In this document: piece after piece, positions 1 through 64,000 of the stretch | How positions within the stretch are numbered: the stretch's first letter is position 1 | How the letters are laid out: each line of letters opens with the position of its first letter | NCBI GenBank assembly: GCA_051313645.2 | Contig: JBNRSN020000029.1 | Span: forward strand, 31,620,001 to 31,684,000 | Direction: 5' to 3' | DNA length: 64,000 bases | DNA from: Centroscyllium fabricii | Taxonomy: Eukaryota | Position numbers and translations under genes: made by a program | The notes under the pieces: generated by a model | The model's input: the letters and a program-made list of their open reading frames with translations, nothing else | Databases searched by the model: none | What the model was told of the DNA's origin: nothing

Positions 1-206
1 ATTTTTTTTTCTTCTCCAAAATTGGCTACTTTTTTTAAATCTGTTTTTTCACCTCTCCCAGGTGATCACATTGGTCTGGGCGGGGTGGAGAGTAAAAATA
101 AAATTGAAGTTAGGATCAGATCAGCCATGATCTTGTTGAATGGCGGAGCAGGCTCGAGGGGCCGATTGGCCTACTCATGCTCCTATTTCTTATGTTCTTA
201 TGTTCT
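1..206 (+). mobile_element. Short retroposon with a CR1/HER1 3' tail
   Basis: tcagccatgatcttgttgaatggcggagcaggctcgaggggccg...(ttcttatg)n tail. The upstream part matches the reverse complement of 63325-63500. Confidence 0.75.
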
Positions 207-449
207 CCCCGCTGTCCTGGGGCCAATATTTATCCCTCAACCAACATCACTTAAAAAAAATAAAACCCAGATTATCTGGCCATTATCACATTGCTGTTTG
301 TGAGATTTTGCTGTGCGCAAAAAGGCTGCCACGTTTCCCTACATGACAACAGTGACTACACTACAAAGAAAGCTCTTCATTGGCTGTAAAGCCCTTTGGG
401 ACGTCCTGAGGTTGCGAAAGGCGCTATATAAACACAAGTTCTTTCTTTT
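205..449 (+). mobile_element. DeuSINE 3' fragment
   Basis: Aligns by eye to 5465-5698 (ccaatatttatccctcaaccaacatcac...aaaggcgctatataa). Confidence 0.8.
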
Positions 450-803
450 AATTGCTGAACAATTAAAATCATGAGCCCTAAAATGAAGCAAATTCACCGG
501 CAATGAACGGCGGGAATTATGAATTGGAATAAGAGTGCACAGCTGAAACCATGGCGATAAAAAAAATCAGGATTGCCAACTGCGAACCGATTGGGCCCTG
601 AAATCCCGAGGCTTGGGACGGTGGAAATTACCGCCCGGATCTTCTCCGCCTCTTTATTCAGCCGAGAGTGAGGTCGCTGTACAAACGTGAGTGCTTTCTA
701 CTTTTATATATATATCTAGGACTGAATGAGCTTTCAGAGATAGAGTGGGACAAAATAGTGGAGGGGTTTGAAAACGGGGACGTGGATTTTAAATTGAATG
801 CAC

Positions 804-1445
804 TGGGAGGGAGAAGAGGGGAGGGAGGGGAGGAGGGGAGGGAGGGGTGGAGGGGAGAGAGAGAGGAGGGGTGGAGGGGAGAGAGAGGAGGGGAGAGAGG
901 AGGCGTGGAGGGGAGAGAGAGAGGAGGGGAGAGAGGAGGCGTGGAGGGGAGAGAGAGGGGAGGAAGAGGAGGGGTGAAGGGAGGAAGAGGAGGGGAGAGA
1001 GAGGGGAGGAAGAGGAGGAGGGGTGAAGGGGGAGGAAGAGGAGGAGGGGTGAAGGGGGAGGAAGAGGAGGAGGGGTGAAGGGGGAGGAAGAGGAGGAGGG
1101 GTGAAGGGGAGGAAGAGGAGGAGGGGTGAAGGGGGAGGAAGAGGAGGGGGGAGGAAGAGGAGGGGTGGAGGGAGAGGATGGGTGGAGGGGGGGTGGAGGG
1201 AGAGGATGGGTGGAGGGGGGGTGGAGGGAGAGGATGGGTGGAGGGAGAGGATGGGTGGTGGAGGGAGAGGAGGGGTGGAGGGGAGAGGATGGGTGGTGGA
1301 GGGGAGAGGAGGGGAGAGGAGGGGTGGAGGGGGTGGAGGGGAGAGGGGTGGAGGGGAGAGGAGGGGAGGGGAGAGGAGGGGAGGGGTGGAGGGGAGAGGA
1401 GGGGAGGGGAGGGGAGGGGAGAGGAGGGGAGGGGAGGGGAGGTGT
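804..1445. repeat. Polypurine G/A low-complexity tract
   Basis: Almost exclusively G and A (ggaggg, gagagg). Confidence 0.95.
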
Positions 1446-2012
1446 GGGGGTCTGCAGGGAGCCAATCTAGGTCAATGAGCATGGGACAGGAGTGTTGGGC
1501 GAGCCAGATGATCGGGAGAGGAACTTGGTGCGTGAATTGGCGATGTTGCAGTGTCCAGGGAAGGAAATAATTCTTACTCATGACATTTCTAAACTCCAAC
1601 ATTCATTACAAGAAGCAATCATTTAAATACAGTCCCTAATCAAAGAAAACCAGAAACTCTTAACATCATATACTTATAAGCTCGAAGGAAAGACCCTTTA
1701 ACTTGCAAATAAAGGTTCATATGCAGAATATCTTTCTTACATGGATATATAAACATGTGCTCATTATTGCTCCCTTGTCATTTGAGAAATCTTAAAAAAT
1801 ACCCTCTTTGTAACATATCCTTAAAGGTAATACTCTCTCGTGTAATGCTACCACACATTTAAGAGCTTCTTTGCATTCAGAGAAGCCACACAAACATCCT
1901 CACAAGGAACACATTCTCTCCTGTGTCGCTGCCAAAATCCACAGAGAGCAGCATTGACCCCTCTCCACAACAGGAGCAATAATCCACACTGGTCCAGCCA
2001 CGAAAAGCACCG

Positions 2013-2200
2013 TGGGTTCAGTTTAACCTAACTTGCCGGGTAGGAATGCCATGGAATCGGCGGAACGTCGGTTTTACACCCCATTAATCTCCGCTGACTT
2101 CACTAAAATCGGAACAGGGTGTAAAAGCGGCTCTGCCCCCCCGGCCCCAATATTCCCATCCCATCAGTTTCCCGATGGACGGGTTGGGTTAAAATTACTC
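2013..2200. mobile_element. MITE-like non-autonomous DNA element
   Basis: Imperfect terminal inverted repeats (gggttcagtttaacctaac / gttgggttaaaattactc) and an internal ttttacacc/ggtgtaaaa inversion. An inverted homolog spans 52953-52991 and 54640-54763, split by a CR1. Confidence 0.6.
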
Positions 2201-2344
2201 GCCATTGGCTGCCCCCTGGTGCCTGCGGATCCACACAGACGCTGGGTGCAAGGGAACTGAAAGTGGGACGCTTGATAGTCTGGCAGCAGGAACCCAAAGG
2301 CAAGTCACAGAGAAGCACCCAGCTGCTCCCCATTGCTAGCGGGC

Positions 2345-3160
2345 AGGTGTGGAGTGCGGTCGGGGGTGGGGGAGCTGGAGAGTAGTGGTGAGGTGGAGGT
2401 GCAGAGTGGGGAAGGAAGGGGTTGGGGATGGGGTTGGGGGCATGAGGTTGGAGTGGGTGTAGGGAGTTAAAGTGGGGGGGGTGGCGGGTGAGGCTAAAGG
2501 GGTGGAGGTGGGGGGATAGAACATGGGGATAATGGTTTGGGGCTGGAGGATGATGTTGGGGGATGTCGGGTTGGGGTGGTCGATGGGTGTAGGGGTGAGG
2601 GCTTGGGGCTGGGGAGGGTTGGGGGATGTAAGGGGTTGTGGTGGTTGATGGGTTGGGGTGTGGGGGTAAGGGCTTGGGAGGGTTGGGGGATGTAAGGGAT
2701 TGTGGTGGTTGATGGGTTGGGGTGTAGGGTGTGGGGGTAAGGGCTTGGGAGGGTTGGGGGATGTAAGGGGTTGTGGTGGTTGATGGGTTGGGGTGTGGGG
2801 TGTGGGGGTAAGGGCTTGGGAGGGTTGGGGGATGTAAGGGGTTGTGGTGGTTGATGGGTTGGGGTGTAGGGTGTGGGGGTAAGGGCTTGGGAGGGTTGGG
2901 GGATGTAAGGGGTTGTGGTGGTTGATGGGTTGGGGTGTAGGGTGTGGGGGTAAGGGCTTGGGAGGGTTGGGGGATGTAAGGGATTGTGGTGGTTGATGGG
3001 TTGGGGTGGGGGGTGAGGGCTTGGGGAGGGTTGGGGGATGTCAAGTTGGGGTGGTCGATGGGCTGGGTTAAGGAGTTGGGGTGTGGGTGAGGGTTGGGGG
3101 ATGAGGTTGGGGATGTCGGGTTGGGGTGGTCGATGGGTGGGGGTTACGGTGGTGTGGGGG
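2345..3160. repeat. G-rich tract including a ~71-bp tandem repeat (~2600-3040)
   Basis: gtggttgatg recurs at 2705, 2776, 2847, 2918 and 2989; dense G3-G5 runs. Confidence 0.92.
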
Positions 3161-3604
3161 CATGAGAGGCGAGTGGAAGAGGCGATTCGTGCAACGGATA
3201 CAAACAGATCAAACTGGACCATGACTCGGAAACTGAACAGACCTGTGGCGAACGTCAGGAATCAATGAAGCGAACGCGGTTGTCTCAGGTTGTAAAAGGT
3301 GGGGCGAGAGGGGTCGAACACACTTGCGTCCCCCGCCGGAGCGTTTAAACTGTACAGATCACATTTTTCTTTTTTAAACAGCCAGCCTAGAAACACGGGG
3401 AGCGAATTGCTGAACACCCTTTGTTGAAATTTCCCATCACGTCGACCGGAACGTCCGACACGTACTCGAAACCACACCTTCGTTGAGAAAAAAAAATGAA
3501 ATCTTTCCACAATGCTGTATCAAAATATACACACAAGGGTATATATTTTCTGTGAAAAATATACAGGCTCCTGAATCGTGATATGTTTTGGTAAACTGGA
3601 AGTT

Positions 3605-4149
3605 CTATAAGCGCGGGACGCACAGCTTTAGCGGCTCAGCGTTTTTACCGCCGTCGCTCTCGCCTGGGCTAAAGTAAGGGAAGAGTTTCTCGTTGAACGT
3701 GTCGGTGAAGGTGTAGATGACGGACATGTCGTCGGCGTCATAGAAGGAGACATGACCCTTCTCGTAGTCCAAGAAGACCCCGATCATCTTGGGTTTGACC
3801 CGGAGCGACAGGAAGGCCGAGGGCGTGGATAGGGCCTCGTATTCGTTGCCGTTACGCAGCCAGATAGTCCAGAACCCGTCCTCAGGCGACAGAATGATGT
3901 TCCCCTTACGGTTGACCGACTCCTTGGCCAGGCCCACGTCCCACATGGTCTTGCTGCCCACCTCCACCTGCCAGTAATGCCTGCCGGAGCTGAAGCCCTG
4001 GGCGGAGAGCACGCTGACACAGTCGTCGAAGCGCTCAGGGTTGTCAGGGAGGTCTTGCCACGTGTCGCTGAGCTGCACGCTCCTGAAGTCTTCGGAGATC
4101 AAGAGCTCGGGGTGCGCCGTGTTGGGTTCAAGGGTCAGGGCGGCCGGGA
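3605..4149 (-). CDS. TRIM-family gene, terminal PRY-SPRY (B30.2) exon (TRIM39/TRIM69/A33-like)
   Basis: After the acceptor ctctttccatccctcactcag (phase 1) it reads (V)[20 protein letters not shown]...PDNPERFD...[19 protein letters not shown]...[14 protein letters not shown]...[10 protein letters not shown]...[16 protein letters not shown]...[17 protein letters not shown], with stop TAG at 3607-3605. These are canonical B30.2 motifs. Confidence 0.95.
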
Positions 4150-4387
4150 CTGAGTGAGGGATGGAAAGAGAAGATGGGTGTTACTTTCAATGGATGTGCT
4201 ACCTTGCCCCTCTTCTCACTAAACCCCTCCCATCCACGCCCAGACAAAAGGGAGAGACAACCCGTGGGCAACGGAAAGAATGACGGCCTTTTGCCACCTT
4301 GTCCATCTGGTTGTTAGACAGACACTTTTGGATGGATTTGGGCCCATTACTTTTAAAGTGTCAGCCTTGGCTCAGTGGGTAACACTC

Positions 4388-5200
4388 ATAGAAACATAGA
4401 AGATAGGAGCAGGAGTAGGCCATTTGGCCCCTCGAGCCTGCTACGCCATTCAATGAGATCATGGCTGATCATCCAAACTCAGTACCCTGTTCCTGCCTTC
4501 ACCCCATATCCCTTGATCCCTTTAGCCTTAAGAAATCTATCTAACTCCTTCTTGAATATATTTAATGAACTGGCCTCCACCGCCCTCTGTGGTAGAGAAT
4601 TCCACAGGTTCACCACTCTCTGGGTGAAGAAATTCCTCCTCATCTCAGTCTGAAATGGCTTACCCCTTATCGTTAGACTGTGACCCCTGGTCTGAACTCC
4701 CCCGCCATCGGGAACATCCTTCCTGTATCTAGTCTGTCCAGGCCTGACAGAATTTTATAGGTTTCAATGAGATCTCCTCTCAATCTTCTAAATTCCAGTG
4801 AGTATAAGCCCAATTGACACAATCTCTCCTCATACGTCATTCCTGCCATCCCAGGTATCAGTCTGTTGAATCTTCGCTGCACTCCCTCCATGGCAAGAAC
4901 ATCCTTCCTCAGATAAGGCAACCAAAACTGCACACAGTACTCGAGGTGTGATCTCACCAAGGCCCTGTACAACTGCAACAAGACATCCTTGTTCCTGTAC
5001 TCAAACCCTCTCGCTACAAAGGCCAACATACCATTTGCCTTCTTAACCACCTGCCGCACCTGCATGCTTACCTTCAGCAACTGGTGCACAAGAACACTCA
5101 GGTCTCGTTGCACTTCCCCTTCTCCCAACCTGTTGCCATTCAAATAATAATCTACCTTCCTGTTTTTGCCACCAAAGTGGATAGCCTCACATTTATCCAT
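4388..5200 (-). mobile_element. 5'-truncated CR1/HER1 LINE
   Basis: ORF2 C-terminus (KCEAIHFG...LEYCVQFW...LGLYSLEFRRLRGDLIE) and an (atgtttct)n tail at 4388. Confidence 0.92.
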
Positions 5201-5234
5201 TTTTGGCTGGTTTTGGGCTCCTTACTTTGAAAGT

Positions 5235-5698
5235 GTCAGCCTTGGCTCAGTGGGTAACACTCTTGCCTCTGAGTCAGAAGGTCGTGGGTTCAAGCCCCCA
5301 CTCCAGAGACTTGAGTGCGTGTTCCGGGCTGACAGTCCAAGCGCAGTACTGAGGGAGTGCTGCACTGTCGGAGGTGCTGTCTTTTGGATGGGACATTAAA
5401 CGAAGCCCCGTCTGCCCTCTCGGGCAGATGTAAAAGATTTCAAAGCAGAGCAGGGGAGATCTCCCCAGTGTCCGAGCCAATTATTTATCCCTCAACCAAC
5501 ATCATTACAACAAATTATGTGGCCATTATCACATTGCTGTTTGCTGTTGGGAGCTTGCTGTGTGCAAATTGGCTACCGCGATTCCTATATTACAACAGTG
5601 ACTACACTTCAAAAAAGTACCTCATTGGCTGTGAAGGGCTTTGGGACATCCTGAGGTTGTGAAAGGTGCTGTATAAATGCAAATCTTTCATTCTTTTT
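5235..5698 (+). mobile_element. tRNA-derived DeuSINE (SacSINE1/AmnSINE2-like), near full length
   Basis: A-box tggctcagtggg and B-box ggttcaagccc, Deu-domain-like core (gagggagtgctgcactgtcggaggtg...ggatg), and a 3' end gaaaggtgctgtataaatgcaa followed by ttc repeats. Confidence 0.8.
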
Positions 5699-5785
5699 GC
5701 TTTTCTTTTATTCCTCCTTTCCCACACCGCCCCCTCCTCCTTTTCTCTGCCTCTGTACTTGCTTAAAAGCTGTTAAATCTCTTCC

Positions 5786-5822
5786 AGTTCTGATGAAAGG
5801 TCATCGACCTGAAACGTTAACT
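5786..5822 (+). ncRNA. Minimal type-I hammerhead ribozyme motif in a Penelope-like element remnant
   Basis: agtt-CTGATGA-a-AGGTC-atc-GACCT-GAAA-cg-T-T-aact: conserved core, 5-bp stem II, palindromic AACGTT stem III and 4-bp stem I. It is followed by the cagatgctgcc...cctgctgagt...ccagca tail typical of these repeats. Confidence 0.7.
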
Positions 5823-5882
5823 CTCGCTCTCTCTTTCCACAGATGCTGCCCGGACCTGCTGAGTATTTTCCAGCATGGTCTG

Positions 5883-6156
5883 TGTGGTAAACCACTGTAT
5901 ATATTGTATATATGTCTCCCCCTTGTGTCCCCTCCCTGTAACTGTACTGTAACGCCTCCTTGCCAGGGAGGACTCACCTGGGAGGACTCCGCTCCTCGGC
6001 TTCCTCCCCAGGCTCCGCCCACTGGGTATAAAAGTGCTAGCACACCTGAGTGCTCTCACTACAGCTTGGAAGATCATCGGACCTGTGTCCACTTCTATGT
6101 TAATAAAAGCCTCGATTACATCTGACCATCGACTGGTAGTAATTGATTGTGCATCA
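5883..6156 (+). mobile_element. Solo LTR
   Basis: TG...CA ends, TSD GTCTG (5878-5882 and 6157-6161), TATAAAA near 6027 and AATAAA near 6102. It interrupts a Penelope-like tail. Confidence 0.85.
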
Positions 6157-6345
6157 GTCTGTTTTTACTTTGACCCTCAATCCTCGCTCAGTCAACATCG
6201 ACAGCCGGCCAAGCCTTAGGTGAAGCCCCAGAGGTCCATGGAACAGCAAGGCCCACGTGTAATTGGCCATTGGTATCAGGGTCATATCATTAGATCGAGC
6301 AGGAAAACAAATAATTCTCTTCCACCACAAGCAAGATGATGTTAC

Positions 6346-6461
6346 CTGGACTGATGACACTTAACATCCGTCTCCACACGATGAGCTGTAGGGGACCGCC
6401 AAACTCGCCAAGAAGCAGCTTGAGAGGAACTTCAGCTGGTTTCTTAAACTTCATGTAGGAC
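6346..6461 (-). CDS. TRIM gene 116-bp linker exon
   Basis: ttcaaag|G TCC TAC ATG...SYMKFKKPAEVPLKLLLGEFGGPLQLIVWRRMLSVISP G|gtaac. The size, the phase 2 to phase 1 ends and the LGEFxGPLQxxVWxxM motif are typical of the exon before PRY-SPRY. It splices in frame to 4149. Confidence 0.9.
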
Positions 6462-6527
6462 CTTTGAAGGAATAGAATTTATTTTGAAAATTATAACAAA
6501 TTTTCTTCCTCCTTTAAACGTCCATCG

Positions 6528-7285
6528 CCAATAGTGAGATTAACCAGAACCCAGTCACCTCCAATAATGAGGTTAACCTGAACCCAGTCACCTCAATAAT
6601 GAGGTTCACCAGAACCCAGTCATCTCCAATAGTGAGATTAACCAGAACCCAGTTACCTCCAATAATGAGGTTAACCAGAACCCAGTCATCTCCAATAATG
6701 AGGTTAACCAGAACCCAGTCATCTCCAATAGTGAGGTTAACCAGAACCCAGTCATCTCCAATAATGAGATTAACCAGAACTCAGTCATCTCCAATAGTGA
6801 GATTAATCAGAACCCAGTCATCTCCAATAGTGAGATTAATCAGACCCAGTCATCTCCAATAGTGAGATTAATCAGACCCAGTCATCTCCAATAGTGAGGT
6901 TAACCAGAACCCAGTCATCTCCAATAGTGAGATTAACCAGAACCCAGTCACCTCCAATAATGAGGTTAACCAGAACCCAGTCATCTCCAATAGTGAGATT
7001 AATCAGAACCCAGTCATCTCCAATGGTGAGGTTAAACAGAACCCAGTCATCTCCAATAGTGAGATTAACCAGAACCCAGTCACCTCCAATAGTGAGATTA
7101 ACCAGAACCCAGTCATCTCCAATAGTGAGATTAATCAGAACCCAGTCACCTCCAATAATGAGGTTAACCAGAACCCAGTCAACTCCAATAGTGAGGTTAA
7201 CCAGAACCCGATCATCTCCAATAATGAGGTTAACCAGAACCCAGTCATCTCCAATAGTGAGATTAACCAGAACCCAGTCATCTCC
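6528..7285. repeat. 33-bp minisatellite (ccaatagtgagattaaccagaacccagtcatct)
   Basis: About 23 visible copies running into the gap. Confidence 0.97.
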
Positions 7286-7485
7286 NNNNNNNNNNNNNNN
7301 NNNNNNNNNNNNNNNNNNNNNNNNNNNNNNNNNNNNNNNNNNNNNNNNNNNNNNNNNNNNNNNNNNNNNNNNNNNNNNNNNNNNNNNNNNNNNNNNNNNN
7401 NNNNNNNNNNNNNNNNNNNNNNNNNNNNNNNNNNNNNNNNNNNNNNNNNNNNNNNNNNNNNNNNNNNNNNNNNNNNNNNNNNNNN
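7286..7485. other. Assembly gap (200 N)
   Basis: Run of N between two different minisatellites. The round size suggests a placeholder of unknown true length. Confidence 0.99.
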
Positions 7486-8760
7486 CCGTTCAAACCTGTC
7501 CACTCCCCTAGGAAACCTGTTCAAACCTGTCCACTCCCCTAGGAAACCTGTTCAAACCTGTCCAATCGCATAGGAAACCTGTTCAAACCTGTCCACTCCC
7601 CTAGGAAACCTGTTCAAACCTGTCCAATCGCATAGGAAACCTGTTCAAATCTGTCCAAACTCACAGGAAATTGTCCAATCCTTTAGGAAACCTGTTCAAA
7701 CCTGTCCAATCCCATAGGAAACCTGGTCAGACCTGTCCAATCTCATAGGAAACCTGTTCAAACCTATCTAATCCTTTAGGAAACCTGTTCAGACCTGTCC
7801 AAACCCATAGGAAACCTGTTCAAACCTGTCCAATCCCATAGGAAACCTGTTCAAACCTGTCCACACCCCTAGGAAACCTGTTCAAACCTGTCCAATCTCA
7901 TAGGAAACCTGTTCAAACCTGTCCACTCCCCTAGGAAATCTGTTCAAACCTGTCCAATCTCATAGGAAACCTGTTCAAACCTGTCCACTCCCCTAGGAAA
8001 CCTGTTCAAACCTGTCCAATCTCATAGGAAACCTGTTCAAACCTGTCCAATCCCATAGGAAACCTGTTCAAACCTGTCGAATGTCATATGAAACCCGTTC
8101 AAACCTGTCCACTCCCATAGGAAACCTGTTCAAACCTGTCCAAACCCATAGGAAACCTGTTCAAACCTGTCCAATCACATAGGAAACCATTCCAATCCCT
8201 TAGGAAACCTGTCCAATCCCTTAGGAAACCTGTTCAAACCTGTCCAATCCCGTAGGAAACCTGTTCAAACCGGTCGAATGTCATATGAAACCCGTTCAAA
8301 CCTGTCCACTCCCCTAGGAAACCTATTCAAACCTGTCCAATCCCATAGGAAACCATTCCAAACCCTTAGGAAACCTGTCCAATCCCTTAGGAAACCTGTT
8401 CAAACCTGTCCCATCCCATAGGAGACCTCTCCAATCCCGTAGGAACCTGCTCCAACCTGTCCAATCCCATAGGAAACCTGTCCAATCCCTTAGGAAACCT
8501 GTTCAAACCTGTCCAATCCTGTAGGAAACCTGTTCAAACCTGTCCAATCCCATAGGAAACCTGTCCAATCTCTTAGGAAACCTGTTCAAACCTGTCCACT
8601 CCCGTAGGAAATTGTTCAATCCCTCAGGAAACCTGCTCAAAGCTGTCCAATCCCATAGCAAATTGTCCAATCCCTTAGGAAACCTGTTCAAACCTTCCCA
8701 ATCCCATAAGGAATTGTCCAATCCCTTAGGAAACCTGCTCAAAGCTGTCTAATCCCATAA
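7486..8760. repeat. 31-bp minisatellite (aaacctgtccaatcccataggaaacctgttc) with 21-bp variants
   Basis: Period 31 (7501 and 7532); shorter units appear towards the right end. Confidence 0.97.
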
Positions 8761-9010
8761 GACACACCCATAGCCCCCCCCCCCCCCCCAGCATCAAACT
8801 AATGCCAATTCCATTAAAAAGGGGTCTTGGTATCAGAGAGAAAGACTTGAACAAATAAGAGAGTGGAGCGGCCCCATCAGTCTGACTCTGATGTGCGTCT
8901 GAGGAGAAGGCTCATGCAAGTGTGTATGGGACATGATGAAGGAATAGCACGCGTGAGAAGTATTGTGTGAGATGTATAGACCAACTCTACTCTCTACATC
9001 GTCCACTTAC

Positions 9011-9039
9011 ACAGGAGGTATCCGTGCTGGGGCTGCAGG
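9011..9039 (-). CDS. Candidate 29-bp microexon of the TRIM gene
   Basis: cctttcacctttcag|CCTGCAGCCCCAGCACGGATACCTCCTGT|gtaagt. Good splice signals, and the phase 0 to phase 2 ends match what is needed, but the peptide (PAAPARIPPV) is not TRIM-typical. Confidence 0.25.
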
Positions 9040-10634
9040 CTGAAAGGTGAAAGGTTTACTTGTGTTCAAGGTCAATAACTCCATAGACAACACGGTCAAG
9101 AGGAACATTACAAGCACGGCTGCACACCCACACATATTGCGCGCGCACACACACAAGCATACGCTCTCCGATGGTGCGCACATCTACGTCCATATTTCAT
9201 GCACACATTCACGGAGATGCACTTACACACGATTGTGCGCACACACAGACACACGCTCCCATTCCATCGTCCACGCACTCTTACACTTGCCTGCTCGCTC
9301 TCACAAAAGTGCATTAGCATCCACACACGCACTTACTCATACATAATCTGCACATACAGGCGTGCAAACACACGTGGGCACATGTGCAAATGCACATGCG
9401 CAGGCATATCGGGGCAGGTTTACAACTTGCTGCCCGGGTGTAAAACTGCCATTGGCGACCGATTGCCGCGGCTGCCGAAAGCGACAGAAACGGACCTCGG
9501 GCGGTTTCTATAACGGGTGACTGATCCCGCAGTGCCAGTTTGATGCCCGGGCAGCGCTTTCAAAAATCTCGCCCGTAGGTTCTGAAATTCCATGGGAGAA
9601 CTGACACCGCCCACCGCCCCACACCGGAAATGGTGTAAAACATCTGGAAAACCCGTGCGAACCCCTGGCGATTCCGCCGGCGAGTTCACGTCCGCAAAGG
9701 GTCGGGCGGGTGCAAGCCCCGCCCACGTACGTTCGCCAAGAGAAGGACTCTGCCCCAATGCGTGTGCCCGTTGAATGCAGTGATGAACAAGTGGGCGACA
9801 CCGCCGTCAAAGCGAAGAGGGTCGGGGAAGCTCCCTGCGCCGGGAGGTCCTGCTCTCTCGGTTTAGTCGAGGGCGGCTGTATTATTGGAGGCTCAGCGAA
9901 GGAAGGCCAGGATGCCAACTCACGTCGGGCCTAATCCTGGAGGTTTCATCACATGACCTCCTACTCGAACCGCCCCGCCCCTACACTCCCGCCATTGGTC
10001 CATCGTCCAAGCGCACTGTCTTCCCAGCCAATTGGAAAGGGAACAGACTCTTTGATACCCAAATGGATTTACCCCTGAGTCTGAGGCAAACAGTCTTCTT
10101 TTTTTAAAACTCCATCTCCAATAATTTCTTAACCAATAAATGAAAATGTTTTAAAGAAAATGAATAAAATACCATTTTTATTAAGGTCCCTATGAGTTTT
10201 CTCTCCTGGGGCTTGCTGGCAGCTGCATCCTGACAAATAATCTTTCATTCCTGGGGACTCCAGCACAGTCCTGGAGGGAAGTGAGACATACCAGCCTCCA
10301 GATAGACACTAGTGGGCATCATGGGATGCGGGTGGAGGGGAGCTTGGGGAGTGCGGTTCCAGGCCGGGGAAGTGTGCTGGGTGTCTAAAGGTGGGTAAGT
10401 GGCTTTTTATTTTAACGCAGGAGACCAAGGGGCAGGTGGTGGGGCGGGGGCGGGGGCGGGGGGACACCGTGGGTTATTGGGGGGTGGGGGCGATGGAAGG
10501 GGGGGTAATGGGTGCACAATCATCTCCTGATGACAGGCAGATGCCGGATCGTCCGGCTGTGCAGGGCGCGCGGGTACCAGAAGGGTGGCACGGGCACCGA
10601 CTGGCCCTGCGGTGAATGGGGTGTGCCCTCCCCA

Positions 10635-11121
10635 CACTAGATTGATTCCCGGGATGAAAGGGTTGTCCTATGAGGAGAGGTTGTGTAGACTGGGCCTATT
10701 CTCTCTGGAGTTTAGAAGAATGAGAGGTGATCTCATTGAAATCTATCAGATTCTGAAGGGGATTGACAGGGTAGATGCCGAGAGGTTGTTTCCCCTGGCT
10801 GGAGTGTCTAGAACTAGGGGGCATAGTCTCAGGATAAGGGGGCGGCCATTTAAGACTGAGATGAGGAGGAATTTCTTCACTCAGAGGGTTGTGAATCTTT
10901 GGAATTCTCTGCCCCAGAGGACTGTGGATGCTGAGTCTTTGAGTATATTCAAGCCTGAGATCGATAGATTTTTGGACTCCAGGGGAATCGAGGGATATGG
11001 TAATCGGGCGGGAAAGTGGAGTTGAGTTCGATGATCAGTCATGATCCCATTGAATGACGGAGCAGGCTCGAGGGACCATATGGCCGACTCCTGCTCCTAT
11101 ATCTTATGCTGTTATGTTCTT
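10635..11121 (+). mobile_element. 5'-truncated CR1 LINE
   Basis: RLIPGMKGLSYEERL...RRMRGDLIE...FFTQRVVNLWNSLP, followed by 3' UTR and tail. Confidence 0.9.
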
Positions 11122-11235
11122 GTACCCCACAAACCCCTGCAGGAGGGCACAAGGAGTGGAGATCCTTTTGAACCCCTAATTCACCGCCTGCTAGCGTCTC
11201 AAAAGTCAATTGAATGTGATGCTACCGTACATCTC

Positions 11236-11910
11236 CACAGCCAGGGCACAGCATTCAACACTGGACTCAGCCAGGGCACAACATTCAATGCCACAGCCAG
11301 GGCACAGCATTCAATGCCAGGCACAGCCAGGGCACAGCATTCAACACTGGGCACAGCCAGGGCACAGCATTCAACACTGGGCACAGCCAGGGCACAGCAT
11401 TCAGCACCGGGCACAGCCAGCACACAGCATTCAACACCGGGCATAGCCAGGGCACAGCATTCAACACTGGGCACAGCCAGGGCACAGCATTCAGCACCGG
11501 GCACAGCCAGCACACAGCATTCAACACCGGGCACAGCCAGGGCGCAGCATTCAGCACTGGGCACAGCCAGGGCGCAGCATTCAATGCCAGGCACAGCCAG
11601 GGCACAGCATTCAAAACTGGGCACAGCCAGAGCACAACATTCAATGCCAGGCACAGCCAGAGCACAGCATTCAGCACCGGGCACAGCCAGGGCACAGCAT
11701 TCAACACTGGGCACAGCCAGGGCACAGCATTCAACACTAGGCACTGTGTGGGCACAGCATTCAACACTGGGCACAGCCAGGATACAGCATTCAACACTGG
11801 GCACAGCCAGGACACAGCATTCAACACTGGGCACTGTGTAGGCACAACATTCAATGCCAGGCACAGCGTTCAACGTCGGGCACAGCGTTCAACGTCGAGC
11901 ACAGCCAGGG
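11236..11910. repeat. 30-bp minisatellite (gcacagccagggcacagcattcaacactgg)
   Basis: About 20 copies in perfect 30-bp register. Confidence 0.97.
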
Positions 11911-12259
11911 CACCGCATTGAACACCGGGCTAATCTTACCTGGCTGCAGCTGGTGTTACAAGCTTTCGCTTGGCTGTACCTGCCTGTCTCTGGCACAGCC
12001 TGGTGTTGCCTGGCTCCGCCGGTCTTTATTGGCAGCACTAGATATCAGACGAGAAACCAATTTTACCCAGTGCCACCCACTAAACCCTGGCTGTCTCCGG
12101 GCCACCTGGTTTTGCTTCTTCGACCTGGCTGTGTCTGATTCCACCTGTTTTTTGCCTGACCAGACCGGTTTCATCTGAACAATCCTGGCTTGGTTTGCTC
12201 AGGAACATGAGGGGAACCAACACCCCTTCCCTCTGACCAGCAAGAATGATACCGGAACT

Positions 12260-12702
12260 GAGAGGTTATACCCATCAGGAAAGAACAGTCAGGTTGGGGT
12301 TCATTTCTCCAGAAGAGAGAAGGCGGAGAGCAGACCTACTGGAGGTTTTTAATATTATGAAGTGGTTTGATAGGGTCAACGCTTCCGCTTGATGGGGGGG
12401 GGGGGGGGGGGGGGGGGGAGTCCAAAACTAGAAGACACAAATAAATCCAATTGGGAATTCATGAGAAACCGCTTTACCCAGAGAACGGTTAGAATGTGGC
12501 GCTCGCTAGTGGTTGAGGCGAAGAGCACAGATGTGTTTAAGGGGGGGGGGGGGGGGGCGCTACATAAACAAAGGAGGGAGAGAAAAATCGAAGGATATGC
12601 AGATTGGGTTAGATGAAGTAGGATGGGAGGCGGCTCGTGTGGAGCATAAACACTGGCACGGACTAGTCGGGCCGGACGACCTGTTTCAGTGCTCTGTAAC
12701 TC
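12260..12702 (+). mobile_element. Old degraded CR1 3' fragment
   Basis: Residual FTQRTVRMW motif and a CR1-like 3' UTR. Confidence 0.55.
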
Positions 12703-12905
12703 CACAACCATTTTGAAGGGATTGCAAGGCAAAAGCTGATCTCCCTCAACAGGGACACAAATGCAGTTGAAGTGGGTGTTCGTTGCTGTTGCCAACCTGT
12801 CTTTAATGTGCGCGCTGTTATCACTTGTATGACATTTACCGATTATTAAAGATGAGCTTTCATTTCACATATTAATGCACGAGGAACAGTTTTGCAGAAA
12901 CTTGC

Positions 12906-13001
12906 CTTGAGCTGGATCATATTAGCTTCCTCTTCATTCTGACTCCTGAAGACCTCCTCCATCTGCTGCTGTAAAAAACTGAGTGACTTTTCAAGCTTAT
13001 C
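12906..13001 (-). CDS. TRIM gene 96-bp coiled-coil exon (GC donor)
   Basis: aatttaatttcag|DKLEKSLSFLQQQMEEVFRSQNEEEANMIQLK|gcaagt. Exactly 96 bp with phase 0/0 ends and coiled-coil composition, the standard exon after the B-box in TRIM-B30.2 genes. Confidence 0.8.
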
Positions 13002-13302
13002 CTGAAATTAAATTTACAACTAATTGACATACATATCATAAAATATCAATGTCGATAAGTATATATGAATCTGTAGGAAGTAATAGCTGAACAACAGAAC
13101 ACATTTTTACTTCGGGTACCCGAATGTCATCACCACTCACTCCCAGCTCAGGTATGGCACAGGTTGAATACACTGGGTCATTTTACAAGTACACGCTGGC
13201 AAGCAGAAATTGGAAACTATCCATTTATTATCAATTTTCTAATGTGCGTTGCCAATAGGAAAGGCTCCTGCCATCAGTGCATACTTAAATAATTAGATGC
13301 TG

Positions 13303-13979
13303 CCTCTACACTGACCCATCAAACACTCCCAGGGCAGGTACAGCATGGGTTAGATACAGAGTAAAGCTTCCTCTACACTGTCCCATCAAACACTCCCAGG
13401 GCAGGGAGAGCACAGGTTAGATACAGAGTAAAGCTCCCTCTACACTGTCCCATCAAACACTCCCAGGGCAGGTACAGCACGGGTTAGATACACAGTAAAA
13501 CTCCCTCTACACTGTCCCATCAAATACTCCCACGTCAGGTACAGCACGGGTTAGATACAGAGTAAAGCTCCCTCTACACAGTCCCATCAAACACTCCCAG
13601 GGTAGTTACAACACAGGTAAGATAGAGAGTAAAGCTCCCTCTACACTGCCCCATCAAACATTCCCAGGGCAGGTACAGCGTGGGTTAGATACAGAGTAAA
13701 ACTCCCTCTACACTGTCCCATCAAACACTCCCAGGTCAGGTACAGCACGGGTTAGATACAGAGTAAAGCTCCCTCTACACAGTCCCATCAAACACTCCCA
13801 GGGTAGTTACAACACAGGTAAGATAGAGAGTAAAGCTCCCTATACACTGTCCCATCAAACAGTCCCAGGTCAAGTACAGCACAGATGAGATAGAGAGTAA
13901 ATCTCCCTCTACACTGTCCCATCAAACGCTCCCAGGAGAGGTGCAGCATAGCTTAGATACAGAGTAAAGCTCCCTCTAC
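13303..13979. repeat. 67-bp tandem repeat (acactgtcccatcaaacactcccagggcaggtacagcacgggttagatacagagtaaagctccctct)
   Basis: About 10 copies, ending exactly at the Gypsy LTR. Confidence 0.95.
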
Positions 13980-16900
13980 TGTGACATATGGCACTGGGTG
14001 AACCCAAATGCAGGAAGGCAGACTGCGGCAGAGGCTAGGTTGCAAAAAACAAAGATAGACTTTGCTTGAAAATTACAAAATAACAACAGCACAAATATAG
14101 GCAAGCAGGCCGGCAGGCAAGAGGATCACAAGGCAGGGTGAAACTCAAGACTGAGCACTGAATATAAAACTAAGCACTACTTAAATAGTAGGCACATAAT
14201 CATGCACAGGTGAGTATGATTAGGAAGAGAAGGGAACATGGAAAGCAGGTGGGAACAATTGAGAGTTCATGGTGCCCTCTGGTGGTGAGGCGAGGCAGGA
14301 TCTGAATCATTCCTAACAGGATCACCCCCCAGGAATGGCCCCTGATGTTCCCCCAAAATGCCCAGAGCGGCGACGAAGAAAGTCCTGCACCAAGTCGCGA
14401 TCCAGGATGTTCTGGGCCGGGACCCAGGAGCACTCCTCCGGACCATATCCCTCCCAGTCCACCAGGTACTGGAGGCCACCGCGAACCCGGCGAGAGTCCA
14501 GCAGGCGGCAGACCGTGTCGACAGGCTGGCCGTCGATGATGCGGGGAGCAGGGGGAGGCCGCGTGGCAGGAACCAGGGAACTGATGACCATTGGCCGGAG
14601 CTGGGAGATGTGGAATGTGGGATGAATCCGCATGGAGCGGGCCAGCTGGAACTGGTAGGACACTGGGTTGATCTTTCTCAACACCGTGAAGGGACCAATG
14701 AAATGGGGCACCAGCTTGCGGGACTCCACCCATAGCGGAAGATCTTGAGTTGAGAGCCAGATCCTCTGCCCAGGATAGAGCGAGGGAGCCGGTCTGCGCC
14801 GCTTGTTGGCTTGGACCCGCCGTTGCCGAGAAGCTTGTTGCAAAGCCAGCCGCGCTCTCCTCCAGATCCATTGACAGCACTGGACAAACTTCTCTGCAGA
14901 GGGAACCCCCACCTCGAGCTCCTGCCCCTGGAACAGTGGAGGCTGAAAGCCGAACTGGCACTCGAATGGTGACATTCCTGTGGAGGAGCAGTGCAAGGTG
15001 TTGGGCGCGTACTCAGCCCAGATGATGTGATGGCTCCAGATCGCAGGGCTAGCAGACACGAGACACGTCAGGGTCGTTTCCAGGTCTTGATTGATCCATT
15101 CCGTCTGACCATTTGACTGGGGTTGGAACCCCGAGGAGAGGCTGACAGTGGCTCCAATGAGTTTATAGAAAACTCTCCAAAACTGGGAGGCGAATTGTGG
15201 GTCGCGGTCAGAGAAGATGTCAGGGGGCAAGCAGAACAACCTGAAGACATGCTGAACCATGAGCTCAGCTGTCTCTTGGGCTGAGGGAAGCTTGGGCAAG
15301 GGCAGAAAGCGGCAGGCTTTGGAGAAGCGATCAATGATGACCAGAATGACAGTGTTACCTTGAGACGGTGGAAGGCCTGTGATAAAATCCACAGAGAGGT
15401 GTGGCCAGGGGCGGGTGGGAATGGGGAGAGGATGCAGCAAGCCCTGGGGACGGGATCGGGGGTTCTTGTTTCATGCACAGATGGCACAAGCTGCCACGAA
15501 CGCCGTTACGTCCCTCTCCATAGTGGGCCACCAGAACTTTCTGCGAACAAACTCCAGCATTCCGGATGTACCTGGATGACCGATGACCCGAGATGAATGC
15601 CTCCACTGCAGGACTTGTGAGCGCGCCATGTTGGGGACAAAAAGGTGACCTGGTGGGCCGTTGCCAGGGTCTGCCTCCCTCAGCTGTGCCTTTCTGACCA
15701 GCATCTCGATTCCCCAGCGAACCGGTGCTACAATTTGGGAGGCTGGGAGAATAGGCCCTGGTTGTTTCTCCCACTTCGGTGGATCAAACTGCCTGGAGAG
15801 AGCATCAGGCTTGAGATTCTTGGATCCTGGACGATATAACAGGGCAAAGTCGAAGCGATTGAAGAACACTGCCCACTGAGCTTGATGGGAGTTAAGCCAT
15901 TTGGCCTCTTGAATATAGGCCAGATTCCTGTGGTCCGTCCAGACAATGAACGGGTGTTTGGACCCCTCCAACCAATGTCTCCACTCCTCCAGTGCCAACT
16001 TGACTGCTAGCAGTTCTCTGCTCCCGATGTCGTAGTTTCGGTCTGCTGGAGTGAGTCGGCGAGAAAAGAAGGTGCAAGGGTGCAGTTTGTTGTCGTTGGA
16101 CCGCTGGGACAAAACGGCACCCACTCCGATATCAGAGGCATCCACCTCGACGATGAAGGGGAGTGAGGGATCCGGAATCACGAGGACAGGAGCTGACGTG
16201 AAGCGCCACTTGAGATCCTTGAAAGCCTGCACAGCTTCAGTGGGCCAACTGAACCGGGTGGAAGAGCCTTTGGTGAGGGCAGTGAGAGGAGCAGCAATGG
16301 TGCCGAAGTTCCTGATGAATCTCCGATAGAAATGAGCAAACCCCAAGAAGCGTTGCACCTGTTTGACTGAGGTGGGTGTTGGCCAATCTCGGACAGCTTG
16401 GGTCTTGCCAGGGTCCATTTGGATACTGCCGCTGGAGATGATGAAGCCCAAGAATGAAACCGTGGAAACATGAAACTCACACTTCTCTATCTTGACAAAC
16501 AAAAGATTGTAAGCAGACATTGCAGGACTTGCCTTACCTGCTGGACATGGTCGTGAATAGTTTTGGAGAAAATGAGAATGTCATCCAGGTAGACAAAGAC
16601 AAAGCGATTCAGCATGTCTTGGAGGACATCGTTGATGAGCGCCTGGAACACAGCTGGGGTGTTGGCCAATCCGAAGGGCATGACCAGGTTCTCATCGTGC
16701 CCAGTGGGTGTGTTGAAAGCCGTCTTCCACTCATCCCCCTCGCGGATACGGATGAGGTTGTAGGCATTGCGGAGATCCAATTTTGCGAAGACTGTGGCTG
16801 TCTGTAGTAGCTCGAAGGCTGTCGACATGAGTGGTTCTTTACTGTAATCTTGTTAAGGCCACGGTAGTCGATGCAGGGGCGGAGACCTCCATCTTTCTTA

Positions 16901-17720
16901 CTCACAAAAAAACCCGGCACCAGCAGGAGAGGTGGCAGGACGGATGAAGCCAGCGGCGAGGGCGTCACAGATGTAATCCTCCATGGCGGTGGTCTCGGGA
17001 GCAGAGAGGGAGAAAAGATCCTACCCCTAGGTGGGCAGGTCCAAGGCAGGAGGTCAATGGCGCAATCCTACGGCCGATGAGGGGGAAGTGACGTGGCTTG
17101 AATCTTACTGAAAACCTTGCTTAAATCCTCATAATCGGGAGGCACTCGGGACAATTCAGACTGAGGTGGGGGCTCACGGGGCTGGGAAGGAGACTAAGAG
17201 TGGTGGCAGGTGGAACCCCATTGTGCACGCATGGATTATGACAGGCCAACCAAGGGTAACCCAAGACCAATGGAAACTCGGGAGAGTAGATAAGGGAGAA
17301 TTGGATGGTCTTGAAATGTTGTCCTTCCACACACAAACACAAGGGGGCAGTAAGATGGTGAATGGTTCCGGACCCAGGGGTTTTCCATCAAGGGTGATAA
17401 CGGTGAGTGGGTGATCTAGATGGGTCAGGGGAATTTTGAGCTGCCTAGCTAGACCCAGATCCATGAAGTTACCATCAGCCCCAGAATCCACCAGAGCCTT
17501 AAGGGCATGTTCTTGATTGCCCCAGGAAAGGGAGGTTGCCAGCAGAACCCTAAACACAGTGGAATCAGGAGGGTTGGTTAAGCTTGTCTCAGGTCCCTCC
17601 ATCCTGGATGAGCCCTGGCTTTTCCCACCAGCTCTGGACAAGAAGAGCGAAAGTGGCCTGGTTCCCCACAATAGAGGCAACAACTCTCTCATTCGGCGAT
17701 CACATTCAGGCTGCGAGAGA
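13980..17720 (-). mobile_element. Decayed, 5'-truncated chromodomain Gypsy element (second family)
   Basis: 3' LTR 13980-14318 (minus TGTTAGG...TCACA) and PPT at 14319-14330. Frameshifted ORFs give integrase plus chromodomain (14322-15440), RT/RNase H (15471-16828, YLDD), protease LVDSGAD, and a gag knuckle remnant near 17630-17690. It is cut off by CR1 sequence. Confidence 0.93.
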
Positions 17721-18873
17721 TTGTTTTTGTAGGGAAATGGTGTTCGGGAAATTGACAGGATTGAAGGCTGATAAATCCCCAGGGCCTGATAATCTACATC
17801 CTAGGGTACTTAAGGAAATGGCCCTAGAAATATTAAATGCGTTGCTGATCATCTTCCAACATTCGCTGGAATCTGGAACTATACCCATGGATTAGAGGGT
17901 AGCTAATGTTACCCCACTATTCAAAAAGGGTGGTAGAGAGAAAGCGGGGAATTACAGACCGGTAAGCCTGACATAAGCCTGAGTAGGAATTAATGGGTCT
18001 TTTTCCGAGTGGCAGGCAGTGACTAGTGGGGTCCCCTCTCATTCTTCTAAACTCCCTTGAGTATAAGCCCAATCGACCCAATCTCTCCTCATACGTCATT
18101 ACTGCCTTGTGAAACTTTGCTGAACTCCTTCCATGGCAAGAACATCCTTCCTCAGAAAAGGCGATCAGAACTGCACACAATACTCTAGGTGTGGTCTCAC
18201 CAAGGCCCTGTATAACTGCAGCAGGACATCCTTGTTCCTGTACAAAAACCCTTTCACTATGAAGGCCAACATACCATTTGCCTTCTTCACTGCCTGCTGC
18301 ACCTGCATGCTTACCTTCAGTGACTGGTGCACAAGGACACCCAGGTCTCATTGCACTTCCACTTCTCCCAATCCATTGTCATTCAGATAATAGCCTGCCT
18401 TTCTGTTTTTGACACCAAAGTGGATAACCTCGCATTTATCCACGTTATATTGCATCTGCCATGCTTCTGCACAATCACCCAACCTGTCCAAATCATCCTG
18501 GAGTTTCTTGGTATCCTCCTCGAAGCACACACGCCCACCCAACTTTGTGTCATCAGCAAAGTTGGAGATATTACATCTAGTTCCCTTATCTAGATCATTA
18601 ATGTATATTGTGAATAGCTGGGATCCAAGGACCAATCCCTGTGGTACCCCACTAGTCACTGCCTGCCACTCGGAAAAAGACCCGTTAATTCCTACTCTCT
18701 GCTTTCTGTCCGCCAACCAGTTCTCTATCCAAGTCAATACCTTGCCCCCAATCGCATGTGCCTTAACTTTACACGCTAATCTCTTATGCGGGACCTTATC
18801 GAAAACCTTTTGAAAGTCCAAATACACCACATCTACTGGTTCTCCCTTATCTATTTTCCCAGTTACATCCTCA
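17721..18873. mobile_element. Rearranged CR1 RT fragments (plus 17721-18035, minus 18030-18873)
   Basis: KSPGPDNLHPRVLKE on the plus strand; VYLDFQKVFDKVPH...SGVPQG...FADDTK on the minus strand. Confidence 0.88.
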
Positions 18874-19056
18874 AAATGGCTTTTCCTGAAGGACAGTTTG
18901 CATGCAGTAAGGGCTATTCGGCCTGGTGCTCCAGGGTATTGCATAGGCTTTTCCTGAAAGACAGTTTACATGCAGTAAGGGCTATTCAGCCATGGCAGGC
19001 ACTTCAGATGAAATACTTGCTGTCTTGTAACTCAGATTCTGCCCTTTCCCTTGCAG

Positions 19057-20230
19057 GCGAAACTGGCTCACAACCGACGTGAGCAGGACCGCATGGGTGG
19101 TGGTCCACCTGATCTAATGGAGCTGAGTCCCCTGGAAGTGCACGTGCAGCGGATTATGGGCAACTGCCTGAGTGCTCCTGTCGCCACAGGAGATGACGAC
19201 CCCTTTCTGGGCACCAGTGGTGAGTTCATGACCATCCTCTCCTCTCTCCTTCCTCTTGCTCCTCACAGCAGCAGCCTTTGGCACTTTTCATCCAAAGAAG
19301 TCGGTGCCTGCACTCATTGCTCCCTTGCTGCCACCTTGTCCTCATGCTAAACCCAGTCTTGTACCTCTGTCGTTTCAGATGGTGAATCATCAGCTGAGGA
19401 GGTGGCCCCTGAACCTTCGCAGGAGATGCAGTCAGAAGGGCAGGAGGAGGAAGAGGAAGAAGCAGCAGGATGCCCACCAAGGCGGTGGTGACAGGGGGGG
19501 TCTGCCTTCCATGCAGGGGAGTGATGAGTGGTGGGAGGTGCAGGGTGGTCCAGGCCCCAGCGGGGTGCTGCAATGCAAGGGGGGAGGGCAGCTCCAAAGC
19601 ATGTTGCCCGGAGTCATTGACCCCTGATGGCCTGACCGCGGAGGACGAGCGTGTCCTCTCACCAATGAGAGCCGAGGCGGGGCAGCGGCACAATGAGCCG
19701 ATGCGAGCGGTGGGGAGGTTGCCCGAAGCCCTGCGCGACATGGCGGAAGCCGCGCAGATGTTCACTGCTGCAGTGCAGTCAGTGGGTGCTGCACTCCAGT
19801 CAGTGGGTCCTGCTGTGCAGCCGCTTACTGACGCCATGCGTCAGCTGACTGGTGCCGTCTTGTCTTCGGGCACCATTACCCTGGGCTCTGAACGCGCCAC
19901 AGCAAGCCAGCAATCTGTGCTCCAGCAGATTGCTGGGGAAGATGAGGCGCGGGTGCCTGGGAGGGAGACTGGACTGGTGGAACAGGGAGGTGCTAGCCTC
20001 TCTCACCAGGGCAGCATTGCTGCTGCCAGCAGTGCCACTTCTCCACTGCTGTTCACCCCGCCTGTACACCAGACTGCTGCCGCCCATTCAGAGGTGGAGC
20101 AGTCTGAAGCTGGGCCCTCCAAGCCCAGAGCTGGTCGAGGCTGACCTTCAAAGGCTGTGGCAGTGTCAAGTTCGGACACTCCGCATCCTTCCACCAGCGT
20201 AGCTGCACCCACTGGGGTGACATTAAGGTG
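19057..20230 (+). pseudogene. Harbinger-type transposon Myb/SANT accessory-gene remnant
   Basis: Exon 19057-19219 (ttgcag|AKLAHNRREQDRMGGGPPDLMELSPLEVHVQRIMG...|gtgagt) carries the post-Myb/SANT 'xGGGP...L' signature of Harbinger/NAIF1-like proteins. The next exon starts at 19379 (acidic) and has a premature stop and frameshift. Confidence 0.6.
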
Positions 20231-21584
20231 CTGAGTCAATGTGGCGACCAGTCAGTGTGGTGCCAGTCAGTCTGGTGCCAAGTCAATGTGGTGACCAGTC
20301 AGTGTGGTGCCAGTCAGTGTGGTGCCAGTCAATGTGGTGCCAGTCAATGTGGTGCCAGCCAGTCTGGTGCCAGTCAATGTGGTGCTCGGTCAGTGAGGTT
20401 GCAGTCAGTGTGGTACCAGTCAATGTGGTGTCAGTCAGTGTGGCGCCAGTCAATGTAGTGTCTGGTCAGTGTGTTGCCCAGTCAAGATATTGACCAGTCA
20501 GTGTGTTGCCCAGTCAGTGTGATGCCCAGTCAATGTAGTGTCCGGTCAGTGTGTTGCCCAGTCAGTGCGTTGCCCAGTCAAGATATTGACCAGTCAGTGT
20601 GTTGCCCAGTCAGTGTTTTGCCCAGTCAGTATGTTGCCCAGTCAGTGTGGTGCCCGGCCAGTGTGGTGCCAATGAATGTGGTGCCAGTCATTGTGTTGCC
20701 CAATCAGTGTGGTGCCCAGTCAGTGTAAAGCCCGGTTAAGTGTGGTGCCAGTCAGTGTGGTGACAGTCAGTGGGGTTCCAGTCAGTGTGCTGCCAGTCAG
20801 TGTGGTGCCAGTCAGTGTGGTGCCTGGTCAGTGTGGTGCCAAACATTGTGGTGCCCAGTCAGTGTGGTGCAGGTAGTGTGGTGCCCAGTTAGTCTGGTGC
20901 CAGTCAATGTGTTGTGCCCGTCACTCTAGTGCCCAGTCATTGCGGTGATAATCAGTGCGGTGCCCAGTGAGGGTGGTGCCAGTCAGTCTGGTGCCAAGTC
21001 AATGTGGTGACCAGTCAGTCTGGTGCCAGTCAGTGTGGTGCCAATCAGTGTGGTGCCAGTTAGTGTGGTGTCAGTCAGCGTGCTGACCAGTCTGTGTGGT
21101 GCCAGTCAGTGTGGTGCCCAGTCAATGTGCCAGTCAGCCTGGTGCTGAGTCAATGTGGTGACCAGTCAGTGTGCTGCCTGTCAGTGTGTTGCCCTCTCAG
21201 TGGGGTGCCCACTCAGTCTGGTGCCAGTCAGTATGGTGCCCAGTCAATGTGGTATGAACGGTCAAGAGACAGAGATGGAGAGGCTTTGGGAAGGTCAAGG
21301 TGGTTGAGGGTGACGGTGAAACGGAGCGGACACGGGGTGAGTGTCAGAGTAAGAAGACTGGCGGGCAGGGGTGAAGACACGAGGATGGAGGAAAGGCTGG
21401 GGACATAGGACTCGGCAAGATTTGTAGGCGAGGATGAATTGGGGAAACATAGAAACATAGAAGATAGAAGCAGGAGTAGGCCATTCGGCCCTTCGAGCCT
21501 GCTCCGCCATTCAATGAGATCATGGCTGATCATCCAAACCCAGCACCCTGTCCCTACCTTGTCCCCATATCCCTTGATCCCTAT

Positions 21585-21847
21585 CGAGCCTGCACCAACA
21601 CATCTCCCACCCTATCCCCATAACACCACATATTCAATCTCCCTAACACTAAGGGTCAATTTATCCTGGCCAATCAACCTAACCCGCACACCTTTTGACT
21701 GTGGGAGGAAACCGGAGCACCCGGAGGAAACCCACGCAGACACGGGGAGAATGTGCAAACTCCACACAGATAGTACCCGAGGCCGAATTGGAACAGTCTC
21801 TAGTGCTGTAAGGCAACAGTGCTAACCAATATGCCACTGTGCCACCC
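21585..21847 (-). mobile_element. V-SINE (HE1-like)
   Basis: V-domain (tgtgggaggaaaccggagcacccggaggaaacccacgcagacacggggagaatgtgcaaactccacacaga) plus a degraded tRNA head at 21780-21847. A CR1 tail is adjacent at 21445-21583. Confidence 0.85.
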
Positions 21848-24800
21848 TATGCCTGGTGCCAGTCAGTGTGGTGAGAGTCAGTGGGGTTCCAGTCATTGTG
21901 GTGCCAGTCAGTCTGGTGCCAGTCTTTACATTGTGGTGCCCTCAGTGTGGTGCCAGTCAGTGTTGTGCCCGGTCAGTTTGCTGCCAGTCAATGTGTTTTG
22001 CCCGTCAGTCTAGTGCCCAGTCATTGCGGTGATAATCAGTGCGGTGCCCAGTGAGGGTGATGCCAGTCAGTCTGGTGCCAAGTCAATGTGGTGACCAGTC
22101 AGTCTGGTGCCAGTCAGTGTGGTGCCAGTCAGTGTGGTGCCAGTCAGTGTGTTGCCCAGTCAGTGTGCTGCCTGCTGAGTGTTGTGCCTGGTCAGTGTGG
22201 TGCCCGGTCAGTTTGTTGCCAGTCAATGTGTTGTACCTGGTCAGTTTAGTGCCCAGTCATTGCGATGTTAGTCAGTATGGTGCCAGTCAGTCTGGTGCCA
22301 AGTCAATGTGGTGCCAGTCAGTGTGGTGCCCACAGAGTGTGGTGCCCAGTCAATGAGGTGCCCAGTCAATGTGCTGCCAGTCAGCCTGATGCAGTCAATG
22401 TGGTGACCAGTCAGTGTGTTGCCTGTCAGTATGGTGCCAGTCAGTGCAGTGCCGAGTCAATGTGGTGACCAGTCACTGTGCTACCTGACAGTGTGGTGCC
22501 CTCGCAGTGGGTGCCCACTCAGTGTGGTGCCAGTCAGTGTGGTGTCCGGTCAGTTTGGTGCCAGTGAAAGTGATGCCAGTCAGTATGGTGCCAGGTCAAT
22601 GTGGTACCCAGTCAGTGTGGTGCCAGCCAGTACGGTTCCAGTCAGTGTGGTGCCAGTCAATGTGGTGCCAGTCATTGTGTTGCCCAGTCAGTGTGGTGCC
22701 AGTCAGTGCGGTGCCAGTCAGTGCGGTTCCAGTCAGTGTGGGGCCAGTAAGTGTGGTGCCAGTTAGTGTGGTGCCAGTCAATGTGGTGCCAGTCATTGTG
22801 TTGCCCAGTCAGTGTGGTGCCAGTCAGTGTGGTGCCAGTCAGTGTGGTGCCAGTCAGTGTGGTGCCAGTCAGTGCGGTTCCAGTGAGTGCGGTTCCAGTC
22901 AGTGTGGTTCCAGTCAGTGCGGTTCCAGTTAGTGTGGTGCCAGTCAGTGTGGTGCCAGTCAGTGTGGTGCCAGTCAGTGTGGTGCCAGTCAGTGTGGTGC
23001 CAGTCAGTGCGGTTCCAGTTAGTGTGGGTCCAGTCAGTGCGGTTCCAGTTAGTGTGGTGCCAGTCAGTGTGGTGCCAGTCAGTGTGGTGCCAGTCAGTTT
23101 GGTGCCAGTCAGTTTGGTGCCAGTCAGTGTAGTGCCAGTTAGTGTGGGTCCAGTCAGTGCGGTTCCAGTTAGTGTGGTGCCAGTCAGTGTGGTGCCAGTC
23201 AGTGTGGTGCCAGTCAGTGTGGTGCCAGTCAGTTTGGTGCCAGTCAGTTTGGTGCCAGTCAGTGTAGTGCCAGTTAGTGTGGGTCCAGTCAGTGCGGTTC
23301 CAGTTAGTGTGGTGCCAGTCAGTGTGGTGCCAGTTAGTGTGGGTCCAGTCAGTGTGGTGCCAGTCAGTGTGTTGCCAGTCAGTGCGGTTCCAGTTAGTGT
23401 GGGTCCAGTCAGTGTGGTGCCAGTCAGTGTGGTGCCAGTTAGTGTGGTGCCAGTTAGTGTGGTGCCAGTTAGTGTGGTGCCAGTTAGTGTGGTGCCAGTT
23501 AGTGTGGGTCCAGTCAGTGTGGGTCCAGTCAGTGCGGTTCTAGTTAGTGTGATGCCAGTCAGTGTGATGCCAGTCAGTGTGGTGCCAGTTAGTGTGGTGC
23601 CAGTCGGTGTGGTGCCAGTCAGTGTGGGTCCAGTCAGTGCGGTTCCAGTTAGTGTGGTGCCAGTCAGTGTGGTGCCAGTTAGTGTGGTGCCAGTCAGTGT
23701 GGTGCCAGTTAGTGTGGGTCCAGTCAGTGTGGTGCCAGTTAGTGTGGGTCCAGTCAGTGTGGTGCCAGATAGTGTGGGTCCAGTCAGTGTGGTTCCAATT
23801 AGTGTGGTGCCAGTCAGTGTGGTGCCAGATAGTGTGGGTCCAGTCAGTGCGGTTCCAGTTAGTGTGGGTCCAGTCAGTGCGGTTCCAGTTAGTGTGGTGC
23901 CAGTCAGTGCGGTTCCAGTTAGTGTGGTGCCAGTCAGTGTGGTGCCAGTTAGTGTGGGTCCAGTCAATGTGGTGCCAGTTAGTGTGGGTCCAGTCAGTGT
24001 GGTGCCTGTCAGTGTGGTGCCAGTTAGTGTGGTGCCAGTCAGTGCGGTTCCAGTTAGTGTGGTGCCAGTCAGTGCGGTTCCAGTTAGTGTGGTGCCAGTC
24101 AGTGTGGTGCCAGTTAGTGTGGGTCCAGTCAGTGTGGTGCCAGTTAGTGTGGGTCCAGTCAGTGCAGTTCCAGTTAGTGTGGGTCCAGTCAGTGCGGTTC
24201 CAGTTAGTGTGGTGCCAGTCAGTGCGGTTCCAGTTAGTGTGGTGCCAGTCAGAGTGGTGCCAGTTAGTGTGGGTCCAGTCAATGTGGTGCCAGTTATTGT
24301 GGGTCCAGTCAGTGTGGTGCCAGTCAGTGTGGTGCCAGTCAGTGTGGTGCCAGTCAGTGTGGTGCCAGTCAGTGCGGTTCCAGTTAGTGTGGTGCCAGTC
24401 AGTGCAGTTCCAGTTCGTGTGGTGCCAGTCAGTGTGGTGCCAGTCAGTGTGGTGCCAGTTAGTGTGGTGCCAGTTAGTGTGGGTCCAGTCAGTGTGGTGC
24501 CAGTAAGTGCGGTTCCAGTTAGTGTGGGTCCAGTCAGTGCGGTTCCAGTTAGTGTGGTGCCAGTCAGTGCGGTTCCAGTTAGTGTGGTGCCAGTCAGTGC
24601 GGTTCCAGTTAGTGTGGTGCCAGTCAGTGTGGGTCCAGTCAGTGCGGTTCCAGTCAGTGTGGTGCCAGTCAGTGTGGGTCCAGTCAGTGCGGTTCCAGTT
24701 AGTGTGGGTCCAGTCAGTGTGGTGCCAGTTAGTGTGGGTCCAGTCAGTGCGGTTCCAGTTAGTGTGCGTCCAGTCAGTGTGTTTCCAGTTATTGTGGGTC

Positions 24801-27053
24801 CAGTCAGTGCGGTTCCAGTTAGTGTGGGTCCAGTCAGTGCGGTGCCAGTCAGTGTGGTGCCAGTCAGTGTGGTTCCAGTTAGTGTGGGTCCAGTCAGTGC
24901 GGTTCCAGTTAGTGTGGGTCCAGTCAGTGTGGTTCCAGTTAGTGTGGGTCCAGTCAGTGCGGTTCCAGTTAGTGTGGGTCCAGTTAGTGTGGTGCCAGTC
25001 ATTGTGGTGCCAGTCAGTGTGGTTCCAGTTAGTGTGGTGCCAGTCAGTGTGGTGCCAGTCAGTGCAGTGTCCAGTCAGCGTGCTGTCCGGTGTGTGCAGT
25101 GACCAGTCAATGAGGTGCCCGGTCAGTATGGTGCCCGGTCGGTCTGGTTCCCAATCATTATGGTGCCCAGTCAGTGTGGTGGCAGTCAATCTGGTTCCAG
25201 TCAATGTGGATCAAGTCACTCTGGTGCCAGTCAGTGTGCTGCCAGTCAGTGTGGTGCCAATCAGTGTGGTGCCAATCAGTGTGGTGCCAATCAGTGTGGT
25301 GCCAGTCAGTGTGTTGCCAGTCAGTGTAGTGCCAGTTAGTGTGGGTCCAGTCAGTGCGGTTCCAGTCAGTGTGGTGCCAGTCAGTGTGGTGCCAGTCAGT
25401 TTGGTGCCAGTCAGTTTGGTGCCAGTCAGTGTGGGTCCAGTCAGTGCGGTTCCAGTTAGTGTGGTGCCAGTCAGTGTGGTGCCAGTTAGTGTGGGTCCAG
25501 TCAGTGTGGTGCCAGTCAGTGTGGTGCCAGTCAGTGCGGTTCCAGTTAGTGTGGGTCCAGTTAGTGTGGTGCCAGTCAGTGTGGTGCCAGTTAGTGTGGT
25601 GCCAGTTAGTGTGGTGCCAGTTAGTGTGGTGCCAGTTAGTGTGGGTCCAGTCAGTGTGGGTCCAGTCAGTGCGGTTCCAGTTAGTGTGATGCCAGTCAGT
25701 GTGATGCCAGTCAGTGTGGTGCCAGTTAGTGTGGTGCCAGTCGGTGTGGTGCCAGTCAGTGTGGGTCTAGTCAGTGCGGTTCCAGTTAGTGTGGGTCCAG
25801 TAGTGCGGTTCCAGTTAGTGTGGTGCCAGTCAGTGTGGTTCCAGTTAGTGTGGTGCCAGTCAGTGTGGTGCCAGTTAGTGTGGGTCCAGTCAATGTGGTG
25901 CCAGTTAGTGTGGGTCCAGTCAGTGTGGTGCCAGTCAGTGTGGTGCCAGTTAGTGTGGTGCCAGTCAGTGCGGTTCCAGTTAGTGTGGTGCCAGTCAGTG
26001 CGGTTCCAGTTAGTGTGGTGCCAGTCAGTGTGGTGCCAGTTAGTGTGGGTCCAGTCAGTGTGGTGCCAGTTAGTGTGGGTCCAGTCAGTGCGGTTCCAGT
26101 TAGTGTGGGTCCAGTCAGTGCGGTTCCAGTTAGTGTGGTGCCAGTCAGTGCGGTTCCAGTTAGTGTGGGTCCAGTCAGTGCGGTTCCAGTTAGTGTGGGT
26201 CCAGTCAGTGTGGTTCCAGTTATTGTGGGTCCAGTCAGTGCGGTTCCAGTTAGTGTGGGTCCAGTCAGTGCGGTGCCAGTCAGTGTGGTGCCAGTCAGTG
26301 TGGTTCCAGTTAGTGTGGGTCCAGTCAGTGCGGTTCCAGTTAGTGTGGGTCCAGTCAGTGTGGTTCCAGTTAGTGTGGGTCCAGTCAGTGCGGTTCCAGT
26401 TAGTGTGGGTCCAGTTAGTGTGGTGCCAGTCATTGTGGTGCCAGTCAGTGTGGTTCCAGTTAGTGTGGTGCCAGTCAGTGTGGTGCCAGTCAGTGCAGTG
26501 TCCAGTCAGCATGCTGTCCGGTGTGTGCAGTGACCAGTCAATGAGGTGCCCGGTCAGTATGGTGCCCGGTCGGTCTGGTTCCCAATCATTATGGTGCCCA
26601 GTCAGTGTGGTGACAGTCAATCTGGTTCCAGTCAATGTAGATCAAGTCACTCTGGTGCCAGTCAGTGTGCTGCCAGTCAGTGTGGTGCCAATCAGTGTGG
26701 TGCCAATCAGTGTGGTGCCAGTCAGTGTGTTGCCAGTCAGTGTGGTGCCAGTCAGTTTGGTGCCAGTCAGTGTAGTGCCAGTCAGTATGGTGACACTCAG
26801 TGTGTTGACCGTTCAGGCTGTTGCCAGTCAGTGGGGTGCCAGTCATTGTAGTTCCAGTCATTGTAGTTCCAGTCAGTGTGGGTCCAGTCAGTGTGGTGCC
26901 AGTCAGTGTGGTGTCCGGTCAGTGTGGTGCCAGTCTGTATGGAGCCAGTCAGTGTGGTGGCAGTCGGTATGGTGTCAGTCAATGTGGTGCCAAGTCAATG
27001 TGGTAACCAGTCAGTGTGGTGCCAGTCAGTGTGGTGCCAGTCAATGTGGTGCC

Positions 27054-27214
27054 TAACAACATTGTGGGTGTACCTACACCATATGGACCGCAGCGGTTCA
27101 AGAAGGTGGCTCACCACCATCTTCTCAAGGGCAATTAGGGATGGGTACTAAATGCAGGCCTAGCCAGCCAGCGACGCCCACATCCCATCAATGAATAAAA
27201 CAAAATAAAAAAAA
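27054..27214 (+). mobile_element. LINE 3' end fragment (CR1/L2 group)
   Basis: gcagcggttcaagaaggtggctcaccaccatcttctcaagggcaattagggatgg...aataaaa and an A-rich tail, inserted in the satellite. Confidence 0.7.
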
Positions 27215-28280
27215 GTCAGTCTGTTGCACAGTTAGAGTGGTGCCCGGTCAGTGTTGTGCCTGATCAGTGTGGTGCCCAGTCAGTTATGTGCCACTCAATG
27301 TTTTATGCCAAGTCAGTTCACTGCCCAGTCATTGCGGTGTTAGTCAGGGCGGTGCCCAGTCAGTGTGGTGCCCACTCAATGTGGTGCCAGTCAGTCTGGT
27401 GCGCCAAGTCAATGTGATGACCAGCCAGTGTGCTGCCCGTCCATGTGGTGACCAGTCAGTGTTGTGTCCGGCCAGTTTGGTGCCAGCCAATGTGACGCCA
27501 GTCAGTATGGTGCCCGGTCAGTGTGGTACCCAGTCAGTGTGGTACCCAGTCAGTGTGGTACCCAGTCAGTGTGGTGCCAGTCAGTGTGCTGCCCAGTCAG
27601 TGTGCTGCCCAGTCAATGTGGTGACCAGTCAGTGTGGTGCCAGTCAGTCTGGTGCCAAGTCAATGAGGTGAGCAGTCATTGTTGTGCCAGTCAGTGTGGT
27701 GCCGACAGAGTGTGTTGCCCAGTCAATGAGGTGCCCAGTCAATGTGCTGCCAGTCAGCCTGGTGCAGAGTCAATGTGGTGACAGTCAGTGTGGTGCCAGT
27801 CTGCGTGGTGCCAGTCAGTGCAGTGCCAGGCAGTGCAGTGTCCGGTCAATGTGGTGCCCAGTCAGTGTTGTGCCAGCCAGTGCAGTGCCCAGTCAGCGTG
27901 CTGTCTGGTCAGTGCAGTGACCAGTCAATGAGGTGCCCAGTCAGTGTGGTGGCCGGTCGGTGTGGTGCCCAATCAGTGTGGTGGCAGTCAACCTGGTTCC
28001 AGTCAATGTGGATCAAATCACTCTGGTGCCAGTTACTGTGCTGCCAGTTACTGTGCTGCCAGTCAGTGTGATGCCCAGTCAGTGTGGTGCCAGTCAGTTT
28101 GGTGCCTGGTCAGTGTGGTCCCAGTCAGTGTGGTGCCAGTCAGTGTAGTGCCAGTCAGTGTGGTGCCACTCAGTGTGTTGCTCGTTCAGGCTGTTGCCCA
28201 GTCAGTGTACTGCCTGCTGAGTGTTGTGCCCGGTCAGTGTTGTACCTGGTCAGTGTGGTGCCCGGTCAGTTTGTTGCCAG

Positions 28281-31200
28281 TGTCATAGGTTGGATTCCCC
28301 TTTAACTCCTAGGTGGGCGCTTCTCCTTTAACTGGTCAGCACCTCGTTAACTACTGCATGCACCTGATTGGACAGCCCAGATTAACCAGTAGTATCTAGA
28401 GCTGTATATAAGCTCCCACTTTTCACCATGAGGTTGCCAGATCGTTATTTCTTCCTGACTGTGATACTTGTGTTTAGTTCCTAGCTCTCTGATCCTGTCT
28501 GTTCGTGATACTGACCTGCTTACCGGAAATTTGGATTCTCTTCTGCTTGAACTCTGTCTTGGATTTGTCGCTCCCGTGGATGGACTACCCGGTATATTAC
28601 TGTTTCTGAATTTGGATTCTCTCCTGCCTGAACTCTGTTTTGGACTTGTTGCCTCCGTGAACTTTCTGCCGTTATTGACCTACTGTTTCCCATGTCTTTG
28701 ACTGCTTTGAAATAACGGAGTTTACTTCTACGTACGTTTTCGGTGTATTGCATTTGGGCCCAACCTACAACCATCACAGAACGATCTGGCCAGAAATCGA
28801 CCCAGCAGACACACCGAATCGTCTTGCACAGGCCGAGTGCGCCCTAAGGCACCAGGGGCAGGCCTTGGAAGTTATTCACTCAATTGGAGCAGCTAACCAC
28901 CGCCCTGATCCAACAAGCAGCTAAGGACGCGGAAGGGATTCCACCACCACCAGTTTTTGCTCCAGTATCGGTGTCGGCATCAATGCCTCACCCACAAGGC
29001 CTCACACCGGAACCCCGGGTCGGGGTCCCGGAGCGTTATGCCGGTGAACCTGGGGAATGCAATCCTTTTCTCACAAACTGTTCCATTCTTTTTTCATTGC
29101 AGCCCCACACCTTTGCCAATGAGGCGGCAAAGGTAGCCTTTGCTATTAACCACCTTACAGGAAGGGCTCGTCTCTGGGGAACCGCCGAGTGGGAGAGAGA
29201 GACTATGGCTTGCTCTTCCTTCCAGAGGTTCGCCATCGAATTAAGAAAGGTGTTCGGCATGGTGACCTACGGCTCTGAAGCAGCTCGGGGACTCATGAAT
29301 CTGAGCCAGGTTAATCAGACAGTGGCCGACTATTCCATAGACTTCCGAATCAGAGCTCGTCAGAGTGATTGGAACTCTGCTGCATTATGTGATGTTTTTC
29401 TTCATGGGCTTGCTGAGTACATCAAGGATGAACTAGTCTCCTATGATCTCCCTTCCACCCTGGATGAACTAATTAGTCTTGCCACCAGGATCGATCTCCA
29501 TATCCAGGCGCGTCGACGTGAGAGACGACTGGGAACGACTGGTCGACCTCCTCCGAAACGGTCCCAAGAGATATTCGTGGCGCCCAGGTCTACTGCAACA
29601 GCAGGGTCACAGCCAGTGGGTCCCGAACCAATGCAGTTGGGTCGCACCAGTCTCTCATTGGAGGAGCATGAACGACGCCGCCAGGGGAATCTCTGTTTGT
29701 ACTGCGGCCAGGCCGGCCATTTTGTTTCCCAATGCCCAGCAAAGCGTCCGGACTCAGCAGTAGATGGAGTCGTACTGGTGAGTCGAACTCCTACAAGACT
29801 CTCTCCCAATCCACGACCCTTGTGCCAGGCCAGACTTCTTCTTCCCAGGGGATCCCAGACTCTCGTCACCTTTATTGACTCTGGAGCCGACGTCAACATT
29901 ATTGATGAGGATCTTGTCACACAGCTGGAGATTGACCGGGTTCCACTGCCGCAGCCGGTTCCTGCCAACGCCCTCGACGGTCACCTCCTGGGAACGGTGA
30001 CACATCAGACCTCACCGGTTCACATGCTTATGTCTGGTAATCATCATGAAAGTATTCAATTTCATATCCTGAGATCACCTCGGCTTCCTTTGATTCTGGG
30101 ACACACTTGGCTTCGCCGCCACAACCCCCACATTGACTGGAACACGGGAGCTATTGTGGGGTGGAGTTCCTCCTGTCACCAGGTCTGTCTGAAACAGGCT
30201 ACCGTCTTCCGACAGCCATTAACACCTCTTCCCGCCTCAGATCTTTCGGTGGTTCCCACTGAATACCACGATTTTAGGGAGGTATTCAGCAAGGCTAGAG
30301 CCACGTCTCTGCCTCCACATCGCCCCTATGACTGCGTCATTGATCTGCTGCCAGGTTCCTCCCCACCCAAGGGACGTCTGTATTTCTTGTCTGCACCTGA
30401 GAGGGAGGCCATGGAAACGTACATCAGCGACTCTATGGCGGTGGGGATCATCCGTTCCTCTTCATCACCTGCTGGGGCTGGATTCTTTTTTGTGGGTAAG
30501 AAGGACGAGTCGCTGCGACCATGCATCGACTACAGGGGACTTAATGACATCACAATAAAGAACCGGTATCCTCTTCCTCTCATCTCTTCTGCTTTTGAGT
30601 TGCTACAGGGGGCGACCATCTTTACTAAGCTGGACCTTCGTAACGCCTATCATCTGGTCCGGATCCGAGAGGGCGATGAATGGAAGACTGCTTTCAACAC
30701 TCCCTCTGGACATTATGAATACCTCGTAATGCCGTTCGGGTTAACCAACGCCCCGGCGGTATTCCAAGCCTTGGTTAATGACATATTACGAGACATGCTG
30801 AACCGGTTTGTGTTCGTGTACATGGACGACATTTTAATCTTTTCTAAGTCTCGTGAGGAGCATGTTCACCATGTCCAGACTGTCCTGCAACGGCTTCTCG
30901 AGAACTCATTATTTGTGAAGGCGGAGAAGTGTGAGTTTCACGTCACTACCGTTTCTTTCTTGGGGTACATCATTGCGCAGGGGAGCGTGCAGATGGATCC
31001 AGAGAAGGTGTCAGCTGTCGCGTCATGGCCTATTCCAGAGACACGTAAACAGCTACAGCGGTTTCTGGGATTCGCTAATTTCTATCGACTGTTCATTCGC
31101 AGCTACAGCACGGTAACGGCCCCGTTATCGGCTCTTACCTCCTCTAAGGTGCCGTTCCTGTGGTCTTCTGCAGCGGAGGAGGCTTTTCGAGGTCTCAGGT

Positions 31201-33707
31201 CCCGGTTCACCTCTGCTCCCATTCTCCAGGTGCCTGATCCAGATCAGCAGTTCATGGTAGAGGTGGACGCATCAGATGTTGGAGTAGGGGCTATTCTGTC
31301 CCAACATTCGGCTTCCGACCAAAAGCTACATCCCTGTGCCTATTTTTCCAAACACCTGTCCTCGCCTGTGATGAACTATGACATTGGGAACCGGGAGTTA
31401 CTGGCGGTCAAAATGGCATTGGAGGAGTGGCGCCATTGGCTAGAGGGGACCAAGCTGCCATTCCTAGTCTGGACAGACCACAAAAACCTTGAATACATTC
31501 GCACGGCCAAGAGGCTGAATTCACGGCAGGCTAGGTGGTCCCTCTTCTTTACCCGTTTTAACTTCACCCTCTCCTACAGGCCTGGTTCTCGCAATGTCAA
31601 GCCTGATGCTCTGTCCCGCCAGTTCCAGAAGGAGGAGGGTTCCACTCCTGGATCTGACCTCATCCTTCCAGCTCCTTGTCTTATTGCTGCTGTTACATGG
31701 GAGATCGAGGAGAGGGTGAGATCAGCCGTGGAGGATCAGGCTGGACCCAGCGGTTGTCCTCCCGACCGTCTATTCGTTCCCACGAACCTTCGACCTGATG
31801 TTCTCCTGTGGGCCCATGCTTCCAAGCTTTCCTGCCATCCGGGGGCTCAAAGGACCAAAGAGGTTATACTGCGGAGGTTCTGGTGGGATACGCTGGAAGA
31901 AGACACCCGGGAGTTTGTCAACGCCTGCTCGGTCTGCAACCAACACAAGCCGTCTCATCGGGCTCCCGCTGGCCTTCTGCAACCTCTGCCGATACCACAT
32001 CGTCCTTGGTCCCACATATCCTTGGACTTTGTTACCGGTCTGCCTCCATCCAAGGGACTAACCACGATCCTGACAGTGGTGGACCGATTCAGCAAGATGG
32101 CCCACTTCATACCTCTGCCTAAACTGCCCTCGGCGAAGGAGACAGCTGAACTTATGCTGCAACATGTTTTCCGGCTTCATGGGCTTCCTGTAGACGTAGT
32201 CTCTGATCGGGGTCCTCAGTTTACGTCAGTATTCTGGAGGGAGTTCTGCAGTCTGATCGGGGCCACAGTCAGTCTGTCGTCATGTTTTCATCCGCAGTCC
32301 AACGGGCAGTCTGAACGTATGAATCAGGAGATGGAGAAGGCTCTCCGATGTATGGTCTCCCAGAATCCCTCTTCCTGGTCCCAGCTACTCCTGTGGGTAG
32401 AGTACGCTCACAACACTCTGACCAGTTCCGCCACCGGACTCTCCCCGTTCCAGTGCGCCTATGGATTCCAGCCCACATTGTTTACGGACCTGGAGAGGGA
32501 GGTTTCCTGTCCGTCCGTCCAGGCATTTATTCATCGTTGTCGCCAGACATGGGACCAGGCTCGGATTTCGTTGCTTCGCTCGGCGGATCGCTACTTGGCT
32601 GCTGCCAACCATCGTCGCTCGGAGGCTCCTAAATATCAGGCTGGGCAGAAGGTGTGGCTCTCCACTAAGGACCTGCCTCTCCAGGTGGAGTCGAAGAAGC
32701 TTGCTCCCCGTTTTATCGGGCCCTTCGAGATCCAGAAGATCATCAACCCAGCGGCTGTGAGACTCAAGCTTCCTCGATCCATGCGGGTTCATCCCACGTT
32801 TCATGTGTCACGAATCAAACCAGCATGTGAGAGTGCTTTGGTGCCTGTTGCCATGCCCCTCCGCCTCCTCGTATGCTCGACGGTGGGCTGGTCTACACTG
32901 TTCATCGCCTACTTCGCTCCCGTCGTCGAGGGAGAGGACTTCAGTACCTGGTGGACTGGGAGGGGTATGGTCCAGAAGAGAGGTCCTGGGTTCCTGCTCG
33001 CCACATAGTGGATCCTCAGCTTATGGTCGACTTCCACAAAAGGCATCCCGACCAGCCAAGTAGGAGGACTGCGCCCCCTGGGGAGTCTGGGCAAGGGTCC
33101 GGTTCCGTACATTCTCTGGAAACCCTGAACGAGGAGGTACAATCTTCTGATGAGGAAAATTCCCTTCATTCTTGTGATGAGATGGACGTGGATGAGGGTC
33201 CCGAGGAATGTTAGTCCCTCCTCTGCACCCCTCCGCCCACCCGATTCTGGCGTTTGGGACGTCAGGAGTCGTCCCTTGAGGGGGGGGTTCTGTCATAGGT
33301 TGGATTCCCCTTTAACTCCTAGGTGGGCGCTTCTCCTTTAACTGGTCAGCACCTCGTTAACTACTGCATGCACCTGATTGGACAGCCCAGATTAACCAGT
33401 AGTATCTAGAGCTGTATATAAGCTCCCACTTTTCACCATGAGGTTGCCAGATCGTTATTTCTTCCTGACTGTGATACTTGTGTTTAGTTCCTAGCTATCT
33501 GATCCTGTCTGTTCGTGATACTGACCTGCTTACCGGAAATTTGGATTCTCTTCTGCTTGAACTCTGTCTTGGACTTTTTGCCTCCGTGAACTTTCTGCCG
33601 TTATTGACCTACTGTTTCCCATGTCTTTGACTGCTCTGAAATAACGGAGTTTACTTCTACGTACGTTTTCGGTGTATTGCATTTGGGCCCAACCTACAAC
33701 CATTACA
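28281..33707 (+). mobile_element. Full-length Ty3/Gypsy chromovirus (sushi-like) LTR retrotransposon
   Basis: 5' LTR 28281-28778 (TGTCA...CACA) and 3' LTR 33291-33707 (TGTCA...TACA), 5-bp TSD GCCAG (28276-28280 and 33708-33712), PPT gagggggggg before 33291, and an internal gag-pol ORF. Confidence 0.97.
28884..33008 (+). CDS. Gypsy gag-pol polyprotein ORF (1374 codons; probably slightly defective)
   Basis: Gag with [14 protein letters not shown] knuckle, protease FIDSGAD, RT ([11 protein letters not shown]...KLDLRNAYH...YMDD), RNase H ([12 protein letters not shown]), integrase (HHCC, DDE) and GPF motif. The chromodomain ([18 protein letters not shown]) is in another frame at 32873-33214. Confidence 0.9.
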
Positions 33708-36700
33708 GCCAGTCAATGTGTTGTACCCGGTCAGTTTAGTGCCCAGTCAATGTGGTGACCAGTCAGTGCAGTGCCAGTCAGTCTGGTGCCAGTCAATGTG
33801 GTGCCAGTCAGTGTGGTGCCAGCTAGTCTGGTACCAGTCAATGTGGTGCATGGTCAGTGAGGTGCCAGTCAGTGTGGCTGCCAGTCAGTGTGTTGCCCAG
33901 TCAGTGTATTGCCCAGTCAATATAGTGACTGGTCAGTGTGTTGCCCTGTCAGTGTGTTGCCCTGTCAGTGTGTTGCCCAGTCAGTGTGTTGCCCAGTCAG
34001 TGTGGTGCCCAGTCAGTGTGGTGCCAGTCAATGTGCTGCCAGTCATAGTGTTGCCCAGTCAGTGTGGTGCCCAGTCAGTGTAAATCCCGGTTCAGTGTGG
34101 TGCTTGTCAGTGTGGTGCCAGTCAGTGTGGTGCCAGTCAGTGTGGTGCCAGTCAGTGTGGTGCCAGTCAGTATGGTACCCAGTCAGTGTGCTGCCTGTCA
34201 GTGTGGTGCCCTCTCACTGGGGTGCCCACTCAGTGTCTTGCCAGTCAGTGAGGTGCCAGTCAGTGTGGTGGCAGTCAATGTGGTGCCAGTCAGTGCGGTT
34301 CCAGTCAGTGTGCGGCCAGTCAGTGTGGTGCCAGTCTTTGCGGTGCCAGTCAGTGGGGTACCAGTCAGTGTAGTTCCAGTCAGTGTGGTGCCCATCAGTG
34401 TGGTGTCCGGTCAGTGTGGTGCCAGTCAGTGTGGTGCCAGTCAGTGTGGTGCCCTCTCACTGGGGTGCCCACTCAGTGTCTTGCCAGTCAGTGTGGTGCC
34501 AGTCAGTGTGGTGCCAGTCAGTATGGAGCTAGTCAGTGTGGTGCCAGTCAGTGTGGTGCCAGTCAGTGTGGTGCCAGTCAGTGTGGTGCCAGTCAGTGTC
34601 GTGCCAGTCAATGTGGTGCCAAGTCAATGTGGTGACCAGTCAGTGTGGTACCCAGTCAGTGTGTTGCCCAGTCAGTCTGTTACACAGTCAGAGTGGTGCC
34701 CGGTCAGTGTTGTGCCTGGTCAGTGTGGTGCCCGGTCAGTTATGTGCCAGTCAATGTGTTGTGCCCAGTCACTTCACTGCCCAGTCATTGCCGTGTTAGT
34801 CATGGTAGTGCCCAGTCAGTGTGGTGCCAATCAGTCTGGTGCCAAGTTAATGTGATGACCAGCCAGTGTGGTGCTAGTAAATGTGGAGCCAGTCAGTGTG
34901 CTGCCCGTCAATGTGGTGAACAGTCAGTGTTGTGTCCGGCCAGTTTGGTGCCAGCCAATGTGATGCCAGTCAGTATGGTGCCCGGTCAGTGTGGTACTCA
35001 GCCAGTGTGGTGCCAGTCAGTGTGCTGCCCAGTCAGTGTGGTGCCAGTCAGTGTGCTTCCCGGTCAGTGTGCTGCCCAGTCAGTGTGCTGCCCGGTCAGT
35101 GTGCTGCCAGTCTGTTTCGTGCGAGTCAGTGTGGTGACCAGTAAGTGTGGTGCCAGTCAGTCTGGCGCCAAGTCAATGTGGTGACCAGTCAGTGTGGTGC
35201 CAGTCAACCTGGTGCAGAGTCAGTGTGGTGCCAGTCAGTGCAGTGCCAGTCAGTGCAGTGCCAGTCAGTGCGGTTTCCGGTCAATGTGGTGCCCAGTCAG
35301 TGTCGTGCCAGCCAGTGCAGTGCCCGGTCAGCGTGCTGTCCGTTCAGTGCAGTGACCAGTCAATGAGGTGCCCAGTCAGTGTGGTGCCCGGTTGGTGTGG
35401 TGCCCAATAAGTGTGGTGGCAGTTAATCTGGTTCCAGTCAATGTGGATCAAGTCACTCTGGTGCCAGTCAGTGTGCTGCCAGTCAGTGTGGTGCCCAGTC
35501 AGTGGGGTGCCCAGTCAGTGTGGTGCCAGTCAGTTAGGTGCCAGTCAGTTAGGTGCCCGGTCAGTGTTGTGCCTGGTCAGTGTGGTGCCCGGTCAGTTAT
35601 GTACCAGTCAATGTGTTGTGCCCAGTCAGTTCACTGCCCAGTCATTGCCCTGTTAGTCATGGCGGTGCCCAGTCAGTGTGGTGCCAATCAGTCTGGTGCC
35701 AAGTTAATGTGATGACCAGCCAGTGTGGTGCCAGTAAATGTGGAGCCAGTCAGTGTGCTGCCCGTCAATGTGGTGAACAGTCAGTGTTGTGTCCGGCCAG
35801 TTTGGTGCCAGCCAATGTGATGCCAGTCAGTATGGTGCCCGGTCAGTGTGGTACCCAGTCAGTGTGGTGCCAGTCAGTGTGGTGCGAGTCAGTGTATTGC
35901 CAGTCAGTGTGGTGCCAGTCAGTACAGAGCCAATCAGTGTGGTGGCTGGTCAATGAGGTGCCCCGTCAGTGTGGTGCCAGTCAGTGTGGTGCCCGGTCAT
36001 TGTGGTGTCTGGTCAGTGTGGTGCCCCTAATGTGTCCTGCCTGTGTGGTCCGGTGCCCCGCTCGGGTTGTGCCCAGTTTGTATCCAGTCAATGCGTTGCC
36101 TGATCTGTGCAATGCCCAGTGAGTATGGTACCCAGGGGTTTTGGTGCCCAACTCATGCAGTGCCCGGTCAGTGTGGTGCCAGTCAGTGTGGTGCCCGGGG
36201 GCTGTGATGCCCAATTAGTACATTTCCCAAGTGGCGTGGTGCCTGGGTGGTGTGCTGCCAGTGAGTGTGGTACCCAGTCAGTGTGGTGCCCAGTCAGTGT
36301 GGTGCCCAGTGAGTATGGTGCCCAGTCAGTGTGGGACCCAGTCAGTGTGGGACCCAGTCAGTGTGGGACCCAGTCAGTGTGGGACCCAGTCAGTGTGGTG
36401 TGCAGTCAGTGTGCTGCCCAGTCAGTGTGGTGTGCAGTCAGTGTGGTGCCCAGTCAGTGTGGTGCCAGTCAGTCTGGTGCCAGTCAGCATGGTGCCCAGT
36501 CAGCGTGGGACCCAGTCAGTGTGGTACCCAGTCAGTGTGGTACCCAGTCAGTGTGGTGCCAGTCAGTGTGGTGTGCAGTCAGTGCAGTGCCCAGTCAGTG
36601 TGGTGTACAGTCAGTGTGGTGCCCAGTCAGTGTGGTGCCCAGTCAGTGTGGTGCCCAGTCAGTGTGGTGCCAGTCAGTGTGGTGCCCGGTCAGTGTGGTG

Positions 36701-36762
36701 CCCAGTCAGTGTGGTGCCCGGTCAGTGTGGTGCCCAGTCAGTGTGGTGCCAGTCAGTGTGGT

Positions 36763-38205
36763 GTTCAAAAATGGTGGTAGAGAGAAAACGGGGAATTACA
36801 GACTGGTAAGCCTGACATCAGTAATGGGGAAAATGCTAGAGTCCATTATAAAATATGTAATAGCAGAACACTTGGAAAATAGTGACTGGATCGGACAAAG
36901 TCAACATGGATTTACAAAAGGTAAATCATGCTTCACTAATCTACTGGAATTGTTTGAGGATGTAACTGGTAAAATACATAAAGGAGAACCAGTGGATGTG
37001 GTGTACTTGGACTGTCAAAAGGCTTTCGATAAGGCCCCGCATAGGAGACTAGCGTGTAAAATTAAGGCACATGGGATTGGGGGCAAGGTATTGACTTGGA
37101 TAGAGAATTGGTTGGCAGACAGAAAGCAAAGCGCTCGAATAAATGGGTGTTTTTCTGAGTGGCAGGCAGTGACTAGTGGGGTACCGCAGGGATCAGTCCT
37201 TGGACCCCAGTTATTCACATTATATATCAATGATCTGGAAGAGGGAACTAGATGTAATATCTCCAAGTTTGCAGATGACACAAAGCTGGGTGGACATGTG
37301 TGCTGTGAGGAGCATGCAGAGAAACTCCAGTATGATTTGGACAGGTTGGGTGATTGGGCAGAAGCCTGGCTGATGCAATATAATGTGGATAAATGCGAGG
37401 TTATTCACTTTGGTGTCAAAAACAAGAAGTCAGATTATTATCTGAATGCCAATAGATTGTGCATAGGGGAAGTGCAACGAGACTTGGGTGTTCTTGTGCA
37501 CCAGTCACTGAAGGTAAGCATGCAGGTGCAGCAGGCGGTTTAGAAGGCAAATGGTATGTCAGCCTTTGTAGGGAGAGGGTTCGAGTACAGGAACAAGGAT
37601 GTCTTGCTGCAGTTGTACAGGGCCTTGGTGAGACCACACTTTGAGTACTGTGTGCAGTTTTGGTCGCCTTATCTAAGGAAGGATGTTCTTGCCATGGAGG
37701 GAGTTCCACGAAGATTCACCAGGCTGATACCTGGTCCGGCAGGAATGACGTATGAGGAGAGATTGGGTCGATTGGGCTTATACTCGCTGGAGTTTAGAAG
37801 AATGAGAGGGGATCTCATCGAAACTTATAAAATTCTAACAGGACTGGACAGACTGGATGCAGCAAGGATGTTCCCGATGGTGGCAGTGTCCAGGACCAGG
37901 GGTCACAATCTAAGGATAAGGGGTGAGCCATTTAGGACAGAGATAAGGAGGACTTTCTTCACCCAGAGAGTGGTGAACCTGTGGAAATCTCTACCACGTA
38001 AGGCAGTAGAGGCCAATGCATTAACTACATTCAAGAAGGAGTTGGATATACTTCTTAAGGCTAAAGGGATCAAGGGATGTGGAGAGAAAGCAGGGACAGG
38101 GTACTGAATTTGGCTGACCATCCATGATCGCATTGAATGGCGGAGCAGGCTTGAGGGTCCAAATGGCCTACTCCTGCTCCTATCGTCTGTTTCAATGTTT
38201 CTATG
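36763..38205 (+). mobile_element. 5'-truncated CR1 LINE in the satellite
   Basis: FKNGGREKTGNYRLVSLTS...QHGFTKGKSC...FADDTK to the ORF2 end with one internal stop, and a tail at 38205. Confidence 0.93.
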
Positions 38206-41200
38206 AGGCAGTGTGGTGCCAGTCAGTGCAGTACCCAGTCAGTGCGGTGCCCAGCCAGTGTGATGCCCAGTGAATGTGGTGCACGGTCAGTGTGGTTCCC
38301 AGTCAGTGTGGTGCCAGTCAGTGCAGTGCCCGGTCAGTGTGATGCCAGTCAGTGTGGTGCCAGTTAGTGCAGTGCCTGGTCAGTGTTGTGCCAGTCAATG
38401 TGGTGCCAACTCAGTGTGGGGCCTGGCTGTTGTGGTGCCTGGTCAGTGTGGTGTCCGGTCAGTGCATTACCCGGTCAGTGCAGTGCCCGGTCAGCATGGT
38501 GCCAGTCAGTGTGGTCCCCAGCCAGTGCAGTGCCTGCTCAGTGTGGTGCCCAGTTAGTGCAGTGCCAGTCAATGTAGTGCCCAGTCAGTGTGGTGCCCAG
38601 TCAGTGTGGTGCCCAGTCAGTGCAGTGCCAGTCAGTGTGGAGCCCAGTCAGTGCAGTGCCTGCTCAGTGCAGTGCCAGTCAGTGCAGTGCCAGTCAGTGT
38701 GGTGCCCAGACAGTGCGGTGCCCGGTCAGTGAGCTGCCAGTCAGTGTGGTGCCCAGACAGTGCGGTGCCCAGTCAGTGTGGTTCCCAGTCAGTGCGGAGC
38801 ACAGTCAGTGTGGTGCCCTGTCAGTGTGGTGCCCGGTCAATGCAGTGATTGGCTATTGTTGTGCCAGCCAGTGTTGTACCAAGTCAGTGTGGTGCCCTGT
38901 CAGTGCGGTCACCAGTCAGTGTGGTGCCCTGTCAGTGTGGTGTCTGGTCAGTATGGAGCCCAGTCAGTGAGGTGCCAGTCAGTGTGGTACCAGTAAGTGT
39001 GGTGCCCGGTCAGTGTGGCACCCAGTCATTGCGCTGCCCAGTCAGTGAGGTTCCAGTCAGTGAGGTTCCAGTCATGTGCTGCCCAGTCAATGCAGTGCCA
39101 GTCAGTGCGGTGCCTGGCCAGTTTGGTACCAGTCAGTGTGGTGCCCAGTCGGTGCAGTGACCGGTCAGTGTGGTGCCCAGTCGGTGTGATACTCAGTAAG
39201 TGTGCTGCCTAGTCTGTGTGGTACCCGGTCAGTGTGGTACCTGGTTAGTGTTGTGCCCAGTCATTGTGGTGCCAGTCAGTGTGGTGCCTGTTCAGTGTGG
39301 TGCCCGGTCAGTGCAGTGATTGGTCAATGTGGTGCCTGTCAGTACAGTGACCAGTCAGTGTGATGCCTGGTCAGAGTGGTACTCAGTCAGTGTGGTGCCC
39401 AGTAAGTGTGCTGCCTAGTCTGTGTGGTACCCGGTCAGTGTGGTACCTGCTTAGTGTTGTGCCCAGTCATTGTGGTGCCAGTCAGTGTGGTGCCTGTTCA
39501 GTGTGGTGCCCGGTTAGTGCAGTGATTGGTCAATGTGGTGCCTGTCAGTACAGTGACCGATCAGTGTGATGCCCCATCTGAGTGGTGCCCAATCAGTGTG
39601 GTGCCCAGTCTGTCTGGTGCCCGGTCAGTGTGATACCCTGTCAGGGATGTGCCCGGTCATTGTGGTGTCAGTCAGTGCAGTACCCTGTTGGTGCAGAGCC
39701 CTGTCAGTGTGGTGCCCTGTCGGTAAGGTGCCTAGTCAGAGTGGTGCCCTGTCAGTGAGCTTCCCAGTCAGAGTGGTGCCAGTCAGTGCATTCCCCAGTC
39801 AGTGCAGTGCCCACTCAGTGCAGAGCCCAGTCAATGTGGTGCCCTTTCGGTAAGGTGCCAGTCAGTGTGGTGCCCAGGCAGTGTGCAGCCCAGTCAGTGT
39901 GGTGCCCAGTGTTGTGCCCAGGCAGTGTGCAGCCCAGTCAGTGTGGTGCCCTGTCGGTAAGGTGCCCAGTCAGTGTGGTGCCCAGTCAGTGTGGTGTCCA
40001 GTCACTGCAGAGCCCAGTCAGTGTGGTGCCCAGTCATTCTGGTGCCCGGTTAGTGCTGTGCCCGGTCAGTGCAGAGACCGGTCAATGTGGTGCCCAGTCT
40101 GTGGTGGTGCCCGGTCAGTGTTGTGCCAGTCATTGTGGTGCCAATCAGTGTGGTGCCATCAGTGTTGTGCCAGTCAGTGTGGTGCCCTGTCAGTGTGGTT
40201 CCGACTCAGTGTGGAGCCCAGTCAGTGTGGTGCCCGGTCAATGCAGTGATTGGTTATTGTGGTGTTAGCCAGTGTTTTACCCAGTCAGTGTGGTGCCCAG
40301 TCAGGGTGGTGCCCAGTCAGGGTGGTGCCCAGTCAGGGTGGTGCCCAGTCAGGGTGGTGCCCAGACAGTGCGGTGCCCAGACAGTGTGGTGCCCAGGCGC
40401 TGTGGGTCCAGGTGGTGCAGTGCCCAGTCAGTGCGGTGCCCAGGCAGTGTGGTGCCCTGTCAGTGTGGTGCCTGGGTGTTCTGGTACCTGGGTGTTGTGG
40501 TGCCCAGGTGGTGTGTTGGCCTGTTTGTGTGGTGCCCAGTCAGTGTGGTGCTGGGTCAGTGCAGTGCCCAGTCTGTGCGGTGCTTGGCGATGTGGTACTC
40601 GGTCAGTGCAGTGCCAGGTAATGCAGCGCCAGGTCAGTGCTGTGGAAGGTGGTCCTGTGCCCAGTCCGTACCCGATCAGTGTTCTGCCAGGCCGTGCAGT
40701 ACATGGTCAGTACAGTGCCCAAGTGATGGGTTGTCAGGCATTGCAGTGCCAGTTTGAGTGGTGCCTGGTCAGTGTAGCACCCGGTCAGTACAGTGCTTTG
40801 TGTTGTGGTGCCCAGCCAGTGCGGTGCCAGGTGATGCCATGCCAGATGGTGCAGTGCCTGGTCATTTTAATGCCCAGTCAGTGTGGTGCCCGGTCAGTGC
40901 AATGCCCGGACAGTGCAATGCAAGGTAGTGCCTGGTCAATACCTGGTCAGTGGTGCAGTGACTGGCCAGTGCGGCACCCATGCGGTGAGCTGCCAGGTGG
41001 TGCGGTACCTGGACAGTACCCAGGCATTGTTGTGCTCAGTCTGTGTGGTGAATGGTCAGTGTGGTGCCCGGTCAGTGATCAGGTGGTGCCCACGCAATGC
41101 TGTGCCTGGTTTGTGTCCAGGTTATGCAGTGCCCAGGTGGTGTGGTGCCCAGTCAGTGCCCAGTCTATGCCCAAGCTGTGCGGAGCCCAGGCAGTGCATT

Positions 41201-42694
41201 GCGTGGTCTGCACGGTGACCGGTTGGTGCAGTGCCCATGCATTGTGGTACACTGTTGTGCAGTGCCCGGTAAATGCAGGGCCTGGTCTGTACCCAGGCAG
41301 TGTGGTGCCTGGTCGGTGCGGTACCCATTCTGTACCCAGCTGGTACAGTGCCTGGTCAGTGGGGTGTCTGGTCTGTACCCAGTTGGCGCGGTGCCCAGGT
41401 GGTTTGGTGCCCAGGAGGTGTGCTGCTGTCACTGCAGTGCCCGGGGGGTGGTGCCCAGTCTGTACCCAGAAGGTGTGGTACTTAGTCAATGTGGTGCCCA
41501 GGTGGTGTGGTGCCCGGTCGGTGCCCTGTTGGTGCCAGGTGGTGTGGTGTCCTGTTGGTGTGGTGCCCAGTGGGTGCCCTTTTGGTGTCCGTGTGGTGCC
41601 TGGTCTGTGCCCAGGCAGTGTGGTGCCTGGTCTGTGCCCCGACAGTGCAGTGCCCAATCTGTACCCAGGTAGTGTGGTGCCCGCTCTGTGCCCAGTTGTT
41701 TCATTGCCCAGGTGGTGTGGTGCCCGGCCTGTACCCAGGTGGTGCAGTGCCCGGTCAGTGCCCAGGTGGTGCAGTGCCCAGGCTGTGCGGTGACCGGTCT
41801 GTACCCAGGTAGTGTGGTGCCTTGTCATTGCCCAAACAGTGCGGTGCCTGGTCAGTGTACAGGTTGGTGCGGTGCCCAGTCAGTGCCCAGGCAGTGCATC
41901 GCCCAGTGTGGTGTGATGCCCGGTTGGTGCGGTGCCCATGCAGTGCAGTGCCCGGTCAGAGTGGTGTTCTCTCTGTGCCTAGGTGGTGTGGAGCCCAGTC
42001 ATTGTGGTGCCCAATCAATACCCAGGTTGTGCGGTGCCCAGTCAATGCCCAGGCTCTGCTGCACCTGGTGCAGTGTGGTGCCCGGTCAGTGATGTGCCCG
42101 GCAAGTGCCCAGGTAGTGCAGTGCCCGGTGCAGTGTGGTGCCCTGTTGGTGCAGTGCCCAGTCAGTGCGGTGCCAAGTTGGTGCCCAGACTGTGAGGTGT
42201 GCAGTCGGTGTGGTGCCTGGTCGGTGGCCAGGTGGTGCAGTGCCATTTTGCTGCAGTGCCCTTCAGTGCCCAGGCAGTGTGGTGCCTGGTCGGTGCACAG
42301 ACGGTGTGGTGCCCAGTCGATGCAGTGCCCAATAGGTGCCAGGTGGAGTGGAGCCCAGTCGGTGCCCAAGTGGTGCAGTGCCCAGTGTGGTGCACTGTTG
42401 GTGCCCGGTCTATGCCCAGACAGTGCTGTGCCCAGCCAGTGTGGTGCCCGGTCGGTGCGCAGGTGGTGCAGTGTCCGTTCTGTATGGTGCCCTGTCTGTG
42501 CCCAAGCAGTGCGGTGCCCAGTCAGTGTACAGATTGGTGCGGTGCCCTGTTGGTGTGGTGCCCAGTTGGTGCGGTGTCCGGTCAGTACCCAGGCAGTGCA
42601 GTGACCGGTCAGTGCCCAGTGTGGTGTGGTGCCTGGTTTGTGTGGTGCCCGGTCAGTGTACAGATTCATGCGGTGCCCAGTGTGGTGTGGTGCC

Positions 42695-42910
42695 TGTGGT
42701 TATATTTAACAACTTCCGGGGGAAGGTTGAATGGTGAACTCTGTACATGTCACTTCCTGTGCCCAGATAGTATAAATACTGGAGCTGCTCAGTATGGAGG
42801 AATGCTTCACCTGGAAGTATGGTAAAACCCACCTTTGTAAATAGTGACAATATGGTGGATTAAAACTTTACTTTAGAGTTATTGATGTATAAGACTCGTT
42901 TATTACATCA
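42695..42910 (+). mobile_element. Solo LTR inserted in the satellite
   Basis: TGTGGTTATA...TATTACATCA, TSD GTGCC (42690-42694 and 42911-42915), TATAAATA at 42771 and ATTAAA at 42859. It is an AT-rich island within the GT-rich array. Confidence 0.85.
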
Positions 42911-44689
42911 GTGCCCAGTTGGTGCAGTGTCTGGTCAGTACCCAGGCAGTGCAGTGCCCGGTGCAGTGTGGTGCCCTGTTGATGCAGTGCCCAGTCAGTG
43001 CGGTGCCCAGTTGGTGCCCAGACTGTGAGGTGCCCAGTCGGTGTGGTGCCTGGTCGATGGCCAGGTGGTGCGGTGCCATTTTGGTGGAGTGCCCAGGCGG
43101 TGCGGTGCCTGGTCGGTTCCCAGATGGTGTGATGCCCAGTCGATGCGGTGCCCAGTAGGTGCCAGGCAGAGTGGAGCCCAGTCGGTGCCCAGGCGGTGCA
43201 GTGCCAGTGTGGTGCACTGGTCTATGCACAGACGGTGCTGTGCCCAGCCAATGTGGTGCCCGGTCAGTGCGCAGGTGGTGCAGTGTCCGTTCCGTGTGGT
43301 GCCCTGTCGGTGCCGGTCAGTGTACAGATTGGTGCGATGCCCAGTGTGGTGTGGTGCCCTGTTGGTGTGGTGCCCAGTTGGTGCAGTGCCCGGTCAGTAC
43401 CCAGGCAGTGCAGTGCCCGGTCAGTGCCCAGTGTGGTGTGGTGCCCAGTTGGTGTGGTGCCCAGTTGGTGTGGTGCCCGGTCAGTACCCAGGCAGTGCAG
43501 TGCCCGGTCAGCGCCCAGTGTGGTGTGGTGCCCGGTTGGTGCGGTGCCCATGCGGTGCAGTGCCCAGTCGGTGTGGTGCTCTGTCTGTGCCCAGGTGGTG
43601 AGGTGCCCAGTCAGTGCGGTGCCCGATCAGTGCTCAGGTGGTACGGTGCCCAGGCAGTGCTGCACCTGGTGTGGTGAGGTGCCCTGTTGGTTCAGTGCCC
43701 ATGCAGTGCAGTGCCCAGTCCGTGTGGTGCCTGGTCGGTGGCCAGGTGGTGCGGTGCCATTTTGGTGCAGTGCCCTTCGGTGCCCAGGCGGTGCAGTGCC
43801 TGGTCGGTGCCCAGACGGTGTGGTGCCCAGCCGATGCGGTGCCCAGTCGGTGCCAGGCAGAGCGGAGCCCCGTCAGTGCCCAGGCAGTGCAGTGCCCAGT
43901 GTGGTGCACTGTCGGTGCCCGGTCTGTGCCCAGGCAGTGCAGTGCCCAGCTAGTGTGGTGCCCGGTCTGTGCGCAGGTGGTGCTGTGTCCGTTCAGTGTG
44001 GTGACCTGTCGGTGCCCAAGTGGTGTGGTGCCCAGTTGGTGCGGTGCCTGGTTGGTGCCCAGGTGGTGTGCTGCCCGGTCAGTACCCAGGCAGTGTGGTG
44101 CCCGGTTGGTGCGGTGCCCGGTGAATGTCCGGTCGGTGTGGTGCCGGGTCGGTGCCCAGGTGGTGTGGTGCCTGGTCAGTGCGGTTCTTGGTCAGTGCCC
44201 AGGCAGTGCAGTGCCTGGTCGGAGCAGTGCCCGGTCGGTGCCCAGGCACTGTGGTACCTGTTTGGTGCCCAGGCAATGTGGTGCCCAGTCGGTATGGTGC
44301 CCAGTTGGTGCCAAGGTGGTGTGCTGCCCGTTCGGTACCCAGGCAATGTGGTGCCCGGTCGGTGTGGTGCCCGGCCAGTGTGGTGCCCGGTCAGTGCCCG
44401 GTTGGTGTGGTGCCCGGTCGGTGCCCAGGTGGTGTGATGCCCAATCAGTGCGGTGCCCAGTCAGTGTGGTGCCAGGTCGGTGCCCAGGAGGTGTGGTGCC
44501 TGGTCTGTGCGGTACCCGGTCAGTGCCGAAGTGTAGTGGTGCCCAGGCGGTGCGCTGCCTGGTCGGTGTGGTGCCTGGTCAGTGCCCAGTCGCAGTGTCC
44601 CATCTGTGCCCAGGCAATGCGGTGCCCGGTTGTTGCAGTGCCCAGTTGGTGCCCAGGCAGTGGGTTGCCCAGGCGGTGTGGTGTGAATT

Positions 44690-45815
44690 GGGTATTAACG
44701 ATATTAACGATTTGGAGGGGACCGAGTGTAACATATCAAAGTTTGCAGAGGATACAAAGATGGGAGGGAAAATAGTGAGGGAGGAGGACATAAAAAACCT
44801 GCAAGGGGACATAGACAGGCTAAGTGAGTGGGCAGAGATTTGGCAGATGGAATACAATACTGGAAAGTGTGAGGTTATGCACTTTGGAAGGAAAAAACAT
44901 AGAGCTAGTTATTATCTTAATGGCAAGATACTGGAAAGTACTGTAGTACAAAGGGATCTAGGGGTCCTGGTGCACAAAACTCAAAAGTTTAGTATGCAGG
45001 TGCAACAAGTGATTAAGAAGGCCAATGGAATGTTGGCTTTCATTGCTAGGGGGACAGAATATAAAAATAGGGAGGTATTGCTTCAGTTGTACAAGGTATT
45101 GGTGAGACCACACTTGGAATACTGTGTACAGTTTTGGTGTCCATACATAAGAAAGGACATACTCGCTCTGGAGTCAGTACAAAGAAGGTTCACTCAGTTA
45201 ATCCCAGGGATGAGGGGGTTGGACATATGAGGAGAGGTTGAGTAGATTGGGACTCTACTCATTGGAGTTCAGAAGAATGAGGGGAGATCTTATTGAAACA
45301 TATAAGATTGTGAAGGGGTTGGATCGAGTGGACGCGGGGAGGATGTTCCCAATGATAGGTGAAACTAGAACTAGGGGGCATAATCTTAGAATAAGGGGCT
45401 GCTCTTTCAAAACTGAGATGAGGAGAAACTACTTCACTCAGAGGGTAGTAGGTCCATGGAACATGCTGCCCAAAAAAGCTGCAGAAGCTACAACATTACA
45501 TAAATTTAAAACAGAAATAGACAGCTTCCTAGAAGTAAAAGGGATTATGGGTTACGGGGAGCGGGCAGGAATTTGGACATGAGTCTAGGTTCAGATCGGT
45601 CATGGCCCTGTGGGTAGTGGAGCGGGTCCAGGGACCGTGTAGCCTGATCCTGCTCCTATTTCATGTGTCTAATTCTGTTAGATTCAGGAGATGGTTCTGT
45701 GATAGTAGATTGGTGGTTAGGATCAGATCAGCCATGATCTTATTGAATGCCAGAGCAGGCTCGAGGGGTCGATTGGCCTACTCCTGCTCCTATTTCTTAT
45801 GTTCTTATGTTCTTG
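44690..45815 (+). mobile_element. 5'-truncated CR1 LINE plus a second CR1-type tail
   Basis: INDLEGTECNISKFAEDTK...RRMRGDLIE...; a second tail lies at 45715-45815. Confidence 0.9.
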
Positions 45816-48800
45816 TTCATTGTGGTGCCCAGTCATTGCCCAGGTAGTGTGGTGCCTGGTCGGTGCGGTGCCCGGTCAGTGCCCATGCGCTGTGGTGCCC
45901 GATCAGTGCGGTACTCAGTCGGTGCCCAGGCGGTGTGGTGCCCGGCTGATGCCCAGGCTGTGTCGTGCCCGGTCAGTGCTGAGCCCGGTCGGTGCCCAGT
46001 TGGTGTGGTACCCAGTCGGTGCCCAGATAGTGTGGAGCCCGGTCGGTGCATTGCTCGGCCAGTGCCCAGGTGGTGTGGTGGCCGGTTGGTGCCCAGGCAG
46101 TGCGGTGCCCGGTCGGTGTCCAGGCAGTGTGGTGCCTGGTCAGTGCCCGGTCAGTGCCCAGGCATTGTGGTGCCCGATCAGTGCGGTGCCCGGTCAGTGC
46201 CCAGCCAGTGCCGTGCCCAGTCAGTGCGGTGCCCAGGTGGTGTGGTGCCCAGGCGGTGTGGTTCCCTGTTGGTGCATTGCCCAGGCGCTTTGGTACCCTG
46301 TCGGTGTGCTGCCCGGCGATGTGTTGCCCAGGCTGCGTGGTGCCCTGTCGGTGTGTTGCCCAGGTTGTGTGGTGCCCTGTCAGTGTGTTGGCCAGGCAGT
46401 ACGGTGCCTGGTCTGTGTGGTGCCCTGTCGGTGTGGTGCCCGGTTGGTGCGGTGTCCGGTTGCTGTGGTGCTCGGTCAGTGCCCAGGTGGTGCGGTGCCC
46501 AATGTGGTGTGGTCCCTTTTTGTGCAGTCCCTGGTGTGGTGTGGTACCCTGTTGATCGGGTGGTGCCCGGTCAGTGCAGTGCCCGGTCAGTGCCCAGGTG
46601 GTGTCATGCCCGGTCAGTGCGGTGCCCAGGTGATGTGGTGCCCAGTCGGTGCCCAGGCGGTGTGGTGCCCGGTTGGTGCCCAGTCAGTGCCCAGGTGATG
46701 TGCTGTCCGGTTGGTACCCAGGTGGTGTGGTGCACGGTTGGTGCAGTGCTCGGTCAGTGTCCGGTCAGTGCAGTGCCTGGTCAGTGCCCAGGCAGTGCAG
46801 TGCCCCGTCGGAGCGGTGCCCGGTCGGTGTCCAGGCACTGTGGTGCCCGTTCAGTGCCCAAGCAATGTGGTGCCCAGTTGGTGTGGTGCCCAGTCGGTGC
46901 CAACGTGGTGTTCTGCCCAGTCAGTGCCCAGGCAGTGTGGTGCCCGGTTAGTGTGGTGCCCGGTCGGTGTCCAGGCGGTGTGGTGCCCGGTTGGTGCTTG
47001 CCTGGTCGGTGCCCAGTCGGTGTGGTGCCCAGTCAGTGAGTTGCCCGGGCTGTGCCCAGGTGGTGTGGTTCCCGGTCATTGCGGTGCCCAGTCGTTGCCC
47101 AGGCAGTGTAGTGCCCAATCAGTGCGGTGCTCTGTCGGTGCCCAGGTGGTGTGGTGCCTGATCGGTGCCCAGGCGGTGTGGTGCCCGGTCGGTGTGGTGC
47201 CCGGTCGATGCCCAGGCTGTGTCGTGCACGGTCAGAGGCCAGGCAGTGTGGTGCCCGGTCGGTGCCCAGGTGGTGTGGTGCCCGATCAGTGCATTGCCCG
47301 GTCGGTGCCCAGCGGTGCGGTGCCCGGTCAGTGCCCAGTCGGTGCCATGCCCAGTCATTGCCCGGTCGGTGCGGTGCCTGGTCGGTGCCCAGGCAGTGTG
47401 GTGCCCGGTCATTGCGGTGCCCAGGCAGTGTAGTGTCCGGTCGGTGCGGTGCCCAGGCAGTGTGGTGCCCAGTCAGTGCGGTGCTCTGTCGGTGCCCAGG
47501 CAGTGTGGTGCCTGGTCGGTGTGGTGCCCGGTCGATGCCCAGGCTGTGTGGTGCCTGGTCGGTGGTCAGGCAGTGTGCCTGGTCCGTGCGGTGTCCGGTC
47601 GCTGCTCAGGCTGTGTGGTGTCTGGGCTGTGCCCAGGCAATGTGGTACACGGTCGTTGCGGTGCCCAGTCATTGCTCAGGGAGTGTGGTGCTCGGTCGGT
47701 GCGATGCCCGGTCGGTGCCCAGGCGGTGTGGTGCCCGGTCGGTGAGGTGCCTAGTCGGTGTGGTACCCGGTCGGTGCGGTGCTCGGTCGGTGTTCAGGCA
47801 TTGTGGTGCCCGGTCGGTACAGTGCCCGGTCGGTGCCCAGGCGGTGTGGTGCCCGGTTGGTGCGGTGCCCGGTCAGTGGGCAGGCAGTGTGGTGCCCGGT
47901 CAGTGCCCAGGTGGTGTGGTGTCCAGGAAGTGTGGTGCCCAGACAGTGCAGTGCTCGGTGTGGTGCCCACTCGGTGCCCAGGCGGTGTGGTGCTTGGTCA
48001 GTGCCCAGGTGGTGTGGTGCCCGTTGGTGCCCAGGCAGTGTGGTATCTGGTCAGTGCCCGGTCAGTGCGGTGCCCAGTCAGTGTCGAGGCAGTGTGGTGG
48101 CTGGTCAGTGCCCAGTCAGTGCAGTGCCCGGTCGGTGCCCAGGCAGTGTGGTAACTTGTCGGTGCATTCCCCATTCGGTGCCCAGGTGATGTGGTGCCCG
48201 GTCAGTGTGGTGCCTGGTCAGTGCGGTGCCCAGTGGTGTGCCCAGTTGGTGCGGTGCCTGGTGTGCTGCCCGGCCAGTGTCCAGTCAGTGTGGTGCCTGG
48301 TCGGTGTGGTGCCCGGTCAGTGCCCGGTTGGTGTGGTGCCCGGTCAGTGTGATGCTTGGTCGGTGCCTGGTCGGTGTGGTGCTCGGTCATTGCCCAGTCG
48401 GTGTTGTGCCCGGTTGGTGCCAAAGCGGTGCAGTGCCCGGTCGGTGCAGTGCCCGGTCGGTGCGGTGCCTGGTCGGTGCAGTGCCTGGTGTGGTGTGGTG
48501 CCCAGTCAGTGCCCGGTCGGTGTGGTGCCTGGTGTGGTGTGGTGCCCGGTGTGGTGTGGTGCCCAGTCAGTGCCCAGTCGGTGCGGTGCCTGGTCGGTGC
48601 CCGGTTGGTGTGGTGCCCGGTCTGTGCCCGGTCGGTGCGGTGCTCGGTGTGGTGTCTGGTCAGTGCGGTGCCTGGTCGGTGTGGTGCCCAGGCGGCGCCT
48701 GGTCATTGTGGTGCCTGGTCGGTGTGTTGCCCGGTCGTTGCTGTGCCTGGTCGGGTTGGTTCCCAGGCGGTGCAGTGCACGGTGTGGTGCCCGGTCAGTG

Positions 48801-49539
48801 CACGGTCGGTGCGGTGCCCAGGCGGTGCCCAGTGTGGTGCCCGGTCGGTGCGGTGTCGGTGTGGTGACCGGTCAGTGCGGTGCCTGGTCATTGCCCGGTC
48901 AGTTCCCGGTCGGTGTGGTGCCCAGTGTGGTGCCCGGTCGGTGCGGTGCCCGGTCGGTGCGGTGCCCGGTGCAGTGCCCGGTGCAGTGCGAGGTCGGTGT
49001 AGTGGTTGGTGTGGTGCCCGGTGTGGTGCCCGGTCGGTGCAGTGCCTGGTAGGTGTGGTGCCCGGTCGGTGCGGTACCCGGTCAGTGCGGTGCCCGGTCG
49101 GTGTGGTTCCCGGTGTGGTGCCCGGTCGGTGCGGTGCCCGGTGTGGTGCCCAGTTGGTGCAGTGCCTGGTTGGTGTGGTGCCCGGTCAGTGCGGTGCCCG
49201 GTCAGTGCGGTGCCTGGTCGGTGTGGTGCCCGGTCGGTGTGGTGCCCGGTCAGTGCGGTGCCTGGTCGGTGTGGTGCCCAGTCGGTGCGGTGCCCTGTCT
49301 GTGAGGTGCCCGGTGTGGTGCCCGGTCAGTGCAGTGCCCGGTCGGTGCGGTGCCCGGTCGGTGTGGTGCCCGGTCAGTGCAGTGCCTGGTCGGTGTGGTG
49401 CCCGGTCAGTGCACGGTCGGTGCGGTGCCCAGGCGGTGTGGTGCCCGGTCAGTGCGGTGCCTGGTCAGTGTGGTGCACGGTCGGTGTGGTGCCCGGTCAG
49501 TGTGGTGCCCGGTCGGTGCAGTGCCCGGTCAGTGTGTTG

Positions 49540-49935
49540 CGGGGCTCTGCCGGCGGGGGCGCTCCCTCTCCCTCCCCTGAGCCGGGCTCTCTCTCTCTCT
49601 CTGGCCCCGCCCGCTTCACCCGCCGCCCGCCCGCCCCGCGCCGACACACTCAGCCGGAGCCGCCCGCCAGCTCGCGGTGAGTACCCAGCGCCGGGGCCTC
49701 GGGCCGGCCAGAGCCGAACCGAGGCCCCGAGAGCCCAGCTGAGTCCAGCCCCGGCCTCTGGCAGCCGCGTCCAGCCCCGGCCTCTGGCAGCCGCGGTGCC
49801 CGGGGCTGGGGCTCTGTGTCTGGGGCAAAGTCAGCAAACATCCAGCCGCCGGCACTCAGCGGCCCAGCCAAACCTCCGCACCCGCTGTCAGTGCAGCAAC
49901 CCGGGCCCAGCCCAGCGGGGAGGGGGTCAGATCCC
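49540..49935 (+). promoter_or_regulatory. ZBTB22: CpG island, promoter and putative non-coding exon 1 of ZBTB22
   Basis: Very GC/CpG-rich unique sequence with several GC-boxes (ccgccc, 49607-49636) and a strong donor gcg|gtgagt at 49677, which would splice to acceptor 54887. It contains a 26-bp tandem duplication at 49743-49794. Confidence 0.65.
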
Positions 49936-49936
49936 T

Positions 49937-50542
49937 GAGTGAGAGTGTGTGTATTAGTGAGTGAGAGTGTGTGTATATATGTGAGTGTTTGTATATGTGC
50001 GTTTATATATGTGTATGTGTATGTGTGCGTTTGTATACATATGTGTTTGTATACATGTGTATGTGTTTGTATACATGTGTATGTGTGCGTTTGTATGCGT
50101 TGTATATACGTATGTATGCGTGTATGTATACATGTATGTGTAGGTGTATGCATATGTGTGACTACATGTGTCTACATTTGTATATGCATATAAGTGTGTA
50201 TATGTGAGTATATATGTATGTGTACATCTGTGCGTTTGTGGACATAGGTGTGTCGTGTGTATATATTTCTCTATACATATATCTAAGTGTTTGTATCTGT
50301 GTGTATCTCTGCACCTGTGTGTGCATATATCTCTATCTATATATGTGTGCGTGTGTATTTGTGTATAAGTATGTGTGTGAATGCATTTGTATGTATGTGT
50401 ATGTATAGATTTGTATGTATATGTCCATTTGTGTGTATATATTTGAGTGTGTCTGTATAAATCTGTTAATATATGCATGAATTTTTATATCTGTACATAT
50501 GTATGTAGGTGTGTGTGTATTTATCCATGTGTGTGTATATCA

Positions 50543-50582
<40 letters not shown>

Positions 50583-50640
50583 ATGTATATATAAATCTCT
50601 GAATATCTGTGTGTGTGCGTTTGTGTATTTTGTGTGTGTT
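49937..50640. repeat. Degenerate (TG)n/(TA)n microsatellite
   Basis: Alternating purine-pyrimidine tract directly after the CpG island. Confidence 0.95.
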
Positions 50641-50815
50641 CCGGTCCTTGCACTAGATGATGAAACCTGGCACACAGTTTCATGAACATACGTCAAACAT
50701 TTTGTGACTGGCCTGCACTTAAACACATCATAACCCAAGTGGCAGGGTCTCCAGGACACGAGACACTGTGACTACAGCTGCCAAAAAGCAGACTATAATT
50801 CCGATTTAATTCATA

Positions 50816-51573
50816 TTCTAATGGATACCCGGGAGTGAGTTACAGTCTGGAATCTAATCGAGGGGTTCGGGTAGTTTATATATAGAATAATGGATACCCA
50901 GGAGTGAGTTACAGGCTGGAATATAATCGAAGGGTTCAGATGGTTTATATGTAGAATAATGGATACCTGGGAGTGAGTTACAGGCTGGAATCTAATGGAG
51001 GGGTTCAGATGGTTTATATGTAGAATAATGGATACCCGGGAGTGAGTTACAGACTGGAATCTAATGGAGGGGTTCAGATGGTTTATATGTAGAATAATGG
51101 ATACCTGGGAGTGAGTTACAGGCAGGAATCTAATTGAGGGGTTCAGATGGTTTATATATAGAATAATGGATACCCGGGAGTGAGACACAGGCTGGAATCT
51201 AATCGAGAGGTTCAGATGGTTTATATATAGAATAATGGATACCTGGGAGTGAGTTACAGGCTGGAATCTAATCGAGGGGTTCAGATGGTTTATATATAGA
51301 ATAATGGATATCCGGGAGTGAGTTACAGGCTGGAATCTAATCGAGGGGTTCAGCTGGTTTATATATAGAATAATGGATACCTGGGAGTGAGTTACAGACT
51401 GGAATCTAATCGAGAGGTTCGGGTGGTTTATATATAGAATAATGGATACCTGGAGTGAGTTACAAGCTGGAATCTAATTGAGGGGTTTAGGTGGTTTATA
51501 TATAGAATAATGGATACCCGGGAGTGAGTTACAGGCTGGAATCTAATCGAGGGGTTCAGCTGGTTTATATATA
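50816..51573. repeat. 69-bp tandem repeat (gggagtgagttacaggctggaatctaatcgaggggttcagatggtttatatatagaataatggataccc)
   Basis: Period 69 (50831 and 50900), about 11 copies. Confidence 0.96.
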
Positions 51574-51737
51574 GATGGTGGCTTGTTGCCGACGTAGACT
51601 ATTGGGTTAATTAGCGCTCTCCTTATTTTTGCAATTTTGGTAATGTCCTGCTCTGCGGGCAATGCTGACCGTGGCAAGTTGGGTGGTGATGGGCAAACCC
51701 CCTTATTGGAGATCATTTGCAGATCTGAGTGGCTTCT

Positions 51738-51980
51738 CAGAGCAGGGCTGTTCTGCCCGGTGTTCTGGGCCAATATTCATCCCTCAACCAACATCACTAA
51801 GACAGATTATCTGGACATTTTCCCTCATTGCTGTTTTGTGGGACCTTGCTGTGCGCAATATCGCTGCCACGTTTCCCACATTACAACACTTCAAAAAGTA
51901 CTTCATTGGCTGTAAAGCGCTTTGGGACGTCCTGAGGTCATGAAAGGCGCTCTATACATGCACATTCTTTTATTTTTCTT
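51738..51980 (+). mobile_element. DeuSINE 3' fragment
   Basis: Same 3' half as 205-449 and 5465-5698. Confidence 0.8.
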
Positions 51981-52494
51981 ATAACAGGATTAAGTCATAT
52001 CCCAAATTGAAGCATCTGTTACAACATTGTCCTTTCGGATTTTAAGATCAGCCAAGGCTCGAAACTCTACTCATTTTGTACCGGTTGACAAGAGTCTCAC
52101 CTTCTGGGACCGTCTCAACCCAGCTCCCAACGGCACAACCACCAACGACTGAACTGAGTGGAAATTATCGTCTCAGTATATAATACCTTTTTTGTGTTCT
52201 GGATTACTGAAACTTAACCACTGCACTGCTGTACTTGGTGCGATAAGTGGTTTTAAACCTAAACAGCAGATGAATGTTTGATACGTTTGTGAGGCATTGC
52301 TCTCTGCTATTTAAACGGAGACATCAGTTCATTTATTTTAAATGGGTTAACACTCCAAGCTAAATAGCAGCCGGGCATTTCAGACAAGCACGTTAAGTAT
52401 TTATCCACTAACATCACTATAGGGATTCCAAGGCTATTATGGTCATTGCTAAATAATTAGAATCCCAGTTTTTTTTTAATGAGGAACTGTGCAT

Positions 52495-52945
52495 TTCTTG
52501 AAGGATTGCATTATGAGGATAGGTTGCATACACTAGCCTTGCATTCCCTTGAGTATAGAAGATTGAGGGAGTGATTTAACGGAGGTGTTTAACATGATAC
52601 AGTAGGGTAGATAGAGAGAGAAACTATTTTCTCGGGTGGGGTGGGGGGGGGGGGGAGTCCAGAACAAGGGGGCAGAACCTTAAAATTAAAACTAGGCCGT
52701 TCGGGGCTGATGTCGGGAAGTACTTCTTCATGCAAAGGGTGGTGGAAATCTGGAACTCTCTCCCCCCAAGCAGCTATTGAGGCTGGGGGTCACTTGGAGC
52801 TTTCGAGACTGAGGTGGGTAGATTTCTGTTGGGCAAGGAGATCGGCAGATTTGGAGCAAGGCAGGAAAATGGAGTTGAGGCAGAAATCAGCCACGATCTG
52901 ATAGAATGGCTTGAGGGGCTGAATGGCCTACTGCTGTTCCTGTGG
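52495..52945 (+). mobile_element. Degraded CR1 3' fragment
   Basis: Residual yEdRL...RRLR and RVVEIWNSLP motifs plus 3' UTR. Confidence 0.6.
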
Positions 52946-52991
52946 CGGGAACGGGGGTCATTTTAACCTAACCCTCAGAACGGAAAACTGA

Positions 52992-54639
52992 CAGGAGGGC
53001 TGATATACTTGAACAAATTAGTATTGAGAGGGAGGAGGTACTAGCGGTTTCAGCAGGCTTAAAAGTGGATAAATCCCCAGGCCCAGATGAGATGTATCCC
53101 AGGCTGCTGGGTGAGGCAAAGGAGGAGATTGCAGGGGCTCTGACACAAATTTTCAGAACCTCTCTGGCCACAGGGGAAGTGCCAGAGGACTGGAGAACAG
53201 CTAACATAGTACCATTATTCAAAAAGGGTAGTAGGGATAAACCAGGGAATTATAGGCCAGTGAGCCTAACATCAGTGGTAGGGCAATTATTGGAAAAACT
53301 ACAGAGGGGCAGAATTAGTCGCCACTTGGAGAGGCAAGGATTAATCAAGGATAGTCAGCATGGCTTTGTCAAGGGAAGATCATGTCTGACCAACTTGATT
53401 GAATTTTACGAGGGGGTGACTAGGTGTACGGATGCGGGTAGTGCAGTGGATGTGGTACACATGGATTTCAGTAAGGCTTTTGATAAAGTCCCGCATAGGA
53501 GACTGGTCAAGAAGGTAAGAGCCCATGGGATCCAGGGCACCTTGGCACATTGGATCCAAAACTGGCTTAGTGACAGGAGGCAGAGGGTGATGGTCGAAGG
53601 TTGTTTTTGTGACTGGAAGCCTGTGTCCAGTGGTGTACCGCAGGCATCGGTGCTGGGTCCCTTGCTGTTTGTAGTCTACATTAATGATTTAGATATGAAT
53701 GTAAAAGGTATGATCAGTAAGTTTGCAGATGACACAAAAATTGGTGGGGTGGTAAATAGTGAGGAGGGAAGCCTCAGTCTGCAGGACGATATAGACGGGT
53801 TGGTCAGATGGGCAGAACAGTAGCAAATGGAATTTAACCCTGAAAAGTGTGAGGTGATGCATTTTTGGAGGACTAACAAGGCAAGGGAATACACAATGAA
53901 TGGTATGAGCCTAGGAAAGACAGAGAATCAGAGGGATCTTGGTGTGCATGTACATAGATCCCTGAAGGCAGCAGGACAGGTAGATAAGGTGGTTATAAAG
54001 GCATATGGGATACTTGCCTTCATTAGCCGAGGCACAGAATATAAGAGCAGGGAGGTTATGATGGAGCTGCACAAAACGCTGGTTAGGCCACAGCTGGAGT
54101 ACTGTGTGCAGTTCTGGTCGCCAGACCATAGGAAGGATGTGATTGCTTTGGAGAGGGTGCAGAGGAGATTCACCAGGATGCTGCCTGGGCTGGAGCACTT
54201 CAGCTATGAAGAGAGACTGGACAGGCTGGGGTTGTTTTCCTTGGAGCAGAGAAGGCTGAGGGGGGACCTGATTGAGGTGTACAAAATTATGAGGGGCATA
54301 GAGAGGGTTGATAGAAAGGAACTTTTCCCCTCAGTAGAGGGGTCAATAACCAGGGGGCATAGTTTCAAGGTAAGGGGCAGGAGGTTTAGAGGGGATTTGA
54401 GGAAAAACTTTTTCACCCAGAGGGTGGTTGGAATCTGGAACTCACTGCCTGAAAGGCTGGTAGAGGCAGGAACCCTCATAACATTCAAGAAGCGTTCAGG
54501 TGAGAACTTGAGATGCCATAGCATGCAAGGCTATGGACCAAGTGCTGGAAAATAGGATTAGAATAGACAGGGCTTGATGGCCGGTGCGGACGTGATGGGC
54601 CGAAGGGCCTCTTTTTGTGCTGTATAACTCTGTGACTCT
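52992..54639 (+). mobile_element. 5'-truncated CR1 LINE (different subfamily) in the putative ZBTB22 intron
   Basis: DKSPGPDEMYPRLL...QHGFVKGRSCLTNL...FADDTK, one TAG at 53821, and a tail ending tataactctgtgactct. Confidence 0.93.
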
Positions 54640-54899
54640 GGGTGGGGGTGGGTGTGGGTGGCGACGCTAGTTTTACCCACCATCCGATTTTACTCTTCGT
54701 TGACGTGAATATTGGGCGAGGTGTAAAACCGGCGTTCCACCTGACCCCCTGGGTTAAAATTGCATGCCACTCCCACCGCTTTGTATTTCTTCTGATACTT
54801 TTCATTATCTTTCTGTCCTGTGTTCTCTTCCCATCTCCCCCCCCCTCCCCCCCCTCCCCCCCCACCTGCCACCCTTTGTCAACCAGGAGCGAAGGAGCC

Positions 54900-56258
54900 A
54901 TGGACACAGGGAGCAACATGGTGTACGTGGACTTCCCCAATTTTAGCAGCAGCCTCCTGGAGAACCTGAATCAGCAGCGGATGGAGGGCAAGTTCTGCGA
55001 CATCTCCATCCACGTGCAGGGCAGGGTGTTCAAGGCCCACCGGGCTGTGCTGGCAGCCTCCTCGCCCTACTTCCACGACCAGGTGCTCTTCCGCAACACC
55101 AGCCGGCTGGTCCTGCCCGGCGTGATGGACTCCCGGGCCTTCGAGAGCATCCTGGCCTCCTGCTATGCCGGCCGGCTGGCCGTTCTGCCGGGCGACATCA
55201 TCAGCTACCTGACGGTGGGCAGCTTCCTGCAGATGTGGCACGTGGTGGACAAGTGCACCGAGCTGCTGCGGGAGAGCCAGCCGCCGCTGCCCCCAACCCC
55301 CGCCCCCAGCGGCCAGCGGGCCTGCCGCACCACCGACAACCAGTCGCCCAGCAGCAGCAACTACTTCAGCCCCCGGGAGGCCAGCGAGGCCAAGCCGGAG
55401 TGTGAGGCGGCGGCGGCGGTCAAACCGGACATCAACGAGGAGGAAGAGGAGGAGGAGGACGAAGAGGAGGAGGAGGAGGCCTCCAAGGGCAAGGAACTGG
55501 AGCACAAGGTCACCAGCAACCAGGGAGAGCCCGCCGGCGGGGAGCTGGTCGAAGGGGGCTTCCCGGACAGCCTGTGCCACCGGCCGCTCTACGTCCAGCC
55601 CAGCATCGTGCCACACAAGCGCTGGGTCTACGTCAAGAAAGAGAAGCCGGAGGAGGACCTGGTGCTGACGTGCGAGGAGGACGAGCACCACTTTGTCAAG
55701 ACGGCCGGCTGCCGCCTCCTCTGGGTCGAGCCGCAGACCCTCAGCATCACCGACGTCTGCACCCTGGCCGGGCCCAAGCTGCTGGGCCCCGAGGACCAGG
55801 GCCTCGCCGACCAGATCAACTACTGCGGCTCCTCCGAGGACATCGCCTATGAGCCCGCCGGCGGCTACTCCCGCCCGGCCCTGGGCGGCCAGCTGGCTGG
55901 CTACCGGCCCCCCGGCGACGCGCGCCACGGGGTGGTGCAGGCCACGGTGGGGGACGGGGGCACCGGCGGTGGCAAGATGTTCGCCTGCCACTGCGGCAAG
56001 ACCTTCACCCACAAGAGCCAGCGGGACCGGCACATCAACATGCACCTCAACCTCCGCCCCTTCGGCTGCACCATCTGCAACAAGAAGTTCAAGATGAAGC
56101 ACCACCTGGTCGAGCATATGAAGATCCACACCGGCCTCAAGCCCTTCGAGTGCCATGTCTGCGGCAAGAAGTTCATGTGGCGCGACAGCTTCCTGCGGCA
56201 CAAAGCTGCCTGCGAAAAACTGCAGCGGGCAACCGCGGGCAACCCTGGCGTCATCTGA
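54900..56258 (+). CDS. ZBTB22: BTB/POZ zinc-finger protein ZBTB22 (452 aa, single coding exon)
   Basis: Acceptor ctttgtcaaccag|54887 and Kozak gccATGg at 54900. BTB domain (LNQQR...CDISIHVQGRVFKAHRAVLAASSPYFHDQV...LTVGSFLQMWHVVDKCTELLRE), ZBTB22-type motifs QSPSSSNYFSPRE, DLVLTCEED and TLSITDV, and three fingers (CHCGK...NMHLNLRPF, CNKKFKMKHHLVEHMKIH, CGKKFMWRDSFLRH). The closest alternative is paralog ZBTB43. Confidence 0.88.
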   Translation: MDTGSNMVYVDFPNFSSSLLENLNQQRMEGKFCDISIHVQGRVFKAHRAVLAASSPYFHDQVLFRNTSRLVLPGVMDSRAFESILASCYAGRLAVLPGDIISYLTVGSFLQMWHVVDKCTELLRESQPPLPPTPAPSGQRACRTTDNQSPSSSNYFSPREASEAKPECEAAAAVKPDINEEEEEEEDEEEEEEASKGKELEHKVTSNQGEPAGGELVEGGFPDSLCHRPLYVQPSIVPHKRWVYVKKEKPEEDLVLTCEEDEHHFVKTAGCRLLWVEPQTLSITDVCTLAGPKLLGPEDQGLADQINYCGSSEDIAYEPAGGYSRPALGGQLAGYRPPGDARHGVVQATVGDGGTGGGKMFACHCGKTFTHKSQRDRHINMHLNLRPFGCTICNKKFKMKHHLVEHMKIHTGLKPFECHVCGKKFMWRDSFLRHKAACEKLQRATAGNPGVI

Positions 56259-57704
56259 AAAAAACGGAGGGGGGCGCGGGTGGCGAGCGAGCAGGCCAGC
56301 CCAGGCGGACTTGATTCCCCCGATAACTGTGGGTTTTTTTCTTTCTAAGGGTGGTACTGTACATTATCCTGTATAAGCTAACCTCATGTACGTGTTTGTC
56401 CGTCACGCGTCCGTGAGAGAGAGAGTGTTGGGATTGGCCGAGCCAGCCGCAGGATCCGGCGATCGATCGGCAGCCCGTTCGGTGTGGCGGTCCAACCGAT
56501 ACCAGCACCGATGACCGGGCAAGGCGGCGGGCAACCCCCGTTTCATCGGGCGAGCTGGCGACTGTGAGCGGGCGAGGGTTGGGGATTCCGCACCTGTTTT
56601 GTCGGCTCCCATTCAATCGTCACTCGTCCACTTGTCAACAGGCACAGGGTGTCATTTGCCTGCTAACTTTGGGTGCCATTTAGTCGCCGCCCATCCCCGG
56701 CCCCCCAAACCAGGCCCCCTGTAGATCCAGTCACCACAGCAGCCTGTGATAATTGACATGCACCCTAGCAAATCTTTTGCATTCAGAGTGAGGGACGGCA
56801 ATGCTGGAGAGCAGAACATTTTTCTTATTTTTTTTCTTTTACACAAACACCCGCCCCCCCCAACTTTTAGCATTAAGCATTCTCCATGTCAGCTACATCA
56901 CTTAGAAAGCAGTGTACACCTTCCTCGACACTGCGCCCCCCACCCCTCCCTGCTTGCAACCACTGCCGCACTTTCCCATTGTAATCACCGCCTGTCCCGG
57001 GACGTCTCTCAGTCAGGGTTAGCTTCCTGCTGTGGGCCCAATGACGTTAGGGGGGGTTGGAAAAGCACTGACCTGGGGTGCATGGTGGACTGTTCCTAAT
57101 TTATACCCAGCACCTTAGTAGCCCGACACGGAGTGAAAAAGTGCTAAAGCGGGGGCCGGGATTGGGGTGGGGGGGAGGGCAGAGAGGGAGGTTGGTCGGG
57201 TTTGATGAGTCCTGGGCCTCCGAAGTCAGCCGGATGCAAATCTGAAAATGGCACGATTCAGTTCCGTGCTGAGAAGCGGACGAGCAAACTGTAAGAAACG
57301 TCAGCTGTCGCGTACTGCTTGAATTGTGTTGAAATAGGCACAAGCTAAGTTGAGCAAGACTGAGGATGGTGGTGAAGTCGGGCGCTGATATTTATGGGTA
57401 CATTGGCAGAGTGCAAGTCGGAGAAGGAAGGACGGACTTGTTGAAAGTGCATATTGCGGTGGCCAGATCCTACCTCGAGCGCCCGCGCCGAGTTCTGGCC
57501 ACAAAACACGAGGGATGGTACTGTAGCCGTGGAGGCCGCGCAGGGAAGAGCGGGCTATGGGTGATTGGTCAGCTGGTGTCAGAGGTCAAGGGTTATGTGG
57601 AGAGGCAGGAGAAACTTGGACCCTTCAAGCTTTGGAGAAGCCTGCTGAGAGGGTGACCTTAAGAGATACCCAAGTAGCAAGTGTACGGACGGGTTAATCC
57701 CGGG

Positions 57705-57958
57705 CAGTGCTTCAGGCCACTCCACCATTGGCGGCCGTGCCTTTAGCTGCCGAGGCCCTGAGCGCTGGAGCTCCCTCCCTACATCTCTCCACCGCTCTCT
57801 CCTTTAAGGCACTCCTTAAAACCGACCTCTTTAACCAAGCTTTTGGACCACCTTATGTGGCTCGGCATCAGATTTTGTCTGATAACGCTCCTGTGAAGCA
57901 GACCATGGGATGTTTCACTACGTTAAAAGGCGCTGAATAAATGCAAGTTGTTGTTGTA
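57705..57958 (+). mobile_element. L2-like LINE/SINE 3' end
   Basis: ccaccattggcggccgtgcc...ctccttaaaaccgacctcttt...aaaggcgct..aaatgcaagttgttgttg. Confidence 0.7.
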
Positions 57959-59060
57959 ATAATTGGACAATGAGGCAGGGGGGAGCCAAATTTAGGGAGC
58001 CTTCTCTGGAAGTTCACAAAGTGTTAGACGTCTGGCATTATCTTCTGGGTAGGATGATAGAAGCAAAAACAAACCTTGAGGTCAACTGAGAGATAGAGAG
58101 ATAGAGAGTAGGATGTTGTGATGAGGGGGGACCTGTGCAGGCTTTTCTGGATAGGTAAGATAAGAGGGGCCAAGTAGCCTTCCTCATCTCTCTCTCTCAG
58201 GAGAATGCTCAGCCCTATTTCACACGGACTCGTCCGGCCAACGGACGGACAAGATAAAACGTCGAGTGGGGTGGGGGAATTTTCGGAGGTTGTGCAACCA
58301 GCGGGGAGTCTCTCCGGCCAGCCAACCATGCTGGCCGGGAAATAGCGGCCAGCACACCAGCGATTTCCCAAAAGGCCAGACTCCCCACCGGTCGCGCCAG
58401 GGTGCCCACCAACCTAATACACGACTCGGACAGCAAAAAACTCCAGTATTAAAATGCGAATACAGTAAGGATTCATTGCTGCTTCTCCAACAAATCTCTT
58501 GCCGCATGATTGAAGTGACGCTCTCCCTGGTTGATCAGCCTGCAGCTGAGCCCTGCAGACCACAGAGAGGCCCTCAGTCTGAACTCCAGTCCTAGCTGGG
58601 CTCAGAACGGGAAGGAGGAATCGGAGAGGATTCTCACTCCCAGTTGCTATCGAGCGTCTCCAGCTAAAATGGCGTCCACCCCGGTGAGGACCTAAGAGCA
58701 TAAGAACTAGGAGCAGGTGTCGGCCATTCGGCCCCTTGAGCCTGCTCCGCCATTCAGTGGGATCATGGCTGATCTCCGACCTCAGCTCCACTTTCCTGAA
58801 CTCTCCCTATAGCCCTTGGTTCCAGAATTGGACCTGGCCATTTGCCCCATTCTCCTGAGGGTTCCTGCCAAAGTTGCAGCGGGAGACCGAGACAAAGGCC
58901 AAGCAAATGATGACGGTTTCGGGAAGAGGTTAAAGGGAAAATAAATTTAGTAGGGTGGGGCGGTGGGGTGGAACACAATAGGTTGACTAGTTACAAGAGA
59001 GAGGTTTGCGGGAAAGGGGAATGCAATAGGCTGTTGAGGTACCTAGATACAAGGGAGGTT

Positions 59061-60627
59061 TAGAAACATAGACGATAGGAGCAGGAGTAGGCCATTCGGC
59101 CCCTCGAGCCATTTTGATGAGATCATGGCTGATCATCCAAACTCAGTACCCCGTACCTGCCTTCTCCCCATATCCCTTGATACCTTTAGCTCTAAGAAAT
59201 ATATCTAACTCTTTCTTGAATATATTTAATGACTTGGCCTCAACTACATTCTGTGGTAGAGAATTCCACAGGTTCACCACTCTCTGGGTGAAGAAATTCT
59301 TCCTCATCTCTGTCTTAAATGGCTTACCCCTTATCCTTAGACTGTGACCCCTGGTTCTGGACTCTCCGATCATCGGGAACATTCTTCCTGCAGCTAGTTT
59401 GTCCAGACCTGACAGAATTTTCTAAGTTTCAATGAGATCCCCTCTCATTCTTCTAAACTCCAGCGAGTATAAGCCCAATCGACCCAATCTCTCCTCATAC
59501 GTCATTCCTGCCACCCCAGGTATCAGCCTGGTGAATCTTCGCTGAACTCCTTCCACGGCAAGAACATCCTTCCTCAGACAAGGAGCAGGAGTCGGCCATT
59601 CGGCCCCTCGAGCCTGCTCCGACATTCAATGAGATCATGGCTGATCATCCAAACTCAGTACCCTGTCCCTGCTTTCTTCCCATCTCCCTTGATCCCTTTA
59701 GCCTTAAGAAATCTATCCAACTCCTTCTTGAATATATTTAATGAATTGGCTTCAACTGCCTTGTGTGGCAGAGAATTCCACAGGTTCACCACTCTCTGGG
59801 TGAAGAAATTCCTCCTCATCTCTGTCCTGAATGACTTACCCCTTATCCTTAGACCGTGACTCCAGATGTTTTGTGGGACTGTTTCCGCTGGTTGGGGATT
59901 CTAGGACTAGGGCACAGTCTAAAAATTTGGGCCAGGCCTTTCAGGAGTGAAGTTCGGAAACATTTCTACACACAAAGGGTGGTAGAAGTTTGGAACTCTT
60001 CTGCAAACGGCAGTTGATGCTCGATCAATTATTAATTTTCAACCAAAGCTATTAAGGGATATGGGCCAAAGGCGGGTATATGGAGTTAGGCCACAAACAG
60101 CCATGAGCTCATTAAATGGCGGAACAGGCTCGAAGGGCTAAATGGCCTCCTGTTCGTATGGGCTAATGCAATGACCTACGAGGAGAGATTGTGAAGTTTG
60201 GGCTTGTACTCGCTGGCGTTTAGAAGATTGAGAGGGGATCTCATCGAAACATATAAAATTCTGACAGGCCTGGACAGGTTAGATTCAGAAAGAATGTTTC
60301 CAATGGTGGGGGAGTCCAGAACCAGGGGCCACAGTCTAAGGATAAGGGGTAAACCATTTAGGACAGATATGAGGAAGAATTTCTTCACCCAGAGAGTGGT
60401 GAGCCTGTGGAATTCCTTGCCACAGAGGGCAGTGGAGGCCAGTTCATTAAATATATTTAAGAGGGAATTGGATATATTTCTTCAGGCTAAAGGGATTAAG
60501 GGTTACGGAGAGAAGGCGGGGACGGGGTACTGAACTTGAAAAATCAGCCATGATCTCATTGAATGGCGGAGCAGGCTCGAAGGGCCGAATGGCCTACTCC
60601 TGCTCCTATCTTCTATGTTTCTATGTC
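59061..60627. mobile_element. Cluster of four CR1 3' fragments (two minus, two plus)
   Basis: Minus 59061-59580 and 59580-59860; plus 59865-60160 and 60168-60627. Each has ORF2 C-terminal motifs or a tail. Confidence 0.88.
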
Positions 60628-61507
60628 TCCAGGGGTTTGATAATGGCCGGTGGGAGACTTGGGGCATCGCTCAGTCGGTGGATCGCGCCGTTAACTGTTA
60701 ACAATTACGGGAAGCAGTTGGAAGGTGGGGGACTTCGGAGAGCTTCGGTCGGTCAGCGGAGGGCAGCCGACTGTCCACTTTCCGACTGCTCCTATCTTCT
60801 ATGTTTCTAAGCTGTTGAGTTAACTAGACACAAGAGAGGTTTGTGGGACAGGGGAGATGGTGGTCTATCAGAACGGGATGGACTTGTTTGGGCCTCGTAA
60901 TCTTTTCTTGCACCTAAAAATTCAACTGCCCCCTAAAACAAATATTAGCAGGGGCTTGTAGAAGCAGAGAGGGTAGGTTAGTGTCTGACCCCTGTGCCTC
61001 CCTCCTACACCGGACCCCTGCCACCATCAATAGCCACAAGGCTGCTTTCACTACCCTTCCGAGCTGTTGGCCCAACCCAGTAGAAATCACTAAACGGACA
61101 TCGAGCTTTTAGTAAAAACATAATCCGCATGCAGTCCCCACCACTCACACTGTCCACACTTGCCACTCCCAGCCGCCTATATCGGGCAAATAGCGCTAAT
61201 TATTTGCCATCACCACAGGCAGCCGTTAAAACGTATGAAGCTCACTGTCTCCTCTTGTGCCGTTCAGTGCTCCGCTGATTTTCCGGCACGGGCAGGACTT
61301 CAGACGGCTTCAGCCAGCTGTTCGCCCGGTTTGATGATGGCGGGAGGCAGTCGGAAAGTGGACAGTCGGCTGCCCTCCGCTGACCGACCGAAGCTCTCCG
61401 AAGTCCCCCACCTTCCAACTGCCTCCCGTAATTGTTAACAGTTAACGGCGCGATCCACCGACTGAGCGATGCCCCAAGTCTCCCACCGGCCGTTATCAAA
61501 CCCCTGG

Positions 61508-61881
61508 AGACATAGAAACATAGAAGATAGGAGCAGGAGTAGGCCATTCGGCCCTTCGAGCCTGCTCCGCCATTCAATGAGATCATGGCTGATCTTTGGC
61601 TGATCTTTCAAGTTCAGTACCCCGTCCCCGCCTTCTCTCCGTAACCCTTAATCCCTTTAGCCTGAAGAAATATATCCAATTCCCTCTTAAATATATTTAA
61701 TGAACTGGCCTCCACTGCCCTCTGTGGCAAGGAATTCCACAGGCTCACCACTCTCTGGGTGAAGAAATTCTTCCTCATATCTGTCCTAAATGGTTTACCC
61801 CTTATCCTTAGACTGTGGCCCCTGGTTCTGGACTCCCCCGCCATTGGAAACATTCTTTCTGAATTTAACCTGTCCAGGCCT
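61508..61881 (-). mobile_element. CR1 3' fragment
   Basis: MFPMAGESRTRGHSLRIRG...GEKAGTGY plus tail. Confidence 0.9.
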
Positions 61882-62282
61882 ATCGACAGTTTAAAATCAA
61901 ATTAACGGCTTCGTGATCATTAAATATAATGAACAGTCGGAAAGTGGCGACTTCAATCGGAGGGTATTACTGCCCACCGCGTAAAGCGGGCAAATCGCCT
62001 TGGTGCGAGGGCGCCCGCTGTATGCGCTGAGGGCGGGAGCTGTGCGGCCTCAAATAGTGAGTGCATTCACCGTCTACTTCAGGCTTTTATTCTGTAAACT
62101 CGGATACTGCTGCTGATGTTGCTCCGACCACCAACACTCCCCTCGTGGAACACAGTGTGGGGTGGGTGCATTTAATAGTCCAATACTCGTACCACGTGTC
62201 TAGTTCGCTCGTGTACCCTAAACCCCTCAACAGTTCCCACCGCCATAGATTCCAGAATTGCTTTAATACTTGATCCTCAGCT

Positions 62283-63850
62283 ACAGCAACTTGTATTTAT
62301 ATCGCGCCTTTAACATCGTCAAAGGACTCGAGGTGCTTCACAGGAGCGTTATCGGACAAAATTTGACACCGAGCCACGTTCGGAGATATTAGGACAGGCG
62401 GCCAAAAGCTTGGTCAAAGAGGTAGGTTTTAAGGAATTCCACAGGCTCACCACTCTCTGGGTGAAGAAATTCTTCCTCATATCTGTCCTAAATGGTTTAC
62501 CCCTTATCCTGAGACTGTGGCCCCTGGTTCTGGACTCCCCCGCCATTGGAAACATTCTTTCTGAATTTAACCTGTCCAGGCCTGTCAGAATTTTATATGT
62601 TTCGATGAGATCCCCTCTCAATCTTCTAAACTCCAGCGAGTACAAGCCCAAACTACACAATCTCTCCTCGTAGGTCATTCCTGCCATTCCAGGTATCATC
62701 CTGGTGAATCGCTGCTGCACTCCTTCCATGGCAAGAACATCCTTCCTCAGATGAGGTGACCAAAACTGTACACAATACTCAAGGTGTGGTCTCACCAGTG
62801 CCTTGTACAACTGTAGTAAGGTATCCTTATTCCTGTACTCGAACCCTCTTGATATGAAGGCCAACATACCATTTGCCTTCTTAACCGCCTGTTGCACCTG
62901 CATGCTCGCCCTCAGTGACTGGTGCACAAGAACACCCAGGTCTCTGCACTTCCCCATCTCCCAATCTATTGCCATTTAAATAAGAATCTGCCCTCCTGTT
63001 TTTGCCCCCAAAGTGGATAACCTCACATTTATCCACATTTTCGTGCATTTGCCATGTATCCGCCCATTCCCCCAACTTGTCCAAATCGCACTGGAGCTTC
63101 CTGACATCCTCTTCAGAGCCTCCCGCCCCCCCCCCCCCTCCTAGTTTAGTGTCATCTGCAAATTTGGAGATGTTGCAGCAAATTCCCTGGTCCAGATCAT
63201 TAATATATATTGTGAACAGCTGGGGTCCCAGGACAGATCCCTGCGGCTTAAAATGTGGAGAGAGAGGTGGAGAGGTTTAAGGAGGGAATTCCCAGAGTTT
63301 TAGGGCCTCGGCAGCTGAAGGCACATAAGAATATAAGAAATAGGAGCAGGAGTAGGCCAATCGGCCCATCGAGCCTGCTCCGCCATTCAACAAGATCATG
63401 GCTGACCTGATCCCAACCTCAAATCTACTTTCACTCTCCATCCCGCCCGAACCCATGTGATCTCCCGGGAGAGGCGCAAAACCAGATAAAAAAAACGCAC
63501 AGCCACCAATGGTGGAGCGATGAAAATGGAGGGACGCACAAGAGGCCGGAATTGGAGGAGCACGGAGATCTCGGAGGGTTGCAGGGCTGGAGGAAGTTAC
63601 AGAGATGAGGAGGGGTCGAGGTCATGGAGGGGTGAGCATTTTTAAATCGAGGCAGCCAATGTAGGTCAGTGAGCACGGGGAGGGGGTGCCGTTGGGTGAA
63701 CGGGACTCGCTGCGCTCAGGATACGGGCAGCAGAGCTTTGGATGAGCTCACGTTTACAAAGCTGGGAGACCAGCCAGGAGATCATTAGAATAGTCACGTC
63801 TAGAAGCAACAAAGGCGTGAGTGAGGGTTTCAGCAGTGTTAGATGTCTCC
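62283..63850 (-). mobile_element. L2-like element interrupted by a tailless CR1 fragment (62433-63243) and a short retroposon
   Basis: L2-type 3' end at 62283-62432, a continuation at 63244-63324, and an LTDLHWLP / LIQSSAARIL remnant at 63507-63850. The CR1 RT ORF spans 62433-63243. Confidence 0.75.
63325..63500 (-). mobile_element. Short retroposon with a CR1/HER1 3' tail (same family as 1-206), inserted in an L2-like element
   Basis: Reverse complement matches 30-206. Apparent TSD gcac on both sides. Confidence 0.75.
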
Positions 63851-64000
63851 GCAACCCTCATTCCCCCTTCTCAACAGCTAGCGACTCAGCTCATAGAAAC
63901 TAGGAGCATGAGTCGGCCCTTCGAGCCTGCTCCGCCATTCAATGAGATCATGGCTGATCATCCAAACCCAGTACCCTGTCCCTGCCCTCCCCCCATATCC

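Follow-up and report, generated by a model that had tools for sequence, protein, structure and literature searches.

When a tandem repeat runs directly into a promoter CpG island, the CpG content of its units could record how far germ-line hypomethylation spreads from the promoter, how long ago the units were made, or both. The original prediction for the satellite considered here took its CpG content as a record of hypomethylation spread over 29 kb. Here we report an analysis of this satellite, the adjoining island, and the downstream gene in a 64-kb window (the whole stretch of DNA that was analysed), in which the age of the repeat layers and their position relative to the island were evaluated separately.

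The satellite extends over positions 20228..49536 on the forward strand. The predicted span of 29 kb was thus correct, but only 20,339 bp of it, in seven blocks, are repeat, while 8,970 bp are taken up by six insertions. The array contains about 1,360 units of the form GTGCC[A]-GT[B]-GTG[C], where A, B, and C are CpG-derived sites present in every unit; the units are 11, 12, 15, and 16 bp long, and weak longer periods occur at 27, 43, and 70 bp (62-65% matches across long inner stretches). Long open frames within the repeat are by-products of the unit and were disregarded, and no Rfam match was found within the 64-kb window. The insertions include a young Ty3/Gypsy LTR retrotransposon in the distal domain (28280..33717, forward strand), whose LTRs share 409 matches with 4 mismatches and which is bordered by GCCAG at both flanks, and two forward-strand LINE fragments that we take to be CR1-like, one with reverse transcriptase (36768..38206) and the other a 3' fragment that served as an internal reporter (44686..45808, middle layer). 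The other three were given no class, and comprise a 214-bp insertion in the middle layer (42697..42910), a retroelement-like insertion of 597 bp (21252..21848), and an A-tailed one of 159 bp on the forward strand (27056..27214). The last block of the satellite runs for 3,728 bp without interruption and stops at 49536-49540 with GC-rich unique DNA directly adjoining, so that the array meets the island without a spacer, as predicted; the satellite was found upstream of the island only.

The unique part of the CpG island (49537..49935, forward strand) is 399 bp long, with a GC content of 76% and a CpG observed/expected ratio of 0.71, and is about 95% conserved in organisms B and C. Together with the adjoining tandem repeat (48300-49935) it has a GC content of 72% and a CpG ratio of 0.74, and the promoter-side layer of the satellite supplies three quarters of this 1.6-kb island. 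A candidate non-coding first exon on the forward strand ends at a GTGAGT donor-like site at 49677; runs X12 and X17 did not cover it, and nothing was concluded from them. The coding exon (54900..56258, forward strand) is preceded by an acceptor-like CAG just before the ATG and encodes 452 amino acids with a BTB domain and C2H2 zinc fingers. The best four of the 120 protein matches listed are shark ZBTB22-like proteins with 70-82% identity, in agreement with the gene name proposed earlier. The single match to DAXX, a neighbour of ZBTB22 in human, sits on another contig and is uninformative as to synteny; the ZBTB22 identity rests on the protein comparison. The island itself, the splice-donor-like site, and the conservation suggest that the island is likely the promoter of ZBTB22. 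An 11-bp perfect match to the all-CpG unit, on the same strand, lies inside the unique island (49793..49803); a match of this length was reached in 1 of 300 shuffles, and no difference is listed for this word in organisms B or C. It is a possible seed of the repeat or a possible shared binding site.

The array is built in layers, all read on the forward strand. The distal domain (20228..40400) consists of 15- and 16-mers of an already decayed unit, is interrupted by insertions, and has many internal duplications of 85-100% identity. It includes a very recent homogeneous 15-mer block (22600..26800) with duplications at offsets 1431, 1926, and 2137-2152 and many tiles that are 96-100% identical. 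The oldest layer, which forms the domain boundary (40400..41500), has 14% non-CpG divergence and the lowest self-similarity (best tile matches 69-76%). It is followed by a middle layer of 11-mers, 16-mers, and GG-subtype 16-mers (41500..48300), where non-CpG divergence is about 8% throughout, and by the promoter-side layer of 16- and 12-mers (48300..49536), with 3.5% divergence, a CG share of about 0.5, and a GC content of 72%. The layers also differ in their prevailing unit type, with 15-mers distally, 11-mers and the GG subtype in the middle, and 12- and 16-mers at the promoter end; the all-CpG 16-mer occurs in exactly nine copies, all within 47361-49337. From 49.5 to 40.4 kb, non-CpG divergence per bin changes seven-fold, from 0.020 to 0.141; mismatches grow with distance from the island (p=3e-11, 4866 sites), and the values of 8.0% at 45.8-48.3 kb and 3.5% at 48.3-49.5 kb differ with p=2e-5. 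The low divergence of the inner 1.2 kb could reflect constraint rather than youth. The gapless diagonal scan, which overstates non-CpG differences at block edges, was left out of all rates, and among the short token-level pairs, which are selected on non-CpG likeness and thus bias the ratio upward, only those scoring 106 and 47 were used.

The share of CG at the three sites climbs monotonically from 0.14 at 40.4-41.5 kb to 0.54 at 48.9-49.5 kb (Spearman -0.98 against distance from the island, 9 bins), and forms a flat plateau of 0.04-0.11 in all 10 bins below 40.4 kb. The CpG counts of the four 60-bp windows that had been contrasted earlier were reproduced (7, 6, 0, and 0), and the gradient is real but limited to the inner 9-11 kb; over the outer 20 kb it does not exist. 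Step-like CpG content through local amplification, which had been named as the counter-case, describes the outer 20 kb, and the inner part is graded. Among the fitted models, a ramp to a plateau performed best (AIC 2271), followed by two steps (2280), an exponential (2290), and one step (2303), with sites treated as independent. Complete protection was observed nowhere in the array, and even in the last 155 bp at the island border 13 of 26 sites are lost. Because non-CpG divergence drops from 14% to 2% toward the promoter, part of the inner gradient is an age effect. The proposal of a 29-kb record of hypomethylation spread was thus not upheld, as the outer 20 kb are a step-like secondary expansion and the inner gradient partly reflects age. 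The repeat was rightly described as an extension of the island in that its inner 1.2 kb are compositionally island, but it is not fully protected, with half of the sites lost in the last 155 bp and an unprotected LINE.

A single step separates CG from CA or from TG; two steps lie between CA and TG. In the oldest layer the two are symmetric, with 8 CG, 14 CA, and 14 TG at site A and 9, 19, and 21, respectively, at site C; site B at 41.5-43.8 kb has 18 CG, 30 CA, and 23 TG. Neighbouring sites decay nearly independently in the inner layers (one of nine linkage tests with p<0.05). Outside the CpG sites, weak-to-strong changes are least frequent on the island side: they affect 3 of 479 T sites at 46.7-49.5 kb, compared with proportions of 0.03-0.07 in the distal part. 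Because of the CA/TG symmetry in the oldest layer and the lack of a weak-to-strong (AT-to-GC) excess near the island, CG appears to be the ancestral state at the three sites, and the postulated origin of the site differences by CpG decay is supported. Both decay outcomes had been expected at all three sites, which is the case on the island side of 40.4 kb but not distally, where site B is fixed as CA (629 CA, 109 TA, 11 CG, and 3 TG), site C is mostly TG, and the short 15-mer unit is nearly always CA at site A; the units there were not born CG, so that the minority-class estimator is not meaningful in this domain. The decay products at sites B and C show a strand asymmetry. Sequence context was rejected as its cause, since the LINE control raises ACG only (0.23 vs 0.08-0.10), a context that is likewise raised in primates according to the accessible part of PMC13245866. 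As context does not account for the asymmetry, some decayed states were inherited and bias all estimates.

The middle layer provides a comparison at equal age. Within it, CpG loss rises with distance from the island (CG vs minority decay class, rho -0.23, p=6e-6, n=366), and non-CpG divergence is unrelated to distance (rho 0.02, p=0.23, n=3410). Between its farther and nearer zones, non-CpG mismatches are 155/1858 vs 124/1552 (p=0.75), and the ratios of CG to minority decay are 103:90 vs 129:44 (p=3e-5); the effect holds at p=1.5e-4 with a single copy of the triplicated block. Expressed per non-CpG change, CpG decay is 6.3 at 41.5-43.8 kb (CI 4.8-8.3), 4.5 at 43.8-44.7 kb, and 3.1 at 45.8-48.3 kb (CI 2.3-4.1). 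In the middle layer, CpG sites at 6-8 kb from the island thus decay at approximately double the rate of those at 1-4 kb. For the promoter-side layer, the decay ratio is 5.4 (CI 2.9-11.3), not below that of the layer behind it, and the CG:minority ratio is the same as at 45.8-48.3 kb (p=1.0); therefore, no deepening of protection toward the island is visible. The best-supported duplication pair (44.2 kb and 46.8 kb) lost three CpG per copy, and the stretch at 44.04-44.7 kb shows no difference to the near zone (p=0.10). The position effect is thus carried by 41.5-43.8 kb, and may be a step rather than a slope.

Sequences unrelated to the satellite served as additional reporters. The LINE fragment at 44686..45808, 3.7-4.9 kb from the island, lost 7 of 20 CpG at 1.7% non-CpG divergence, which is no lower than the loss in its 29 dispersed sister copies (24% at 2.0% divergence, decay ratio about 7), and protection is absent from it; LINEs may themselves attract methylation. 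Downstream of the island at 1.3-2 kb, intron 1 contains 11 copies of a 69-bp repeat, in which just 12 of 19 CpG survive.

The satellite is unique to this single locus. In the 7.2-Gb genome, all exact pattern matches (7/7 and 11/11) fall in this array, as do 49 of 72 similarity matches, the other 23 being partial (65-81%). The same pattern and similarity search found no hidden transposable element or paralogous source of the unit. Among the 22 arrays longer than 700 bp in 464 kb around the window, seven belong to this satellite. A 69-bp array of at least 143 kb, which starts some 71 kb from the island on its downstream side, retains 80% of its CpG sites, with an even distribution and no gradient. 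A second promoter satellite with a gradient gave no clear case in these 464 kb or at 17 loci around the weak matches, a weak test, as most islands in these regions derive from retroelements. In organism C, one contig crosses the satellite-island junction. A second contig matches 49458-49534 with one difference in 77 nt, the best other match inside the array having eight, and extends on the island side by a further 156 letters without alignment to the island; the two contigs point to repeat turnover at the island edge, as one event. Satellite contigs are present in organism D (run X8), none of them crossing the junction, and the island was not covered in organism A (runs X1 and X2). Summed contig depths of these relatives do not equal copy numbers and were not used as such.

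The explanation that we favour, with slightly better than even confidence, is that of a single-locus satellite with a three-CpG unit as its ancestor, which grew layer by layer at the margin of the ZBTB22 island under partial germ-line methylation, so that its CpG profile would mix age and position. From the observed layer structure, divergence, and CpG states, we infer the following steps of growth and decay. Units would be born CG at all three sites, and new layers would arise at the promoter end, leaving older ones farther out (about 14%, 8%, and 3.5% non-CpG divergence). Within about 5 kb of the island, CpG decay would proceed at about half the rate of that at 6-9 kb, which would allow a template with CG to survive. 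The separate 20-kb expansion with its flat low CpG content would have been seeded at the outer edge by a fully decayed unit. In favour of such a founder are the nearly invariable CA at site A of the 15-mer, the fixed site B, and the numerous block duplications of the domain. The copies near the island are likely of younger age and also carry only partial germ-line methylation; if they keep CG for these two reasons, only the inner part can be read as a methylation fossil record. No function of the array is required by the data. A bolder version, tentative in our judgement, is a promoter-anchored conveyor belt, in which the island shelters a CG-rich template, units are added at its edge, and layers are pushed through a half-methylated shore into fully methylated DNA. 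If so, the satellite would renew three quarters of the CpG island of the gene and preserve, for one cartilaginous fish, a record of germ-line methylation that is dated and resolved to single bases; it would be the promoter equivalent of layered expansion in centromeres.

Position and age could each be invoked without the other. It is improbable that the inner array is of one age, with its CpG content reflecting a spatial gradient of methylation and with constraint or a lower mutation rate keeping divergence low at the promoter end. The gradient in the equal-age middle layer agrees with this reading, as do the nearly unchanged last 77 nt in organism C and the better prediction of CG state by distance than by local divergence (log-likelihood -666.7 vs -671.0, with a gain of 1.1 when divergence is added); it conflicts with the seven-fold range of non-CpG divergence, the different unit architecture of the layers, the flat outer 20 kb, and the loss of half of the sites at the island border. 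We likewise consider it unlikely that the whole array is methylated alike and CpG loss tracks only the time since each unit was made. The two-fold difference in decay at equal non-CpG divergence contradicts a pure effect of age, which would also require a CG template to outlast about 12% non-CpG divergence while the distal founder lost its sites, even though CpG decay follows non-CpG divergence (r=0.88, 9 bins), the crude decay ratio is 6.5-15.6 in 15 of 15 bins, and neither the LINE reporter nor the intron-1 copies of the 69-bp repeat were spared.

Other readings place the cause in the satellite or in selection. Young or active satellites may be hypomethylated in the germ line, or a hypomethylated zone may lie beside a large array, as suggested by the evenly kept CpG of the 69-bp array and by young ape sequences and satellites, which are hypomethylated in sperm with an extension into their flanks (10.64898/2026.06.15.732472, accessible part). 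This is quite unlikely here, given that CpG is scarce in the block amplified most recently (22.6-26.8 kb), that the gradient is directed toward the island over some 10 kb, and that the 69-bp array has none along 143 kb. Selection for CpG-rich units in an inner array that works as an upstream promoter is very unlikely: even at the border only half of the sites survive, and individual CpGs in hundreds of redundant units, as far as 5 kb out, would be expected to come under weak selection, against which stand the contribution of the inner 1.2 kb to the island, their low non-CpG divergence, the junction kept in organism C, and the 11-bp word common to unit and island. Finally, the CpG-free unit could be ancestral, with CpG gained near the promoter by GC-biased gene conversion. 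The decayed form is old, as CA-state units prevail in satellite contigs from organisms C and D, but the rarity of weak-to-strong changes near the island and the CA/TG symmetry of the oldest layer, which requires a CG ancestor, leave this scenario highly improbable and largely refuted already.

CpG decay, promoter repeats, and layered satellite growth are each known, and it is their ordered combination at one locus that is unusual; a search of the literature, mostly without subscription papers, found no CpG-decay gradient in a promoter-abutting satellite. The comparisons below draw on the accessible parts of the cited sources. Human TR-CGIs are locus-unique imperfect tandem repeats of at least 400 bp that lie inside a promoter CpG island or no more than 200 bp away; they are lineage-restricted, and many are partly methylated, including in gametes (PMC12307798). 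The present satellite resembles them in adjoining a CpG island, in length (a 3,728-bp block), and in being locus-unique, and is an example of a repeat supplying most of a CpG island. It differs in having 11-16-bp rather than 50-150-bp units, 20 kb of repeat, and both CpG decay and age layers along the repeat, which the covered parts of that paper do not include. In alpha satellite, new repeats expand at the active site and displace older, divergent, transposon-interrupted layers, and the youngest layer tends to coincide with low CpG methylation (10.1101/2021.07.12.452052). Here, too, divergence grows away from an anchor (from 0.020 to 0.141 over 49.5-40.4 kb, flat inside the middle layer), but the anchor is a gene promoter rather than a kinetochore, layering is one-sided and spans about 9 kb rather than megabases on both sides, and a second expansion exists at the far end. 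The 1.2-kb size of the youngest layer and the adjoining gene would argue against a kinetochore on it.

D4Z4 and other CpG-rich macrosatellites have a 5mC gradient from one array end over kilobases to tens of kilobases (PMC10620044); their gradients are measured as somatic 5mC in kilobase units, while the present one lies in the sequence itself, among units of 11-16 bp. In apes, young sequence is CpG-rich and old sequence CpG-poor as genome-wide classes (10.64898/2026.06.15.732472), whereas the locus studied here has ordered layers at one promoter and a CpG-poor youngest distal block, because its founder had already decayed. At mammalian promoters, the CpG observed/expected ratio records the history of sperm hypomethylated regions, and CpG retention falls off around the promoter according to the duration of the unmethylated state in the germ line (PMC5793779). 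The satellite is similar in that retention depends on position at equal age (middle layer, p=3e-5 vs p=0.75, limited to 41.5-43.8 kb vs nearer), and dissimilar in that a fully protected core is absent from the repeat (the last 155 bp retain 13 of 26 sites). The prediction for sharks is that germ-line methylation stands at roughly half its full level as far as about 5 kb from the island and is complete beyond 6 kb. The mammalian profile is an average of unique DNA over many genes, while this single locus offers hundreds of same-sequence units at known distances from the island, every one of which carries three CpG reporters and a non-CpG clock of its own, so that age can be separated from position, which is impossible with unique DNA at a single gene.

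Segmentation with a hidden-state tokeniser into the sub-units GTGCC[A], GT[B] and GTG[C], in which A, B and C stand for dinucleotides derived from CpG, yielded 20,339 bp of satellite in seven blocks spanning positions 20228-49536, with 1,358 first sub-units. The other 8,970 bp of the span are six insertions, comprising one young Ty3/Gypsy element, two LINE pieces, presumably CR1-like, and three small inserts. The Ty3/Gypsy element (28280-33717) carries gag, protease, RT, RNase H and integrase domains in one 1,385-aa open frame; its LTRs differ at four positions plus one gap, and its CpG o/e is still 0.5-1.0. Another Ty3/Gypsy-type element, in pieces and with a chromodomain-bearing integrase, lies on the minus strand at 14200-16600. 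The repeat is confined to the array, as all exact pattern matches genome-wide (7/7 and 11/11) fall here. Kilobase minisatellites at three other loci (L022-L023, L026-L027 and L016) are built on the words GGTCAGTG or GTGCCCGG and have flat, high CpG content; L016 includes 300 bp with words common to the array's 12-mer variant, and a 45-bp repeat with AAGATGGCGGC, which we take to be YY1-like, also occurs in L022/L023, L026 and L030. In the window itself, two minisatellites unrelated to each other (33-bp and 31-bp units) are separated by a 200-base assembly gap at 7286-7485.

The array abuts a unique GC-rich stretch of 399 bp, which together with the final 1.2 kb of repeat forms a 1.6-kb island (GC 72%, CpG o/e 0.74). 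A 452-aa BTB zinc-finger frame begins at 54900, and its closest relatives among the matches listed are shark ZBTB22-like proteins; a donor-like site (49677) and an acceptor-like site ahead of the ATG predict the first exon. Within the unique island, 11 bp (49793-49803) match the all-CpG unit; this length was reached in 1 of 300 shuffles, and the match is a possible seed of the repeat. Directly behind the island lies a 700-bp TG/TA purine-pyrimidine tract (49936-50640); such tracts are reportedly the target of ZBTB43, a ZBTB22 paralogue (PMC9788570). The sole DAXX-domain match in the genome is on a contig other than that of ZBTB22; in human the two genes are neighbours. Site C reads TGYGGT whether it is CG or TG, presumably a RUNX-type core, and every layer has more TG than CA there.

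The original prediction described a CpG gradient along all 29 kb, and its four spot counts (7, 6, 0 and 0) were exact. The gradient is real and graded in the inner third, where the CG share in nine bins inward from 40.4 kb is 0.14, 0.21, 0.25, 0.33, 0.35, 0.40, 0.39, 0.47 and 0.54, but the outer 20 kb is flat, all ten bins below 40.4 kb lying at 0.04-0.11. In the best-fitting model the share ramps down from 0.51 and levels off at 0.08 at a distance of 11 kb. Toward the promoter, non-CpG divergence relative to the common unit also drops, from 0.141 to 0.020, and can be read as three layers of 14% (40.4-41.5 kb), about 8% (41.5-48.3 kb) and 3.5% (48.3-49.5 kb), with the oldest sequence mid-array and younger sequence on both sides. 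The unit mix shifts as well: 11-mers and the GG subtype typify 40.4-48.3 kb and are nearly gone in the final 0.6 kb. The low divergence of the inner layer may alternatively reflect constraint rather than youth.

That the CpG-free unit might be ancestral was not borne out. The most degenerate layer (40.4-41.5 kb) carries CA and TG equally at sites A and C, and site B at 41.5-43.8 kb has 30 CA and 23 TG; this balance requires a CG ancestor. Since weak-to-strong changes at non-CpG positions are, in addition, rarest near the island, it is unlikely that the CpGs there were gained by biased conversion. The outer 20 kb is an expansion from an already decayed unit, because site B has become fixed for CA (629 CA vs 3 TG), the short 15-mer has CA at site A almost without exception, and block duplications at 85-100% identity are plentiful. 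Adjoining the array's 5' end is degenerate coding-like sequence with splice sites (19060-20227), possibly a DNA-transposon relic; a 21-bp short repeat within it (19766-19820) includes the word CAGTCAGTG, common to the distal unit.

Within the middle layer non-CpG divergence shows no trend with distance (rho 0.02, p=0.23), whereas CG retention drops (rho -0.23, p=6e-6). When CG was compared with the rarer decay product only, so that inherited variants are avoided, the ratio was 103:90 in the far zone vs 129:44 in the near zone (p=3e-5), and the contrast persists once duplicated copies are removed. CpG decay per non-CpG change falls from outer to inner as 6.3, 4.5 and 3.1; it is about 7 in 29 dispersed LINE copies, a rough comparison given their base composition, which is unlike the satellite's. 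CpG decay is thus slowed to roughly half rate within about 5 kb of the island, and this is as much of the original proposal as is supported.

Even so, protection of the array is partial at best, because the inner-layer decay ratio is 5.4 (CI 2.9-11.3), the LINE at 44.7-45.8 kb has lost 7/20 CpGs at 1.7% divergence (sister copies, 24% at 2.0%), the duplication pairing 44.2 kb with 46.8 kb has lost three per side, and eleven 69-bp copies in the likely first intron (50819-51575) keep only 12/19 CpGs, vs 3,598/3,990 (p=0.002) in the family's large array, whose non-CpG divergence is the same. In the final 155 bp of the satellite 13/26 CpG sites are lost. The large 69-bp array, opposite in orientation to the intronic copies, lies downstream of the island, beginning at about 71 kb (G000:C811:31740836-31883997; at least 143 kb and at least 2,078 monomers). 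Its CpG retention is about 80% and even throughout; its CpG decay is small relative to divergence, and it resembles a germ-line hypomethylated, possibly centromere-type array.

Relatives were compared using 7 of 21 listed sequencing runs. The unique island is about 95% conserved in organisms B and C (organism C, 17 differences in 325 aligned letters), and a 560-nt contig of organism C at single-copy depth, aligned to 49472-49760, spans the satellite-island junction. Organisms C and D have many satellite contigs, predominantly in the CA state. A second organism C contig differs from 49458-49534 at one of 77 nt, six CpGs included; its best other match in the C. fabricii array has eight differences. 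A hand estimate puts the expected differences at about 4 for the island rate and about 6 if the CpGs were methylated; the comparison therefore lends mild support to a sheltered edge. The same contig extends on the island side by 156 letters with no alignment to the island, and the promoter end has therefore changed length, by gain or loss, since the split from organism C.

From the observed layers, CpG states and rates we infer the order of growth, the methylation levels and the promoter status, and we lean slightly toward a joint mechanism. A CG-bearing template at the edge of the island, on a partly methylated shore, would have given rise to the array layer by layer; older layers would end up further out and decay faster, and the distal 20 kb would have been founded by an outer-edge unit that had already decayed. 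The array offers a clean natural experiment, and the prediction it makes is sharp.

The processes behind it are already known. As far as the accessible portions of these sources describe them, the array works like the human TR-CGIs (PMC12307798), although its units fall outside the 50-150 bp of that class, and a similar human case could exist among them. It shares its age ordering with centromeric layered expansion (10.1101/2021.07.12.452052), but is one-sided and at a gene. It follows the same logic as the account in PMC5793779, but at one locus, and whereas the D4Z4 gradients (PMC10620044) are measured 5mC, the gradient here is one of sequence decay.
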